Of a stretch of DNA of 64,000 bases, positions 1 through 64,000 are shown one piece after another. The translations under genes and the position numbers were made by a program. Where the stretch lies: positions 62,682,001 through 62,746,000 of the forward strand of contig CM059430.1 in the NCBI GenBank assembly GCA_030390025.1. Direction: 5' to 3'. The notes beneath the pieces were generated by a model, which ran no database searches, had not been told where the DNA came from, and worked only from the letters and a program-made list of their open reading frames with translations. This stretch comes from Squalus acanthias. Taxonomy: Eukaryota. Each line of letters opens with the position of its first letter. The first letter of the stretch is position 1.

Positions 1-694
1 GATATTCCGATCGCTGGCCTCCCGCGAGCGGAGGACTGCGATCTGGAAAAATCTGCGCCCTTACCTGAGGGCTCCCGGGAGGCGCACAGTTCCGCTCCTT
101 GGCCTCTCCAAACTGCCGGTGCGCAGGGCCCAGGTATCCCAGAGGCGCAGGTAGTTCGCAGCTTCCCTGGGATCATGTGGGCCATGGGGAGCCAATCAAA
201 GAAGGGAATCTCCCTACATACATTTGACAGGAAGACCTGTCAAATATATGAATGGAGATCACCCCCAAAACATAGTAAAACTTTAAATAAATTTTAAAAA
301 ACATCACATTTTTAAAATGACTTCAGAGTACAAATAAATTAAGTATTTTAAACAAAATTATAAATTTTTGAAAAAAATTATTAAAGTTTTTTACGGCGCT
401 AAAAATAAATTTACCTTTTTTAAAAATATTTTTGAATGATAAATCAGTGAAAAAAAAAATTTTCAACACTTATCCTGGTAAAAGCAGACCCTACGCCTGC
501 TTTTACCAGGCGCAAGAATTGTAAGGGTTTTCTGCGGGCGGAGGGTCTCCAAAAAGCGGAACTCATCGCCCGCAGAGGCACTTCTCCCGGGCAGCCGCAG
601 CATACGCAGTGCATGCCTGAAACCGGCATTTCCGATGTCCCTGCGGGTGGGTACACAGGGCGTACCCACCCGTAGGGATCGGAATATCCGGCCC
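1..694. mobile_element. Non-autonomous TIR element (MITE-like, ~740-bp family), left TIR clipped by the window start
   Basis: gatattccgatc at 1 is the reverse complement of gatcggaatatc near 678-689. Internal TTTGACAGGAAGACCTGTCAAA hairpin shared with other copies. Confidence 0.75.
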
Positions 695-1870
695 ATTGTT
701 CAACTTGTGTAAGAGCTTAGGTAGAACTATGGTAGAATAAAAAATAACTTAAAAGGCGCCGCCTAACTGACCAAGAATGGAGAGTTATTATTTGAGAAAC
801 GTGGACTTCTTTAACTGGAGCACAAAAGATTGCTGAGTGGCTTGATAAAGGTTTTCAAACTACAAGTCGTTATGACAAGAAAACAGTGATAAGTTTTTTT
901 CACTGTCCAGTAGACGGTGGCGAATGAGCACAACTTTAACATAATCGGAAAAAATAAACGGAGAGGTAAAATACTTTTTGCGCAGAGGTTGGTTAGAATA
1001 TGAGATGTGGCCGTCCTCTGCCAAAAAATGTTGCTGAATCACAGCCCAAGAGTTATTTTAGAATTGAATTAGTTGCTTGAAAACGAGGAATATTAACGAC
1101 TGTGCGAATCTAAATAGTAACTGGAACTAACTGAGTGGTTCACGTGGAGAGAAAAAAAGTGCAGTCTTTGTTTCTGAGCTGTAAAACGGTTGTTTATGCA
1201 CACAGTCATCAAGCCAGACGAGTTAGGCAGAACAAAAGGCAACGGATTCGCTTCGTTTTGTATTATCTTTACATTCGGAGCTAAACCCTTCGTCACTGGA
1301 ACTGTTCGGCGGCCTTTCATCCCGTAACTAGCCACACAATTTTCTAACCCGGTAATTCAAGTGATCTACTTCCTCAATACTCACAGCTTCATCAAGTAAA
1401 CTACGAGTTGCTTATAGCTGACGAGGCAGCCACGCTATTATAGATAACGTGTTGTAGTTCTATTCTGTCTCTTTAGGCTTGTTAATTCTCTAGTTGCGTG
1501 CCAAACAATACAACCTCCTTATATCTATATTATCCACGACTGTCAACATTTTAAAGGCCTGTTTCGTTCGGTCTTTTCTCCAATAAAAATGCATTACGCT
1601 CTGTAGAGCTTGTCTCACAACGTAAGTAGTATGTCCCGGATTCATTATTGTTGGTCGTCTTAGAACTCTCTGGAATCACTATCCTTTTCAAGAGACAGCC
1701 TAATGAGAACAATCGGGTAATTTGCTTTAGTAGCTTTAGAATCGCCTGCACACGAGTTCAGAACACGGTAACGCAACACATCAGTCAAAACTCAGGCTTT
1801 GCAGTTTTAGCCGAAAAAAGCAATAAATCAGGAATGGTTGATTGATAAGAGAGGTCGTATAACACCTATT

Positions 1871-1876
1871 TTTATT
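1871..1876 (-). terminator. Poly(A) signal AATAAA, gene A
   Basis: tttatt on + strand, in a block homologous to 30414-30419 downstream of gene B. Confidence 0.5.
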
Positions 1877-2060
1877 GACTTTATGTATGATAATAACTAG
1901 ATGCAGCAAAACAAATAGTGTATCATTACAGGGATTTGTCATCTGTGAAATACTATAGATTGATCAAAAATGTGCAAGGCAAGATCATTTTCTTACAAAT
2001 AAGTAAATGAAAATTCCTCAAATATTTAAGATAATAACAAACTATTACACCCACATTCAA

Positions 2061-2156
2061 TTACATGACACTAGAATATGTTACCCTGTTTTTTTTTGTA
2101 ATTCTCCGATTTTTCGACCCAGTCAATTCTAGAGTCGCTTCGGTGCCTTGTTTTAT
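2061..2156 (-). pseudogene. Decayed homolog of gene B's ITIM exon (now predicted 3' UTR of gene A)
   Basis: Acceptor gttgacag|ATA AAA CAA GGC ACC aligns with gene B ACC GAA CAA GGG ACA. A ~15-nt deletion removes the first Tyr motif and a 1-nt deletion follows LTGS. Confidence 0.6.
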
Positions 2157-3122
2157 CTGTCAACCCGTGTTTGGAAATATTGTAATTTGGTCGTTTTGCC
2201 AATTTTGTGGACTGCTGCCGAAAACAATCATCAGATTAACACACAGACAGCTTGAGGTACACTACACGACCCGAGTCACCCAACCCCTTGTAGTCTCAGT
2301 TATCGCATGAATGTTGGTGCTGCACTGGTGATCTGTGTCTTTCTGATCCACTACCCAGCCCCGGCTGATGGAACACAGTCCTCTCCTCTTCAAGTTTACA
2401 TCTTGTAGTTAACTTAATTCTGCTCTAACCTACTGCAGTATATCAACAATCTAAGCCTTTTCTACCCGCATGGGCCAGAAATAATTAAATATTTTCTAAC
2501 CTGGCTCGTTCATTGCCTTCACCAGTTTACAGACTACTGGTTAAACATTGAACAGAACAACATAGGCTAGATAGAAAGGGCAGGAAGCACAATTAATGCA
2601 GTGATACAAGTGCGAATGTTAAGACCGGTGAGTACTGGTCGTTATAACTAATAATTAAACCTATCAATATTCGTTTTACAATACAATGTTACAGAAATGT
2701 TTAAATGAGCGTAAGTTCCAGAATACTGAGTTGCCCAATTACAAATAATATTGAATCTATAAACAGTTATTAATTAGGAACATTTTCAACGAAGCTGACC
2801 GTTTTCTTCTCTGCTAGATAATCACTTAAACCAGCAACGCACCGGGGGCGCGGCTGAAATTGTTCTTCAGCGGTAGCGCGAAACAGGCGATAGCGATTCG
2901 GCATCCGGTTTTACACCCCGCTCGCATTTTTTTCCGAAAGCCAATTTCGCCCCGTGAGTGAAATCCTTTCCCGACGGCATCAAAAATGTTGTTGAATACG
3001 ATTTGAATGACCCATTAAGCGGAACAAATACTTTTAGGAAGTAGACAAACTACTCTGACGTGATTATGATATTAATCTTTCTTCATATTTGAACCTATTG
3101 CGGGATGAAGGAATAAATGTAC

Positions 3123-3164
3123 CAGCTCCTCACGCCAGTTCGGTCCCTTTACGGCAATGTTTCC
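3123..3164 (-). CDS. Gene A cytoplasmic exon 1, with in-frame stop at 3130-3132
   Basis: Acceptor gcttcacag|GG, donor CTG|GTACAT. 42 nt vs 44 nt in gene B, so the frame shifts to GKHCRKGTELA*. Confidence 0.65.
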
Positions 3165-6100
3165 CTGTGAAGCAATGAAATTTAATCATAATGAATGATT
3201 GAAATATTTACAGAATTTGCATGTCAATGCTTGCAAAGACCTTTCTAGAGTCGCTATAATGCCGAACATGGTTTTCAGATTCAGATTGTGCTGTTAGTGT
3301 TTGAAATCTCACTGCAGCCACCAGGAATGTTGTAAAACCATTCCGGGTCGGTGTCTCACACCTATTCAAAATACGTTCCATTCATCATGCTGCGAAATGG
3401 AAATTTCTGTTGCAAATATCCAGATAATCAGATCCTTTTAATTTAAATTCTGCGAGTATTTCTGCGTTTTAAAGAGCTGAATCTGTTGCTGTTTGGAACA
3501 ATCAGCGCTCCCTGAAATCAGATAGCACTGCCTTCAACTTTAAGTCATAATTTAAATCTCCATCCTCTGCGCTACTCGGAAACACTCACTCCCCCGTCCC
3601 CCGGAGCTCGCTGAAGTATTGTATGAAAATCAAATGCTTACAATAGATCTTACCTTTATTAATCTGCAACTGGCAGTGCATCCCAATGATGATCAGGAGC
3701 AGCAGGAACGCTAATCCATCAACCGCATATCTAAAACCCGAGTAGTAAGGGCACATACCGACGCTATCTGCAAGAATAATAGGAGCAAATATATTAAGTT
3801 GTACATAGTGGCGAGTGTTTGGTAAACGAGGCCACAGCAGAGTTCATTCGTTGAACTATTGATGTTTTTAGTAACCCCTTAGTATCCAACAGCAATAAGG
3901 ATGTTTTAATTAAAAAACTGTTATTCATTTTTAGATGTAATATTGGGAGGGACTTATGCACCTAATGGATAAGACAATTATGGCATTAACTGCGAAGAGC
4001 GATTGGTGCAGGAGAGGTAATATACGAGCGGAATGTTTCCCTGGAACGAATGGCTTGTTCTTATCGTAAACTTTTCTTATGTTCTTTACTTACTGTCTGA
4101 TGTAATCACAGGCAATTCGGGAACAATTGTTTCGCCGTTCCCTGTACAAAATGTCGAATTGCAGAAATCGTTTAAAACCCCCAGTTCACACGTCTATACT
4201 TCATTGAAGTAAGAATGTCACTGAATAGTGAAGGAGATGGTTTATTAATTATTCTCTGCCCAGTTTAGCAGTTCTTAATAAAATGATGTAACCTGCTGAA
4301 AAGCAGTCAGACAGTAAGAACAGTTTAAATTAAATGTATGAGACAGATCCCACTTCAGACCGCTGCGCCAAGATTAGAAGTAGGCCAAAGTGTTAATTTC
4401 AGAACTCTTCATTCAGAATCCGCAAAAAGCGGATCAGGATCGGGAACTGCATTGGGAGAAATCCGAGAGCAGACAACTTGATCGTAGCTCCTGGTAATCG
4501 TCCAGATGAAGCAAAACCAGATAATGGTAAGGAATAAACATTTTAACATGGAAATAAAACAAAGAGTAACAATCAGCAAAATATGAAATATAATCGGATA
4601 ACAAAGATGAGCCTCATGTTTATATGTGTTATGTATCAAATACAGGAACTTGAAGGCTTAATAATGTTTTACTGAGAATGTTTGTAAGGCAGACGATATA
4701 CCCGGTTTTACAACACATTGGTTTCCTCTAATCATTCAAACATGGATTTTATGTGTTCGTTTATATTCCCATGAGTTGTCCGTGTACTCCAGCAACCATT
4801 CAAAAAGACTTCCTTAATTTCACTCCCTTATGAAAAGATTTCCAAATTCTTTCGATTCAGGTGCCCACGGCTCCGACTTACATCCCCAAGAAAACCACAC
4901 TCCTTCCAATGCAGCAGTACAACCTCATACTCGCCATGCGCAAAGCCATGAGAAATAAGCATTATATATGGATTTCCAACGGTACAGTACATTTGAGCAT
5001 AGGCTATTCAATAACAAGAAGGTGACTCCGGGGGTTATAATATCATCAGTCTCCTGTGGTGTTGCTCTTCTTGAAATTGTATCTTTGCTCCTTTCCCACT
5101 TGCGAATTACTTTTGTGCCGCCCTCTCTATCTTTGTCTTACACCATTTTTTCTTCATCTTTCTATTTGTATGTTTGTCTTACACTTTATTCATTCTGCTG
5201 TCTGTAACGGTCTATGTAAATGTCTATGCAGCAATGTTTTGCATTTTGTCTGTTTCCCTTCTAATGAATTAAATCTCTATTATTTCTCTCCTTAGGTAGT
5301 TCCAAATGTTGTGTATTGGCTCCCACACAAGTTCCATTTTTAATATATTAAAAATCTATCTCTTCCCATTGTTTAAGTACTTCGGGATGTGGGAAGATGC
5401 AAGGCAACATGTACTAGGTGAAAGAGGCTTTTGGAGAGGTGATGCAAGATAGAGATTTGAGACAGAAAAAGGGATGGGGAGACTGTCTGACTGGAAGGGG
5501 TGTAGGCAGAGCTGTGGCCAGGACGAAACAATGGAATAGATTTCGATCATGAAAGTTGGAGGGGAAGGTAGTCTTGAACAGAATGGAAGAAGGTACGACC
5601 TAGGATTAATCATGTTGTCTTGTTTGGGACTGTTGGGATTTGGAAACTTGATGGGATTTTAGCGTGTGTTCTTGGTTGCTCGGCTTATCTTGCACTGGGG
5701 GGGGGGGGGGCGGTGGGCGGTGGGCGGGGGTAGAAGGCAATTGCGTAACTGAAATGTGAGACCTGGGAACACAGGAAATGAGCTTGTGTTTGGGAGTAAT
5801 TGACAGTGTAAAACCCCTCACAGTGAATCGCCCATCAGAGGCCGGACTCAGGAGCCCCAGTAGGAGACGCTCGAAACCATACAAACGAACTGCCGCTCTT
5901 GGTCCTGCAACGGATGTAAGGAACCAGATAAAGGGAAACAAATGAGTTTTGAGTAATCAGCAAGAAATGAAAATAATTGGATAAAAGAGGAACATCGCCT
6001 GATCATATTTGTTTTAACAATTGGAAGCTGATGAGGTTTAACAGGCAGTTACTGGGTGGAGGACGATAATAATCATTCGGCTTTACTATGGTTAAGTGTC

Positions 6101-7970
6101 AACAAGATTGTACATTGAAACATTAATTTTCTCTTTGCTTTGATATTTCCTGGGAGTTTATTTTTAAACAATCTTTATGATTATCAATATGAATAAACTA
6201 TATGAAGTACCCTTTTCAGAATATAACTGCAGCTGACCTCACCTGTTCCATTCGTAATTGGGTCGCAATTGTTAACTGTGTAGCTGGCAATGGCGGGTAT
6301 CTGAAGGGAGGCATGAGATACCAAACAGATGTAAACATCCCCGTTAGGCACAGACTGCGTCTCTTCAAAAGGGCTGGAAACTTCATACAGTCCCTCAGTG
6401 TTCTGCCGTTTAGTGTCATTTATCCCAGTTGCGGTTTCGACGCCATTTTTATACCAAACGAGGGTTAAATCGCCCGGGTAAAACTCAGCCGTTTCACACA
6501 CAAGAATCAGAAACGCAGATGAAATGCTCTCCGGTGTCCTGGGGGAAATCTTCAATGGAGTTGGGGCAGCTGTCGAACAGAGAATGTAGAAAATCAGGTT
6601 ACTGGGGAGATATTAAGCATAAGATATGGAAGAACAATGGTATCCTCAGTCGCTCTCTGTTTGTTTGTCACTCTGGGTCTGTCTGTCTGACTCCCCAAGA
6701 GAGCCGTGTTTATGGCGGGAGCGGTGCATTATTAGAAAAGATTTTCAGCCAGTCATCAATATATTTGGAATTTGTTCCGCAACTTCCATCTTCAGAAGTC
6801 TGATGCAAAAATTACATTTTGAGATGAATAGTGTAACATGTTAACTTGTTAGTAACTTTAATATTGCTGGAATTTTACACAACTCAGCAAATGAAGCGTC
6901 ATATTATGCCGTATAATTAGTAGTTGTGTGCAGAGTTTCACTGTAAATGTAGTAATATATTGTTTTATAATATCAAAGACGGTGCAATAAAACAATGACA
7001 AAACATCATCATTGTTACATTTGGAAATTCCCGCTCTCTCCGGTCACTTACCGCTCACAGTTAGATGTGATCCTGTTCCTTTTCCAATAATTCTTCCCTG
7101 ACGGATCACTGCGCACTGATACACTCCAGAGTCCCGATAGTCGCGCTCAGTAACTCAAATAAACCGTCTCCATTATCTTTCAGAGTAAATCTTTTTCTGC
7201 TATCGGCTACTCTTTGCAGATATTCATTCTCACCCTCTTTCTTCCAATGCACTTCTATCCCTGAATTGCGAAGGGACCCTGGGACTACGCAGTGGAAGGT
7301 GATGTTTGTCCCCATTAATATCGCTACTTTTCTGGGATTTTGAGGCACGCTGATCGAAGAGTTCGGAAATTCCCGCTCTCTCCGGTCACTTACCGTTCAC
7401 AGTTAGATGTGATCCTGCTCCTTTTCCAATAATTCTTCCCTGACGGATCACTGCGCAGTGATACATTCCAGTGTCCCGGATAGTCGCGGTCAGTAACTCA
7501 AATAAAGCGTCTCCATTATCTTTCAGAGTAAATCTATTTCTGCTATCGGCTCCTCTTTGCAGATATTCATTCTCACCCTCTTTCTTCCAATGCACTTCTA
7601 TCTCTGAATTGCGAAGGGACCCTGGGACTACGCAGTGGAAGGTGATGTTTGTCCCCCTTAATATACGTACTTTTCTGGGAGTTTGAGACACGCTGATCGA
7701 AGAGTTCGCAGCAGCTGTTGGAAAATATATTCAAAGTTTGCTTAATTGTTTTCTATGCGGAACCAAACACTTTAAAATGCATTTCTACATGGAAATGAAA
7801 AAGCGTTAAAAGAATACAGACCGACTAATTATATTTCATTCAATTTGTGTGGTAACTATTTCAGGTATGTTTTTAATTAAGACAGATCGATTTGAGAATA
7901 AACAGGTACCTGTGAAAATGATCCCTGGGAGAGACAGGAACAGGAAAAGAAACATCACAGTCGACAACAT
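3130..7970 (-). CDS. Gene A: V-C1-TM IgSF receptor with short tail (candidate activating or decoy form). Spliced CDS join(7910-7970, 7394-7714, 6243-6569, 3654-3767, 3130-3164), 285 aa
   Basis: All introns are GT-AG and phase 1, giving one open frame: signal peptide MLSTVMFLFLFLSLPGIIFTA, V domain, C1 domain, TM exon, then GKHCRKGTELA*. Exon for exon paralogous to gene B. Confidence 0.75.
3654..3767 (-). CDS. Gene A transmembrane exon: DSVGMCPYYSGFRYAVDGLAFLLLLIIIGMHCQLQINK
   Basis: Acceptor tattcttgcag|AT, donor AAAG|GTAAGA, 114 nt, phase 1-1. Same length as 41801-41914. Confidence 0.8.
4399..4490 (-). CDS. Gene A candidate alternative terminal exon (hydrophobic, GPI-signal-like): GATIKLSALGFLPMQFPILIRFLRILNEEF*
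   Basis: Acceptor ttaccag|GA, phase 1. Same 92-nt length and stop position as paralog 42578-42669. Minus-strand AATAAA at 4241-4246. Confidence 0.45.
6243..6569 (-). CDS. Gene A exon 3, Ig C1-set domain plus hinge
   Basis: Acceptor ctctgttcgacag|CTG, donor ACAG|GTGAGG. C1 motifs LVC..EFYPGDLTLVWYKNG and YICLVSHASL; extra Cys in NNCDP. Confidence 0.9.
7052..7364 (-). pseudogene. Orphan second V exon (V-psi) in gene A intron 2
   Basis: Direct tandem repeat 7023-7364 / 7365-7707. Keeps the GTAAGT donor but lacks the splice acceptor, and has a 1-nt deletion near 7135 (gtcccgatag vs gtcccggatag) that frameshifts before DSGVYQC. Confidence 0.85.
7394..7714 (-). CDS. Gene A exon 2, Ig V-set domain with germline-joined J-like strand
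   Basis: Acceptor ttttccaacag|CTG, donor AACG|GTAAGT, 321 nt. Motifs ITFHC...VHWKK...DTGMYHC...GKGAGSHLTV. Confidence 0.9.
7910..7970 (-). CDS. Gene A exon 1, signal peptide
   Basis: ATG at 7970, hydrophobic 20 codons, donor ACAG|GTACCT (phase 1). Nearly identical to 44951-45011. Confidence 0.85.
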
Positions 7971-8039
7971 TCCGAGCAAAAGATTCAACTGATCACTGAC
8001 TGCACAGACCGTGTGTTTGCCACTGAAAGAAGGGTTTGC

Positions 8040-8160
8040 TGATTATTTAAACCGAAATGCTTCGTAATGACGTTTGACATCCTGTGTCTGTGGGTTAAAA
8101 ATGGGTTTCGTTTGTGAAGTGAAATTTGATGACCGTTCTGCTCTTAGGCAGCCATTGGGA
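8040..8160 (-). promoter_or_regulatory. Putative proximal promoter of gene A (paralog ~45080-45200)
   Basis: CCAAT 8154-8158, IRF-like GAAGTGAAA ~8116-8124, CRE half-site TGACG ~8068, TATA-like TTTAAATAA ~8044-8052. All retained upstream of gene B, but the motifs are short. Confidence 0.35.
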
Positions 8161-8937
8161 TCAGCTGTGTCACGGTCAACAAAGGCTTTGGAAAAAAAAA
8201 ATCCGAATTCCAAATAGAGAATTTACCACCGATCGCTGAGCCAGTGTTGGTTTCTCCCAAATGAAGATGTCGAATGTGCACATTCCTTGTAGTGAATCTC
8301 GTGAGGCAAATATTCTTACACTTCCCTTAGGCTGGACGCTGCTGTTAACGTCACACAATAGACTACAGACGTCAAAGCGGGACAAACTGGGAACATTTAT
8401 AAATTGTTAATAATTAGTTCTTAAATAACAGTAGCAATATTTTATGATAAATACTGAAGGTGAGAAAATGACTGATTAACACAGCAGTTGTGTATAGAGA
8501 CTGTTCTACTATAATTCCAAGCATTGCTGCACATTTCACGTGATACTGGTGAGCTCCCATTCATTGTGATGTGTTATATCTCGGGAGACCTGATGCTATT
8601 CCGAACACAGTGACCTGAATCAGAACCGTCAATGATAACGATGGGGTTTATTTTCACCTTAAAATAACCTTATTGAATATTTAGGAAATAGAGCTTTGAT
8701 GATTCCTTCAGAGAGCTGCCGATGTGTGTTTGAGGTCAGGGCTTCTTTGCAAATGCAGTTTCCTGCTATCAGCGCGTCCTGCATAAAATGTTTGGAGGGA
8801 AATGTTGGTAGCCACGATGAAACTGTGCAAATTGGTTTGATAGCGGATATATTCGCTAGATTTTTTAAAAGGGCGTCTAGTGAGCTTCCAGGTCAAGAGC
8901 TTAATGGCCAAAAATATGTTCCGTAAGGTGAAGGGTA

Positions 8938-9677
8938 CCCAGAAATTAAACACGGAGCGTTCCTGCCGGGGTAAGGCTTCCCCGCGATATCTCACTGCGC
9001 GCCTACCTTTTCCCTCCGGGCTCACACGAACTTTAGTTTCAAGGCTGCAGCTGTGCAGTGCTTGCGTGAGCCAGAGACGCAGTTAGTTCGTGCGAGCTCT
9101 GGGATCACGTGATTCAGTTAGAGCCAATGGCAGCACACCATCTTTCATTCATAGTTTTGACAGGAAGACCTGTCAAAGCTATGAATCTATACCACCCCAA
9201 AAGAACAGCTAAACCTCAATTAATTTTTTTTAAAGCCATCACATTAATAAAATAAGTATAGTTAAATAAATTAACCACTTTAAACAAAAAATAAAAATTT
9301 TGAAAAAATGTAAAATCTTTTTATAAGTTATAAAAATAAACTTACCTTTCTTTAAAGTCTCTAAAAAAGATAAATCTGTTGAAAAAAATTTAAAATAATA
9401 CTTAATTAACTACTTACCTTGTTAAAAGAGGGTCTTACGCCTCCTTTCTTTATGTGCAAAATCTTCCATGCTTACCTGCGCGTTCAAAGCACTAAGTGCA
9501 CTGCGTGCGTGCAGCCTGTAGCGCGCACCCGGTTAACTTAGGAACCGCCCCCTTTTGAATTCACGAAGTGCCGGTTTCCCGCGCATGCGCAGTGCATGCT
9601 GGAAACCGGCAATTGAAGACCTAAAATGCAAGAGTACACAGTGCGTACTCTCGCGTATTAGGTCTAATTTTCGGGCC
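8938..9677. mobile_element. MITE-like TIR element ~1 kb upstream of gene A
   Basis: Ends cccagaaatt...aattttcgggcc. Empty site in the paralog at ~45965 (aagggtaatattctt). Confidence 0.85.
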
Positions 9678-9929
9678 AATATTTTTCTCATTCGAGTGCA
9701 TGGGAGTCTTCGTAGTTATTTGAAGTGTCTCCTAAAGCGTTCTCACATTGCAGCTGTCAACGGACGCCGCACTTAGAAAGTGTAGGTAAGGCTTTGTGCG
9801 TAGTACAGTATGCCACAAATTATTACCTACAATTTTTGATTGATTTATACAATCACACACCCTTCAGTTTATCTGATGTTTGTGGTCAAGTGTGGAGAGT
9901 AGCGAATGTTTCCAATCAAAACCAGAACA

Positions 9930-12900
9930 TACGAACACAAGAACATAAGAAATAGAAGCAGGAGTAGGCCATACGGTCCCTCGAGCCTGCTCCGCCATTC
10001 AATAAGATCATGGTTGATCATTGACCCCAACTCCACTTTCCCGCCCGATCGCCATATCACTTGATTCACTTGGAGTCCAATCATCTCTCTATCTCAGCCT
10101 TAAATATGATCAAAGACTCAGCATCCACAGTCCTCTGAGGCAGAGAATTCCAAAGATTCACAAACCTTTGAGTGAAGAAATCTCGGTCTTAAGTGGCCTA
10201 CCTCTTATCCTGAGACTATGCCCCATAGTTATAGACACTCGTGCCAGGGGAAACAACCTCTCAGCATCTACCCTAAATATCCCCTTCAGAATCTGTATGT
10301 TTCAATGAGATCACCTTTCATTCTTCTAAACTCCAAAGAGTATAGGCCCATTCTACACAATCTCGCATCATAGGACAGCCCTCTCACTACAGGAATCAAT
10401 CCAGTGAACCTTTGTTGAACTGCCTCCAAGGCAAGTATATCCTTCCATAGATAAAGAAACCAAAACTGTGCACAATACTCCAGGTGTGGTCTCACCAAGG
10501 CCCAATACAATTGTAGCAAGACATTCTTACTCTTATACACCAACCCACTTGCAATAAAGGCCAACCGGCCATTTGCCTTCCTTATTGCTTGCTGTACCTG
10601 CATGCTAGCTTTCTGTATTTTTTGAACGAGGTCACACAAATCTCTCTGAACACCAACATTTAAAAGTTTCTCATGTTAAAAAATATTTTGTTTTTCTATT
10701 CTTCCTACCAAAGTGAATAACCTCACATTTCCCTACATTATACTCCATCTGCCACCTTGCTGCCCACTCACTTAGTCTACCTATATCACTTTGCATACTG
10801 TTTGTGTTCTCCTCACAGCTTACTGTCCAACCTAGCTTTGGATCATCAGCAAGCTTGGATACATTACACTCAGTCTATTCATCTAGGTCATTAATCTAGA
10901 TTGTAAATGGCTCAGGCCCCAGCTGTGATCCTTGAGGCACCCCGTTAGTTACAGCCTGCCAACCTTAAATCGTGTATCCCTACTCTCTGCTTTCTGTCCA
11001 TTAACCAGTCCTCGATCCATGCTACTCTATTACCCCAAACCCCATGAGCCCTTATCTTGTGTAATAACCTTTTATGTGTCACCTTACCGAATAACTTTTG
11101 GAAATCCAAATATACTACATCCGCACGTTCCCCTTTATCTACCCTGCTAGTTACATCCTCAAAAGACTCTAATAAATTTGTGAAACTCGATTTTCCTTTA
11201 ATAAAACCATGTTGACTCTGCCGAATCATGTTATGATTTTCTAAGTGACTTGATACCATTTCCTGGACAATGGATTCCAGCATTTTCCCGATGACTAATG
11301 TCATGCTAACTGGCCTATAGTTTCCTGTTTTCTCTCTCCCTCTTTTCTTGAACAACGGTGTTACATTTGCTACCTTCCAATCCGCTGGGACCATTCTCGA
11401 ATCTATACTATTTTGGAAGATCAAAACCAATGCATCCACTATCCCACAGCTAACACTTTTAGAACCCTAGGATGTAGGCCGTCAGGTCCTGGGGATTTGT
11501 CAGCTATTACTCCCATTAGTTTCAGGAGTACTTTTTCTCTACTTATATTAATTATGTTAAGTTCCTCACCTTCATTCTACCCTTGCTTTCCCACCATATT
11601 TGGTATTCTTTTTGTGTATTCTACTGTGAAGACAGACACAAAATATTTGTTTAACGTTTCTGCCATTTCCTTGTATAATAATTTCTCCTGTCTCAGCCTC
11701 TCAGGGACCAACGTCGACTTTTGCGACTCTATTCCTTTTTACATACTTGTAGAAGCTCTTACAGTCTGTTTTCCTATTTCTTGCTAATTTTCTGTCATAT
11801 TCAATTTTTTCCCTTTTCATCAATGTTGTGTTCATCCTATGCTGGTTTCTGAAATTCACCGAATCCTCAGGCTTACTAGTTTTCTTTAGAACATTACATA
11901 GAAACATAGAAACATAGATGATAGGAGCAGGAGTAGGCCATTAGGCCGCTCGAGGCTGATCCGCTATTTAATGAGATCATGGCTGATCATCCAACGTCAG
12001 TACCCTGTCCCTGCTTTCCCCCAATATCCCTTGATCCCTTTAGCCTTAAGAAATATATCTAACTCCTTCTTGAATATATTTAATGAATTGGCCTCAACTG
12101 CCTTCTGTGGTAGAGAATTCTACAGTTTCTACACTCCCTGGGTGAAGAAATTCCTCCTCATCTCAGTCTTAAATGGCTTACACCTTATTCTTAGACTGTG
12201 ACCCCTGGTTCTAGACTCCCCCGCCATCGGGAACATCCTTCCAGCATCTAGTCTGTCTAGTCCTGTTAGAATTTTATAAATTTCAAGTTTCAAGCTTTTT
12301 CTTTCAATCTAATGCTATCCTTAACTTCTTCAGTTAGTCACGGCTGGAACACTTTTCTCGTGGAGTTTGTGTTTCGCAATGGAATGTATTTTTGTTCAGA
12401 ATTATGAAATATTTCTTAAAATGATAGCCACTGCTTAGCTACTGCCATACCTTTTAATCTGTTTTTCCAATCTACCTTAGCCAACTCGCCCCTCATACCT
12501 ACATAATTGGCTTCATTTAAGTTTAAGACTCTTGTTTCAGACTGAGCAATTCACTCTCAAACTTAATGCGAAAAAAACTGGTTTTTACTTTTTTAAACGC
12601 TTATGCTGGTAAAAGAAGGCCTTACACCTGCATGAACCAGGCGTAAGATTTTTAAAGGTTTTCAGCAGGCAGAGTTTGTGCAGAAAGCAAAACTCCCTGC
12701 CTGCACAGGCCCTTTTTCCCGGGCAGGCGGAGGATCTGTCAAGAGACTTCTGTGCATGTGCTTCACCTGCCTGAAACTGGAACTTGTGAAGCCCCTACGG
12801 GTGTGTACACAGCTCGTACGCATCCGCAGCGATCGGAAAATACGGGACAATGTGAAATTCTATCATATTATGATCACTCTGCCCCAGAGGATCCTTTACT

Positions 12901-14250
12901 CTCAGATTGCTTATTAACACTGTCGCATTGCACATTACAAAATCTGAAATAACCTATTCCCTAGTTGGTTCCATGATGTATTGTTCTAGGAAACTGTCCC
13001 GAATGCATTCCATGAACTCGTTCTCCAGACTACCTTTGCCAATTTGATTTGTCCAGTCTATGTGAAGATTAAAGTCCCCCACGATTATTGCATACCTTTT
13101 TTACAAGCACCTACTATTTCTTGATTAATATTCTGTCCAACGGTATACCTACTATGCCCACCAGTGTTTTCTGCCACTTGTTGTTCTTTATCAACACCCA
13201 TACTGATTCTACTTCCTGATCTTCTGGGCCAAGATCCTTTCTCTCTACTGTCCTTATGTCATCCTTTATTCTCAGTGTTAACACCCCCACCCTCCTTTTC
13301 AATTCTGCCTGTCTTTTCGAAACGTCAAGTAACCAGGAACATTTAGTTCCCAACCTTGGTCACCTTGCAACCACGTCCATGTAATGGCTATTAGATAAAA
13401 CCAATTTATCGCTATTTTTGAGACTAGTTCATCTATCTTGTTACGAATGCTTCGTGCATTCAGATAAAGAGCCTTTAATTTAAATGTTTTACCATCATTC
13501 CCTGCTTTGACCTGATTCTCTGATGCACTGCTGCCGTTAAACTCGCTGTCCCTTCCTGTCACGCTCTGCTTATTTTACCTAAATCACTACACTGCTCTGT
13601 TGCCTTGACCTTTCTCTTTAGATTTCTAAATTTCCCCACACCTGAACCCACCCCGCCCGCTTTTTTTAGTTTAAAGCCCTATCTACAGGCCTAGTTATTC
13701 AATTCACCCAGACGCTGATCGCAGTCTGGTTTATGTGGTGCCCGTCCCAATGGAACACCTCCCTTTTTCCCCAGTACAGGTGCCTTTGCCCCATGAATTC
13801 AACACCCTTCTTCCCACACCACACTTTGAGCCATGTGTTTAACTTTCTGATCTGCATGATACTATGCCAATTTGCGTGTGGCTCAGGTATTAATCCAGAG
13901 ATTATTACCCTTGAAGTTCTGCTTATTCATTTAGACCCTAGCTCCTCAAACTCGATCCTCCCCCTCCCACTCCAAGTTCTTCTCCAGCCACGAGGAGTTA
14001 TCCTTAACCCTGGCACCGGGCAGGCAACACAGCCTTCGGGACACTCTTTCACAGCTGCAGAGAACAGTATCTATCCCCCTGACTAAACTGTCCCCTACCA
14101 CTACCACATTCCTTCCTGCTCCCCCCACTTGGTAGGTCCCCTGTACCACGGTGCAGAGGTCAGTTTGCCCATCCTCCATGCAGTACTTTTCCTCATCCAT
14201 ACAGGTAGCAAGTACCTCTTACCTGTTGGACAAGGTCAAGGGCCGAGGAT
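9930..14250 (-). mobile_element. Degenerate CR1-type LINE (ORF1 esterase remnant, endonuclease, RT), with a nested younger CR1 3' fragment at ~11895-12280
   Basis: ORF fragments LYLNARSIRNK, GNYRPVSMT, YLDFQK, VRPHLEYCAQFW, VVVVGDSLVRG. Paralog 46220-49140. Confidence 0.9.
12570..12848. mobile_element. Partial MITE of the same family
   Basis: Similar to 450-694. Absent at the paralogous site ~48478. Confidence 0.65.
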
Positions 14251-15606
14251 CAATAGGATCCAACAACAACAAAAATCTGTATTTTATAACGCCTTTAAAA
14301 GAGCAGAAAACTTCCCAACAGGCATCGCAAAATCAAAAGGAAAATGTAACTTAAATTCACGACCTCGTCCGTTTTATGTGTAGGATAAGTACTGACCAGC
14401 AACAGGAAGTGCTGAGATATTCCACAAAATGATGTAATACTCAGCACAAATGCTTAATATCCTGATGGAGCTCATATTATCATATGTCACTGGCTCTGCT
14501 TTTATTGTGTAAGACTGCATCACTCATTTTATTAAAAGTTAAATTAAATTTTATAAAATACAGTCTATCTCCCATAGTGCTGGGAAAGGCGAATCAAATT
14601 GGAGTTTAATCATCAGGTGAAGCAGGATTAGAGGCTGGGTGATATTTGGACCAGTGAATGCAGACGTAGCTCTATTTCCATTTAAATTCATATACATTCT
14701 GTCCTGTAAATTCCCATATTAATTTCTATGAAATTTCCTACTGAACCGTTAGCCTGCAATTGCACCCACTGCCAGAGGCGGCACTGCAATGCCTCTAATG
14801 CAAGGACCGCGGACAAAACTTACAGTAGAAATGGTAAAGTTGACTGGAAAAGTGCACTAACATAATATATGGTACTGATGGAATTCTGCCTTGATTGAAC
14901 TGCCGCCTTTAAGATTAACTGAGTAGAGCTGCATTTAAGGGGCGGCTAGATACGCATATGAGAGTGAAGGGAATAGAGCATTATGCTGATAGAGTTTTTG
15001 GAGGAAAGGTGGGAGCAGGCTTGAGTGCTGCATAAACGCCGGCATGGACTGGTTGGGTCGAATGGCCTGTTTGTGTGTTGTATATTCTATGTAATTCTAT
15101 GTAAGGATCAATCTACCTATTTAGGTAGAAGTAAAAGAACCCAAGCTATCTTTGAAGAACGATGCATAGTTCTCCCTGTTTCCTAGTCACAAATCCTTCC
15201 CATAGATTTTTTTCACTCCCCCGTCTGCTATCCCGTGTGTTGTGTCAGTGAAATTGAGAATTGGATCCAAACTGGCCCATGGTGTTCTGTGGCCCCTGCC
15301 AGCAGGAACTGGCCAAGCATATTTTGTACGTTTACTGTCAGGATCAAAGTAAACTCTGGCATTAAATGTCAATATCACAGAGTTGCACGCTGCCATTCCT
15401 GAGAATTCTTGAAGCAATTGTTCGAATTGATTCCTGAACATTTCTAATTGAACTAACAAATTAAATAGCCAATAAAATGACGTTCATTCACCCAATGCAG
15501 GGGATATAAATCAATCACTTTGTTTCAATCACATAACACAGTTATATAAACCAGTAAATACGTGCGTTTAATATCTGTAGTTACATAAAACATAGTTACC
15601 GGTTTT

Positions 15607-16540
15607 GCCCAGCTGCTTCATTAATGATCTTTCTTCCAACATAAAGTCAGAATTGGGGATGTTCGCTGATGACTGCACAGTGTTCAGTGCCATCACAACT
15701 CCTCAGATAATGAAACAGTCCATACCCGTATGCAACAAGAGCTGGACGTCGTCCAGGCTTGGGCAGATAAGTGGCAGTTAAAATTCGCGTCACAGAACAG
15801 CCAGGCAATGACTATCTCCAACAAGCGAGAGCCTAACCACTGCCCCTTGACTTTCAACGGCATTACCGTCGCCGAATTCCCGACCATCAACATCCTGAGC
15901 GTCACCATTGACCAGAAACGTAACTGGGCCAGCCACAAATATACTGTGGCGACAAGAGCAGGCTAGAGGCTAGGTATTCTGCGCCGAGTGTCTCACCTCC
16001 TAACTACACAAAGCCATCTACAAGGCACAAGTAAGGAGTGTGATGGAATGCTCCCCATCTGCCTGGATGAGTGCAGCTCCAACAACACTCCAGGACAAAG
16101 CAGCCAGCTTGATTGGCAACCCATCCACCATATTAAATATCCACTCCCTCCACCACCAGCGTACCGTGGCTGCAGTGTGTACCATCTACAAGATGCACTG
16201 CAGCAACTCGCCACGGCTTCTTCAGAAGCGCCTCCCAATCCCGCGACCTCTTCCACCTAGAAGGACAAGGGCAGCAGGCGCATGGGAACACCACCAGCTC
16301 CAAGTTCCCCTCCAAGTTACACACTGTCCTGACTTAGAAGTCTATCGCCGATCCTTCATCGTCGCTTGGTCAAAATCCTGGAAGTCCCTCCCTAACAACA
16401 CTGTGGGAGTACCTTCACCACACGGACTGCAGCGGTTCAAGAAGGCAGCTCACCACCAGCTTCTCAAGTGCAATTAGGGATAGGCAATGAATGCTGGCCT
16501 TGCAAGCGACGCCCAAATCCCACAAAAACGTATGAAAAAA
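15607..16540 (+). mobile_element. 3' fragment of LINE family 2
   Basis: FADDCTV region through the 3' UTR and A-rich tail. Confidence 0.85.
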
Positions 16541-16769
16541 ATTTGAACACAAAGACAACATATTGCACATGGGCAATTTAAAGACGCTAATAACTGACAA
16601 ATAGCTAACTAATTAATCACAGTAACCAACTACTAATTTATTTAACAGCACGCTGAGTTCACCTACTTAATTTATCAATGCCTCAAGTGATCAAATAATT
16701 CAAGAAATAAACTAACTATTTAAATATGAAATGCCTTTGCAGGCAGTGTGTCGGGATTTCAGTGTTTGG

Positions 16770-17186
16770 GAGTTTGTGAACAAGGAGATTGTCCAAAGGG
16801 AGTTTCTGGACAAGAAAGCTGTCCAAGAGGAGTTTGTGTACAAGGAGACTGTCCAAGATGAGTTTGTGGACAAGGAGGCTGTCCAAGAGAAGATTGTGGA
16901 CAAGGAGACTGTCCAAGAGGAGTTTGTAGCCAAGGAGACTGTCCAAGATGAATTTGTGGACAAAGAGGCTGTCCAACAGGAGTTTGTGGGCAAGGAGACT
17001 GTCCAAGAGGAGTTTGTGGACAAGGAGACTGTCCAAGAGGAGTTTGTGGACAAGGAGGCTGGCCAAGAGGAGTTTGTGGACAAGGAGACTGTCCAAGAGA
17101 AATTTGTGGACAAGGAGGCTCTCCAAGAGCAGTTTGCGGGCAAGGAGGCTGTCCAAGAGGAGTTTGTGGATAAGGAGGCTGTCCAA
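16770..17186 (+). repeat. 30-bp minisatellite, ~14 units (gagtttgtggacaaggagactgtccaagag)
   Basis: Direct tandem units, reading (EFVDKETVQE)n in ORF 16731-17204. Confidence 0.95.
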
Positions 17187-17419
17187 CACTGCCACATCTG
17201 CTAGAAATGTCTCTGTTTCGAGATCCTCTGGCTCAGAGTCATTGCGCTGGAGTCAGAGTTAGAGACATTCTGACATATAAGGGAGGAGGAGAACTTACTG
17301 GATAATTTTCGCCAGAGGACAGCGACACACCAGTGGAAAGTACAGGTGCAGCAAAGGGAGAATGAGACTGCCAGTAAGCCGGGTAAGGGGAACGTAGGAG
17401 AGGTAGAGAAGAAGGTATG

Positions 17420-20400
17420 GATGCATAGTCGTTATTGTACTGACTAGTAATCCAAAGGCCTGTCCCAATAATCCAGAGACATGATATCAAATTCCACAAT
17501 GGCAGCTGGGGAATTTAAATTCAGTTAAATAAATCTGGAATAAAAAGCTAGTATCAGTAATGGTGACTTTTAAACTACCAGATTGTCATAAAAACCTATT
17601 TGCTTCACTAATGTCCTTTAGGGAAGGAACATGCCGTTCTTACCTGGTCTGAGCTAAATGCGACTCCAGACCCACAGCAATGTGGTTGACTCTTAACAGC
17701 CCTCTGAAATGTCCTAGCAAGCTATTCACTTGTACCAGACTGGTATGATAAATAAGAATAAGAATAAAACTGGATGGACCGCCTGGCATCAACCGAGGCA
17801 CCGGCTTTGGACACGACTAAGGGACATCAGCCCAGTTGACCCTGCAAAGTCCTCCTCATCAACATCTGAGGACCTGTGCCAAAATGGGGAGAGCTGTCCC
17901 ACAGATTAGTCAAGCAACAGCCTGACATGGTCATGCTCACAGAATCAGACATTTCAGCCAAAGTCCCAGAATCCCCCATCACCATCCCTTGGTATGTCCT
18001 TTTCCACTGGCAGGACAGATCCACGAGAAGTGGCACCGCAGTGGTTTCAAATCGGGAGTGAGTGGCTGTGGGAGTACAGAACATAGACACTGGATCCCAT
18101 GAATTGTCATGAATTCATGTAAAGCAAGGGCATGGAAACCTCCTGCTGATTACGACCTACAGCACTCCCTCAGCTGATAAATCATTACCCCTCCATGTTG
18201 AACACCATTTGGAGGAAGATCTAAGGTTCGCAAGGGCACAGAATGTTCTTCAACGTCCATCAGCAAGAGTGGCTCGGTAGCACAACTACTGACCGAGCTG
18301 GCCAAGTCCTGAAGGACATAGCTGCCAGACTGGGTTTGCGGCATGTGGTGAGAGAACCAACATGAGGGAAAACCCCTACTTTACCTCGAACTCACCAATC
18401 TATCTGTCACAGATGCATCTGTCCATGACAGTATTGGTAGCTGTAACCGCCGCACCATCCTTGTGGAGGCGAAGTCCCGTCTTCACACTGAGGACACTGT
18501 CCATCGTGTTGTGTGACACTACCACAGTGCTAAATGAGATAGATTCAAAACAGATTCAGCACCTGAAAACTGGGTATCCATGAGGCGTTGTGGTCCATCA
18601 GCAGCAGCAGAATTGTATTCCACCACAATCTGTAACCTCATGGCCCGGCATATTCCTCACTCTAACATTATCCTCAAGCGAGGGGACCAACCCTGGTACA
18701 ATGAGGCGTGTAGAAGAGCATGCCAGTAGCAGCACCAGGCATACCGAAAAATGAAGTGCCAAACTGGGGAAGCAGCAACACAGGAATACTGGCATGCTAA
18801 ACAGCAAATGCAGCATGCTATAGACAGAGCTAAGTGATTCCACAACCAACGGATCAGATCCAAGTTCTGTAGTCCTGCCACATCCAATCGTAAATGGTGC
18901 TGGACAATTAAACAATGAACGAGAGGAGGAGGCTCCATGATCATCCGTATCCTCAATGATGTTGGAGGCCAGCAGTCGAGTGCAAAAGGCAAGAATGAAG
19001 TGCAACCGTTTTCAGATGCAAGTGCCGAGTGGATGATCCATCTCGGCATCCTCCTGAGGTCCACACACTCACAGATGGAAACAGCAAAGGCTGTGAGCCC
19101 CGACAATATCCCGGCTGTCGTGCTGAAGCCTTGTGCTTCAGAAATAGCCACGCCTCTAGCCAAACTGTTCCAGAACACTTACAAAACTGGCATCTACCCG
19201 ACAATGTGGAAAAGTGCCCAGGTATGTCCTGTCCAAAAAAGCTGGACAATTCCAATCCAGCCAATTACCGCCCCATCAGTCTACTCGCAATCATCAGCAA
19301 AGTGACGGAAGATTTTGTCTATATTGCTATCAAACAGCACTTACTCACCAATAACCTGCTCACCGATGCTCAGTTTAGGTTCCACCAGGACCACCTGGCT
19401 CAGGACTTCATTACAGCCTTGATCCAAATATGGACACAAGAGCTGAATTCCAAAGGTGAGGTGAGAGTGACTGCCCTTCATATCAAGGCAGCATTTGACC
19501 GAGTGTGGCATCAAGGAGCCCTAGTAAAACTGAAGTCAATGGGAATCAGGGGGAATACCTCCATTCGCTGGAATCATACCTAGTACAATAGAAGATGGTT
19601 GTAGTTGTTGGAAGTCAATTATCTCAGCCCCAGTACATCGCGGCAGGAGTTCCTCATGGCTGTGTCCTTGGCACAACCATCTTCAGCTGCTTCATCAATG
19701 ACCTTCCCTCCATCATAAGGTCAGAAGTGGGGATGTTCGCAGGTGATTGCACAGTGTTCAGTTCCATTCGCAACTCCTCAGATAATGGGCCAGAAATTCG
19801 GCTCCCTGGCTTCCCGCGGGTGCAAGGATCGCACGCGCACCTCCCCTCCGAGCCTGCCATTGACCTCTGGGCCCACGGGGACTTCCTCTCCTGGGCCACC
19901 CCCAACTGCCGGCGCGCAGTGCTTGTGTATCCCAAGGGCGTAGTTAGTGTGATGCATCCCCTGGGATCACGTGGGCCATGGAGAGCCAATGGCAGCAGAC
20001 CATCTTTCATTCATAGATTTGACAGGAAGACCTGTCAAATCTATGAATACAGATCGGCCCCAAAACATCCCCAAAAAAACAAAAAAATTAAAAAAAAACA
20101 TCACATTTTTAAAATAACTAAAATTACATTAATTTACTATTTTAAACAAAAATTTTAATTTTTGAAAAAATTTATTACATTTTTAAAGGGGCTAAAACTA
20201 AACTTACCTTTCTTTAAGGTAATTAAAAAAGATAAATCTGTGAAAAAAATGTTTAAATTTTAATAAAATCAACACTTACCTTGTTAAAAGAAGGCCTTGC
20301 GTATTCTTTTTAAAGGCGTATCTTCTCCGTGCTTACCTTCACTGAGGAACCTGTAAAAAAATCCGAAGTGCGAGGCGAATGCGCTGGGCACCGGCGTGCG

Positions 20401-21383
20401 CGTTCGACCTCTGAACCCCTTTACTCAGGGGAACGGAAGTGCCGGTTTCCTGCGCATGCGCAGTGCATGCGAGAAACCGGCACTTTCATTCGGTCCACGG
20501 GTGAGTACACAGTGCGGACTCACCCGACAACAGCCGAATTTCTGCCACAATGAAGCAGTCCAATCCCGCAACAAGCAAGACCTGGAAGATATTAAGGCTT
20601 GGGCTGATAAGTAGCAAGTAATATTCACGCCACACAAGTGCCAGGCAATGACCATCTCCAAGAAGAGCGATTCTAACCAACGCCCCTTTACATTTACGAA
20701 AGCCGAATCCAAAACCATCAACCTCCTGGGGGCCACCGTTGACATTAAACTTACCTGGACCAACTACATAAACACTGTGGCTACAAGAGCAGGTCAGAGG
20801 CTGTGTCATTCTGCGGCAACTGTCTCACCTCTTGACTCCCCAAAGCCTTTCCACCATGTACAAGGTGCAAGTCAGGAGTGTGATTGAATACTCTCCACTT
20901 GCCTGGATGAGTGCAGCTCCAACAGCACACAAGCAGCTCGACGCCATCCAGGACAAAGCAGCCCGCTTGATTGGCACTGAATCCATCACCTTAAACATTC
21001 ACTCCCTCCACTACCAGCGCACCATGGCTGCAGTGCGTACCTTCTACAAGATGCACTGTAGCAACTTGCCAAGGCTTCTTCGACAGCAACTTTTTACCAA
21101 CTAGAAGGACAGGATCAGCAGGTGAATGGGAACCCCATCACCTCCAAGTTCCTCTCCAAGTCACACACCGTCCTGACTTGGAAATAAATCGCCGTTCCTT
21201 CCTCGCCGCTTAGTCAAAATCCTGGTATTCCCTCTGTAACAGCACTGTGGGAGTACCTTCATCCCATGGACTGAAGCTGTTGAAGAAGGCGGCTCGCCAC
21301 TAGCTTCTCAAAGGCAATTAGGGATTGGCAATAAATGATGACCTTTCCAGTGAGGCCCACACCCCAGGGATGAATGGTATAAA
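17420..21383 (+). mobile_element. Near full-length degenerate LINE of a second jockey-group (CR1/L2-related) family
   Basis: Endonuclease QQPDMVMLTES, RT NYRPISLL / IKAAFDRVWHQG / GVPHGCVLG, conserved 3' end. Paralog 54300-57557. Confidence 0.85.
19787..20548. mobile_element. MITE-like TIR element inserted in a LINE, 3-bp TSD (AAT)
   Basis: gataat|gggccagaaatt...aatttctgccac|aatgaagcag. The uninterrupted gataatgaagcag is seen at 56720. A 3-bp TSD is compatible with PIF/Harbinger. Confidence 0.85.
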
Positions 21384-21755
21384 AAGGGTCCAGCAGATAT
21401 TGCTCGTATCAAACAGGTACAATATACTGGATACCTGTCAGAGTAATGTGAAAGACTGTGGGAAGGACAGCCACAATCCCGACCAAGGGACTATGGAGCA
21501 GGAGGCACTCCAAGAGAAGAGGTGCAGAGTAGAAACGCTGTAGTTATTGGAGGTTCTATAATTAGGGGGTTTAGATAGTGTTTTTAAGTCAGGATCGAGT
21601 ACGCCGAAGGATGTGTTGCCTACCCAGTACTAGGGTCAGGTGCATTTCGAAACGGCTAGAACAAAAGCTGGAAAGGGTGGGGGAGAGGGTAGGATCCACT
21701 TGTTGTGCTCCATTGCAAAACGAACAAATTAGGAAAGATTAGGGAAGAGTTCCAA

Positions 21756-22373
21756 TGTTAGCAGGCAACTTCCTTCCTCATCTGGTTAACAACACGTTTC
21801 GAGTAAGCACCAGACATTTCGTAGCACAATATACGGAACACACGTTATTGATACACAGTAAAGATGATCATTCTAACTGCTCTTGGGTTACAAGTTTTAA
21901 CTTTCGAACCCTCTGAATTACTGTTGAAAACCATCCTCCTTTATACACCATATTTTGACTACTGCAAAGGAAAGCGTTATAGATAAGACGGCATGATGTA
22001 TCTATCGCCAGATCCTTTAAAGATAGACTCTTCATGTAAACAGTTGTAGTAGTTTACTTCAAAGCTACTTCCTGACCTAACAGACCTTAAACCCTTTGAA
22101 GGAAAAGCTTCACCAACCGTTAATTGCAGCTAATGGATTTTCTCCATGTTTTATTATCCCAGCCACTAAAGTTACATTTTATTACCATAAAACTATACAT
22201 TCCCCACTTTTGGGTGACATCATTACTAACACTTATTGCCATACACAAGCGCTTTACACATCAGAAGAGAAGCAATGCATTCGTTCCACGACATTCAAAA
22301 GACATCCTGTTTGTATTGAAAATTTTATGCTTGATGATACGAAGAAGTTCGACGGATAAACTTTTAACTCTCA
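21756..22373 (-). mobile_element. Isolated LTR, paralog of 57928-58566
   Basis: Aligns end to end with the 3' LTR of the 58-64 kb element, same left flank, cut by the young CR1 about 12 nt from its end. Confidence 0.75.
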
Positions 22374-25300
22374 TAGAAACATAGAAACATAGAAACATAG
22401 AAAATAGGTACAGGAGTAGACCATTCGGTCCTTCGAGCCTGCACCGCCATTCAATGCGTTCATGGCTGAACATGCTACCTCAGTACCCCATTCCTGCTTT
22501 CTCGCCATACCCCTTGATCCCCCTAGTTGTGAGTGTTATATCTAACTCCCTTTTGAATATATTTAGCGAACTGGCCTCAACAACCTTCTGTGGAAGAGAA
22601 TTCCATAGATTCACCACTCTCTGGGTGAAGAAGTTCCTCCTCAGCTCAGTCCTAAATGGCTTCCCCTTAATCCTTAGACTGTGACCCCTGGTTCTAGTTT
22701 TCCCTACCATTGGGAACATTCTGCCCGCATCTAATTTGTCTAAACCAGTCAGGATTTTAAATGTCTCTATAAGATCCCCCCTCATTCTTCTGAACTCCAG
22801 AGGATACAAGTTCAGTTGACCCAATCTTTCTTGATATGTCAGTCCGGCCATCCCAGGAATCAATCTAGTGAACCTTCGCTGCACTCCCTCAATAGCAAGA
22901 ATGTCCTTCCTTAAGTTAGGAGACCAAAACTGCGCACAATACTCCAGGTGTGGCCTCACCAAGGCCCTGTACAACTGCAGCATCACCTCCCTACTCCTGT
23001 ACTCAAATCCCCTTACTATGAAGGCCATCATTCCGTTTGCTTTCTTGACTGCCTGCTGCACTTGCATTCCCACCTTCAATGACTGATGTACCATGATGCC
23101 CAGGTCTCGTTGCACCTCCCCTTTCCCTAATCTGCCACCATTCAGGTAATAGTCCGCCTCTCTATTTTTACCACCAAAGTGGATAACCTCACATTTATCC
23201 ACATTGTACTTCATCTGCCATACATTTGCCCATTCACCCAACCTGTCCAAGTCACTCTGTAGCCTCCTAGCATCCTCCTCATTGTTCACACTGCCTCCCA
23301 ATTTAGTGTCATCCGCAAATTTGGAGATATTACATTTAATCCCTTCGTCCAAATCATTAATATATAATGTAAACAGCTGGGGTCCCAGCACCGAACCCTG
23401 CGGTACCCCGCTGGTCACTGCCTGCCATTCTGAAAAGTACCCATTTACTCCTACTCTTTGTTTCCTGTGTGCCAACCAGTTCTCAATCCACGTCAACACA
23501 TTACCCCCAATCCCATGTGCTTTAACTTTGCTCACCAATCTCTTGTGTGGAACCTTGTCGAAGGCCTTCTGAAAGTCCAAATACACCACATCTACTGGCT
23601 CCCCCCTGTCCACCCTATTGGAAACATCCTCAAAAAATTCCGGAAGATTTGTCAAGCATGATTTCCCTTTCACAAATCCATGCTGACTTGGACCTTTCAT
23701 GACGCCACTTTCCAAATGGTCTGTTATGACATCTTTAATAATTGCTTCCATCATTTTACCCACAACCGATGTCAGGCTGACCGGTCTATAATTCCCTGCT
23801 TTCTCCCTCCCTCCTTTTTTAAAAAGAGGGGTTACATTGGCCACCCTCCACTCCATCGGAACTGATCCAGAGTCTAAGGAATGTTGGAAAATGATCGTCA
23901 ATGCATCCACTATTTCCAAGGCCACCTCCTTAAGTACTCTGGGATGCAGACCATCAGGCCCCGGGGATTTTTCAGCCTTCAGTCCCATCAATTTTCCCAA
24001 TACCTTTTCCCGACTAATAAGGATTTCCCTCAGCTCCTCCCTCTTACCAGATCCTCTGACCCCTTTTATTTCCGGCAGGTTGTGTGTGTCCTCCACAGTA
24101 AACACCGAACCAAAGTACTTGTTCAATTGATCTGCCATTTGCTTGTTCCCCATTACGACTTCCCCTGTTTCCGACTGCAGGGGACCTACGTTTGTTCTTA
24201 CTAACCTCTTTCTTTTTGCATATTTATAGAAGCTTTTGCTGTCCATTTTAATGTTCTCTGCAAGCTTCCTTTCATGTTTTATTTTCCCTGCCCTAATCAA
24301 ACCCTTCGTCCTCCTCTGCTGAGTTTTGAAGTTCTCCCAGTCCCCGGGTTTGCTGCTACTTCTGGCCAATTTGTATGCAACTTCCTTGGTTTTAATACTA
24401 TCCCTGATTTCCCTTGTTAGCCATGGTTGAGCCACCTTCCCTTTTTTATTTTTACGCCAGACCGGGATGTACAATTGTTGTAGTTCATCCATGCGATCTC
24501 TAAATGTCTGCCATTGCCCTTCCACTGATAGCCCCTTAAATATCGCTTGCCAATTTAACCTCGCCAATTCACGCCTCATACCCTCAAAGTTGCCCTTATT
24601 TAAGTTCTGGACCATGGTCTCTGACTTAACTGTTTCCTTCTCCATCCTAATGTAGAACTCCACCATACTATGGTCACTCTTCCCCAGGGGGCCTCGTACC
24701 ACAAGATTGCTGATTAGTCCTTCCTCATTACACAACACCCAGTCCAGGATGGCCTCCCCTCGAGTTGGTTCCTCAACATATTGGTTTAGGAAACCATCCC
24801 TTAAACACTCCAGGAAATTCTCCTCCACCGTATTGCTTCCAGTTTGAGTAGCCCAATCTATATGCATATTAAAGTCACCCATGATAACTGCCGTGCCTTT
24901 TTTGCACGCACCTCTGATTTCCTGTTTCATACCCTCCCCCACCTCACTACTGCTGTTTGGAGGTCTGTACACAACTCCCACTAACGTTTTCTGCCCTTTG
25001 GTGTTCTGCAGCTCAACCCATATTGATTCCACATCCTCCAAGCTGATGTCCTTCCTAGCTATTGCATTAATCTCCTCTTTAACCAGCAATGCTACCCCAC
25101 CCCCTTTTCCTTTTATTCTATCCTTTCTGAATGTTGAATACCCCTGGATGTTCAGTTCCCAGCCTTGATTGTTCTGGAGCCACGTCTCTGTAATCCCAAT
25201 CACATCGTATCCGTTAACATCTATTTGCACAGTCAATTCATCCACCTTATTACGGATACTCCTTGCATTAAGACACAGAGCCTTTAGGCTTGTTTTATTA

Positions 25301-25665
25301 ACATCCTTTGTCCTTTTAGACTTATGATTTAGTATGGCCCTTTGTGTTTCTTGCCTTTGTTTACTCGGCCTTCCCCTATTGTTTCTCACCCTTCTAACAT
25401 TTGTTTCTGACTGCATATTACTTCCCCCGTTTCGCTACATAGGTTCCCATTCCCCTGCCATATTAGTTTAAATCCTCCCGAACTGCTTTAGCAGATATTA
25501 CCCCGAGGACATCGGTTCCAGTCCTGCCCAAGTGCAGACCGTCCCTTTTCTACAGGTCCCACTTCCCCCAGAACTGGTTCCAATGCCTCAGGAATTTGAA
25601 TCCCTCCCTCCTGCACCACTGCTCAAGCCACGTATTCAATCTCACTATCCTGTTCTCTCTATTCT
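22374..25665 (-). mobile_element. Young CR1-type LINE, 5'-truncated within ORF1
   Basis: 3' tail (TTCTATGT)n at 22374-22403. ORF1 remnant with the esterase motif DGLHL at ~25530-25545. Confidence 0.92.
22480..25416 (-). CDS. CR1 ORF2: APE endonuclease + reverse transcriptase, uninterrupted 978 aa
   Basis: Motifs NARSIRNK, GITETW, MGDFN, SDH, SPGPDG, NYRPVSLTS, YLDFQKAFD, GVPQGSVLGP, FADD. Confidence 0.95.
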   Translation of the reverse strand: MQSETNVRRVRNNRGRPSKQRQETQRAILNHKSKRTKDVNKTSLKALCLNARSIRNKVDELTVQIDVNGYDVIGITETWLQNNQGWELNIQGYSTFRKDRIKGKGGGVALLVKEEINAIARKDISLEDVESIWVELQNTKGQKTLVGVVYRPPNSSSEVGEGMKQEIRGACKKGTAVIMGDFNMHIDWATQTGSNTVEENFLECLRDGFLNQYVEEPTRGEAILDWVLCNEEGLISNLVVRGPLGKSDHSMVEFYIRMEKETVKSETMVQNLNKGNFEGMRRELARLNWQAIFKGLSVEGQWQTFRDRMDELQQLYIPVWRKNKKGKVAQPWLTREIRDSIKTKEVAYKLARSSSKPGDWENFKTQQRRTKGLIRAGKIKHERKLAENIKMDSKSFYKYAKRKRLVRTNVGPLQSETGEVVMGNKQMADQLNKYFGSVFTVEDTHNLPEIKGVRGSGKREELREILISREKVLGKLMGLKAEKSPGPDGLHPRVLKEVALEIVDALTIIFQHSLDSGSVPMEWRVANVTPLFKKGGREKAGNYRPVSLTSVVGKMMEAIIKDVITDHLESGVMKGPSQHGFVKGKSCLTNLPEFFEDVSNRVDRGEPVDVVYLDFQKAFDKVPHKRLVSKVKAHGIGGNVLTWIENWLAHRKQRVGVNGYFSEWQAVTSGVPQGSVLGPQLFTLYINDLDEGIKCNISKFADDTKLGGSVNNEEDARRLQSDLDRLGEWANVWQMKYNVDKCEVIHFGGKNREADYYLNGGRLGKGEVQRDLGIMVHQSLKVGMQVQQAVKKANGMMAFIVRGFEYRSREVMLQLYRALVRPHLEYCAQFWSPNLRKDILAIEGVQRRFTRLIPGMAGLTYQERLGQLNLYPLEFRRMRGDLIETFKILTGLDKLDAGRMFPMVGKTRTRGHSLRIKGKPFRTELRRNFFTQRVVNLWNSLPQKVVEASSLNIFKRELDITLTTRGIKGYGEKAGMGY

Positions 25666-27800
25666 GATTAGCAACATCCTTACAAGGGAGAATCATGAGT
25701 TAGCAGCTAACATGAAAAGCAGGACCTCATCAGTAATAACCTCAGAATCCCGAGCCACGTGCAAATCGGCATAGAGACAAGCAGATACGGAAAGTAAATA
25801 CTTGCATACAGACCACCAAATAGTGGAATGGAATTGGAGGAAGAAAGATATAGGCAAATCTACGAGGTGAGTAGCAGGCATCGAATAATAATCATGGGAG
25901 GTTTCAACAACCCCCAGAAAAACTGGCAGCAAGAAGTAGCAAAAGGAGAAAAGGGAATCGTGTTTTTACAGTGCATACCGGATTAGTTTCTCTACCAATA
26001 TTTAAGTAGTCCAACAAGAAAAGAACGCTGCTAGATCTTGTAATGGATAATGAACCGGAACAGATAGGAGAACCAAGAGTAGAAGAGTACTTACAACTAG
26101 TGCTCAAAACATAATAAGGTTCAAGATTAGGATCGAGAGTGACATACGTAGGTCAAAGATTAAGGCAATAGAAAGGACAAGAGCAAATTATGAGGAAATG
26201 AAGGTGGCAAACTGAGAGAAATCTTGAAAAACAAAGAGATTGTAAACAATGGGAAGTTATTAAAAGGGTTATCAATAGAGTTCAAGAGAAATGTATTCCA
26301 CTAAAAGCCAAAATAGCAAACTAATTATTGGGCACCTTGACTGAATAAAGGACTAAAGGGAACATTGAATCTCAAGAAAAAAAATATAAGAAGTAATTAG
26401 ATACTAAAGGAGAGGAGAACAAAGGGGAATTAGAAGAACTTAGGAGAGAAAATAAAAAAAAACACCTGGAAGGCAAAGAGAAATTACAAATTAAAATTAT
26501 TAGCAAATAAAACAATAAATAATGGCCCGAAAATTAGACCTAATGCGGGAGAGTACGCACTGTGTACTCTCGCGTATTAGGTCCTGAAGTGCCGGTTTCC
26601 TGCATGCACTGTGCATGCGCGGGAAACTGGCACTTCAGGTATTGCGAAGAGGGCGGTTCCGAAGTGAACTGCGTGCGCGCTACAGGTTGTGCGCACGCAG
26701 CGCACTTAGTTTTTTTTTCAGGTTTGAACGCGCAGAGAAGTGTTGAAGTTTTTACACATAAAGAAAGCAGGCGTAGGACCCCCTTTTAACAAGGTAAGTA
26801 GTTAATTAAGTATTATTTTAAACATTTTTCAACAGGTTTATCTTTTTTAGAGACTTTAAAGAAAGGTAAGTTTATTTTTATAACTTTTAAACAGAATTTA
26901 AATTTTTTCAAAAATTTAAATTTTTGTTTAAAGTGGTTAATTTATTTAACTATAGTTATTTTATTAATGTGATTTTTTTTTTTAATTTCATTCAGGTTTA
27001 GCTGTTCTTTTGGGGGCTTGTTGTATTCATAGTTTTGACAGCTCTTGCTGTCACAACTATGAATGAAAGATGGTGTGCTGCCATTGGCCCTAACTGGCCC
27101 ACGTGATCCCAGAGGTCGCATCGAATTAACTGCGCCTCGGGACACGCACACACTGCGCGCCGGCACCAGGGAGAGGCCCAGGAACTGAAGGTCGTGTGGG
27201 CCAAAACCATAAAGGTAGGCGCGGAGTGCGATATTGCGGGTGATCCTTACCCCCGCGGCAACCATCGATCTCCAATTTCTGGGCCAATAAAGTCTTCAAT
27301 AGACACATAAATAACAAAAGGAAAATTAAAGTAGGGATAATGCCACTAAAAGATGAGCAAGACAAACTGACAGGCAATGACAGAGAAATGGCAGAAGAAT
27401 TGAATAATTACTTCGCCTCAGTATTTACTAAAGAAGGTAACAAAATAAACAATTCTCTAGAGCATGCGTTTAAAAAGAATATTAATATATATATATATAT
27501 AAATTCTATAGAGGATGGTGCCAGAGGACTAACGGACAGCTAATGTTGTTCCTATATTACGAAAGGCAGAGAGAACAAAACCTGGAAACTATAGGCCAGT
27601 CAGTGTAACGTCAGTGATAGGAAAGATATTGGATTCTATACTGAAAGAAGTGATAGAAGAAAACTTAGACATAGGATATATAATAAAAAAATAATCAGCA
27701 TGGATTCTGAAAGGCGAATTCATGCTTAACTAACCTGATAGAAATCTATGAAAAGGTAACGGAAAGAGCTGACGAGGATAATGCAGTAGACGTCATATAC
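25666..27800 (+). mobile_element. Old CR1 ORF2 remnant; its ORF1 pieces are probably 16540-17400 and 21390-21755
   Basis: Decayed IIMGGFN, LLDLV, YFASVFT, GNYRPVSVTSVIGK. Confidence 0.7.
26524..27285. mobile_element. MITE-like TIR element, opposite orientation, TSD AAT
   Basis: taat|ggcccgaaaatt...aatttctgggcc|aat. Confidence 0.85.
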
Positions 27801-29055
27801 CCACTCAGTTTGAGAACACAGCTACAAGAAGGTTTAAGAAGAATGAAACCGAACCTACATTGACCGGGGCATTGGATTCGGGCACGGCAACGCCGAGTCG
27901 ACCTGCAAGGTCCTCCTCACTACCAACTGACTGATGCCAAAATTGAGAGAGCTGTCCAACCGACTACCCTGACCGATCAGCCAACATCCCACTCGCAGAA
28001 CAAACCCAACAGCGGGAGCGAGCGGCCATGGAAGACCTCAACATTGAATCTGCATGGCATGGAAACCTCCTGCTGATTACCGCCCTCAGCTGATGAATGT
28101 TTAACACTACTTGGAATAAATACTGAAGGCACAGAATGTACTGCTGGGGGACTTCAGTGACCAAGAGTGACTCGGTAGAACCCACTACTGACCGACCTGG
28201 CTGACTGAGATTGTGGCAGGTGGTGATACAACAAACACGAGGTAAAATCCTACTGACCAAGTAAAACTTGAAAAACATGACCATGGCATTGGTAGGAGTG
28301 ACAAACAAAATCCCGCCTTAATACTGAGGCACCTGTTGTGCTAAATCAGATCAGATTAGATCAGAACAGATTTACTAGCTCGAAACAAGGCATCCATAAG
28401 GTGTGGTGGGCCATCAGCAGCAGCAGAATTGGTTTCCACCACAAACTTTAGCCTCATCGCTTGGCATTTCCTTCACTCTAATATTACCATCAAGCCAGAC
28501 GACTCTCCCTGACTCAAAAAGTAGTGCAGGCATGCACCAGGACGAAGCACCAGTGGTGCCTAAAAATGATGTGACAACCTGATGAAGTTATAATTGTCTA
28601 AACAGCGGAAGCAGCATGATACAGACAGAGCTAAGCGATGCCACAACCAATGGATCAGATCAAAGATCTGCAGTCCTGCCGCATCCAGTCCTGAATGGTG
28701 GTGGACAATTAAACAACTAACGGGAGGAGGAGGAGGCTCCATGAACATCCTCAACAATGGTGGAGCCCAGCACGCAAGTGCAAAAGAAAAGGCTGAAGCG
28801 TTTGCAACCATCTTCAGCCAGAAGTGCCGAGTGGATGATCCACCTCGGCCTCCTCCTGAGGTTCCACCATCACAGATATCAGTCTTCAGCCAATTCCAAT
28901 AACTCCACGTGATATCAAGTAAAGGCTGAGGGAACAGGATGCAGCAAACACTATGGGCCCCTGCAACATTCCGCCTGAAGTGCTAAGGACTTCTGTTCCA
29001 GAAATAGCCGCGCCTCCAGCCAAGCTGTTCCAGTACAGTTACAACACTGGCATCA
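27800..29055 (+). mobile_element. Heavily deleted LINE family 2 fragment
   Basis: EWWWTIKQLTGGGG...AFATIFSQKCRVDDP, similar to 18800-19200. Confidence 0.75.
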
Positions 29056-30413
29056 TGTGATCAATTTTACAGTATTGTAGGACATAAAGAAATTGTAGTG
29101 CGTTTCAGAGATTTAAACAATTTAACTACTGAAATTTGTGTATGGATGAAATAATAAAAGGCAGAAAATGTACAGGAAAACACTTAGAGAAATATATGAA
29201 CATTTTACTAATAAAAGTGAGACAAAAGCCTTAGGGCGAAGGGCTTACCCCTTCCCATCGGTACCGAGAGTGAGGTTAGGAAAGTTACAATGACAAATGT
29301 GAAGTAGAATGTCTTTTGAATGTGAAAATTAAGTGTTGTTATAATTAAACTGAAACATGCGATGTGAAATAAATGCTGCTCTTCAGCACTAGATACGTTT
29401 TCAGTATGTTGCAATTAACGGAGTTAAATTTAGAACAAGACGTGTTAGTGCTTCGAGCTGAGCCACTGAATCACGTCCTTTACTTAGCTCGCAAAAGCGA
29501 TTCGCCCTGGTCAATATTTAGCAGTACATCAGTGTAGCGAAAACCAAAAGATAAAAACCCCAGCTAATCGCTTATACTTTATCAGAACTGATAGATCGCC
29601 CACACAATGACCTGTTAAATCATGTACATAGATGTACCACTGTTTGGGGTAATTAATTGTCAAAATAATCTACATCACTCTATCTTCATTTCGAAGCAAC
29701 GGATTGTTATTAGGTGAGAAAATGGAATTTGACGTAAACTGAAACATAATGACAGGTAAACAAAATTAATTCAACATTTCGGCCCCTGTCATTCGGGATA
29801 AAACTGTTCTTGTAGAAACCTGAGCTAATTAAGGCAAATCAGCACGGATTTCGAAAAGGCAATTCGTGCTTGACGTCCCTTCTAGAATTCTTTGAGGAAA
29901 CAGCAGTGAGAATAGATCAAGGAAATGCAGCAGATGTCGTTTGCATGAATTTTTTTAAATGACAAATTGACACCTTTAGATAGTGAGGCCTGCAAGCAGA
30001 ATACATGGGAACCTTCAAAACGGAATTTGATATTTACTTGAAAAGGAGAAAATTGTAGGACTTTGCAGAGGGATCGCGAGAGTGGGACTAATTGGGACTA
30101 ATCTTTCAAAGTGGCGGTATGGGCACAATGGGCAGTAAGGCCTCCTTCTGTGCTGTAAGATTCAATGATTCTACGTTGCCACTTGGATAAACCGATGTTT
30201 GCAGAACCTAAAACAACTGGCAGCTAATTTCCGTAGGTTGATGGACGTGTCCCTCGACTGGAGCTTCAGCCGTTTCACATCAGGAGCGTCACCTGGACTG
30301 GAAGCCAGAGTGCAGTGACGCCACACGTAAATCAGCTCACAGGTTTTCTTTTAGTTTAACTCGCTAAATAGAACACGAATAGTTGAATTGTAAGAGACCG
30401 TATGTAATCTATT

Positions 30414-30419
30414 TTTATT
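30414..30419 (-). terminator. Poly(A) signal AATAAA, gene B
   Basis: About 320 nt after the stop. Conserved at 1871-1876 in the paralog. Confidence 0.5.
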
Positions 30420-30740
30420 GAATTCATATATGATGATAATTGTATACAGCGAGGCTATTAGCGTATTATTTTAATCGAAAGCGTAGATATTTGCAAACAG
30501 GTAAATAATACAAATTTAACATTAAAGTATGTCAGGAAAGTTACTTTGTTCTTAAAAGTGGCTAAAATAAAATACATCAAATAATTGAAGGGTAAGTAAT
30601 AACTATAAACTGCATTCTCTGATATATCACAAGCGTTACCTCTCAGAGGGATGGGATCGCATGGTAGACATACGCGTGGAGTTGATATGGCAGCGATCAG
30701 TAAACACCAAAAAAGTGACTTCTGCAGCTAAAATGTATTA

Positions 30741-30914
30741 CTAATTTATTCTTGCTTCTGTGTAGACAGCCTCTTTTACTCCTCTTTGTTTTTTGGTCTT
30801 CAGCTGGGCATACTCTGTGCTTCGTTCATTATTTTTATATTTCCCCGTTTTCTCTGAGCCAGTCAATGCTATAGCTGCGTACGTCAGTTTGTCACGGGCT
30901 GTCCCTTGTTCGGT
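30741..30914 (-). CDS. Gene B terminal exon with ITIM LTYAAI, ITSM-like TEYAQL and a third Tyr (AVYTEA)
   Basis: Acceptor ggctttacag|ACC, phase 0. TEQGTARDKLTYAAIALTGSEKTGKYKNNERSTEYAQLKTKKQRGVKEAVYTEARIN*. Confidence 0.85.
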   Translation of the reverse strand, partial: TEQGTARDKLTYAAIALTGSEKTGKYKNNERSTEYAQLKTKKQRGVKEAVYTEARIN

Positions 30915-33900
30915 CTGTAAAGCCAATGTTTGGAAATATTGTTAATTGGTCGTTTTGCAAGTTCTCTGGACGGCTGCTCAAAGCAGGCATTAGAAGGACG
31001 CACAAATACTTCTTCGATACAACACACGGTCAAAGTCAGCGCAAACATATGCCGCCCGCTATCGCATGAATGTTGATGTTACACTGACGATCTATGTTTC
31101 CCTGATCTTTTACTCAGTCCTACCTGAGCGTACACGGTTCTCTCCGCTTCAATTTCACGTCTTGGAGTTTTCCGACTTCGGTTTAAATCTAATGCAGCAT
31201 AATGCACGGACTCAGCCGCTGCTTCCTGCATGGGTCAGAAAGAAAGAGTTTGGTTATGTGGCTAGTTCATTGCCTTCACCAGTTTACGTACAGCTGATAA
31301 AACATTTAACGGATTGACCGAGGCTACAGATCAAGTGCACAAACCACAGTTCATATATATTTAGATAAGTGCGAATGTTAAAGCACTGTGGGCCAAGTAA
31401 CTTATATTCAAACCTGTTAATGTTTAGCCTGCAAACAGTGTTACAGAAATGTTTAAATCAGCGGCAGCTTTAGAACATAAAGTTTTTTTCCAAAACCAAG
31501 AACTAAATATGGCAGGGTACTTAACTTTTAGAAGAGATAGTCAAAATGGAAAAGGAGGGCCGGTTGCTCTGATAATAAAGGATGGGATAAAGACAGTGGA
31601 GAGAAAGGTTCTTAGCTCCGAAAATCAAGATGAGGAATCACTTTGTTGGACCTCTGAAACAACAAGGGAAAGAAAACACTGGTGGGAGTAGTGTACCGGC
31701 CCCTAACAGTAGTTGTAGTGCCGTGCACAGTTTCAATCAAAAATAGAGGAAATAGCAGATATTAAACACATATTTTGTATCTGTCTTTACGGAACAAGAC
31801 AAAATAGTGGGGAACCAAGGTTCTAGTTAGAATGAGGACCTTAAAGAAATTAGCATTAGAAATAAATGGTACTTCTGAAAGTTGTGGAAGGTGTCATCGA
31901 CAGTGCTATCAAGCGACACTTACTCACCAATAACCAGCTCACTGATGCTCAGTTTGGGTTCCGCCGGGACCACTCGGCTCCAGACCTCATTACAGCCTTG
32001 GTCCAAACATGGACAAAGGAGCTGAATTCCCGAGGTGAGGTGCAAGTGACTGCCTTTGATATCAAGGCAGCTTATGACCTAGTGTGGCATCAAGGAGCAC
32101 TAGTAAAACTGAAGTCAATGGGAATCGGGGGGAAACCTCTGCACTGGCTGGAGTCATACCTAGCACAAAGGAAGATGGTTGTGGTGATTGGGGTCAAACA
32201 TTCCAGCCCCAGGACATTACTGCAGGAGTTCCTCAAGGCAGTGTCCTTAGGCCAAACCATCGTCAGCTGCTTCATCAATGAACTTCCCTCCATCATAAGG
32301 TCAGAAATGGGGATGTTCGCTGAAGACTGCACAGTGTTCAGTGCCATTCACAACTCCTCAGATAATGAAGCAGTCCATGCCCGCATGCAACAAGACCTGG
32401 ACGACATCCAGGCTTGGGCTTATAAGTGGCAGGTAACATTCGCGCCACATAAGTGCCAGGCAATGATTATCTCCAACAAGCGAGAGTCTACCCAGCGCCC
32501 CTTGATATTCTACGGCATTACCATCGCCAAAGCCCCCACCATCAACATCCTGAAAGGTCACTATTGTCCAGAAATTTAACTGGAGAAGCCACATAAACAC
32601 TGTGGTAACAAGAGCAGGTCAGGGGGTAGGCATTCTGTGGCGAGTGTCTCACCTCCTGACTCCTCAAAGCCTTTCCACCATCTACAAAGCACAAGTAAGG
32701 AGTGTGATGGATTACTCTCCACTTGCCTGCATGAGTGCAGCTCCAACGAGACTCAAGAAGCTCGACACCATCCAGGACAAAGCACCCCGCTTGATTGGCA
32801 CCCTATCCACCACCTTAACCATTCACTCCCTCCACCACCGGCGTACCGTGGCTGCAGTGTGTACCTTCTACAAGATGCACTGCAGCAACTCGCCAAGGCT
32901 TGTTCGACAGCACCTCCCAATCCCACGACCTCTTCCACCGAGAACGATAAGGGCAGCAGGCGCATGGAAATATTGTTAATTGGTAGTTTTGCAAATTCTC
33001 TGGACTGCTGCTCAATGCAGGCATCAGAAGGACACACAAAAAAGTCTTCGATATAAAATTCTGCACCATGGCGGTGACCTTGTTTCCAGACTAGCTGCCC
33101 GCTGTATGTGTGCTAGATAGGTTCTTGATTGTATTTTTGATAATCTACCCTGTGCCCACCCCTAAAACGAGAGTAAAAGAGATATTTAAAGAGCGTTTAG
33201 CACAGACGATGAAGCGAAGTGAAGAGCTGTTCGCACACGCCAGCCGTCTGTCTGATCGGGACCGATACCAGCTGCTTGTCACGATCGTATGTCTGCTATG
33301 TCTATCTTGATTGCGTGTTGTACTTAACTTAAACTACCTCTTCTTAATAAAATGCCTTACAACTCCTAAGACCCTTTGGCTAATCGGTGTGTGTCCTGTG
33401 ATCCAAATGTTTAAATTGTGTCAGAATTGGAATCAGAGAGTTGGGAGTTGTAATGTTCTGGTTGTAGAGACCAGAGGGACTTGGTCGACCGCGCGTGATC
33501 ATCACTTGAGACTAAGTAGAAGACTCCCTGAAAGAGGGAGAGGCAGAGAGTTGGGTAAAGTTAAAATCAATAGTACAATGACGTTGGCACACCATCGAGA
33601 ACAGCCTGACAGAAAAAGTCTGCACCTCCACAGCAGCGGACCTCGTAAAAATCTTAGAAGATGGTAACGGGGACAATGACTACATCCTTGATAAACTCTC
33701 TGAGGTTGTTAAGAAAAACAAACTTAAAATAAAGAGAGGCCGAGACAGGTTAGCCTACGGGGCACACTTGTGCGCTGCCAAGTTAAACAGGGAGACGAAA
33801 GAGTTAAAAGTTTAAGTAAGCCAAATGCAGAGAGAAATAAGTGAATGGCGAGAGAACCTTTCTGCCCTCCGCAACCACTCGCGCTGGGAGCAAAAGATTC

Positions 33901-36900
33901 ATGACAAAATGTCATGTACATAAAAGAAACTAGCTCAAATACTTGAGCAGAATATTGAACTACAGGCAGAAAACACCAGATTGAGTGTGGAGCTAGAGTA
34001 TGCAAGTGGAGCGTTAAGGGAATTAAACTGGCGCCAATCCACTGCCGCCCCCGAAGCAGACCATGGCCCGTGCTTTGAAAAAATCCAACAGCTGCAGGCA
34101 AAAATTGGCCAACAACGGGCAGTAGCTGGCTGCTGTCTTCAAGACAAACCCAAAAGATCCTGGCCTTTGCTGTGACAACATAGTTGGGGATACTACTCCC
34201 TCTGCTCCTTCTGTTCGCTTTGCTCCGGCCCCTCGCTACAAGGATGGCGAGGCGGGGGAAAGGATACCAGTATGTGTAGTCACCCGAGCTAAGGCAGCAT
34301 GCGAGACCAGGCGCCACGCTGACCGAGACCTGAAATGCGAGGCAACCTCCTCGACCACCATTAGTAGAGAGCCAGAAACCATTACCACAACCACACATCC
34401 GTCCCTTACTGCGGTTGAAGTGGTGGAGCTAAAGTCTGACCTGGGGGTGGTGGACATGGACACCAGCCCCCTCGACGTCAGGCAGTGGTGGAGGATTTTT
34501 ATAATCAACCAACCATAACTAGAAGGGGACGGCCTCAAAGAGGTACCCCTGGAAGCATGTTCCTCAGGATTAAAATAAGAAATGGACCTGGATATCCTGA
34601 GTGGGGTGGGGGTGCAGCACAATAGATGAGATTGAGTTAGAATTATGCCAAACACTAGGGGAAGAGAGCATTGATTTTCACCAGCTTCTAGCTAGCACCA
34701 AACAGGGCCCTACCGAAAGCCCGAATGCCTTTGTGCATAAACTTCATGGCATCTTCCAGTGCAACAGGTGCGGTGGAAGGAATTACTTCAACGACCCGGG
34801 CTTCAGAACCCTCTTTTTGAACGACCTCCAACCGCTGGTCCGTAATGCGCTGCGCATTTATGTCTCAAAAAACATCGAGTGGAACCAAATACTCGCCCGT
34901 GTCAGGACTGCTTGGGATCAGACCCGTGCCAATATCCCTGTGACACCTGCCAAGGTTGCAGTAGCGACTGTTGAGGGCTCGCTGCCTAAGCAAAAGTCAG
35001 GGCCATCTAGAAATCCAGGGAAAAGTACTGCAGCGTGCTGCAATCTCTGCCAACGTCTAGGCCACTATGCCCGTCAATGCAACAATGGTCACAAACCCCC
35101 CAGACTGGCAGGCCCCGACTCACTAGAACGATGACTGGAAAGAATGGAAGCAGCATTAGGGGCTTTGACCATCGGCCAGGGAGCCCGACAGCGTGTCACG
35201 TTGCATCAACAACCAGAGCAAACAGCAGATCTTCCACCTCCCCTATGACTCCTGCAGGTCTCTCAGGGAGAGATGATTTCCCCTCTCCGATATAATGGTG
35301 GTGGGAGACCGGTCGTCCCAACTGTTGATTCTGGAGCCCGTCAACAATTAATGTGATTCAACTCTGGCTCCTCCACCACAATCATTCACGATCACCACCC
35401 CGATCCTACAAAGGGTGAGCCCCAAGTTTTATTGGACTTTGACAATTCAATCCAGACAACTATACAAGGATCCCTTCCCTTGGAGCTAAAGCAGGGTGTT
35501 GTTTGCAAAGGCACTTTCACGACCAACTCCCTAGTTTGGTCGGTTAGAAAACCGGGTGATTATCGGATGACTATTGACTATCACAAACTCAATTCAGTCA
35601 CCCCCGTGTTTGCCCCGATGGTTCGGGAGACACCCACCCTACTCTCCCAGATTTCCAGTGGCAGTAATCAGTTAAGAATGAGATGCAGTAGAAAACATTA
35701 GAAACTGAAATTTGGTTTATGGGTGAAAGGATAAAATAATTAGGATGGAATAAAAGAGAAAAGGGAAGATCGTGTCTCTTTTCTGCTGATCTATTGGTTT
35801 TTATTTGTTTTCAGTGTGAATTTTGATGTCCTTTTGCAAAGCATCTGTGAGTGTTTGGGAAGTAACAGTATTCCTTTCGTCTGAAGGTCTGTCTTTAAAA
35901 GAAAGTGCCTGTTATGTGTGTTTTATCTCCACCCACTTCTCTGTGCTAAAAGCCATTTAACACGTTGTAGTCTTGTGTTGGATTTTGGAAGTTTTAAGAA
36001 TGTGCGAATAAGATGGTGCACCCAGAATTGAAAAATAAAACTTTGAACTACAATTTAAGTTAAGCTGGTGTAGAAAAACTGAGAAAAACAAAAAGTTTGT
36101 TTAAAAATGATTAAGTTTCAGTCTAAGATTTAACCTTGGAGTTGCAGTTGCTATCGTGAATTTTCCAAAGCAGTTTGATTTGTTTAATTTAAGTGTGAAA
36201 ACTAATTTTTCTCCAGTTGTATTCAATATTTTTACTGTCATTTGAAAAGGCATCTGAAAAAAGAGCAAAGAGAAATATTATGTAACTTACTGTGTTTTAA
36301 TTTGATTTTTTTTCTTTTCTGTATAGTGTTTAGTTAATAAAATATTGATCTGAATTAAATTGGGATTATTAAAGTTAACTAACCTATTAAATTGTGAAAA
36401 CCCAACTGTCTTTTTCGATCGGGAAAGTTTTTTAAATTTACGTGAAGTGACACAATTGTCTGTGTGTGACAATATTTGCTCCGCCTTCTGAAAAGCTGCA
36501 AAGGAGTTAACCCTTTCCGCTGGCAGCTGGATTTTTTTTAATTGGTTCACCCAGAAACTTTGATCTATGTTTTCTATCTTTAATATTGTATTGGACAGAA
36601 AAATTCCTCCAGGGCTCATGAATGAGATATTAATAATTATTAATAGGATGCGCCACTTAAGGTGTAAGATTGAAACAGGAAAATTACACTACCAAATGGG
36701 AATTTTCCTAACTTTCCAGTGAAAGTCAGGAAAGTATAGTTAAGAAAAGTAAATTGATAGCTTTCTCTTGGAGACATTTGTGTCCCTGCCTATAATGAAC
36801 TTTTTAAGAAAACTGAATTTGATAGTCTGGCCACTACCCGAGACACCGGGACCATGAGGTGGAAGAAGAGCAAAGATCTCCAGACAATCTTTTGATAAGA

Positions 36901-39900
36901 TCAGCTGAAAGCCCAAGAATGGCTTGTATCGGATGGCACATGTGGCATGATATTGATTTGTTATGTATGAAGCAATTACCATCCGGAAATGCATGGTGAA
37001 TCCGCACTGAAGAACGGATCTCAGACATGCTCAGTTACTTGACAACAGCACAACATGAAATGGTTAATGTGGCTCAGGAGAGTGAGACAACGTTTAAAGC
37101 ACTGACACATACTCCATCGAGAAAATAGCTAAGTAATGAATAAATCAAAATAGAGTTAAACATACTGGTACCTGTTAGAGGGATTGAAATTGAAGTTGAA
37201 GCAAAGAATTACACGGAATGTTGATTGGGACAATTGAAGCGAGGGAGAAATCATACTTAGCAAGAATTATCCACAAGATGGATACGGGTAAAAGAGATCT
37301 GGAGAATCTTTTAAATCCATGGCTTGTTGATTCGATGTTAAACTGTAGTGTCGCTTATAATGATTGTAAGACTGAATTTAACTGTGACTGTAATAATTGT
37401 GTTTTGTAGGTAACAGAGTGTGGGAAAAACCAGTACGAATCCAGTATGAGGTGGTTTTGGTGGTGCCTCCTGTGTCACTACTACCGCAACTAGCATGCTT
37501 TGTCGGTCTAACAGGACCTGTCCAATTAATAGCCCCAGTTTCTGCTTCACACCACATCTACCAACAACCATCAACCAACACGTTTTACTCAGTATCAAAA
37601 CCTATGCTCAACTGAAACTGACAGTAAATGAGACACTTAAGTATGAGCTGCATAATTCGGGCATGACATTCCCCTGTTGTCTAACGGCTTCAGTGAACTT
37701 GTGATGTTACTGAACTCCTCCCTCAAGCATCTTTATGTTTTGGGGCAAGACAACTCGAGAATAGATATTGAAATTGACAGCATAGGGGAAGATTCGCACT
37801 GGTGGGATATTGGGCTTAATATATCAGCATACCCTATGTTCGTATTATTTCACACACTCTGGTAGATCTCCAACTTGTATTGATAGTGTATTTGATAGAT
37901 GTAACCTGTGTAGTAAGACTTTGATGCACAAGCCAATTGTGTACACATGCTTATGACTAACCAGCACGAAGAAATTAATTGAGCACACTGAAAGAGAAGA
38001 TCCGGAGCAACGTAGAGGAGACCGCAGGCGGGGTAAGATCAGGAAAGATAGAAGAAAAAGAGGATTCCCCAGGCGGGGCAGAATTGGAACACCGGAACAG
38101 TGCACTGAACCTGTGTGAAGGGTCGGAAGTTGCTCCTCCGCCTCAAAAGAATGGGCCGTAAGGAAGGGGTTAATCTTCATTTCTGAGTCTCCCTACTAAC
38201 TATTGCCCAAGATGAGAAAGCAATAAGCAAATTTACGAACTACCAGTGGTGGAAACTAATTTATAATGCCAGCTAGCACGCTGGGCACGAATGTTATCAG
38301 CGGGCCCATAACTTAGAAGGAGCTAGATTAGTCAAAAGAGGGTTGTGCGAAGTCAATAGGATATTTCCTTCTCAAGGTGGGGAGTTGTAAGAAATCATGA
38401 ATTGGAAAACATAACTTGAGACAAAAAATTCTCTTCAGACGGGTGTTATAATAACTGGATAGACGGAATTTGCTTAGTTTTTGGTTCCCTGTGGAATTTA
38501 TAACATTCTGCACCGTGCTGGTGACTTTATTTCTAGACTAGCTGTCTGCTGTTTGTGTGCTAGAAAGGTTGTTGACTGTATCTTTGATAATCTACACTGG
38601 GCACACACCTAAAAAGAGAGTAAAAGAGATATCTAAAGAGCTTTTAGCACAGATGGTGAAGAGAAGGGAAGAGCTGTTCGCGCACGCCAGCCGTATGTCC
38701 GATCGGGACCGATACCAGCTGCTTGTCACGGTCGTATGTCTACTATGTCTATCTTGATTGCGTGTTGTACTTACCTTAAACTGTCACTCCTTAATAAAAT
38801 GCATTACAACACCTAAGACCCTTTGGGTAATCTGTGTGTGACCTGTTATCCAAATCTTACAGTAGATAAGGGGGAAGCGGTGAATGTAGTGTATTTGAAT
38901 TTACAAAACACATTCGATAAGGTGCCACACAAGACGTTATTACACAAAATTAGGGCTCATGGGATTGGAGGTAATGTATTAGCGTCGATTGAGGATTGGT
39001 TAACGGACAGAAAACACACAGTAGGAATAAATGGGTAGTTTCGGGTATAACTAGTGGGGTATCTCAGGGATCATTGTTTAGGCCTCAGCTATTTTCAATC
39101 TATATCAATGACCTAGATGAGGGGACCAAGTGTAAGTTATTCAAGTTTGCTTATGATACAAATCTCCATGGGACAGTATGTCGTGAGGAGGACGCAAAGA
39201 GGCTACATGGGGATATAGGCAGGTTAAGTGAGTGGGCTAGTACATGGCAGATGGAATATAACGTGCAGAAATGTGAAGTTATCAACTTTGGTAGGAAAAA
39301 TAGAAAAGCAGAATATTTTTTAAATATTGACAGATTGGAAAATGTTGGTATTCGGAGGGACCAGGGTCTCCTTATACACGAATCATAGAAAGTCAACATG
39401 CAGGTATAGCAAGCAATTAGGAAAACAAATGGTATATTAGCCTTAATTACGAAAGGATTGGTGTATAAGAGGAAAGACGTCTTACTGTAGTTATGTATGA
39501 TCTTGGTGAGACCACACCTGGAGTATTCCTTTTCTGAGGAAGGATATATTTGCCTTAGAGGGAGTGTAACGAAGGTTCACTAGACTAATTCCTGGGATGG
39601 GTTGGTTGTCCTAGGAGGAGAGATTTAGTAGACTAGACCTTTATTCGCTACAGTTTAGAAGAATGAGAGGTGATCTCATTGAAATGTCTAAAATTTTGAA
39701 GTGGCTTGGCAGGGTAGATGCTGGGAGTCTGTTTCCTCCTGCTGGGGAGTCTAGAGCTCGGGTTCACAGTCTCAGAATAAGGGTTCGGTCATTTAGGACT
39801 GAGATGAGAAGAAATTTCTTCACTCAAAGTGTTGTGAATCTTTGGAATTCTACATCCCAGAGGGCTGTGAATGCTCAGTCGGTGAGAATATGGCAGACAG

Positions 39901-42900
39901 ACATGGATAGACTTTTGGATACTAAGGGAACCAAGGAAATAGGGACAGTGCGGGTACGTGGATTCGAGGTAGAAGATCAGCCATAATCCTATTCAATGGT
40001 GGAGCAGGTTCGGAGGGCCGAATGGATTACTCCTGCAACCATTTCTTATGTTCTTATGATTCTATAAACAGTTATTACCCAGGTACTTTTTCAACGAAAC
40101 AACCAGTTTCTTCTCTGCCATTGAACAATTTTTTCAGTAACGCACCGGGTGCCAAGTACATTTCTAACATTGGCCCAGAAATTTGACTCGGAGGCTTGCC
40201 GCAGGGGTAAGGATCCCCCGCGATATCACACTCCGCGCCGGCCGTTGAGTTTCGGGCCCACAGGAACTTCGGGTCCTGGGCCTCTCCCCGGCGCGCAGTG
40301 TGCGCGTGTCCCAGAGATGCAATTATTGCGATGCGACCTCTGGGATCACGTGGGCCATGGAGAGCCAATGGCAGCAGACTATCTTTCATTCATAGATTTG
40401 ACAGGAGACCTGTCAAATTTATGAATACAAATTGCACCCAAAAGAACAGCTAAACCTCAAATAATTTTTTTAAAAACCATCACATTAATAAAATAACTAT
40501 AGTTAAATAAATTAACTACTTGAAACAAAAATTTAAATTTTTGAAAAATTTAAATTCATTTTAAAGGTTATAAAAATAAACTTACCTTTCTTTAAAGTCT
40601 CTAAATAAGATAAACCTGTTGAAAAAAATTATTATACTTAATTAACTACTTACCTTGTTAAAAGGGCGTCTTACGCCTCCTTTTTTCATGTGTAAATTCT
40701 TCCATACTTCCCCTCGCGTTGAAACCTGAAAAAAAAACTCGTTGTGTGCTGCGTGCGCACAGCCTGAAGTGCGCACGCGGTTCACCTAGGAACCGCCCCA
40801 CACGCCATACCGGAAGTGCCGTTTTCCCGCGCATGCGCAGTGCATGCAGGAAACCGGCACTTCGGGATCGAATACGGGTGAGTACACAGTGCGTGCTCTC
40901 CCGTATTAGGCCGAATTTTGGGCCTATGATTTGAATGACTCACTAAGACCGGACAAATACATTTAGTCATTAGACGTAAATTGTTCTGACGTGACTATGA
41001 TATAATCTTTCCATTATAGCAATCTTTCTTGACATTTCAATCGCCTACTGGGATGGATGAATGAACGTACCAGCTCTTGAGGGCGGTTCGGTCCCCTTAC
41101 ACATTCTTCTTTACCTGGAAACGATTGAAATTTAAAGATATTGAAAGATTGCAACATTTACTCAGTTTCAATGTCAGTGATTGCAAAAACATTTCTAGAG
41201 TCAGACAAAGCCGAACATGATTTCCAATTCCGGATTGTGCCGATAGTGCTTGAAATCCCAGCACTTGTAGCGATCAGCAATGGTGGATTTTTTTGATATT
41301 TCTCGGAAACTAAGGGAATCTTTGTGGGCATTAGGGGATCAGGCGATATGGGGATAGGGCGGGAAAGTGGTGTTGAGGTAGAGGATCAGCATGGCGGAAT
41401 AGGCTCAAGGGCAGTACGGTCTAACACTGCTCCTATTTATTATGTTCTTATGTGTACAACCAATCCCCGGCCGGATCCTCACACTCCTTCACTCAAATTA
41501 GTTGCGCATCCATAACAGAATGGGTTGGAAAGTGATTGTGTGTCAGGGTACATGTCATTTATTATGCTGCAAAGGGGGCACTTCTGTTGCAAACATACAA
41601 ATAATTATTTCAATTTTTATTACGATTCTTTGAGCAATTCAGCGTTTTAAAATGTATTTAGAACAATCCGTGCTCCCTGAAACAGATAACACTGTTTTCA
41701 TCTTTAAGTCCTAATCGAGTTCTGCTTCCCCAATGTTACCGGAGACTGTCATTAACCCGCAGGTTTTGTAATAAAATAAAGGGCCTACAGTTGATCTTAC
41801 CTTCATTCTTCTGCAGTCGCCACCGCGTCCCAATGAAAATCACGAGCACCAGAAACGCCAATCCACCCACCGCACACCCAGGAGCCCAGATATAAAGTGA
41901 ATTATCGGCACTACCTGTAAGATTAATAGGAACATTAAGTTATGGTGGGCGTTGGCTAAGAATAGGCCTCAAGATAGATTGAGTTAAACTATGATGTTTC
42001 TTTCAGTAACTCCGCGGTATAGAACGGCAATAAGAAAGATTAAATACAAAATGTTATTTCTTTTAGATATCATCTTTAAGGTAACTTCTTCGTCGAATGG
42101 ATGAGACATTCGGGATTAATCCGCACAACACACTACCGGTTTACGGATCTCACAACACTGTTTTAGGAGAGTTAGAATACGAGAGAGATCAATTTCCCAT
42201 GACCAAAAGACTTGTTCTTGACGTTTCTTATTTATTAACATATAGTTTGAGGAAATTGGAGGCAAATGCGTCACAAGAGTTTTTTCTTTGCCGGCACAAA
42301 ATTCTGGGTTGCTGCAATCGGTTAAGAATCCCCTTTCAATTACCTGACCTTTGTTTTTTACAGTAAGAAGGTCACTGAATAGTAAGGGCTATCAACGGGC
42401 AATGGTTCATTGATTATTGCCCTTCGGGGCAAAGAGTTCTTCACAATATGACGTATCGAACCGGTTGAACTGTCGCCAGGTTGCGGGCACAGGTTAAATG
42501 AGATTTATGAGACAGATTCCAATTAAACCCGTTATGACATGGACGGGTGAGGGGTAAAAGCTGGCCAGGGGTTAATTTCAGATCTCTACAGTAGAATTAG
42601 CCGATAGGGGGATGAGGATCAGGAACTGCATTGGAAGAAGCCCAAGTGCAAACAGCGTGACTGCTGCTCCTGGTAACAGTCTTGGTACAAGGACAGCAGG
42701 CAATGGTAAAGAATAAAACGATCTTAAAATTGAAACAAAATAAATTGAATAAGTATTCATAATAAACAGGTGAGGAAATATAATCGGATAGAAGTGATAA
42801 ACTCTTGTTTATAATTGTTATAAATTAATAAAAGGAATATGACATAAAATAATGTTTGACAGAATATGTGTGTGGCTGGATGTGGGGTCGGCAGAGCTGT

Positions 42901-45011
42901 GGCCAGGAGGTACCAATGGAATGGATCTCGACCATGAAAGTTAGAGGGGGATGTAAGCTTGAACAGAATGGGAGAAGGTAAGATCTCGGATTAATCATGT
43001 TGTCGTGTGTGAGAGTACTGGAATTTGGGAAGAGAATGGAATTTTAGTGTGTGTGTTCTTGGTTGCTCGGATTATCCAGCACCGGGGGGTAGAAGGCCAT
43101 TTCGTAACTGAAATGCGAGACCTGGGAACACAGGAAATGAGCTGGTGTTTGGGAACAATGACGGTGTAAAAGCCCTCACCGTGAATCGCCCATCAGAGGC
43201 GGGATTCAGAGACGCTCGAGACCAGACAAACGAACGGTCGCTTCTAGTCCTGCAACTCATGTAAAGAACCAGGAAATGGGAAAAATGAATTCAGTATAAC
43301 AAAAGCAAACGGTTGATTCTTTAGTAATAAGCAAGAAATGTAAAATAATTGCATAGAAGAGATAAACAGCCTGCACGTATTTGTTTTAACAATTGGTAGC
43401 TGATGAGGTTTAATAGGCAGTTACTGGGTGAAGGGCGATAATAATCCTTCGGTTTCACAACGGGTCCGGGTCAACAATATTTTACATTGAAACATTAATT
43501 TTCTCTTTGCTTTGCTGTTTCCTGGACGTATTTTCAAAATAAATTCATGATTATCAATATGAACAAACTTTATGAAATACCCTTTCAGAAGATAACAGTA
43601 GCTGACCTCACTTCTTGGCCTGATGCCTTCGTACCTGGGTCGCAATTGATAACTGTGTAGATGGCAATGGCGGGAGTCCGAAGGGAGGCATGAGATACCA
43701 AACAGATGTAAACAGCCCCGTTCGGCACAGGCTGCGTCTCTTCAAAAGGGCTGGAAACTTCATACAGTCCCTCAGTGTTCTGCCGTTTAGTGTCATTTAT
43801 CCCAGTTGCGGTTTCGACGCCATTTTTATACCAAACGAGGGTTAAATCGCCCGGGTAAAACTCAGCTGTTTCACACACAAGAATCAGAAAGGCAGAAGAA
43901 TTTCTCTCGGGTATCCTGGGGGAAATCTTCAATGGAGTTGGGGCAGCTGCGGAACAGAGAATGTAGAAAATCAGGTTACTGGGGCGATATTAAACATAAG
44001 ATATGGAAGAACAATGGTATCCTCAGTCGCTCTCTGTTTGTTTGTAACTCTGGGTCTGTCTGTCTGTCTCCCCAAGAGAGCCGTGTTTTTGGCGGGAGCG
44101 GTGCATTAATAGAAAAGATATTCAGCCAGTCATCAATATATTTGGAATTTGTTCCGCAACTTCCACCTTCAGAAGTCTGATGTAAAAATTACGTTTTGAG
44201 ATGAATCGAGTAACATGTTACTTAATCTGGTTAATATTGCTGGAATTTTTCACAACTCAGCAAATGAAGCGTCATGTTATGCCATATAATTAGTAGTTGT
44301 GTGCAGAGTTTCAATGTAAATGTAGTAATATAATTGTTTTATAATATCAAAGACGGTGCAATAAAACATTGACAAAACATCATCCTTGTTACATTTGATA
44401 CATTTGGAAATTCCCGCTCTCTCCGGTCACTTACCGTTCACAGTTAGATGTGATCCTGCTCCTTTTCCAATAATTCTTCCCTGACGGATCACTGCGCAGT
44501 GATACATTCCAGTGTCCCGGATAGTCGCGTTCAGTAACTCAAATAAAGCGTCTCCATTATCTTTCAGAGTAAATCTATTTCTGCTATCGGCTCCTCTTTG
44601 CAGATATTCATTCTCACCCTCTTTCTTCCAATGCACTTCTATCTCTGAATTGCGAAGGGACCCTGGGACTACGCAGTGGAAGGTGATGTTTGTCCCCCTT
44701 AATATACGTACTTTTCTGGGAGTTTGAGACACGCTGATCGAAGAGTTCGCAGCAGCTGTTGGAAAATATATTCAAAGTTTGCTTAATTGTATTCTATGCG
44801 GAACCAAACACTTTAAAATGCATTTCTACATGGAAATGAAAAAGCGTTAAAAGAATACAGACCGACTAATTATATTTCATTCAATTTCTGTGGTAACTAC
44901 ATCAGGTATGTTTTTTATTAAGACAGCTCGATTTGAGAATAAACAGGTACCTGTGAAAATGATCCCCGGGAGAGACAGGAACAGGAAAAGAAACATCACA
45001 GTCGACAACAT
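30741..45011 (-). CDS. Gene B: V-C1-TM IgSF receptor with ITIM/ITSM-like tail (inhibitory type, SIRP-like organisation). Spliced CDS join(44951-45011, 44435-44755, 43635-43946, 41801-41914, 41071-41114, 30741-30914), 341 aa
   Basis: Six exons, all GT-AG, phases 1,1,1,1,0, summing to 1026 nt with no internal stop. Confidence 0.85.
31866..32965 (+). mobile_element. RT fragment of LINE family 2
   Basis: ORF 31866-32579, DAQFGFR...FDIKAAYD. Confidence 0.85.
33052..38861 (+). mobile_element. Degenerate env-bearing LTR retroelement / ERV in gene B last intron
   Basis: 3' LTR 38386-38861 (TGTAAGA...TCTTACA) after PPT aaggtggggag. Partial 5' LTR 33052-~33413. PBS-like ttgtgtcagaattggaat 33416-33433 (resembles tRNA-Leu PBS). 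Gag CCHC CNLCQRLGHYARQC, RT start NSLVWSVRKPGDYRMTIDY, env-like Cys-rich fragments at 37.0-37.9 kb. Confidence 0.8.
38862..40060 (+). mobile_element. CR1 RT / 3' portion; a 5' part is probably at 31500-31865
   Basis: VVYLNLQNTFDKVPH, SQGSLFRPQLF, MRGDLIE, tail ttcttatgttcttatg. Confidence 0.85.
40172..40924. mobile_element. MITE-like TIR element in gene B last intron
   Basis: ggcccagaaattt...aattttgggcc, same internal motifs as the other copies. Confidence 0.85.
41071..41114 (-). CDS. Gene B cytoplasmic exon 1: GKEECVRGPNRPQEL
   Basis: Acceptor gtttccag|GT, donor CTG|GTACGT, 44 nt, phase 1 in and phase 0 out, matching the next exon. Confidence 0.75.
41801..41914 (-). CDS. Gene B transmembrane exon: GSADNSLYIWAPGCAVGGLAFLVLVIFIGTRWRLQKNE
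   Basis: Acceptor aatcttacag|GT, donor GAAG|GTAAGA. Uncharged hydrophobic span followed by the basic stop-transfer RWR. Confidence 0.88.
42578..42669 (-). CDS. Gene B candidate alternative terminal exon (GPI-signal-like): GAAVTLFALGLLPMQFLILIPLSANSTVEI*
   Basis: Acceptor ttaccag|GA, phase 1, 92 nt, hydrophobic. Minus-strand AATAAA at 42231-42236. Confidence 0.5.
43635..43946 (-). CDS. Gene B exon 3, C1-set domain
   Basis: Acceptor ctctgttccgcag|CTG. Phase-1 donor CCAG|GTACGA at 43635; the GTGAGG at 43611 would be phase 0. FYP and YICLVSH motifs. Confidence 0.85.
44435..44755 (-). CDS. Gene B exon 2, V-set (VJ-type) domain
   Basis: Same splice sites as gene A V. One substitution (ACC>AAC, T>N) relative to 7394-7714. 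Confidence 0.9.
44951..45011 (-). CDS. Gene B exon 1, signal peptide
   Basis: ATG at 45011, MLSTVMFLFLFLSLPGIIFT, donor ACAG|GTACCT. Confidence 0.85.
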
Positions 45012-46219
45012 TCCGAGCAAAGGATTCAACTGATCACTGACTGCACCAACCGTCTGCTTGCCACTGGAGGAAGGGTTTGCTGATTATTTAAACCGAAGTG
45101 CTTCGTAATGACGTTTGACATCCTGTGTCTGTTGGTTAAAAATAGGGTTCGTTTGTGAAGTGAAATTTGATGACCGTTCTGCTCTAAGGCAGCCATTGGA
45201 ATCACCTCTGTCACGGCCAACAAAAGCTGAGGAAAAATAATGTGCGAAATTCCAAATAGAGAATTAACCACCGATCGCTGAGCCACTGTTGGTTTCTACC
45301 AGATGAAGTAGTCGAATGTGTACATTCCTTGTAGTGAATCTCGTGAGGCAAATATTCTTCCACTTCCCTTAGGCTGTCCGTTGCTGTTAACGTCACACAA
45401 TAGACTGCAGATGTCAAAGCCGAACAAACTGGGAACATTTATAAATTATTAATAATTCGTTCTTAAATAACAGTAACAATATTTTATGATAAACACTGAA
45501 GGTGAGAAGTGACTGATTAACACAGCAGTTGCGTGTATGGAGATTGTTCTACTATTATTCTAAGCATTGCTGCACATTTCACGTGATCGCATTTATTGTG
45601 ATGTGTTATATCTCGGGAGACCTGATACTATTCCGAACACAGTGACCTGAATCACGACCGTCAATGATAACGATGGGGTTTACTTTCACCTTAAAATAAC
45701 CTTATTGAATATTTAGGAAATAGAGCTTTGATGATTCCTTCAGAGAGCTGCCGATGTATGTTTGAGGTCAGGGCTTCTTTGCAAATGCAATTTCCTGCTA
45801 TCAGCGCGTCCGGCCCAAAATGTTTGGAGGAAAATGTTGATAGCCACGATGAAACTGCAAATTCGTTTGATAGCGGATATATTAGCTAGATTAAAATAAT
45901 GTGCATTTACTGAGCTTCCAGGTCAAGAGCTCAATGGCCAAAAATATGTTACGGAAAGTGAAGGGTAATATTCTTCTCATTCGAGTGTATGGGAGCCTTC
46001 ACCGTTATTTGAAGGGTCTCCTAAAGCGTTCGCATATTGCAGGTGTCCACGGACGCCGCACTTAGAAAATGTAGGTAAGGATTTGTGCGTAGTACAGTAC
46101 GCCACAAATTAGTACCTAAAATGTTTGATTGATTTATACAGTCACTCACACTTAAGTTTATCTGATGTTTGTGGTGAAGTGCGGAGAGTAGCGAATGTTT
46201 CCATTCGAAACCACAACAG

Positions 46220-49140
46220 AAGAACACAAGATTATAAGAAATGGGAGCAGGAGTAGGCCATACGGCCCCTCGAGCCTGCTCCGCCATTCAATAAGATCAT
46301 GGCTGATCATTGACCACAACTCCACTTTCCAGCCCGATCTCCATATCACGTGATTCCCAAGAAGACCAAAAATCTATCTACCTCAGCCTTAAATATGGTC
46401 AAAGACTCAGCAACCACAGTCCTATGCGGCAGAGAATTCCAAAGATTCACAACCCTTTGAGTGAAGAAATTTCTCCTCATCTCGGTCTTAAGTGGCCTAG
46501 CTCTTATCCTGAGACTATGCCCCCTAGTTCTAGGTACTCCAGCCAGGGGAAACAACCTCTCAGCATCTAACCTGTCTATCCTCTTCAGAATCTTTTATGT
46601 TTCAATGAGATCACCTCTCATTCTTCTAAACTCCAGAGAGTTTATAGGCCCATTCTACACTATATCTCATCATAGGACAGCCCTCTCATCCCAGGAATCA
46701 ATCCAGTGAACCTTCATTGAACCGCCTCCAAGGCAAGCATACCCTTCCTTAGATAAAGAAACCGAAATTGTGCGCAGTACTCCAAGTGTGGTCTCACCAA
46801 GGCCCTATACAATTGTAGCAAGATTTTCTTACTCTTATACACCAACCCACTTGTAACAAATGCCAAAATGCTATTTGCCTTCCATATTGCTTCCTGTACC
46901 TGCATGTTAGCTTTCTGTATTTTTTGCACGAGGTCACACAAATCTCTCTGAACACCAACATATATAAATTTCTCACGTTTAAAAAATATTATGTTTTTCT
47001 TTTCTTCCCACCAAAGTGAATAACCTCCCATTTCCCTACATTATACTCCATCTGCCACCTTACTGCCCACTCATTTAGTCTATCTATATCCCTTTGCATA
47101 CTGTTTGTGTTCTCACAGCTTACTGTCCCACCTAGCTTTGGATCGTCAGCAAGCTTGGATCCATTACACTGGGTCCCTTCATCTAGGTCATTCATATAGA
47201 TTGTAAATGTCTCAGGCCCCAGCACTGATCCTTACGGCACCACAGTAGTTACAGCCTGTCAACCTTAAAAAGAAACGTTTATCCCTACTCTCTGCTTTCA
47301 GTCCGTTAACCAGACCTCTATCCATGCTACTATATTACCCCAAATCCCATGAGCCCTTATCTTGTGTAATAACATTTTATGTGTCACCTTATCGAATACC
47401 TTTTGGAAATCCAAATATACTACATCCGCTCGTTCCCCTTTATCTACCCTGCTAGTTACATCCGCAAAAAACTCTACTAAATTTGTGAAACACGATTTTC
47501 CTTTCATAAAACCATGTTGACTCTGCCTAATCATGTTATGATTTTCAAAGTGCCCTGATACTACTTCCTTAACAATGGAGTCCAGCATTTTCCCGACGAC
47601 TAATGTCTGGCTAACTGGCCTATAGTTACCTGTTTTCTCTCTCCCACTTTCTTGAATTGTGGTGTTACATTTGCTACCTTCCAATCCACTGGAACCATTC
47701 TAGACTCTAGAGAATTTTGGAAGATCAAAACTAATGCATCCACTATCTCACAGCCACCTTTTAGAACCCTAGCTGTAGGCCATCAGGTCGATGGGATTTG
47801 TCGGCTTTTAGTCCCATTAGTTTTTCGAGTACTTTTTCTCTACTTATATTAATTATGTTACGTTCCTCATCTTCATTCTACCCTTGGTTCCCCACCATAT
47901 TTGGTATGCTTTTTGCATCTTCTACTGTGAAGACAGATACAAAATATTTGTTTAACGTTTCTGCCATTTCCTTATATAATAATTTCTCCTGTCTCAGCCT
48001 CTAAGGGACCAACGTCTACTTTTGCTACTACCTTCCTTTTTAAATACTTGTAGAAGCACTTACTATCTGTTTTTATATTTCTTGCAAGTTTTCTCTCAAA
48101 TTCTATTGTTTCCCTTTTTATCAAAATTTTATTCATCCTATGCTGGTTTCTGAAACTCTCCCAATCCTCAGGCTTACTAATAATCTTCAGAACATTATAA
48201 GCTTCTTCTTTCAATCTAATGCTATCCTTAACTTCTTTTGTTAGACATGGATGGAACACTTTTCCCGCACAGTTTGTGTTTCTCAATGGAATATATTTTT
48301 GTTGAGAATTATGAAATATTTCTTTAAAAGTTAGCCACTGCTTATCTACTGCCATACCTTTTAATCTGTTTTTCGAATCTACCTTAGCCAACACGCTCCT
48401 CATACCTATATAATTGGCATAATTTAAGTTTAAGACTCTTGTTTCAGACTTAGGCAAGTCACTCTCAAATTAATGCGAAATTCTATCATATTATGATCAC
48501 TCTGCCCCAGAGGTTCCTTTACTATGAAATTGCTTATTAACCCTGTCTCATTATACAACACAAAATCTGAAATAGCCTGTTCCCTGGTTGGTTCCATGAT
48601 GTATTGTTCTGGGAAACTGTCCCAATGCATTCCATGAACTCATCCTCCAGACTAACTTTGCCAATTTTATTTCTCCAGTCTATGTGAAGATTAAAGTCCC
48701 CCAGGATTATTGCATACCTTTGTTACAAGTGCCGACTATTTCTTGATTAATATTCTGGCAAATGGTGTAGCTATTACGCTCACCAGTGTTTTCTGCCCCT
48801 TGTTATTCTTTATCGGCACCCATTATGATTCTACTTTCTGATCTTCTGAGCCGAGATCCTTTCTCTCTACTGTCCTTATGTCATCCTTTATTATCAGCGT
48901 TAACACCCCCCACCCTCCTTTTCACAGCTGCAGAGAACAGTATCTATCCCCCCCGACTATACAGTCCCCCTACTACTACCACATTCCTCCCTTCTCCCCC
49001 CACTTGGAAGGCCCCCTGTATAACGGTGCAGAGGTCAATATGCCCATCCTCCATGCAGTCCTTTTCCTCATCCATACAGGTAGCAAGTACCTCGTACCTG
49101 TTGGACAAGTTCAAGGGACGAGGATCAAAAGTATCCAACA
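46220..49140 (-). mobile_element. Degenerate CR1-type LINE, duplicated copy with a ~750-bp internal deletion at ~48920
   Basis: Same RT and endonuclease fragments as 9930-14250, without the nested insertions. Confidence 0.9.
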
Positions 49141-51838
49141 AAAAGAAGAATCTGTATTTTATAACGCCTTTAAAATAGAAGAAAACTTCCCAACTGGCAT
49201 CGCAAAATCAAAAGGAAAATGTAACTTAAATTCACGGCCCCATCCGTTTTATATGTAGGATAAGTACTGACCAGCAACAGGAAGTGCTGAAATATTCCAC
49301 AAAATGATGCAACCCTCAGCACAAATGCTTATTATCCTGTTGGAGCTCATATTATCACATGTCACTGGCTCTGCTTTTATTGTGTAAGACTGCATCACTC
49401 ATTTTCTTAAAAGTTAAGCTAAATTTTATAAAATGCTGTCTATCTCCCATAGTGCTGGGCAAGGCGAATCAAATTGGAGTTTCATCATCAGGTGAAGCAG
49501 GGTTACAGGCTGGGTGATATTTGGACCAGTGAATGCAGACGTAGCTCTATATCCTTTTAAATTCATATACATTCTGTCCTGTAAATTCCCATATTCATTT
49601 CTATAAAATTTCCTGCTGAACCGTTAGCCTGCAATTGCACCCACTGCCAGAGGCGGCACTGCAATGCCTCTAATGTGAGGAGCGCGTAAAAAACTTACAA
49701 TAGAAATGGTAAAGTTGACAGGAAAAGTGCACTAACATAATATATTGTAGTAATGTAATTCTGCCTTCATTGAACTGCCACCTTTAAGATTAACTGAATA
49801 TAGCTGCATTTAAGGGGCGGCTAGATTAATTTATGAGGGAGAAGGGAATAGAGGGTTATGCTGATAGAGTTAGAGGGGTAAAATGAGAGGAGGCTTGAGT
49901 GGTTCATAAACGCCAGCATGGACTGGTTGGGCCGAATGGCCTGTTTGTGTGCTGTATATGCTATGTAATTCTATGTATGGACCCATCTACCTATTTAGGT
50001 AGAAGTAAAAGATCCCAAGCTATTTTTCAAGAAGGACGCATAATCAGAAATCCTTGCCACAGATTTTTTTCACTCCCCCGCCAGCTATCCCGTGGGTTCT
50101 CTCAGTGACAGTGAGAATTGGTTCCAAACTGGCCCATTGCGTTCTGTGACCCCTGCCAGCAGGAACTGGCCAAGCATATTTTCTACGTTTACTGTCAGGA
50201 TCAAAGTAACCTCTGTCATTAAATGTCAATATCACAGAGTTGCACGCTGCCATTCCTGAGACTTCTTGAAGCAATTGTTTCAATTGATTCCTGAAAATTT
50301 CTAAATGAACTAACAAATTGAATAACCAATAAAATGACGTTTATTCACCCAATGCAGGGGATATAAATCAATCACTTTGTTTCAATCACATAACACAGTT
50401 ATATAAATCATTAAATACGTGCATTTAATATCTGTAGTATTCAATGAGACAAAGAAAGCCTTATTTACATTTCTGTTGCCATGATCGTTCTGCAGTGCCA
50501 CTTCCGTTGATGGACATGTGGGTGGGAAGGGGGGATGTTTTTACGAAACATAAGATCTGGCGTGTTCTGAGAAGAGTTGTGTTCACTAACATCGGAAAGG
50601 AACAGCAGTAAGTGCATGCTCGCAACTCTCTGCACAGATTATTACCGGAAGTCACAGTGGTGCATGTTGGGAGCTGCCGGTTCCTGCCTTTTTGGGCTAG
50701 TTTTCCGCTGACAATGAGCTATCGCTGGAAAGCCCTTACACTGCAAACTCGGGCTTTCAGAAAGGTGCAAGGTTCCATCCGAAAACGTTCCCAAAATCTG
50801 AGGAAAACACAGAAAATTCTATTGTGTCAATTCGGTTAAATATTTTCTTGTATATTTTGTAATTATGATGTTACATGCCCTGATTCCGGTTGTAAGCCAC
50901 AGCTTAATGGTGAAAAGAAAAACAAAGCATTTTCAAAAAGTTGAATAACGTGGCTGGCTCTTCTATATTTAATGTCTTTATTTTGCACACTGAGCATGCA
51001 TTATTTTTTTTAATATGTTCTTAGTAATTCCTCATTGTTGCTGTTTCTACCTTCCTTCTGCACGTTTGATTTGCGCATTCTTCAGCTTATCCGTTATCTG
51101 TTGCTTTTTAAAAATAAGAAACTAATTTAAACACATCAGATGTAAGTGTTATACAACGACGCAATCATCGAGATAGCGTGTGTTGGCATTTCCTACCACA
51201 AAGGTGGAGTTTTAAATTCCCATAGTCATTAAAAGCGACAGTCTGAGAATTCGTTAAAGTCATGGAACTGACCAACTCTCTCGTGTTTCTGTCAGTGCTG
51301 AGTGCACTTGGTCCAAATATTGAGTATGTGGATGAACGGGTGTTATTACATATGAGAAACGAAGGTGCAAGGGCTCTGGTGTAACTCACCATTAAGTTTG
51401 AAAAGAGTTCCGGAAAAGACCGGTAAATTAGAAATCAGGTGACTAAAGTGTATTTATAATATTAATAAGTATCTGTCTACGTTCTGCTATGTAGGTTCTG
51501 GATACTGAGGTGAAAATACAATGAATATAGTCTTGTTACTATAACTCGCCTTTATCTCCATAAAATCATTCACACCAAGTGAAATAAAGAGAGGGAAAGA
51601 AAGATGAGGTTAAGAGAGATAAATGAGATAGAAAGAATAAGAAATATATATACATTTTTAAATCTTCAATAGTAATTAAATTATGAAGGAATGAGACTCC
51701 ACCCCAGTAAAATTATATTTTCAGGGCCAGAGAGGTTGTTTGGCAGAAATTATGATTTATTGTGCCGTTAAAAATTCTCTTACACCTGCATGCACCAGCC
51801 CTCACTTTTCTGCCGTGTTTAGTGGGTAAGTAATGGGT

Positions 51839-52975
51839 TGAAGGGATAATTATTAGTCCTAGCCCCTTCAGGGCTACCCCAGATCAGGCGTATTTCTCAA
51901 GACATTCACTTTCAACTAAAGTTTGAGGTAGCCGAATCCTAAAGACGCTTAATTGGGTCTAAAGGTCCGGACTATCTCTCCCTAATGGAAAGGAACAACC
52001 CGAGAATGTTACCGTCCTCCAGATAGCACTTTTAATAAGTTTAGCTAGACTGTAACATTCCGGATATTATGAGGGTCTGGAAAACTCCCTCAGAATTCTG
52101 CAACTCCTCACCAAAGAGTGTACAGAGATTGAGTTCACGAGTTTTTGATACAGAAGTCTTATTTGAGACAATTCTAAAAATATATAGATTTATTAAAGAA
52201 CCAACATGTCATTTACAGTTGGTGAGTCAATCGCAACATTAACAGTTCTAAAAAGAGAAAACTTCCAATCTTATTATTAACAGAGAATCTTACTTTTAAA
52301 TCTTAACTTCGCTACAGTATTACAGTTCTTAGTGTTCTACAGGCTATCCAGCAAAATCAAATACCTTTGATTCCCGAGGTACAAAGAGTTGGAGACTTAC
52401 AGGGCTGCCTCTGAAGCTGAGAATCGCTTTGCCCGATTAAAGTGAGTCTGTTATCCCATTTGAGAGTTCAATATTTACACCTTTTTCCAGTGGTATTTCC
52501 TTTAAGGTTTTCTGCTTATCCAAGTTAATTATCTCTAGTTATTTTTCTGCCGACCTCTGCAACTCTTACAGCCACCTCAGCCAGAATCATGTCTCATCTC
52601 TAGGTGTTCTAAGTTTATCATATAAAAAACGGTGTGACGGCAGGTGTTCCTTACTTTATGTCATCTTTACGAGGGCAGATGTTCCTTACTTTATGTGCTT
52701 CTTTACGAAGTGTAAATTGGAACACCTTATCCATGGTGAACCATTGTTTTTGTTCCCAATGATCACCCTGTCGGAGCCCTTCAGCTTCTGTTTCAATAAG
52801 GTTATTTATTCGGGGTCAACAACTGTCTTATCTCAATAGCCAGAATGCTTTCACAGCTATTTCATGGTTATTTTTCTAAATTTCCAAACCCAGTTTGTCA
52901 AGTTTTAATAAGGCCAGAATTCTTTCATAAGATAGTGTATTTTTCTGAATAGGTTATATGGCTTATTCCTTCACA
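51839..52975. mobile_element. Possible solo LTR
   Basis: Ends tgaagggataa...ttattccttca form an 11-bp inverted repeat with one mismatch. No ORF. TSD not clean. Confidence 0.4.
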
Positions 52976-53730
52976 GGGTTGGAAGCGCAACTTCACGCAC
53001 TTCAAGTGTTTTAATGCAGTATCTATCAGAGAGGAACCGGGATAGCACAGCTTGTGGAGAAGCACGACGAATCTGAAAGCAACTGCCAGATTTCTACATT
53101 TAACTGCACATGTGTGGACTCCGGAATTTGCTGTCCGATTACTCCAGAATAAAGGAGAGTGCTGATAGCCTCGGTGTTATAACAATCGCAAGACCAGGCC
53201 ATGACAGTAACTTGTATTCAACATCCACGATCAGAATTTATCTCATGGGTGAAAGCAATTCAAATGAAAGCTTCCTCTTGTAAGAAAAAGTTGGACACTG
53301 TGAACTTGGAGTATTTTAAAATTAGCGGCTGCATTGTGAGATACATCGTGTTCAGCACAGCTGCTGAAACAGAGGTGCTCTGAGAAATGGAAGGAAGGAA
53401 GTAGTAATTACGATGAGAACAGTAAAAGAAGTGCTCGCCCACCCGAAGTCTTTCCTGGAATACACTTTACAGGCTGCAACCATTTGAACACAAAGACATC
53501 TTATTGCACTAGGACGCGAATAACTGACAAATAGCTAAGTAATTAATCACAGTAACTAACTGTTAATTTATTTAACAGCACGCTGAGTCCAGCTATTTAA
53601 TTATCAAGGCCTCAAGTGATCAATTAGTTCAACAAATAAACTGGTTAACTAACAAATAAATCAATACATTAATTAAATAATTAATTATGAAATGCCTGTG
53701 CAGGCATTGTGTCTGGATTTTAGACTTTGG

Positions 53731-54086
53731 GAATTTGTGGAAGAGGAAGCTGTTAAGAGCAGATTGTGGACAAGGAGACTGTCCAAGGGGAGTTAGTCGA
53801 CAAGGAGGCTGTCCAAGAGGAGTTTGTGGACAAGGAGACTGTCTAAGAGGAGTTTGTGGACAAGGAGACTGTCCGAGAGGAGTTTTTGGACAAGGAGACT
53901 GTCTAAGAGGAGTTTGTGGACAAGGAGACTGTCCAAGATGAGTTTGTGTACAAGGAGGCTGTCCAAGAGGAGTTTGTGGTCAAGGAGACTATCCAAGATG
54001 AGTTACTGGACAAGGAGACTCTCCAAGAGGGGTGTGTGGACAAGGACACTGTCCAAAATGAGTTTGTTGACAAGGAGGCTGTCCAA
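53731..54086 (+). repeat. 30-bp minisatellite, ~12 units (paralog)
   Basis: Same unit and same flanks as 16770-17186. Confidence 0.95.
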
Positions 54087-54299
54087 CACTGCCACTTCTG
54101 CTAGAAATGTCTCTGTTTCGAGATCCTCTGGCTCAGAGTCATTGAGCTGGAGTCAGAGTTAGAGACATTCTGACACATAAGGGAGGAGGAGAAATTGCTC
54201 GATAATTTACGACAGATTGCAGTGACACATCAGAAAAGGGAGAATGAGACTATCAGTAAGCCGGGTAAGGGGAACGTAGCAGAGGTAGAGAAGAAGGTA

Positions 54300-57200
54300 C
54301 AGTAGCATAGTGCTTATTTTACTGGACTATTAATCCAGAGGCCTGGCCGAATAATTCAGAGACATGAGGTCAAATCACACCATGGCAGCTGGGGAATTTA
54401 AATTCAGTTAAATAAACCTGGAATAAAAAGCTAGTTTCAGTAATGGTGACCTTGAAACTACCAGATTGTCATAAAAACCCATCTGATTCACTAATATCCT
54501 TTAGGGAAGGAACCTGCCGTCGTTACCTTGTCTGGCCTATATGCGACTCCAGACCCGCAGCAATGTGGCTCACTCTTAACTGTCCTCTGAAATGGCCTAG
54601 CAAGCCATTCAGTTGTACCACACCGGTACGATAAAAAAAACAAGAATAAAACCGGACGAACCATCCGGCATCGACCTAGGCACCGGCTTCAGACAGGACA
54701 AAGGCATGCACAGCCCAGTCGTTCCTGCAAAGACTTCCACACTGACATCTGAGGACTTGTGCCAAAATGGGGAGAGCTGTCCCACAGATTAGTCACGCAA
54801 CAGCCTGACATGGTCATGCTCACAGAATCAGATATTTCAGCCAATCTCCACGGCTCCTCCATCACCATGCCCTGGGTATGTCCTGTCCCAACAGCAGGAC
54901 AGACCCAACAGAGGTGGATGCACAGTGAAATACAGTCGGGAGGGAGTGACCCTGGGAGTACACAACATTGACTCTGGATCCGATGAAGTCTCATGGCATC
55001 ATGTCAAGCAAGAGCATGGAAACCTCCTGCTGATTACTACCTACCACCCTCCTCAGCTGATGATTCATTACCCCTTCATGCTGAACACCATTTGGAGCAA
55101 GCACTGAGGGTGGCAAGTACACAGAATGTACTTTGGGTGGGGGAGTTCAAAGTCCATCGCCAAGAGTAGCTCGGCAGCACCACTACTGATGGAGCTGGCC
55201 GAGACCTGAAGGACATAGCTGCCAGACTGGGCTTGTGACATTTGGTGAGAGAACCAACAAGAGGGAAAACCCTACTTGACCTCGACCTCACCAATCTACC
55301 TGTCCCAGATGCATCTGTCCATTACAGTATTGGTAGCAGTGACCACCGCAAAGTTCTTGTGGAGACGAAGTCCCGTCTTCACACTGAGGACAACCTCCAT
55401 CGTGTTGTGTGGTACTACCACCGTGCTAAATGGGATAGATTCAGAACAGATCTAACAGCTGGGTATCCATGAGGCGTTGGGGTCCATCATTAGCAGCAGA
55501 ATTGTATCTCACCACAATCTGAAACCTCATGGCCTGGTGTATTCATCACACTACCATTATCATCAAGCCAGGGGATCATTACTGGTTCAATGAGGAATGT
55601 AGAAGAGCATGCCAGGAGCAGCACCAGGTGTACCAAAAATTGAGGTGCCAATCTGTGGAACATGAAACACAGGAATACTTGCATGCTAAACAACAGATCC
55701 AGCATGTTATAGACAGGGCTAAGTGATTTCACAACCAACGGATCAGATTAAAGTTTTGCAATCCTGCCACATCCAACCGTGAATGGTGGTGGACAATTAA
55801 ACAATGAAGAAGAGGAGGAGGCTCCAGGACCATCGGTATCCTCAATGATGGCGGAGGCCAGCGGTCGAGTGCAAATGACAACGATAAAGTGTAACTGTTT
55901 TCAGCTACAAGTGCCGAGTGGATGATACATCTCGGCCTCCTCCTGAGGTCCCCACCCTCACAGATGTCAGTCTTCAGCCAATTCGATTCACTCCACGTGA
56001 TATCAAGAAACGGCTGAGCGCATTGGAAACAGCAAAGACTGTAGGCCCCGCCAACATCCCAGCTTGTACTCCAGAAATAGCCGCGCCTCTAGCCAAGCTG
56101 TTCCAGCACAGCTACAACACTGGCATCTACCCGACAATGTGGAAAACTGAAAACTGGAAAACTGTCCTGTCCAAATCGGCTGGACAAATTCAATCCGGCC
56201 AATTACTGCCCCATCAGTCTACTCTCAATCATCAGCAAAGTGATGGAAGGTGCTGTCAACAGTGCTAACTGGCGGCACGTACTCACCAATAACCTGTTCA
56301 CCGATGCTCAGTTTAGGTTCCACCAAGACCACTCGGCTCCAGATCTCATTACAGCCTTGGTCCAAACATGGACGAAAGAGCTGAATTACAAAGGTGAGGG
56401 GAGAGTGACTGCTTATGACATCAATACAACATTTGACCAAGTATGGCATCAAGGAGCCCTAGTAAAACTGAAATCAATGGGAATCCGGGGGAAAACCCTC
56501 CACTGGCTGGAGTCATACGTAGCACAGAAGAAGGTGGTTGTGGTTGTTGGAAGCCGATTTTCTCAGCCCCTGTACATCGCTGCAGGAGTTCCTCAGGGCA
56601 GTGTCCTAGGCCAAACCATCTTCAGCTGCTTCATCAATGACCTTCCCTCCATCATAAGGTCAGAAGTGGGGATGCTCGGTGATGAATGCACAGTATTCAG
56701 ATCCATTCGCATCGCCTCAGATAATGAAGCAGTCCATGCCCGCAACCAGCAAGATTTGGACGACATTCAGGCTTGGGCTGATAAGTGGCAAGTAACAACC
56801 GCGCCACACAAGTGCCAGGCAATGGCCATCTCCAAGAAGAGTGATTCTAACCAACTCCCCTTTACATTTACGTAAGCCGAATCCCTACCATCAACATCCT
56901 GTGGGTCACCATTGACCACAAACATACCTGGACCAGCCACATAAATACTGTGGCTACAAGAATAGGTCAGAGGCTGGATATTCTGGGGCGACTGTCTCAC
57001 CCCTGACTCCCCAAAGCCTTTCCACAATCTACAAGGCACAAGTCAGGAGTGTGATGGAATACTCTCCACTTGCCTGGATGAGTGCTGCTCCAACAACACT
57101 CAAGCAGCTCGACACCATCCAGGACAAAGCAGCCCGCTTGATTGGCATCCCATCCACCACCTTAAACATTCACTCCCTCCACCACTGCCGCACATTGGCT

Positions 57201-57557
57201 GCAGTGTGTACCTTCTGCAAGATGCACTGCAGCAACTCGCCAAGGCTTCTTCGACAGCAGCTCTCTACCACCTAGAAGGACTGGAGCAGCAGGCGCATGG
57301 GAACACCATCACCTCCAAGTTCCCCTCCAAGTCACACGCCGTCCTGTATTGGAAACATAGCGCCGTTCCTTCCTCGTCGCTTGGTCAAACTCCTGGAACT
57401 CCCTCCCAAACAGCACTGTGGGATTACCTTCACCAGACGGACTGCAGCGGTTGAAGATGGCTGCTCACCACTACCTTCTCAAAAACAATTAGTAATGGGC
57501 TATAAATGATTGTCTTTCCAGTGCCGCCCACATCCCAGGAGAGAATGGTATAAAAAG
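54300..57557 (+). mobile_element. Near full-length degenerate LINE (family 2), duplicated copy
   Basis: ORF 56240-56875 has RT motifs including GVPQGSVLG. Confidence 0.85.
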
Positions 57558-59598
57558 AGTCCAGTAGGTATTGCTCGGATCGAACAGGCACAATATACTG
57601 GATACCTGTGAGGATAATGTGAAATACAGTGGGAAGGACAGCCAGAATGCCGACAAAGGCACTATGGAGCAGGAGGCCGTCTAAGGGAGGAGGTGCAGAG
57701 TAGAAACGCTGTAGTTATTGGAGGTTCTATAATTAGGAGGATAGATAGTATTCTTTTCAGTCAGGATCGAGTATTCCAAAGGGTGTTTTGCCGACCCAGT
57801 ACTAGTGTCAGGTGCATTTCGAAACGGCAAGAAAATAATCTGGAAAGGGTGGGGCTGGGAGTAGGATCCACTTGTTCTGCTCCATTTCAGAACAAACAAA
57901 TTAGGAAAGATTAGGGAAGAGGTCCAATGTTAGCAGTCAACCTCCTTCCTCCTCTGGTTCAGAACAACACGTTTCAAGTAAGCACAAGACACTTCGTAGC
58001 ACAGTATACGGAACACACTTTATTGATACACAGTAAAGATGATCAGTCTAACTGTTCTTGGGTTACAAGTTTTCACTTTCGAACCCTCTAAATTACTGTT
58101 GAAAACCATCCTCCTTTAAACACCATATTTTGACTACTGCAAAGGAAAACATCATAGATAAGACGGCATGACGTATCTATCCCCAGATCCTTTAAAGATA
58201 AACTATTCATGTAAACAGTTGTCGTTCTTTACTTCAAAGCTACTTCCCCTAAGCAAGACCGCCTGAGGTAACAGACCATAAACACTTTGAAGAAAAAACT
58301 TTATCAACTGTTATCTGCAGCTAATATATTCTCTATCCATGTTTTATTATTCCAGCCCATAAAGTTACATTTTATTACCTTACAACTAAACCTTAACCAC
58401 TCATGGGTGACGTCATTCCAACATTTATTTCCTTGCACAAGCACTTTACATATCAGAAGAGAAGCACTGCATTCCTTTCAGAACACTTCAAAGTCATTCT
58501 GTTTATATTTGAAAGTTTATTCCTTCATGATATACAGAAGGTCGACTGTTAAAATTTTAACTCTCACGATGTCCAACATATCCTCCACTTTTTATTTCTT
58601 ATTATTATTTCTTCTCATACGATGAAGTGGATTGTTAATACAATAAAGGTTGTAGTTGCCTTTCCAACAGTCGGTTCAATGCTAACATCTTCTTCCGCAC
58701 CCAGCAGCAAATGGTTAAGGTGTTAACCAATAACAGGAGATGTAAGCCGACAATGCAAACGATAGGGAGCAAGCAATATTTAAAAATCCAGCGGCCGATG
58801 GCGACCACCCTAGTAATGACCCCCACCATGAGTATTTAACGTCATGTATTAACTTAGCTTGAATCACCTGCATCTGATCTAGGTTGCCATTAGTTTCCAA
58901 ACGCAATCTCCCATCACAATCCCTGAATTCACCTAAATCTCTCTCCACATGCTCATTATCCATTAACTGTCTAATGTTGTTTATATTAAGTCCCATATCC
59001 ATACCCGTAATCGAATAGATAAACTCTCCTACAGTCTTACCCCAATGATACAATTGTGGATCAGTCAATAAGAGACCTCCACATATCGATACAGACCACC
59101 ATACAAACATAAGCAACAGTTTGACAATCAAGCATTGCAATAGTTACATTTTTACACTCAGTTATAAAACATAACAGTGCACGTCCAACATAAAATAACA
59201 TGGAACTCATACATTTTAACCTCCCGATATTGCGTGTGAATGTACTTGTAATACGCACACAAACGTCCACGCCAAGGTTCTACTTTTATTTTAAAATGCC
59301 AACGTATAAGAGGTTTCATCTTTATGCCACCACGTAGTGAGCCAGACACTGGGGTTGGCTCTATAATCAGCCATGCACACCAAACTGCTAAACATACCAC
59401 ATGGAAGTCGAGCTTCCTTTATAAATGGTATCATAATGAATGTTTTATTGTAACCAATCATGGTGGCCCCATGCCTGTTTCTGCACCTGGCAATGTGTGC
59501 TACCTGCGATCTACACTCCTCCTTCTTCGTACATGTTTCAAGTCCGAATCCTTAATTAATTTACACTATAAGCATCCTGGTGTAATCCTAACAGTAAT

Positions 59599-60341
59599 GG
59601 GCCAAAAATTCATCCCGCGACGCGAGAGTACGCACTGCGTACTCTCGCATATTCTCTCTCCAATTGCCGGTTTTCTGCATGCCCTGCGCATGCGCTGAAA
59701 ACCGGCACTTGGTCTTTTGAAAAGGGGGCGGTTCCTCGGTGCATCGCGTGCGCGCTACAGGCTGCGCGCACGCTGTGCACTTCATGCTTTGGACGCGCAG
59801 GTAAGTATGGAAGATTTTAGAAATGGAAAAAGGAGGAGTAAGACACACTTTTAACAAGGTAAGTAGTGAATTAAGTATTTTTTTGAATTTTTTTTAACAG
59901 GTATATCTTTTTTAGAGACTTTAAAGACAGGTAAGTTTATTTTTATAACTTTTTAAAAGATTTTAAATTTTTTCAAAAATTTAATTTTTTATTTAAAATG
60001 GTTAATTTATTTAACTATACTTATTTTGTTAATGTGATGGGTTTTTTTTTAATTTAATTGAGGTTTAGCTGTTATTTTGGGGGTGTGGAAGATTCATAGA
60101 TTTCACAGCACCGATGTGAAACTTATGAATGGAAGATGGTGTGCTGCCATTGGCTCTAACTGAGTCACGTGATCCCACAGCTCGCACGAATTCACTACGC
60201 AGGTGGGATACGCAAGCACTGCCCAGCTGATGTCTGGAACATCAAGTTCGTGCGAGCTGGATCTGAAAAAGCACAAGCGGAGTGAGAGAGCGCGGGGAAG
60301 CCTTACCCCCGCGGGAACAGAGCGAGATCAATTTCTGGGCC
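59599..60341. mobile_element. MITE-like TIR element, opposite orientation, inside the env-like region
   Basis: gggccaaaaatt...aatttctgggcc. Confidence 0.85.
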
Positions 60342-61629
60342 ATTACATTATTGTCCCCGTACTTCATTCCACTAAAGTCTTTATTCCGTCGTCCACAACT
60401 GACCGATTCTCGAAGCCATTTGCCGATCCATTGTACCAACACAAATATTCAGTTCATGTCGTATCAGTAAAAGCAGTCCCAGAGATAAGACGGTGATCAT
60501 TGACGTTTTCCATTCAGTCCGCTCAATACGTAACAGGGTTTGGTGGGACAGAAACGAAAGTTGCAGAGACAAAATGGTTTTGTATTACAGTATACATTAA
60601 CAATATCATTGACAGCATCAAGAACAACACACGACAAACAAAAGGGTTGCACCACAATCTTTTCTCCATCTCCTTTCCCCGTGGCCGAATTCACTATCAG
60701 GGATTCTTTATCTGCGGTCATCTGGATAAGAAACAAAATTGTCATCGCTTACTCCTGCAATTTCTCCTGTTCCTGACCATTGGCCAGAGTAAAGCAGGGT
60801 CAGACATACACTAGAAAGCAAAAACAACAGAGTTGTTTGTGGAAAGAGTTAACTTCTTTGCATTTCAAAAGAACACAAACCCAGACATCATCAATCAATG
60901 TCAGCATCTCCCAGCTTTCAAGTAAATTACTTAAAAGAACAAACCCACTGAATTCCCGAAAACTTTGCGGCCTGGAAACTGAGACAAATATGCAGATACA
61001 ATTATAATTTAGGAAACAAATTTCAGCGTCTTAAAGACCTCCAATTTAACATCATTAAGATTTCCAAGTGAAAGAACAGAGGCTCCGCCAGTGTCAGATA
61101 CACACAGGGTGTAGAAAAAAGAATAACAGCCTCCAGAAAGACAAATATATCTTCCACCCGCTCTTTCTCCTGCATTTCCTCAGTTCCCTTAGGTTTCCTA
61201 AACGGTTGAATCTGTGTTACATGATTCCGTGAGACACCCAGCTTACCCATGTTAAAAGTATGTAAAGGGGGTCTTACTCTGTCAACAACTGTAAACGGAC
61301 CTTTTCATTTTGAGGAACCAAAAGGCACCATGGGCCTCGGATTCAGGACCATAACCTTCTGTCCCAACTCCATCTCAGAAACATCTGACCGATCATCACA
61401 CCATGCAATCCTACGGACAAGATTGGCTTCATCAGTAGCACCCAGACTCGCTTGTACAGCGAGGAGATGCTCTGTAAAGTGTTCCATCCTGATACAAAAC
61501 CTGTGTTTGATTCTCATGGGCAAAGGGAGAAAGGAGATTCTCCCAGAATGGAATTGGACGGTCCATCAATGCTTCATACCGTGCAAACCCTGTAGATTTG
61601 AACAACCGAGCACGGATACGCATCAGCAC

Positions 61630-62580
61630 AATCATAGAATCAGAAACCTACGGCACAGAGGAGGCCATTCGGCCCATCGTGTCTGTGCCAGCCTAAAAAG
61701 AGCGATGCTGCCTAATCCCATGTACCCGCTCTTGATCCGTAGACCTGTAGATTACGGCATTTCAAGTGCATATCCAAGTACTTTTTAAATGCATTGAGGG
61801 TCTCTGCCTCTACCACACTTTCAGGCAGTGAGTTCCAGACCCCCACCACCCTCTGGGAGAAAAATCTTCTCCTCAAATCCCCTCTAATCCTTCTACCAAT
61901 TCCTTTAAATCGATGCCCCCTAGTTATTGACCTCTGCTAAGGGAAATAGATCCTTTCTATCCCCTTTATCTAGCCCACTAATAATTGTATACACCTCAAT
62001 TAAGTCTCCCCTCAGCCTCCTCTGTTGTCAGGAATACAACCCCAGCCTATCCAATCATTCCTCATAGCTAAAATTTTCCAGTCCTGGCAACAGCCTCGTA
62101 AATCTCCTCTGTACCCTCTCTAATGCAATCATATCTTTCCTGTAATATGGTGACCAGAACGGTACACAGTTCTCAAGCTGTGGCCTAACTAGTGCTTCAT
62201 ACAGTTCAAAGCATAACCTCCCTGCTCTTATACTCTAGGCCTCGGCTAATAAAATAAAGTATCCCGTACGCCTTCTTAACAACCTTATCTACCTGTCCTG
62301 CTATCTTCAGGGATCTGTGACACGCACTCCAAGGCCTGTCTGTTTCTCTACACTCCTCAGTATCCTACCATTTATTCTGTATTCCCTTGCCTTATGAGCC
62401 CTCCCCAAATGCATTACCTCACACTTCTCCGAGTTGAATTCCATTTATCAATTTTCTGTCCACCTGACCAAGAGCTGGAAAATGGGATTAGAATAGACAG
62501 GGCTTGATGGCCGGCGCGGACACGATGGGGAGAAGGGCCTCTTTCTGTGCTGTATAACCCTATGACTCTATGACTCTATA
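61630..62580 (-). mobile_element. CR1 3' fragments inserted in the LTR element pol
   Basis: Minus-strand CR1 3' end at 61630-62470, plus a short plus-strand tail (ctatgact)n at ~62560-62580. Confidence 0.75.
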
Positions 62581-64000
62581 AACAAGTTATGTAGCGGTGT
62601 TTCCAGCCGTCTGATTGCGAGTGGGAAAATCCTCTACCCATCGTGAGAATGCATCTACCACAACTAAGAGATATTTATGACCCCGTGATGTAATAGTTAA
62701 AGGCCCTGTGTAATCAATCTGTATCTGCTGCCAAGGACCCGAGCGTGGCTGTCGCATTATAGACCCCATTTTCTGTTTCCTTACAGGATCAAATCTAACA
62801 CAGCTCAAACATCCTGCCACAGTATCTTAATATCCTGTCCCATACCAGGCCACCATCAATCAGTCCTAAATATCCCTCCATACCTTCGCATTTAGGGTGT
62901 CCGCCGACATTATAGCAATGGATCCACTGCTTTAAATCTTTCCGAACTGAATTGGGAAGCAACCATAATTTAACTCCATCCTGCACCCGAAAAACGAGGT
63001 CCTGATGTCGTTCAATCAATTCTTCGCCCAAGGCAACAGACTGATAGATAGACATGAGAGGCGCCAGCTGGTCTTCCTGTCATTGTAAGTCCCGGAGCAG
63101 ACCAGGCTGAGCAGATCATTTACTCTGTCCCCTCGTCACAACCGGAGCCACAGGTATTGCTGCAAAAGCAATGTCCCAGGGCCACGGAGGGGCCTCAAGA
63201 GCCGCCAGTTTTTCTGCCTCATCTGCTATCCTATTGCTCCGGGATAACGGACATTTCTTCCTGTGTTTCTTTAATTTTTGCCATTGACATCCTACGTACT
63301 GACGTACACGAACCTGTATAACTTGCCACATGGGACCAATTTTAATCGCAACGCCATCGGTAGCCATGAAATTGTTATCTATGCACCACTGCAGCAATTG
63401 CATACATCCCCGAAACACATAATCAGAGTCAAGCACAATAACCAACTCCTTCTCCCGAGTGCCTTCTTCAAGCACTGTCAACACAGCAGCCAGCGCCACA
63501 AATTTTGCTGATCGAGAGCATGACACTCCATTTATGCGAACACAGCCAGCCCAGCACGGGGCTGTCCACTCAAGAACTGCCGTCTGTATACCAAAATACC
63601 CCCATCATCTTTAGTCTGGTCAGTAGTCTTTTCCTTAAAAATGGAGTGATTTAATGATGTGGAGGTGGCCTCTCACACATGGAGCTTACCCTCAATTAGA
63701 ATACCGGTCACCCACTCTTGTGGCCTATTCAATTGGTGTAATTTAACATTCTAAGCATGTAGAAGCAGAATCCACTGCCGTGGATGACCGCTATTCTAAA
63801 GTTAGCGAGTTTGCCTTCCAACAGCATTTTCAGGGGTGTCTGGTTTATCCAAAGATGAGCATCTTGCATCCCTGGAAGATATTCAAATTTCTGGACACCC
63901 CAGTTGGAGGACAGGATCAAATTTCTACTCCAGCCCATTTTCAACTCCGGAGATTTAAGTAATCTAGACCAAAAGCAATGGGGCAGTGGTCATCGCCATA

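What the first reader, a model, noticed from the sequence alone, without database searches (positions are those of the whole stretch)
3130..45011. Candidate paired inhibitory/activating receptor system with near-identical ligand-binding domains
Seen: two tandem V-C1-TM genes whose V exons differ at 1 of 321 nt. Gene B has a neutral TM and a tail with LTYAAI and TEYAQL. Gene A has Arg/Asp at the TM and a tail ending GKHCRKGTELA* with no tyrosine. The ORF track shows only disconnected pieces, and gene B's ITIM exon lies 10 kb from the rest. Established: shared ectodomain with ITIM tail versus charged TM and short tail defines paired receptors (SIRPa/b, LILR, KIR, Siglec-5/14, teleost NITRs). Inference: this is such a pair in a V-C1 family, probably in a shark. 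I cannot tell from sequence whether it has been described.
Basis: partly seen in the sequence, partly recalled or inferred. Interest (0 to 1): 0.9.

Follow-up and report, generated by a model that had tools for sequence, protein, structure and literature searches.

The report
Shark-type paired V-C1 immune receptor genes
Two neighbouring immune-receptor genes of a cartilaginous fish carry almost the same outer binding domain, but one has an inhibitory signalling tail and the other a short tail with a charged membrane anchor, a known "paired receptor" design seen here in a gene family that no paper I found describes.

Summary
Two minus-strand genes, A (7970-3130) and B (45011-30741), each encode leader, germline-joined VJ-type V domain, one C1 domain and a transmembrane (TM) segment. 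Their V exons differ at 1 of 321 nt.

B has a neutral TM and a long tail.

A has Arg at the TM edge and Asp four residues on. A 2-nt deletion gives the stop after GKHCRKGTELA, and A's downstream tail exons are decayed.

The V identity comes from a recent sequence exchange (2 mismatches in 480 nt). The tract ends at a tandem V duplication that orphaned A's own frameshifted V exon.

A is chimeric. Its 5' half is B-like. Its TM exon matches a short-tailed Scyliorhinus protein (22 of 27 residues) better than it matches B.

The family runs through sharks, rays and chimaeras under automatic "SIRP-like" names. Arg-TM members lack ITIMs.

Not shown: transcription of A (RNA contigs came from paralogues), adaptor binding, phosphatase recruitment. 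A may be a decoy or pseudogene.

This is a new member of a known kind. The scan noted similar genes just beyond this window.

The parts
7910..7970 (-). Gene A leader exon (ATG at 7970; ends in phase 1)
   Evidence: 60 of 61 nt identical to B. An RNA contig of a paralogue shows the splice 7910|7714.
7394..7714 (-). Gene A V exon, VJ-type (ends GKGAGSHLTVN), 321 nt
   Evidence: Pfam V-set 8.6e-9. 320 of 321 nt identical to B.
7365..7846 (-). Recent exchange tract shared with B (B about 44406-44887): 2 mismatches in about 480 nt. It ends at the V/V' duplication junction.
   Evidence: mismatch map. Poisson P = 1.4e-10 against 6% background.
7052..7372 (-). V' pseudo-exon: tandem copy of the V exon lacking the acceptor and first 8 nt, with a 1-nt deletion that leads to a stop
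   Evidence: 7020-7365 versus 7362-7708, 94.8% identical; the ORF ends ...ATIGTLECISAQ*; 299 of 320 aligned nt identical to either V.
6243..6569 (-). Gene A C1 exon (327 nt; donor ACAG|GTGAGG, 15 nt beyond B's, frame kept)
   Evidence: Pfam C1-set 7.3e-12. 296 of 312 shared nt identical to B.
3654..3767 (-). Gene A TM exon: ...GFRYAVDGLAFLLLLIIIGMHC... (Arg at the TM edge, Asp four residues on)
   Evidence: Best match is S. canicula P0010, 22 of 27 residues, score 106 versus at most 82 for all others. Only 77 of 114 nt identical to B.
3123..3164 (-). Gene A first cytoplasmic exon, 2 nt shorter than B's. Reads GKHCRKGTELA then TGA at 3132-3130, 9 nt before the donor.
2365..2464 (-). Gene A decayed homologue of B's middle tail exon: acceptor AG>GG, donor GT>CC, in-frame stops, 1-nt deletion, Tyr>Phe
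   Evidence: Coordinates are approximate, read off alignment A3.
2061..2156 (-). Gene A homologue of B's last exon: 18-nt deletion removes the LTYAAI motif. It still reads ...NRVTYSSVM* in B's frame but cannot be reached after the 2-nt deletion.
44951..45011 (-). Gene B leader exon
44435..44755 (-). Gene B V exon (VJ-type)
   Evidence: Pfam V-set 9.3e-10.
43635..43946 (-). Gene B C1 exon (312 nt, donor CCAG|GTACGA)
   Evidence: Pfam C1-set 2e-10.
41801..41914 (-). Gene B TM exon, uncharged core: ...APGCAVGGLAFLVLVIFIGTRWRLQKNE
   Evidence: Best match is the Heptranchias ITIM-tailed P0175.
41071..41114 (-). Gene B first cytoplasmic exon: GKEECVRGPNRPQEL
31226..41070 (-). Gene B 9.8-kb intron filled with retroelement fragments
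   Evidence: RVT_1 in ORFs 31866-32579 and 38996-39388; homology to A is interrupted here.
31124..31225 (-).
   Evidence: tblastn hits by Heptranchias P0164, P0165 and P0177, 64-77% identity. DNA.
30741..30914 (-). Gene B last exon: TEQGTARDKLTYAAIALTGSEKTGKYKNNERSTEYAQLKTKKQRGVKEAVYTEARIN*
   Evidence: 77% identical to Heptranchias P0175 over 56 aa.
2143..22373 (.). Unit A of a tandem segmental duplication (unit B = 30901-58566; offsets between collinear blocks 28.8-38.2 kb, about 37 kb at the V exons)
   Evidence: collinear blocks at 82-94% identity upstream of and through C1, but 64-72% from the TM exon onward.

Best explanation
A and B are tandem duplicates in a multigene family of non-rearranging VJ-C1 receptors of cartilaginous fish. 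Genome annotators have named members of this family 'SIRP-alpha-like', 'SIRP-beta-like' or 'tapasin-related-like'.

B is the inhibitory form. It has a neutral TM and a tail of about 106 residues carrying VHYAAL, TVYAQ, LTYAAI and TEYAQL. After tyrosine phosphorylation this tail would recruit SH2 phosphatases (inferred).

A is the counter-form and is a chimera. Its promoter, leader, V and C1 are B-like, and the V exon was refreshed very recently by non-allelic exchange. Its TM exon belongs to an older 'Arg-at-the-TM-edge, short-tail' lineage. Its tail is cut to 11 residues after the TM exon and its former ITIM exons have decayed.

By design A would bind what B binds and either signal through an ITAM adaptor with a TM Asp (inferred: the FcR-gamma / CD3-zeta type, because the Arg lies near the outer leaflet) or at least not inhibit.

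Shown: gene structure, motifs, mosaic identity, family-wide link between Arg-TM and loss of ITIMs. Inferred: expression of A, adaptor pairing, opposite signalling.
For: Structure:
- All exons of A up to the stop and all seven exons of B are open, with AG/GT sites and matching phases.
- A's C1 donor moved 15 nt yet keeps the frame.

Three strata of A-B identity:
- V tract: 2 mismatches in 480 nt.
- 5' flank, intron 2, C1 and start of intron 3: 83-95%. The blocks further upstream are 82-91%.
- TM to tail: 54-79%.

TM lineages:
- A's TM exon matches S. canicula P0010 in 22 of 27 residues. P0010 is a 287-aa model that ends 5 residues after the TM.
- A and B TM exon peptides share only 16 of 37 residues.
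- B's TM and tail are closest to Heptranchias ITIM-tailed proteins.

Family pattern:
- 0 of 8 proteins with Arg directly before the Cys/Tyr at the TM start carry an ITIM-like motif; their tails are 5-39 aa.
- By a mechanical rule applied to 71 TM-bearing family proteins, 7 of 25 with a basic residue at the TM start have a motif, against 35 of 46 without (Fisher p = 1.2e-4). Isoforms and orthologues are not independent.
- On V and C1 trees the Arg-type rows sit in at least four places, each beside ITIM-type rows.
- A ray Arg-type protein (P0029) and an ITIM-type protein of another genus (P0171) are 83% identical over 276 aa, and most alike in the V domain.

Tail: B's tyrosine motifs align with those of relatives from Callorhinchus to rays.

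Decay: A's downstream tail exons are decayed, with lost splice sites, stops and an ITIM deletion. The short tail is therefore old and does not rest on one base call.
Against: - No transcript of A was seen. The only runs offered were three small contig sets. Their contigs over V', C1 and the leader fit neither A nor B: they carry 8 of B's 16 C1 differences plus 12 others. None covers A's TM or cytoplasmic exon.
- A's Asp four residues after the Arg is not found in any relative seen (Gly in the closest). It could neutralise the Arg in the helix.
- The Arg lies at the membrane edge, not in the core.
- The V identity extends into introns, so it is exchange and not proof of selection.
- C1 shows 9 amino-acid changes among 16 nt differences, so there is no clear purifying signal.
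- A carries several scars: a dead V copy, a lost C1 donor and a frameshift.
- No adaptor gene was looked for.
- The 2-nt deletion could not be checked against reads.
Confidence: 0.6

Rival explanations
1. A is a non-signalling decoy (like SIRP-gamma) or a decaying pseudogene. It would be a truncated copy whose ectodomain merely looks intact because it was recently overwritten from B.
For: - Frameshift and early stop in the first cytoplasmic exon.
- Dead V copy and lost C1 donor.
- An Asp beside the Arg that no relative seen shares.
- No A-specific RNA contig.
- The recent exchange tract explains the intact V without any need for selection.
- SIRP-gamma shows that short-tailed, adaptor-less members of such families exist (PMC12975943, passages read).
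Against: - The TM exon lies outside the exchanged 5' half and is old (about 33% nt divergence from B). It is still open, keeps both splice sites, and is 22 of 27 identical to the TM of an annotated short-tailed S. canicula protein.
- The shifted C1 donor keeps the frame.
- Arg-TM short-tail forms recur in sharks and rays, and a chimaera protein (P0179) has Arg at the TM start with a 7-residue tail.
Confidence: 0.3
2. A is a weakly inhibitory receptor and the 2-nt deletion is an assembly error. Read in B's frame, and with the dead middle exon skipped, A's tail would run into ...NRVTYSSVM*, which holds one ITIM-like motif.
For: A's last-exon homologue is open for 32 codons in B's frame and its acceptor is kept.
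Against: - An open stretch of 32 codons is expected by chance about one time in five (own estimate, (61/64)^32).
- The first ITIM was removed by an 18-nt deletion.
- The middle exon lost both splice sites.
- Arg-type relatives also end early.
- No read evidence either way.
Confidence: 0.06
3. The pair is an assembly artefact: two haplotypes of one gene laid in tandem.
For: The V exons are near-identical.
Against: - The units differ by 6-18% over 20 kb and by 25-39% in the TM and tail exons.
- They have different retroelement insertions and a different exon content.
- This is far beyond allelic difference.
Confidence: 0.02

Closest known systems
SIRP family (SIRP-alpha / SIRP-beta / SIRP-gamma)
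   Same: - N-terminal V domain with a J-like end, followed by C1-set domain(s), TM and tail.
- An inhibitory member with several ITIM-type tyrosines, an activating member with a basic TM residue and short tail, and possibly a silent member (PMC12975943, passages read).
- A profile of the family aligns to SIRP-alpha across V plus the first C1 (2wng, 3.2e-29).
- Annotators name the relatives SIRP-like.
- From recall, not tested: SIRP-alpha's tail also holds LTYA- and TEYA-type motifs.
   Different: - One C1 domain instead of two.
- Arg at the TM edge (plus Asp in A), rather than the positively charged TM residue that the review says lets SIRP-beta bind DAP12.
- By sequence IgA heavy chain, UrIg2 and Fab heavy chains score as well or better, so orthology to SIRP is not shown.
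- CD47 binding is unknown.
UrIg / UrIg2 (non-rearranging VJ-C1 genes of elasmobranchs; Flajnik et al. 2025, PMC12227049)
   Same: - Germline-joined VJ exon, split leader, C1-type domains, TM, elasmobranch.
- UrIg2 is the second-best PDB match of the C1 exon (5.8e-11) and of the family profile (9.6e-34).
   Different: - Nurse shark UrIg2 has nine C domains and the epaulette shark model eleven (abstract and section 7 read). Here there is one.
- The paper's main text has no occurrence of 'ITIM', 'SIRP' or 'inhibitory'.
- Its supplements could not be seen.
Other paired Ig-like receptors homogenised by gene conversion (KIR, LILR/PIR, Siglec-5/14, CEACAM1/3; teleost NITR)
   Same: - Linked genes share an ectodomain, with an ITIM tail in one and a charged TM plus short tail in the other.
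- The activating form is derived from an inhibitory one by truncation.
- There is 5' sequence exchange. The general pattern is from recall; CEACAM as paired receptors comes from the abstract of PMC5112662 in a search listing.
   Different: - Those families use C2/I-set or V-only ectodomains. From recall, NITRs lack a C1 domain and are known only from bony fish.
- Here the ectodomain is VJ plus C1, like one chain of an antigen receptor.

Membership tests
Paired inhibitory/activating Ig receptors (functional class) | Linked genes with highly similar ectodomains | tested here: met
   V 320 of 321 nt identical. C1 296 of 312 nt identical, with 9 of 104 residues different. Tandem units about 37 kb apart.
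Paired inhibitory/activating Ig receptors (functional class) | One member has cytoplasmic ITIM/ITSM motifs | tested here: met
   B has VHYAAL, LTYAAI and TEYAQL, plus TVYAQ(T). The motifs are conserved in position in relatives. This is motif-level evidence only.
Paired inhibitory/activating Ig receptors (functional class) | The partner has a short motif-less tail and a charged TM residue | tested here: met
   A's tail has 11 residues after the TM exon and no Tyr. Arg lies at the TM edge, at the position shared by 8 of 8 strictly Arg-type relatives. Caveat: A has an extra Asp, and the Arg is at the edge rather than in the core.
Paired inhibitory/activating Ig receptors (functional class) | The partner associates with an ITAM adaptor and gives the opposite signal | not testable with these tools
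   Needs co-expression and co-precipitation.
Paired inhibitory/activating Ig receptors (functional class) | Both genes are expressed | tested here: inconclusive
   Three small coded runs were available. Their spliced contigs come from paralogues, and none is assignable to A or B.
SIRP family | Ectodomain of one V-set and two C1-set domains | tested here: not met
   There is one C1 exon between V and TM in both genes. No further Ig exon was hit by the 177 proteins then held. Relatives also have V plus one C1.
SIRP family | Specific sequence kinship with SIRP over other VJ-C1 proteins | tested here: inconclusive
   SIRP-alpha scores 3.2e-29 with the family profile but ranks behind IgA heavy chain, UrIg2 and a Fab heavy chain. 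The V exon alone matches SIRP-beta at only 0.049.
SIRP family | CD47 binding | not testable with these tools
   No ligand data.
UrIg / UrIg2 | VJ exon followed by many C domains | tested here: not met
   Single C1 exon here. Nurse shark UrIg2 has nine C domains (PMC12227049, section 7).
Rearranging antigen receptors (Ig/TCR) | V and J are separated in the germline by recombination signals | tested here: not met
   The V exon runs unbroken through the J-like GKGAGSHLTV to the splice donor.
NITR (teleost novel immune-type receptors) | V, or V plus I-type domain, without a C1 domain (recalled definition) | tested here: not met
   A C1-set domain is present at 7e-12.

The most novel reading that the evidence does not exclude
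The Arg-type members, gene A among them, are built like one chain of a T-cell receptor. They have a split leader, germline VJ, one C1 domain, a stalk cysteine (NNCDP / INCDP, which could make disulfide-linked dimers), a basic residue at the TM and a very short tail. The family could therefore be a surviving non-rearranging relative of the pre-RAG antigen receptor that already signalled through CD3/FcR-gamma-like adaptors, with ITIM-tailed twins as its brake. If so, the adaptor-coupled wiring of antigen receptors would be older than rearrangement.
Probability: 0.1. Interest if true: 0.8.

Novelty: new member of a known kind. Interest (0 to 1): 0.45.

Why it matters
Paired inhibitory and activating receptors are a recurring answer to pathogen pressure in mammals, birds, frogs and bony fish.

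It also shows how such a pair is made and kept. Steps visible in one locus:
- a tandem duplication;
- an older Arg-type TM exon joined to a B-like 5' half;
- loss of the ITIM exons;
- a very recent exchange that replaced the V exon.

The family exists in public annotation only under misleading automatic names. A proper description would help comparative immunology and would give testable receptors for shark FcR-gamma, CD3-zeta and DAP12 biology.

Tried and rejected
Ideas and steps that led nowhere:

- The open frame just after A's C1 exon (5941-5606, '...RLYGFERLLLGLL...') was considered as a TM exon. I rejected it because B has a stop there in the same phase and it is not hydrophobic.
- B's donor homologous to A's (GAA|GTGAGG at 43612) was rejected. 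It leaves phase 0 and the TM exon then hits a stop.
- UrIg/UrIg2 membership was rejected on domain number.
- SIRP orthology is not established.
- RNA test of gene A. The one run search listed only three small runs, said to be RNA by guess and kept as contigs, holding 0.00-0.02 of the sampled words. Laid at 90% likeness, their contigs show the leader-to-V and V-to-C1 splices at the predicted places, but with letters of paralogues. Nothing lay on A's TM or cytoplasmic exons.
- Two loose-end sequences that follow the C1 exon in those contigs were searched in the window with up to 3 mismatches: 0 matches each. Those downstream exons lie elsewhere.
- A's TM peptide against PDB sequences gave no match at E up to 10. 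A recalled likeness of 'AVDGL' to the FcR-gamma-binding TM motif of Fc receptors therefore stays an untested recollection.
No DNA of relatives could be had, so there is no dN/dS.
- Literature: six searches found no paper on this family. Subscription journals are not covered, and the supplements of PMC12227049 could not be seen.
- The species of the window was not identified. The best V match is 60% (Heterodontus P0002), and no protein of the window itself appeared.
- The 'hidden GPI exon' note (42578-42669) was not tested.
- The spliced models were never joined for a search. V, C1 and TM exons were searched, folded into trees and compared one by one.
Full report
**What is there**

The window has no N. 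Its ORF list shows two minus-strand pairs of Ig-like frames, at 7386-7691 with 6184-6555 and at 44427-44732 with 43585-43932.

I read the DNA, translated the regions in three frames and aligned the 3' parts. Exon borders were then fixed by their AG/GT sites and phases.

Gene A exons:
- leader 7970-7910
- V 7714-7394
- C1 6569-6243
- TM 3767-3654
- first cytoplasmic exon 3164-3123, with TGA at 3132-3130

Gene B exons:
- leader 45011-44951
- V 44755-44435
- C1 43946-43635
- TM 41914-41801
- cytoplasmic exons 41114-41071, 31225-31124 and 30914-30741

Pfam calls the exon translations V-set (8.6e-9 and 9.3e-10) and C1-set (7.3e-12 and 2e-10). The V exon runs through a J-like GKGAGSHLTV to its donor, so the genes do not rearrange.

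**The observation**

The V exons differ at 1 of 321 nt (A 7489). This gives Thr in A and Asn in B, and makes an N-glycosylation sequon in B.

A's TM exon reads DSVGMCPYYSGFRYAVDGLAFLLLLIIIGMHCQLQINK. B's reads GSADNSLYIWAPGCAVGGLAFLVLVIFIGTRWRLQKNE.

A's first cytoplasmic exon is 42 nt against B's 44 nt. This shifts the frame into a stop 9 nt before the donor.

It encodes EAAAESVHYAALDLNRSRKTPRREIEAERTVYAQ, has AG/GT sites and goes from phase 0 to phase 0. B's tail therefore carries four tyrosine motifs, laid out as in Heptranchias proteins P0165 and P0175.
- B's C1 exon must end at CCAG|GTACGA. In A that site is TT, and A uses a donor 15 nt further on that keeps the frame.

The 9.8-kb intron of B holds reverse-transcriptase fragments.

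**A mosaic history**

A and B sit in a tandem segmental duplication: 2143-22373 against 30901-58566, with about 37 kb between the V exons. Collinear blocks upstream of and through C1 are 82-94% identical.

Identity falls into three strata:

| Stratum | Region | A-B difference |
|---|---|---|
| 1 | A 7846-7365 (part of intron 1, the V exon, 29 nt of intron 2) | 2 mismatches in about 480 nt |
| 2 | 5' flank, intron 2, C1 exon, start of intron 3 | 83-95% identical |
| 3 | TM exon to the end | 54-79% identical (TM exon 77 of 114 nt) |

The break between strata 2 and 3 lies in intron 3, near A 5484 and B 42870.

Stratum 1 ends exactly at the junction of a 343-nt tandem duplication in A. The second copy, V' (7372-7052), lacks the acceptor and the first 8 nt and has a 1-nt deletion followed by a stop. 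It is 299 of 320 aligned nt identical to either V, which is the background level.

So A's working V exon is a very recent copy exchanged with B, and A's own V was orphaned.

Because the tract includes intron sequence, the near-identity shows exchange. It is not by itself evidence of selection for a shared ligand.

**The family**

A phmmer search of B's V exon against 1.84 billion representatives gave 317 proteins at E up to 1e-3 and 75 at E up to 1e-10. The best single-V hit was P0002, 60% identical.

Sequences, names and further relatives show a chondrichthyan family with the layout leader-VJ-C1-TM-tail. It occurs in Callorhinchus, Heterodontus, Scyliorhinus, Mustelus, Heptranchias, Pristis, Hypanus, Hemitrygon, Mobula, Stegostoma, Chiloscyllium and Leucoraja.

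The automatic names include 'tyrosine-protein phosphatase non-receptor type substrate 1-like', 'signal-regulatory protein beta-1-like', 'tapasin-related protein-like' and 'immunoglobulin lambda-1 light chain-like'.

No protein of the window itself turned up, and the species remains unknown.

A profile of 23 members against PDB sequences ranks as follows:
- IgA1 heavy chain, 5.3e-35
- UrIg2, 9.6e-34
- a Fab heavy chain
- SIRP-alpha, 3.2e-29, aligned across V and the first C1

The family is thus antigen-receptor-like and SIRP-like, but orthology to SIRP is not shown. UrIg2 differs in having nine or more C domains (PMC12227049: abstract and section 7 read).

**Is the pairing a family trait?**

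Eight proteins have Arg directly before the Cys or Tyr that opens the TM:
- P0010 and P0163 (S. canicula)
- P0162 (Mustelus)
- P0029, P0155 and P0157 (Hypanus isoforms)
- P0156 and P0030 (Hemitrygon)

All eight have tails of 5-39 residues, and 0 of 8 has an ITIM-like motif. ITIM-tailed members have Gly, Ala, Val or Ile at that position.

A mechanical count used 98 proteins that match B's C1 at 40% or more over at least 85 residues:
- 27 have no TM or are truncated models.
- Of the other 71, 7 of 25 with Arg or Lys within -4 to +6 of the TM window have a motif.
- 35 of 46 without such a residue have a motif (Fisher p = 1.2e-4).

Isoforms and orthologues are not independent. Most of the seven exceptions have the basic residue outside the membrane.

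On quick trees of the V and C1 domains (SH-aLRT support only), the Arg-type rows fall in at least four places, each next to ITIM-type rows. A and B pair with each other.

Hypanus P0029 (Arg-type) and Mobula P0171 (ITIM-type) are 83% identical over 276 residues and most alike in V.

A's Arg aligns with the family Arg.

A's TM exon is closest to P0010: score 106 against at most 82 for every other protein, and 22 of 27 core residues identical. P0010's V is only 48% identical to the window's and sits in another ectodomain clade. B's TM exon is closest to Heptranchias P0175.

A therefore joins a B-like ectodomain to an old Arg-type TM exon.

**A's tail is old news**

The homologue of B's middle exon in A has lost its acceptor (AG to GG) and donor (GT to CC). 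It also holds stops and a 1-nt deletion.

The homologue of the last exon lost LTYAAI through an 18-nt deletion.

So the short tail does not rest on the 2-nt deletion alone.

One caveat applies. Read in B's frame, the last exon still gives ...NRVTYSSVM*. If the 2-nt deletion were an assembly error, a tail with one ITIM-like motif would be possible.

**RNA**

The single run search listed three small runs of the same species label (120-130 million letters). They are RNA only by guess, are kept as contigs, and hold 0.00-0.02 of the sampled words.

Laid on 2030-8029 at 90% likeness, they gave 5, 6 and 11 pieces:
- One contig skips 7715-7909, which is the predicted intron 1.
- One joins 7052 to 6568, a V-type donor to the C1 acceptor.
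- One joins the leader to a V'-like exon.

Their letters fit neither gene. In C1 they carry 8 of B's 16 differences plus 12 others. In V' they carry 12 letters that are neither V nor V'.

They stop matching A's C1 at 6262, four nt before the place that corresponds to B's donor, and run on into two different sequences that are absent from the window.

So the family is expressed and spliced as modelled, probably with alternative 3' exons. Transcription of A or B themselves is not shown, and nothing lay on A's TM or cytoplasmic exons.

**Mechanism and odds**

Most likely (0.6): B is an inhibitory receptor, and A is its activating-type or at least non-inhibitory counterpart, made by recombination and kept similar by exchange.

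The Arg near the outer leaflet suggests an FcR-gamma / CD3-zeta-type adaptor. This rests on recalled knowledge of where such receptors carry their Arg and was not tested.

Evidence against:
- The Asp four residues after the Arg, which no relative seen shares.
- The scars in A.
- The missing RNA evidence.

These keep a decoy or pseudogene reading at about 0.3.

**Novelty**

Six literature searches found no description of this family. The main text of the UrIg2 paper has no occurrence of 'SIRP', 'ITIM' or 'inhibitory', and the shark MHC paper none of 'SIRP', 'ITIM' or 'paired'. Supplements were closed and subscription journals are not searched.

Gene models of relatives are public under automatic names.

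The design is the well-known paired-receptor design (SIRP features from PMC12975943, passages read). I therefore file it as a new member of a known kind and score its interest as moderate.

The scan's own notes report similar VJ-C1 ITIM genes 10-23 kb beyond this window's end, and Arg-TM/ITIM conversions elsewhere in this genome. Those notes are unchecked.

Noticed in passing
window 22480-25416 (-): An intact 978-aa LINE ORF2 (endonuclease plus reverse transcriptase; RVT_1 1.9e-33, Exo_endo_phos 8e-14) lies between the two receptor genes. It may be a recently active element.
   Followed up: partly
window 16712-17262 and 53687-54162: Arrays of a 30-nt-like tandem repeat are open in several frames (for example ...WTRRLSKRSL...). 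They are present in both duplication units at 85-87% identity.
   Followed up: no
window 8938-9684; also 26517-27283, 40174-40932, 59620-60339: A repeat of about 750 nt occurs four times in the window at 80-83% identity. One copy sits in A's upstream region and is absent from the matching place in B.
   Followed up: no
window 6262 (C1 exon end), coded runs X1-X3: Paralogue transcripts leave the C1 exon near B's donor position and continue into two different downstream sequences that are not in this window. This suggests alternative 3' exons (TM versus another end) in the family.
   Followed up: partly
window 6259-6270 and 43636-43647 (-): Both genes end the C1 exon with a cysteine (NNCDP / INCDP). 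The closest shark relatives have NSC at the same place. This could form an interchain disulfide, as in TCR/Ig chains and UrIg2 dimers.
   Followed up: no
proteins P0029 (Hypanus sabinus) and P0171 (Mobula hypostoma): An Arg-TM short-tail protein and an ITIM-tail protein from two ray genera are 83% identical over 276 aa, with nearly identical V domains. The V domain is unusually conserved across genera.
   Followed up: partly
window 63116-63526 (-): An ORF with an RNase H domain (1.7e-6), probably part of an LTR or retroviral-type element near the window's end.
   Followed up: no
window 4685-5484: About 800 nt in A's intron 3 has no counterpart in B. It sits exactly at the border between the 83-95% stratum and the 64-72% stratum, so it is the likely recombination breakpoint or an insertion there.
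   Followed up: no

Follow-up and report, generated by a model that had tools for sequence, protein, structure and literature searches.

The window (the whole stretch of DNA analysed here: 64,000 nucleotides of Squalus acanthias contig CM059430.1, assembly GCA_030390025.1, positions 62,682,001 to 62,746,000) contains two paralogous V-C1-transmembrane (TM) receptor genes, which we call A and B; both lie on the minus strand in the same orientation, with 37 kb between them. Self-BLAST of the window returned a duplicated block (5484-21366 versus 42869-58566), the repeat-rich upstream parts of which have diverged by ~10%, and the paralogue comparisons given below are those of gene A with gene B of the window. 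Exon models were drawn from splice sites and are predictions; the GT-AG frames are open in both genes. The leader-V and V-C1 joins are matched at homologous sites by two contigs (one each) of a run that we guess to be RNA, the contigs representing a family member of a related organism.

Gene A begins with a leader exon (7910-7970), followed by a spliceable V exon (7394-7714; AG/GT boundaries, phase 1), an orphan V copy (7023-7364), the native V-C1 intron (6570-7022), a C1-set exon (6243-6569; Pfam C1-set E=8.4e-12) whose donor sits 15 nt further downstream than that of gene B, a TM exon (3654-3767) and a first cytoplasmic exon (3123-3164). The TM exon differs from its counterpart in gene B at 37/117 positions and encodes an Arg at the outer edge and an Asp inside the helix, with no central Lys, a charge pattern that may resemble that of FcR-gamma-coupled receptors. 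The first cytoplasmic exon is frameshifted relative to gene B and terminates after 11 codons, so that the predicted protein has 285 aa and no cytoplasmic tyrosines, and at 2060-2470 lie decayed homologues of gene B's two ITIM-like exons, carrying a stop, a 1-nt gap and deletions of the Tyr motifs.

Gene B comprises a leader exon (44951-45011), a V exon (44435-44755; Pfam V-set E=9.6e-10), a C1-set exon (43635-43946), an uncharged TM exon (41801-41914) and three cytoplasmic exons (41071-41114, 31124-31225 and 30741-30914), for a predicted protein of 375 aa. The second cytoplasmic exon encodes the motif VHYAAL and the last encodes LTYAAI and TEYAQL ahead of the stop; we take these three to be ITIM-like on the basis of a motif match to the ITIM consensus. 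With such motifs in the tail of B and a short tail without tyrosines in A, the two genes look like a paired-receptor set.

By sequence anatomy, A and B appear to resemble a pair of the Siglec-5/14 type, an analogy drawn earlier from the letters of the window and now strengthened, since B carries ITIM-like motifs that A has lost. In the available portions of the sources, the Siglec-5/14, Siglec-11/16, CEACAM1/3 and Xenopus ceacam pairs are likewise neighbouring paralogues with a near-identical V-type exon, divergent TM and tail regions and one member that bears ITIMs and one that does not, as in B and A (PMC4042635, PMC5701461, PMC5112662). The same partial texts describe conversion limited to the ectodomain for Siglec-5/14 and 11/16 (PMC4042635) and for Xenopus ceacam (PMC5112662), and conversion of paired-receptor V exons in both directions (PMC5701461); SIGLEC11/16 lie head to head there, whereas A and B share an orientation.

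Named relatives (24 proteins) all come from sharks, rays and chimaeras, and bear automatic names that do not agree with one another ('tyrosine-protein phosphatase non-receptor type substrate 1-like', 'SIRP beta-1-like', 'tapasin-related protein-like'). These chondrichthyan V-C1-TM(-ITIM) proteins have the domain order of A and B and are 44-59% identical in V and up to ~70% identical in C1; protein searches found no relative more than 59% identical in V. The tail of gene B matches Heptranchias P0154/P0163, and the TM exon of gene A matches P0010 (76% over 21 aa), the model of which also stops shortly past the TM. We found no paper describing this cartilaginous-fish V-C1 receptor family in a partial coverage of the literature, and the locus points to a paired-receptor family of cartilaginous fish that we found only as automatic gene names.

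SIRP alpha and SIRP beta-1 share with A and B a V-set plus C1-set ectodomain, a J-like GxG in the V exon and the presence of both ITIM-bearing and short-tailed members. SIRPs have two C1 domains, whereas in both the A and the B model a single C1 exon separates V from TM. A family profile search returned SIRP alpha (2wng, E=1.4e-29) fourth among the 60 best matches listed, with IgA1 (2.3e-33) and UrIg2 (8.6e-31) matching as well or better; nanobodies and VNARs ranked above SIRP alpha (rank 22) in a V fold search, Atlas features placed SIRP-alpha-like clusters first for P0018 (0.94), and a V-only PDB search gave weak Robo/I-set matches. We do not class A and B as SIRPs, given the single C1 and the absence of a clear lead for SIRP alpha among the nearest structures. 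UrIg and UrIg2, which are non-rearranging shark genes, combine a VJ-type V encoded by one exon with a C1-set exon after it, as here, but UrIg2 is an antibody-like V-C1-C2-C3 molecule in the portions of text available (PMC12227049, PMC10751288), whereas A and B have one C1, a TM and predicted signalling tails; identity with UrIg2 was rejected on these three constant domains against a single C1 followed by a TM.

The V exon of gene A is present twice. TRF reported a 2.0-copy array (7023-7708, period 343, 95% matches), and this V tandem is the sole adjacent duplication in the window that passed our BLAST filter (at least 60 bp at an identity of at least 88%). The copy that is upstream in gene orientation (7365-7708) differs from gene B (44406-44749) by one substitution, at 7489, and the orphan (7023-7364) differs from the V of gene B by 16 substitutions (16/342 = 4.7%) and a 1-nt deletion near 7137. 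The first 7-8 nt of the V exon are missing from the orphan, which consequently has no acceptor; it keeps its splice donor and ~30 nt of intron. At the non-homologous junction (7364/7365), position ~+30 of the V-C1 intron is joined to V exon nt 8-9 at a single C common to both parental sides, with no templated insert. Because ~44% of random joins carry at least one matching base (1-(3/4)^2), we give this 1-nt microhomology little weight. All of these features (two head-to-tail copies, a functional V one nucleotide from that of B, an orphan with about 16 substitutions, one deletion and no acceptor, and microhomology of about 1 nt at 7364/7365) had been described in a sequence-only reading of the window, and each was recovered.

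Hairpins at the breakpoints were not significant in any of the 4/4 windows scored (z-scores -0.67 to -0.84). An NF-kappa-B-like 10-mer at the junction (3/6 window hits) was discarded as a functional element, as related contigs read other letters there.

The near-identity of A and B extends beyond the V exon over a tract of 482 bp (7365-7846 in A, 44406-44887 in B) with two private differences from B, at 7489 and 7750. Outside this tract, the two genes differ at 14/218 and 62/855 positions upstream, at 26/449 (5.8%) in the V-C1 intron and at 15/298 (5.0%) in the C1 core (20/328 up to the end of A's exon). Divergence thus runs from 0.3% in the V exons (1/322) through 5% in C1 and 15.6% in the next intron to 31.6% in the TM exon and 31.9% in the first ITIM exon. 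When gene A is read along the path with the spliceable V, the longest A-versus-B stretch with at most two mismatches spans 493 columns, a length that 0/20,000 permutations reached (maximum 360); along the path with the orphan it spans 169 columns (p=0.18, 5,000 permutations). The intronic share of the tract holds one difference in ~160 bp against 26/449 in the V-C1 intron (Fisher P=0.003), so selection on the protein cannot account for the near-identity.

These data support the placement of gene A's spliceable V in a recent conversion tract common with B. The orphan path has no such tract and the divergence of the orphan does not differ from that of the V-C1 intron (16/342 against 26/449, P=0.53), which suggests that the orphan is about as old as the intron and C1 and belongs to their block, the spliceable V being the newcomer; the orphan is likely gene A's own former V exon. 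The sequence-only reading had proposed that a B-type V was placed by conversion and had noted that the divergence of the orphan is close to that of C1, and both points stand (482-bp tract with introns included; 4.7% against 5.0%), as does its doubt about duplication and decay without conversion, which the intronic tract and the divergences reject. Uniform purifying selection on the family's V exons, which it had weighed against its proposal, is rejected by the same ~160 bp of intron.

The direction of transfer, from B to A, is one that we infer. Gene B's V exon is the likely template or a close relative of it; the family is multi-copy, with as many as 11 contigs overlapping at a single place in the related runs, so the donor need not be B and may be another B-like paralogue or allele rather than B itself. 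The difference at 7489 is N76T, by which V-A has lost an N-glycosylation sequon, and codon 76 encodes three residues across the three copies (T, N and S).

The substitutions in the orphan are not those expected of simple decay. All 16/16 are nonsynonymous, in 14 codons, and none creates a stop; with an expected synonymous share of 26%, 0/16 has P=0.008, or P=0.02 with the triple-change codon set aside. In C1, 5/15 differences between A and B are synonymous (Fisher P=0.018 against the orphan). In the available text of PMC5112662, a nonsynonymous excess after conversion is likewise reported for Xenopus N exons. At the 14 changed sites, the residue commoner in the family (13 relatives of at least 48% identity) is that of the orphan at seven and that of B at six, with one tie, and sets of 10, 23 and 65 sequences gave 7:6, 7:6 and 7:7, respectively. 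Several orphan residues are common among the 13 relatives (K60 and S82, 12/13 each; G70, 11/13; T100, 10/13). Under a 23-sequence profile, the orphan scores 9.0 bits under V-B, while 16 random mutations cost 41.0 +/- 12.6 bits and 0.56% of 5,000 trials match the orphan's score. Together, the all-nonsynonymous changes, the family residues and the profile score indicate that the orphan did not arise from the present V by decay, and its pattern is more that of a V which once worked than that of plain decay. A tree of 21 V domains joins V_A with V_B (98/91) with the orphan as their sister (100/99), on branches of 0.078 and 0.079.

The related sequencing runs help to assign these changes to a branch. 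About half of the orphan-B differences are derived on the orphan branch (at least six substitutions and the deletion): among the 40 of 234 substitutions listed in this comparison, the runs read B's letter at 7116, 7124, 7146, 7209 and 7314 and a third letter at 7324, and they carry the base that is missing from the orphan near 7137. With P10 and N12, the orphan-derived changes number ~8 and lead to residues that few family members have (P10 0/57, M20 0/60, V55 1/55). Eight random mutations reach the orphan's profile score in 10.5% of trials, and the lack of synonymous changes among these ~8 has P=0.09. The residues derived on the working branch are equally unusual (N60 3/65, T82 2/65, A100 1/64), so rarity alone is no mark of decay. 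These figures make long decay on the orphan branch less likely rather than impossible, and fast protein change on both branches would be the simpler reading.

A single repair event might account for this arrangement. A double-strand break would have fallen a few bases into the V exon of gene A, and the upstream end would have invaded B or a B-like paralogue, converting ~130 bp upstream of the exon. Synthesis would then have copied the V exon and the first ~30 nt of the intron, and the released strand, instead of annealing in register, would have been ligated at one common C to the second end of the break. Gene A would from then on splice leader, B-type V, C1, TM and short tail and skip the orphan, the outcome being the usual re-matching of an activating-type and inhibitory pair with the replaced exon kept as a record. 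Such one-step repair predicts that the tract ends at the junction; its last informative B-type base is at 7396, within 31 bp of it. That A's V was displaced in this way, by one DNA break end that copied a B-type template and was then end-joined, leaving the orphan as the former exon, is a proposition to which we give an even chance. Its fullest form is tentative, and we lean against it as a whole: here, a single paralogue-templated repair would have given the activating-type receptor the ligand-binding exon of the inhibitory partner in place of its own and left an earlier, positively selected V fixed in an intron.

Polymerase-theta end-joining of aborted SDSA intermediates is described as a source of tandem duplications of 100 bp-10 kb with junction microhomology, in the portion of the source at hand (PMC8654963). 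The present array agrees in its size (343-bp period), its head-to-tail order and the identity of the duplicated part with the copied part, and has 1 nt of microhomology and no templated insert. The duplications in that portion of text arose from the sister template in helq-1 or brc-1 mutant worms and have identical copies, whereas here the template would be a paralogue ~5% diverged. Opposite orientation has been argued to favour intrachromosomal conversion (PMC5112662, in part), and the shared orientation of A and B counts against the proposal in this respect.

The best-surviving alternative separates the process into two close steps, a sister-templated tandem duplication of A's V followed by B-type conversion over the upstream copy only. 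With a recent duplication, it accounts for the data almost as well as one-step repair: it predicts the same tree and the same match of the orphan to A's intron and C1, and each event is common alone, going by the partial texts on V-exon conversion in paired receptors (PMC5112662, PMC4042635) and on small tandem duplications (PMC8654963). It would also allow the orphan some time as a dead copy, which its ~8 derived changes and frameshift would fit. On the other hand, it requires two events at one exon and a tract that happens to reach within 31 bp of the junction, as one-step repair predicts, and the orphan's substitutions include no synonymous change and no stop codon; we regard it as possible but rather unlikely.

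An older history, in which A's V was duplicated long ago, the downstream copy decayed and the upstream copy recently converted B's V, would make the orphan a dead duplicate. The equal protein branch lengths and the rarity in the family of P10, M20 and V55 would agree with this, and conversion from the activating side to the inhibitory one has a precedent in SIGLEC16P to SIGLEC11, according to the accessible part of PMC5701461. This history is nonetheless improbable in our estimation, since the duplication would have to fall at the time when intron and C1 were last homogenised (4.7 vs 5.8 vs 5.0%), no synonymous change occurs among the ~8 orphan-derived ones (P=0.09), and the working branch has derived residues just as uncommon (N60, T82 and A100) as those of the orphan.

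An assembly artefact could take the form of two alleles or paralogues falsely joined in tandem, or of A's V polished into B's sequence. The family is multi-copy and near-identical, and no contig bridging 7364/7365 was present among the 29 of 252 listed. These contigs come from runs that are apparently not from this individual: the best run's share of matching words is 0.42 and none of the nine reaches half, 4 of 9 runs were compared over 6200-7425 with the upstream V covered for 61 bp only, and the letters of the runs match neither A nor B at 16/40 listed sites, so they seem to represent another population or species and their silence at the junction is uninformative. Internal signs favour a real event over an artefact, as the window has no N and no similar adjacent duplication elsewhere, the differences between the copies (16 substitutions and one indel) appear biologically patterned rather than error-like, and the tract retains its two private differences from B. 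We consider an artefact very doubtful. A history without any conversion, in which purifying selection keeps the V exons of A and B alike and the orphan is a simple decayed duplicate, has general plausibility only and is scarcely credible given the single difference in ~160 bp of intron (P=0.003), the 12-18 letters per 120-240 bp by which family V contigs differ in the related runs, and the 7/14 sites at which the working V, not the orphan, departs from the family residue.

V-exon conversion in paired receptors is known, and the retained displaced exon is the new part. In the known pairs the recipient exon is overwritten, as far as the consulted portions of those sources go, whereas in gene A an older V is left in tandem. 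Conversion normally erases the recipient, so direction and prior state are guessed; here, the likely prior state adjoins the new exon. Within our partial coverage of the literature, no report came up of a displaced V that persists in tandem, of a conversion leaving a pseudoexon in place or of a SIRPB1/SIRPA precedent. If the displacement by repair is correct, aborted homologous repair off a paralogue made a tandem exon in the germline, whereas the process has been described mainly for sister templates. In the fullest form of the proposal, the locus would hold a before-and-after record of paired-receptor re-matching and point to a route of exon shuffling by aborted homologous repair, and the receptor allele from before the swap may still be segregating among individuals of the species. 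The event is small and known from a single assembly, and gene clusters of this kind can be expected to rearrange in such ways; pending read confirmation, we take it to be a naturally preserved record of exon replacement in paired receptors, a variation on a process already known.

The tandem leaves gene A with two near-identical V donors, at 7394/7393 in the spliceable copy and at 7052/7051 in the orphan. Of tandem identical donors in human F7, only the most upstream is used, according to the available text of PMC1557585, a precedent that would favour normal splicing in gene A with the orphan skipped. Mutually exclusive use of the orphan was rejected, as 0/10 AG sites within the 130 nt that follow the V donor give an open leader-orphan-C1 frame, and V-V read-through was rejected on a stop two codons after the V donor. 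Were the orphan donor used, the predicted product would consist of V alone and terminate two codons beyond it, and the event would then amount to a loss of function.

At the protein level, the orphan and the new V have 14 residue differences, none of them silent, and are open to a ligand-binding comparison. In an AlphaFold model (pLDDT 91.6), the 14 differences between orphan and V-B lie scattered across the V domain, and the loops that the model assigns to BC (residues 30-37) and FG (residues 87-99) are identical in the two. Neither a change in ligand specificity nor an adaptive gain is therefore evident. SIRP alpha binding uses loops of the BC/FG type, and if binding here does too, the swap may have altered specificity little.

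The copied tract of gene A (7365..7846, near-identical to 44406-44887 in gene B) ends at the first base of a 9-nt additional direct repeat that sequence comparison located in gene B (44397-44406) and found to be absent from gene A (7015-7023). The same additional repeat is carried by contigs from the related runs, which apparently derive from another population or species, among the contigs listed. The repeat may mark a site of stalled copying, or its position at the tract end may be a coincidence. A 10-mer that fits the NF-kappa-B consensus occurs on the minus strand with starts at 7374, 7032 and 44415, having been duplicated along with the 343-bp V unit of gene A. Its end abuts the 7364/7365 junction between the orphan and spliceable V copies, and the related contigs differ in sequence at this motif, among those listed.

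Splice-site exon models indicated that the C1 donor used by gene B (43635) has been lost from gene A (6243-6258), for which the predicted donor is a GT located 15 nt further on, with phase unchanged. Within the C1 exon, the two genes are identical over 135 bp (6355-6489 vs 43732-43866), a stretch that may represent either a small conversion tract or conservation.

The TM exon of gene A (3654-3767) resembles that of the cartilaginous-fish relative protein P0010 (76 % over 21 aa); the short-tailed, Arg-edged receptor type is therefore present in another genome. The Asp within the gene A helix is replaced by Gly at that position in both P0010 and gene B. Among the contigs listed, one each from related runs X1 and X5 skips 150 nt at positions 6942-7093, taking out the V exon end and its donor; therefore, the related organism has further damaged V copies.

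The window also contains paralogous 30-bp tandem arrays (16769-17186, 13.9 copies; 53755-54086, 11.1 copies), both of which sit within the duplicated upstream block and have frames open on both strands. A stop-free minus-strand frame of 984 codons from the ORF list (22483-25434) is presumably a LINE endonuclease/reverse transcriptase ORF. The long cytoplasmic intron of gene B holds direct repeats that are 88 % alike (33052-33411 and 38499-38858), with fragments bearing a CCHC-like knuckle between them, and this region (33052-38858) has the appearance of a decayed LTR element. Finally, short minus-strand frames in the ORF list (62798-63604) resemble portions of a retroelement, namely RNase H and regions adjacent to the integrase.
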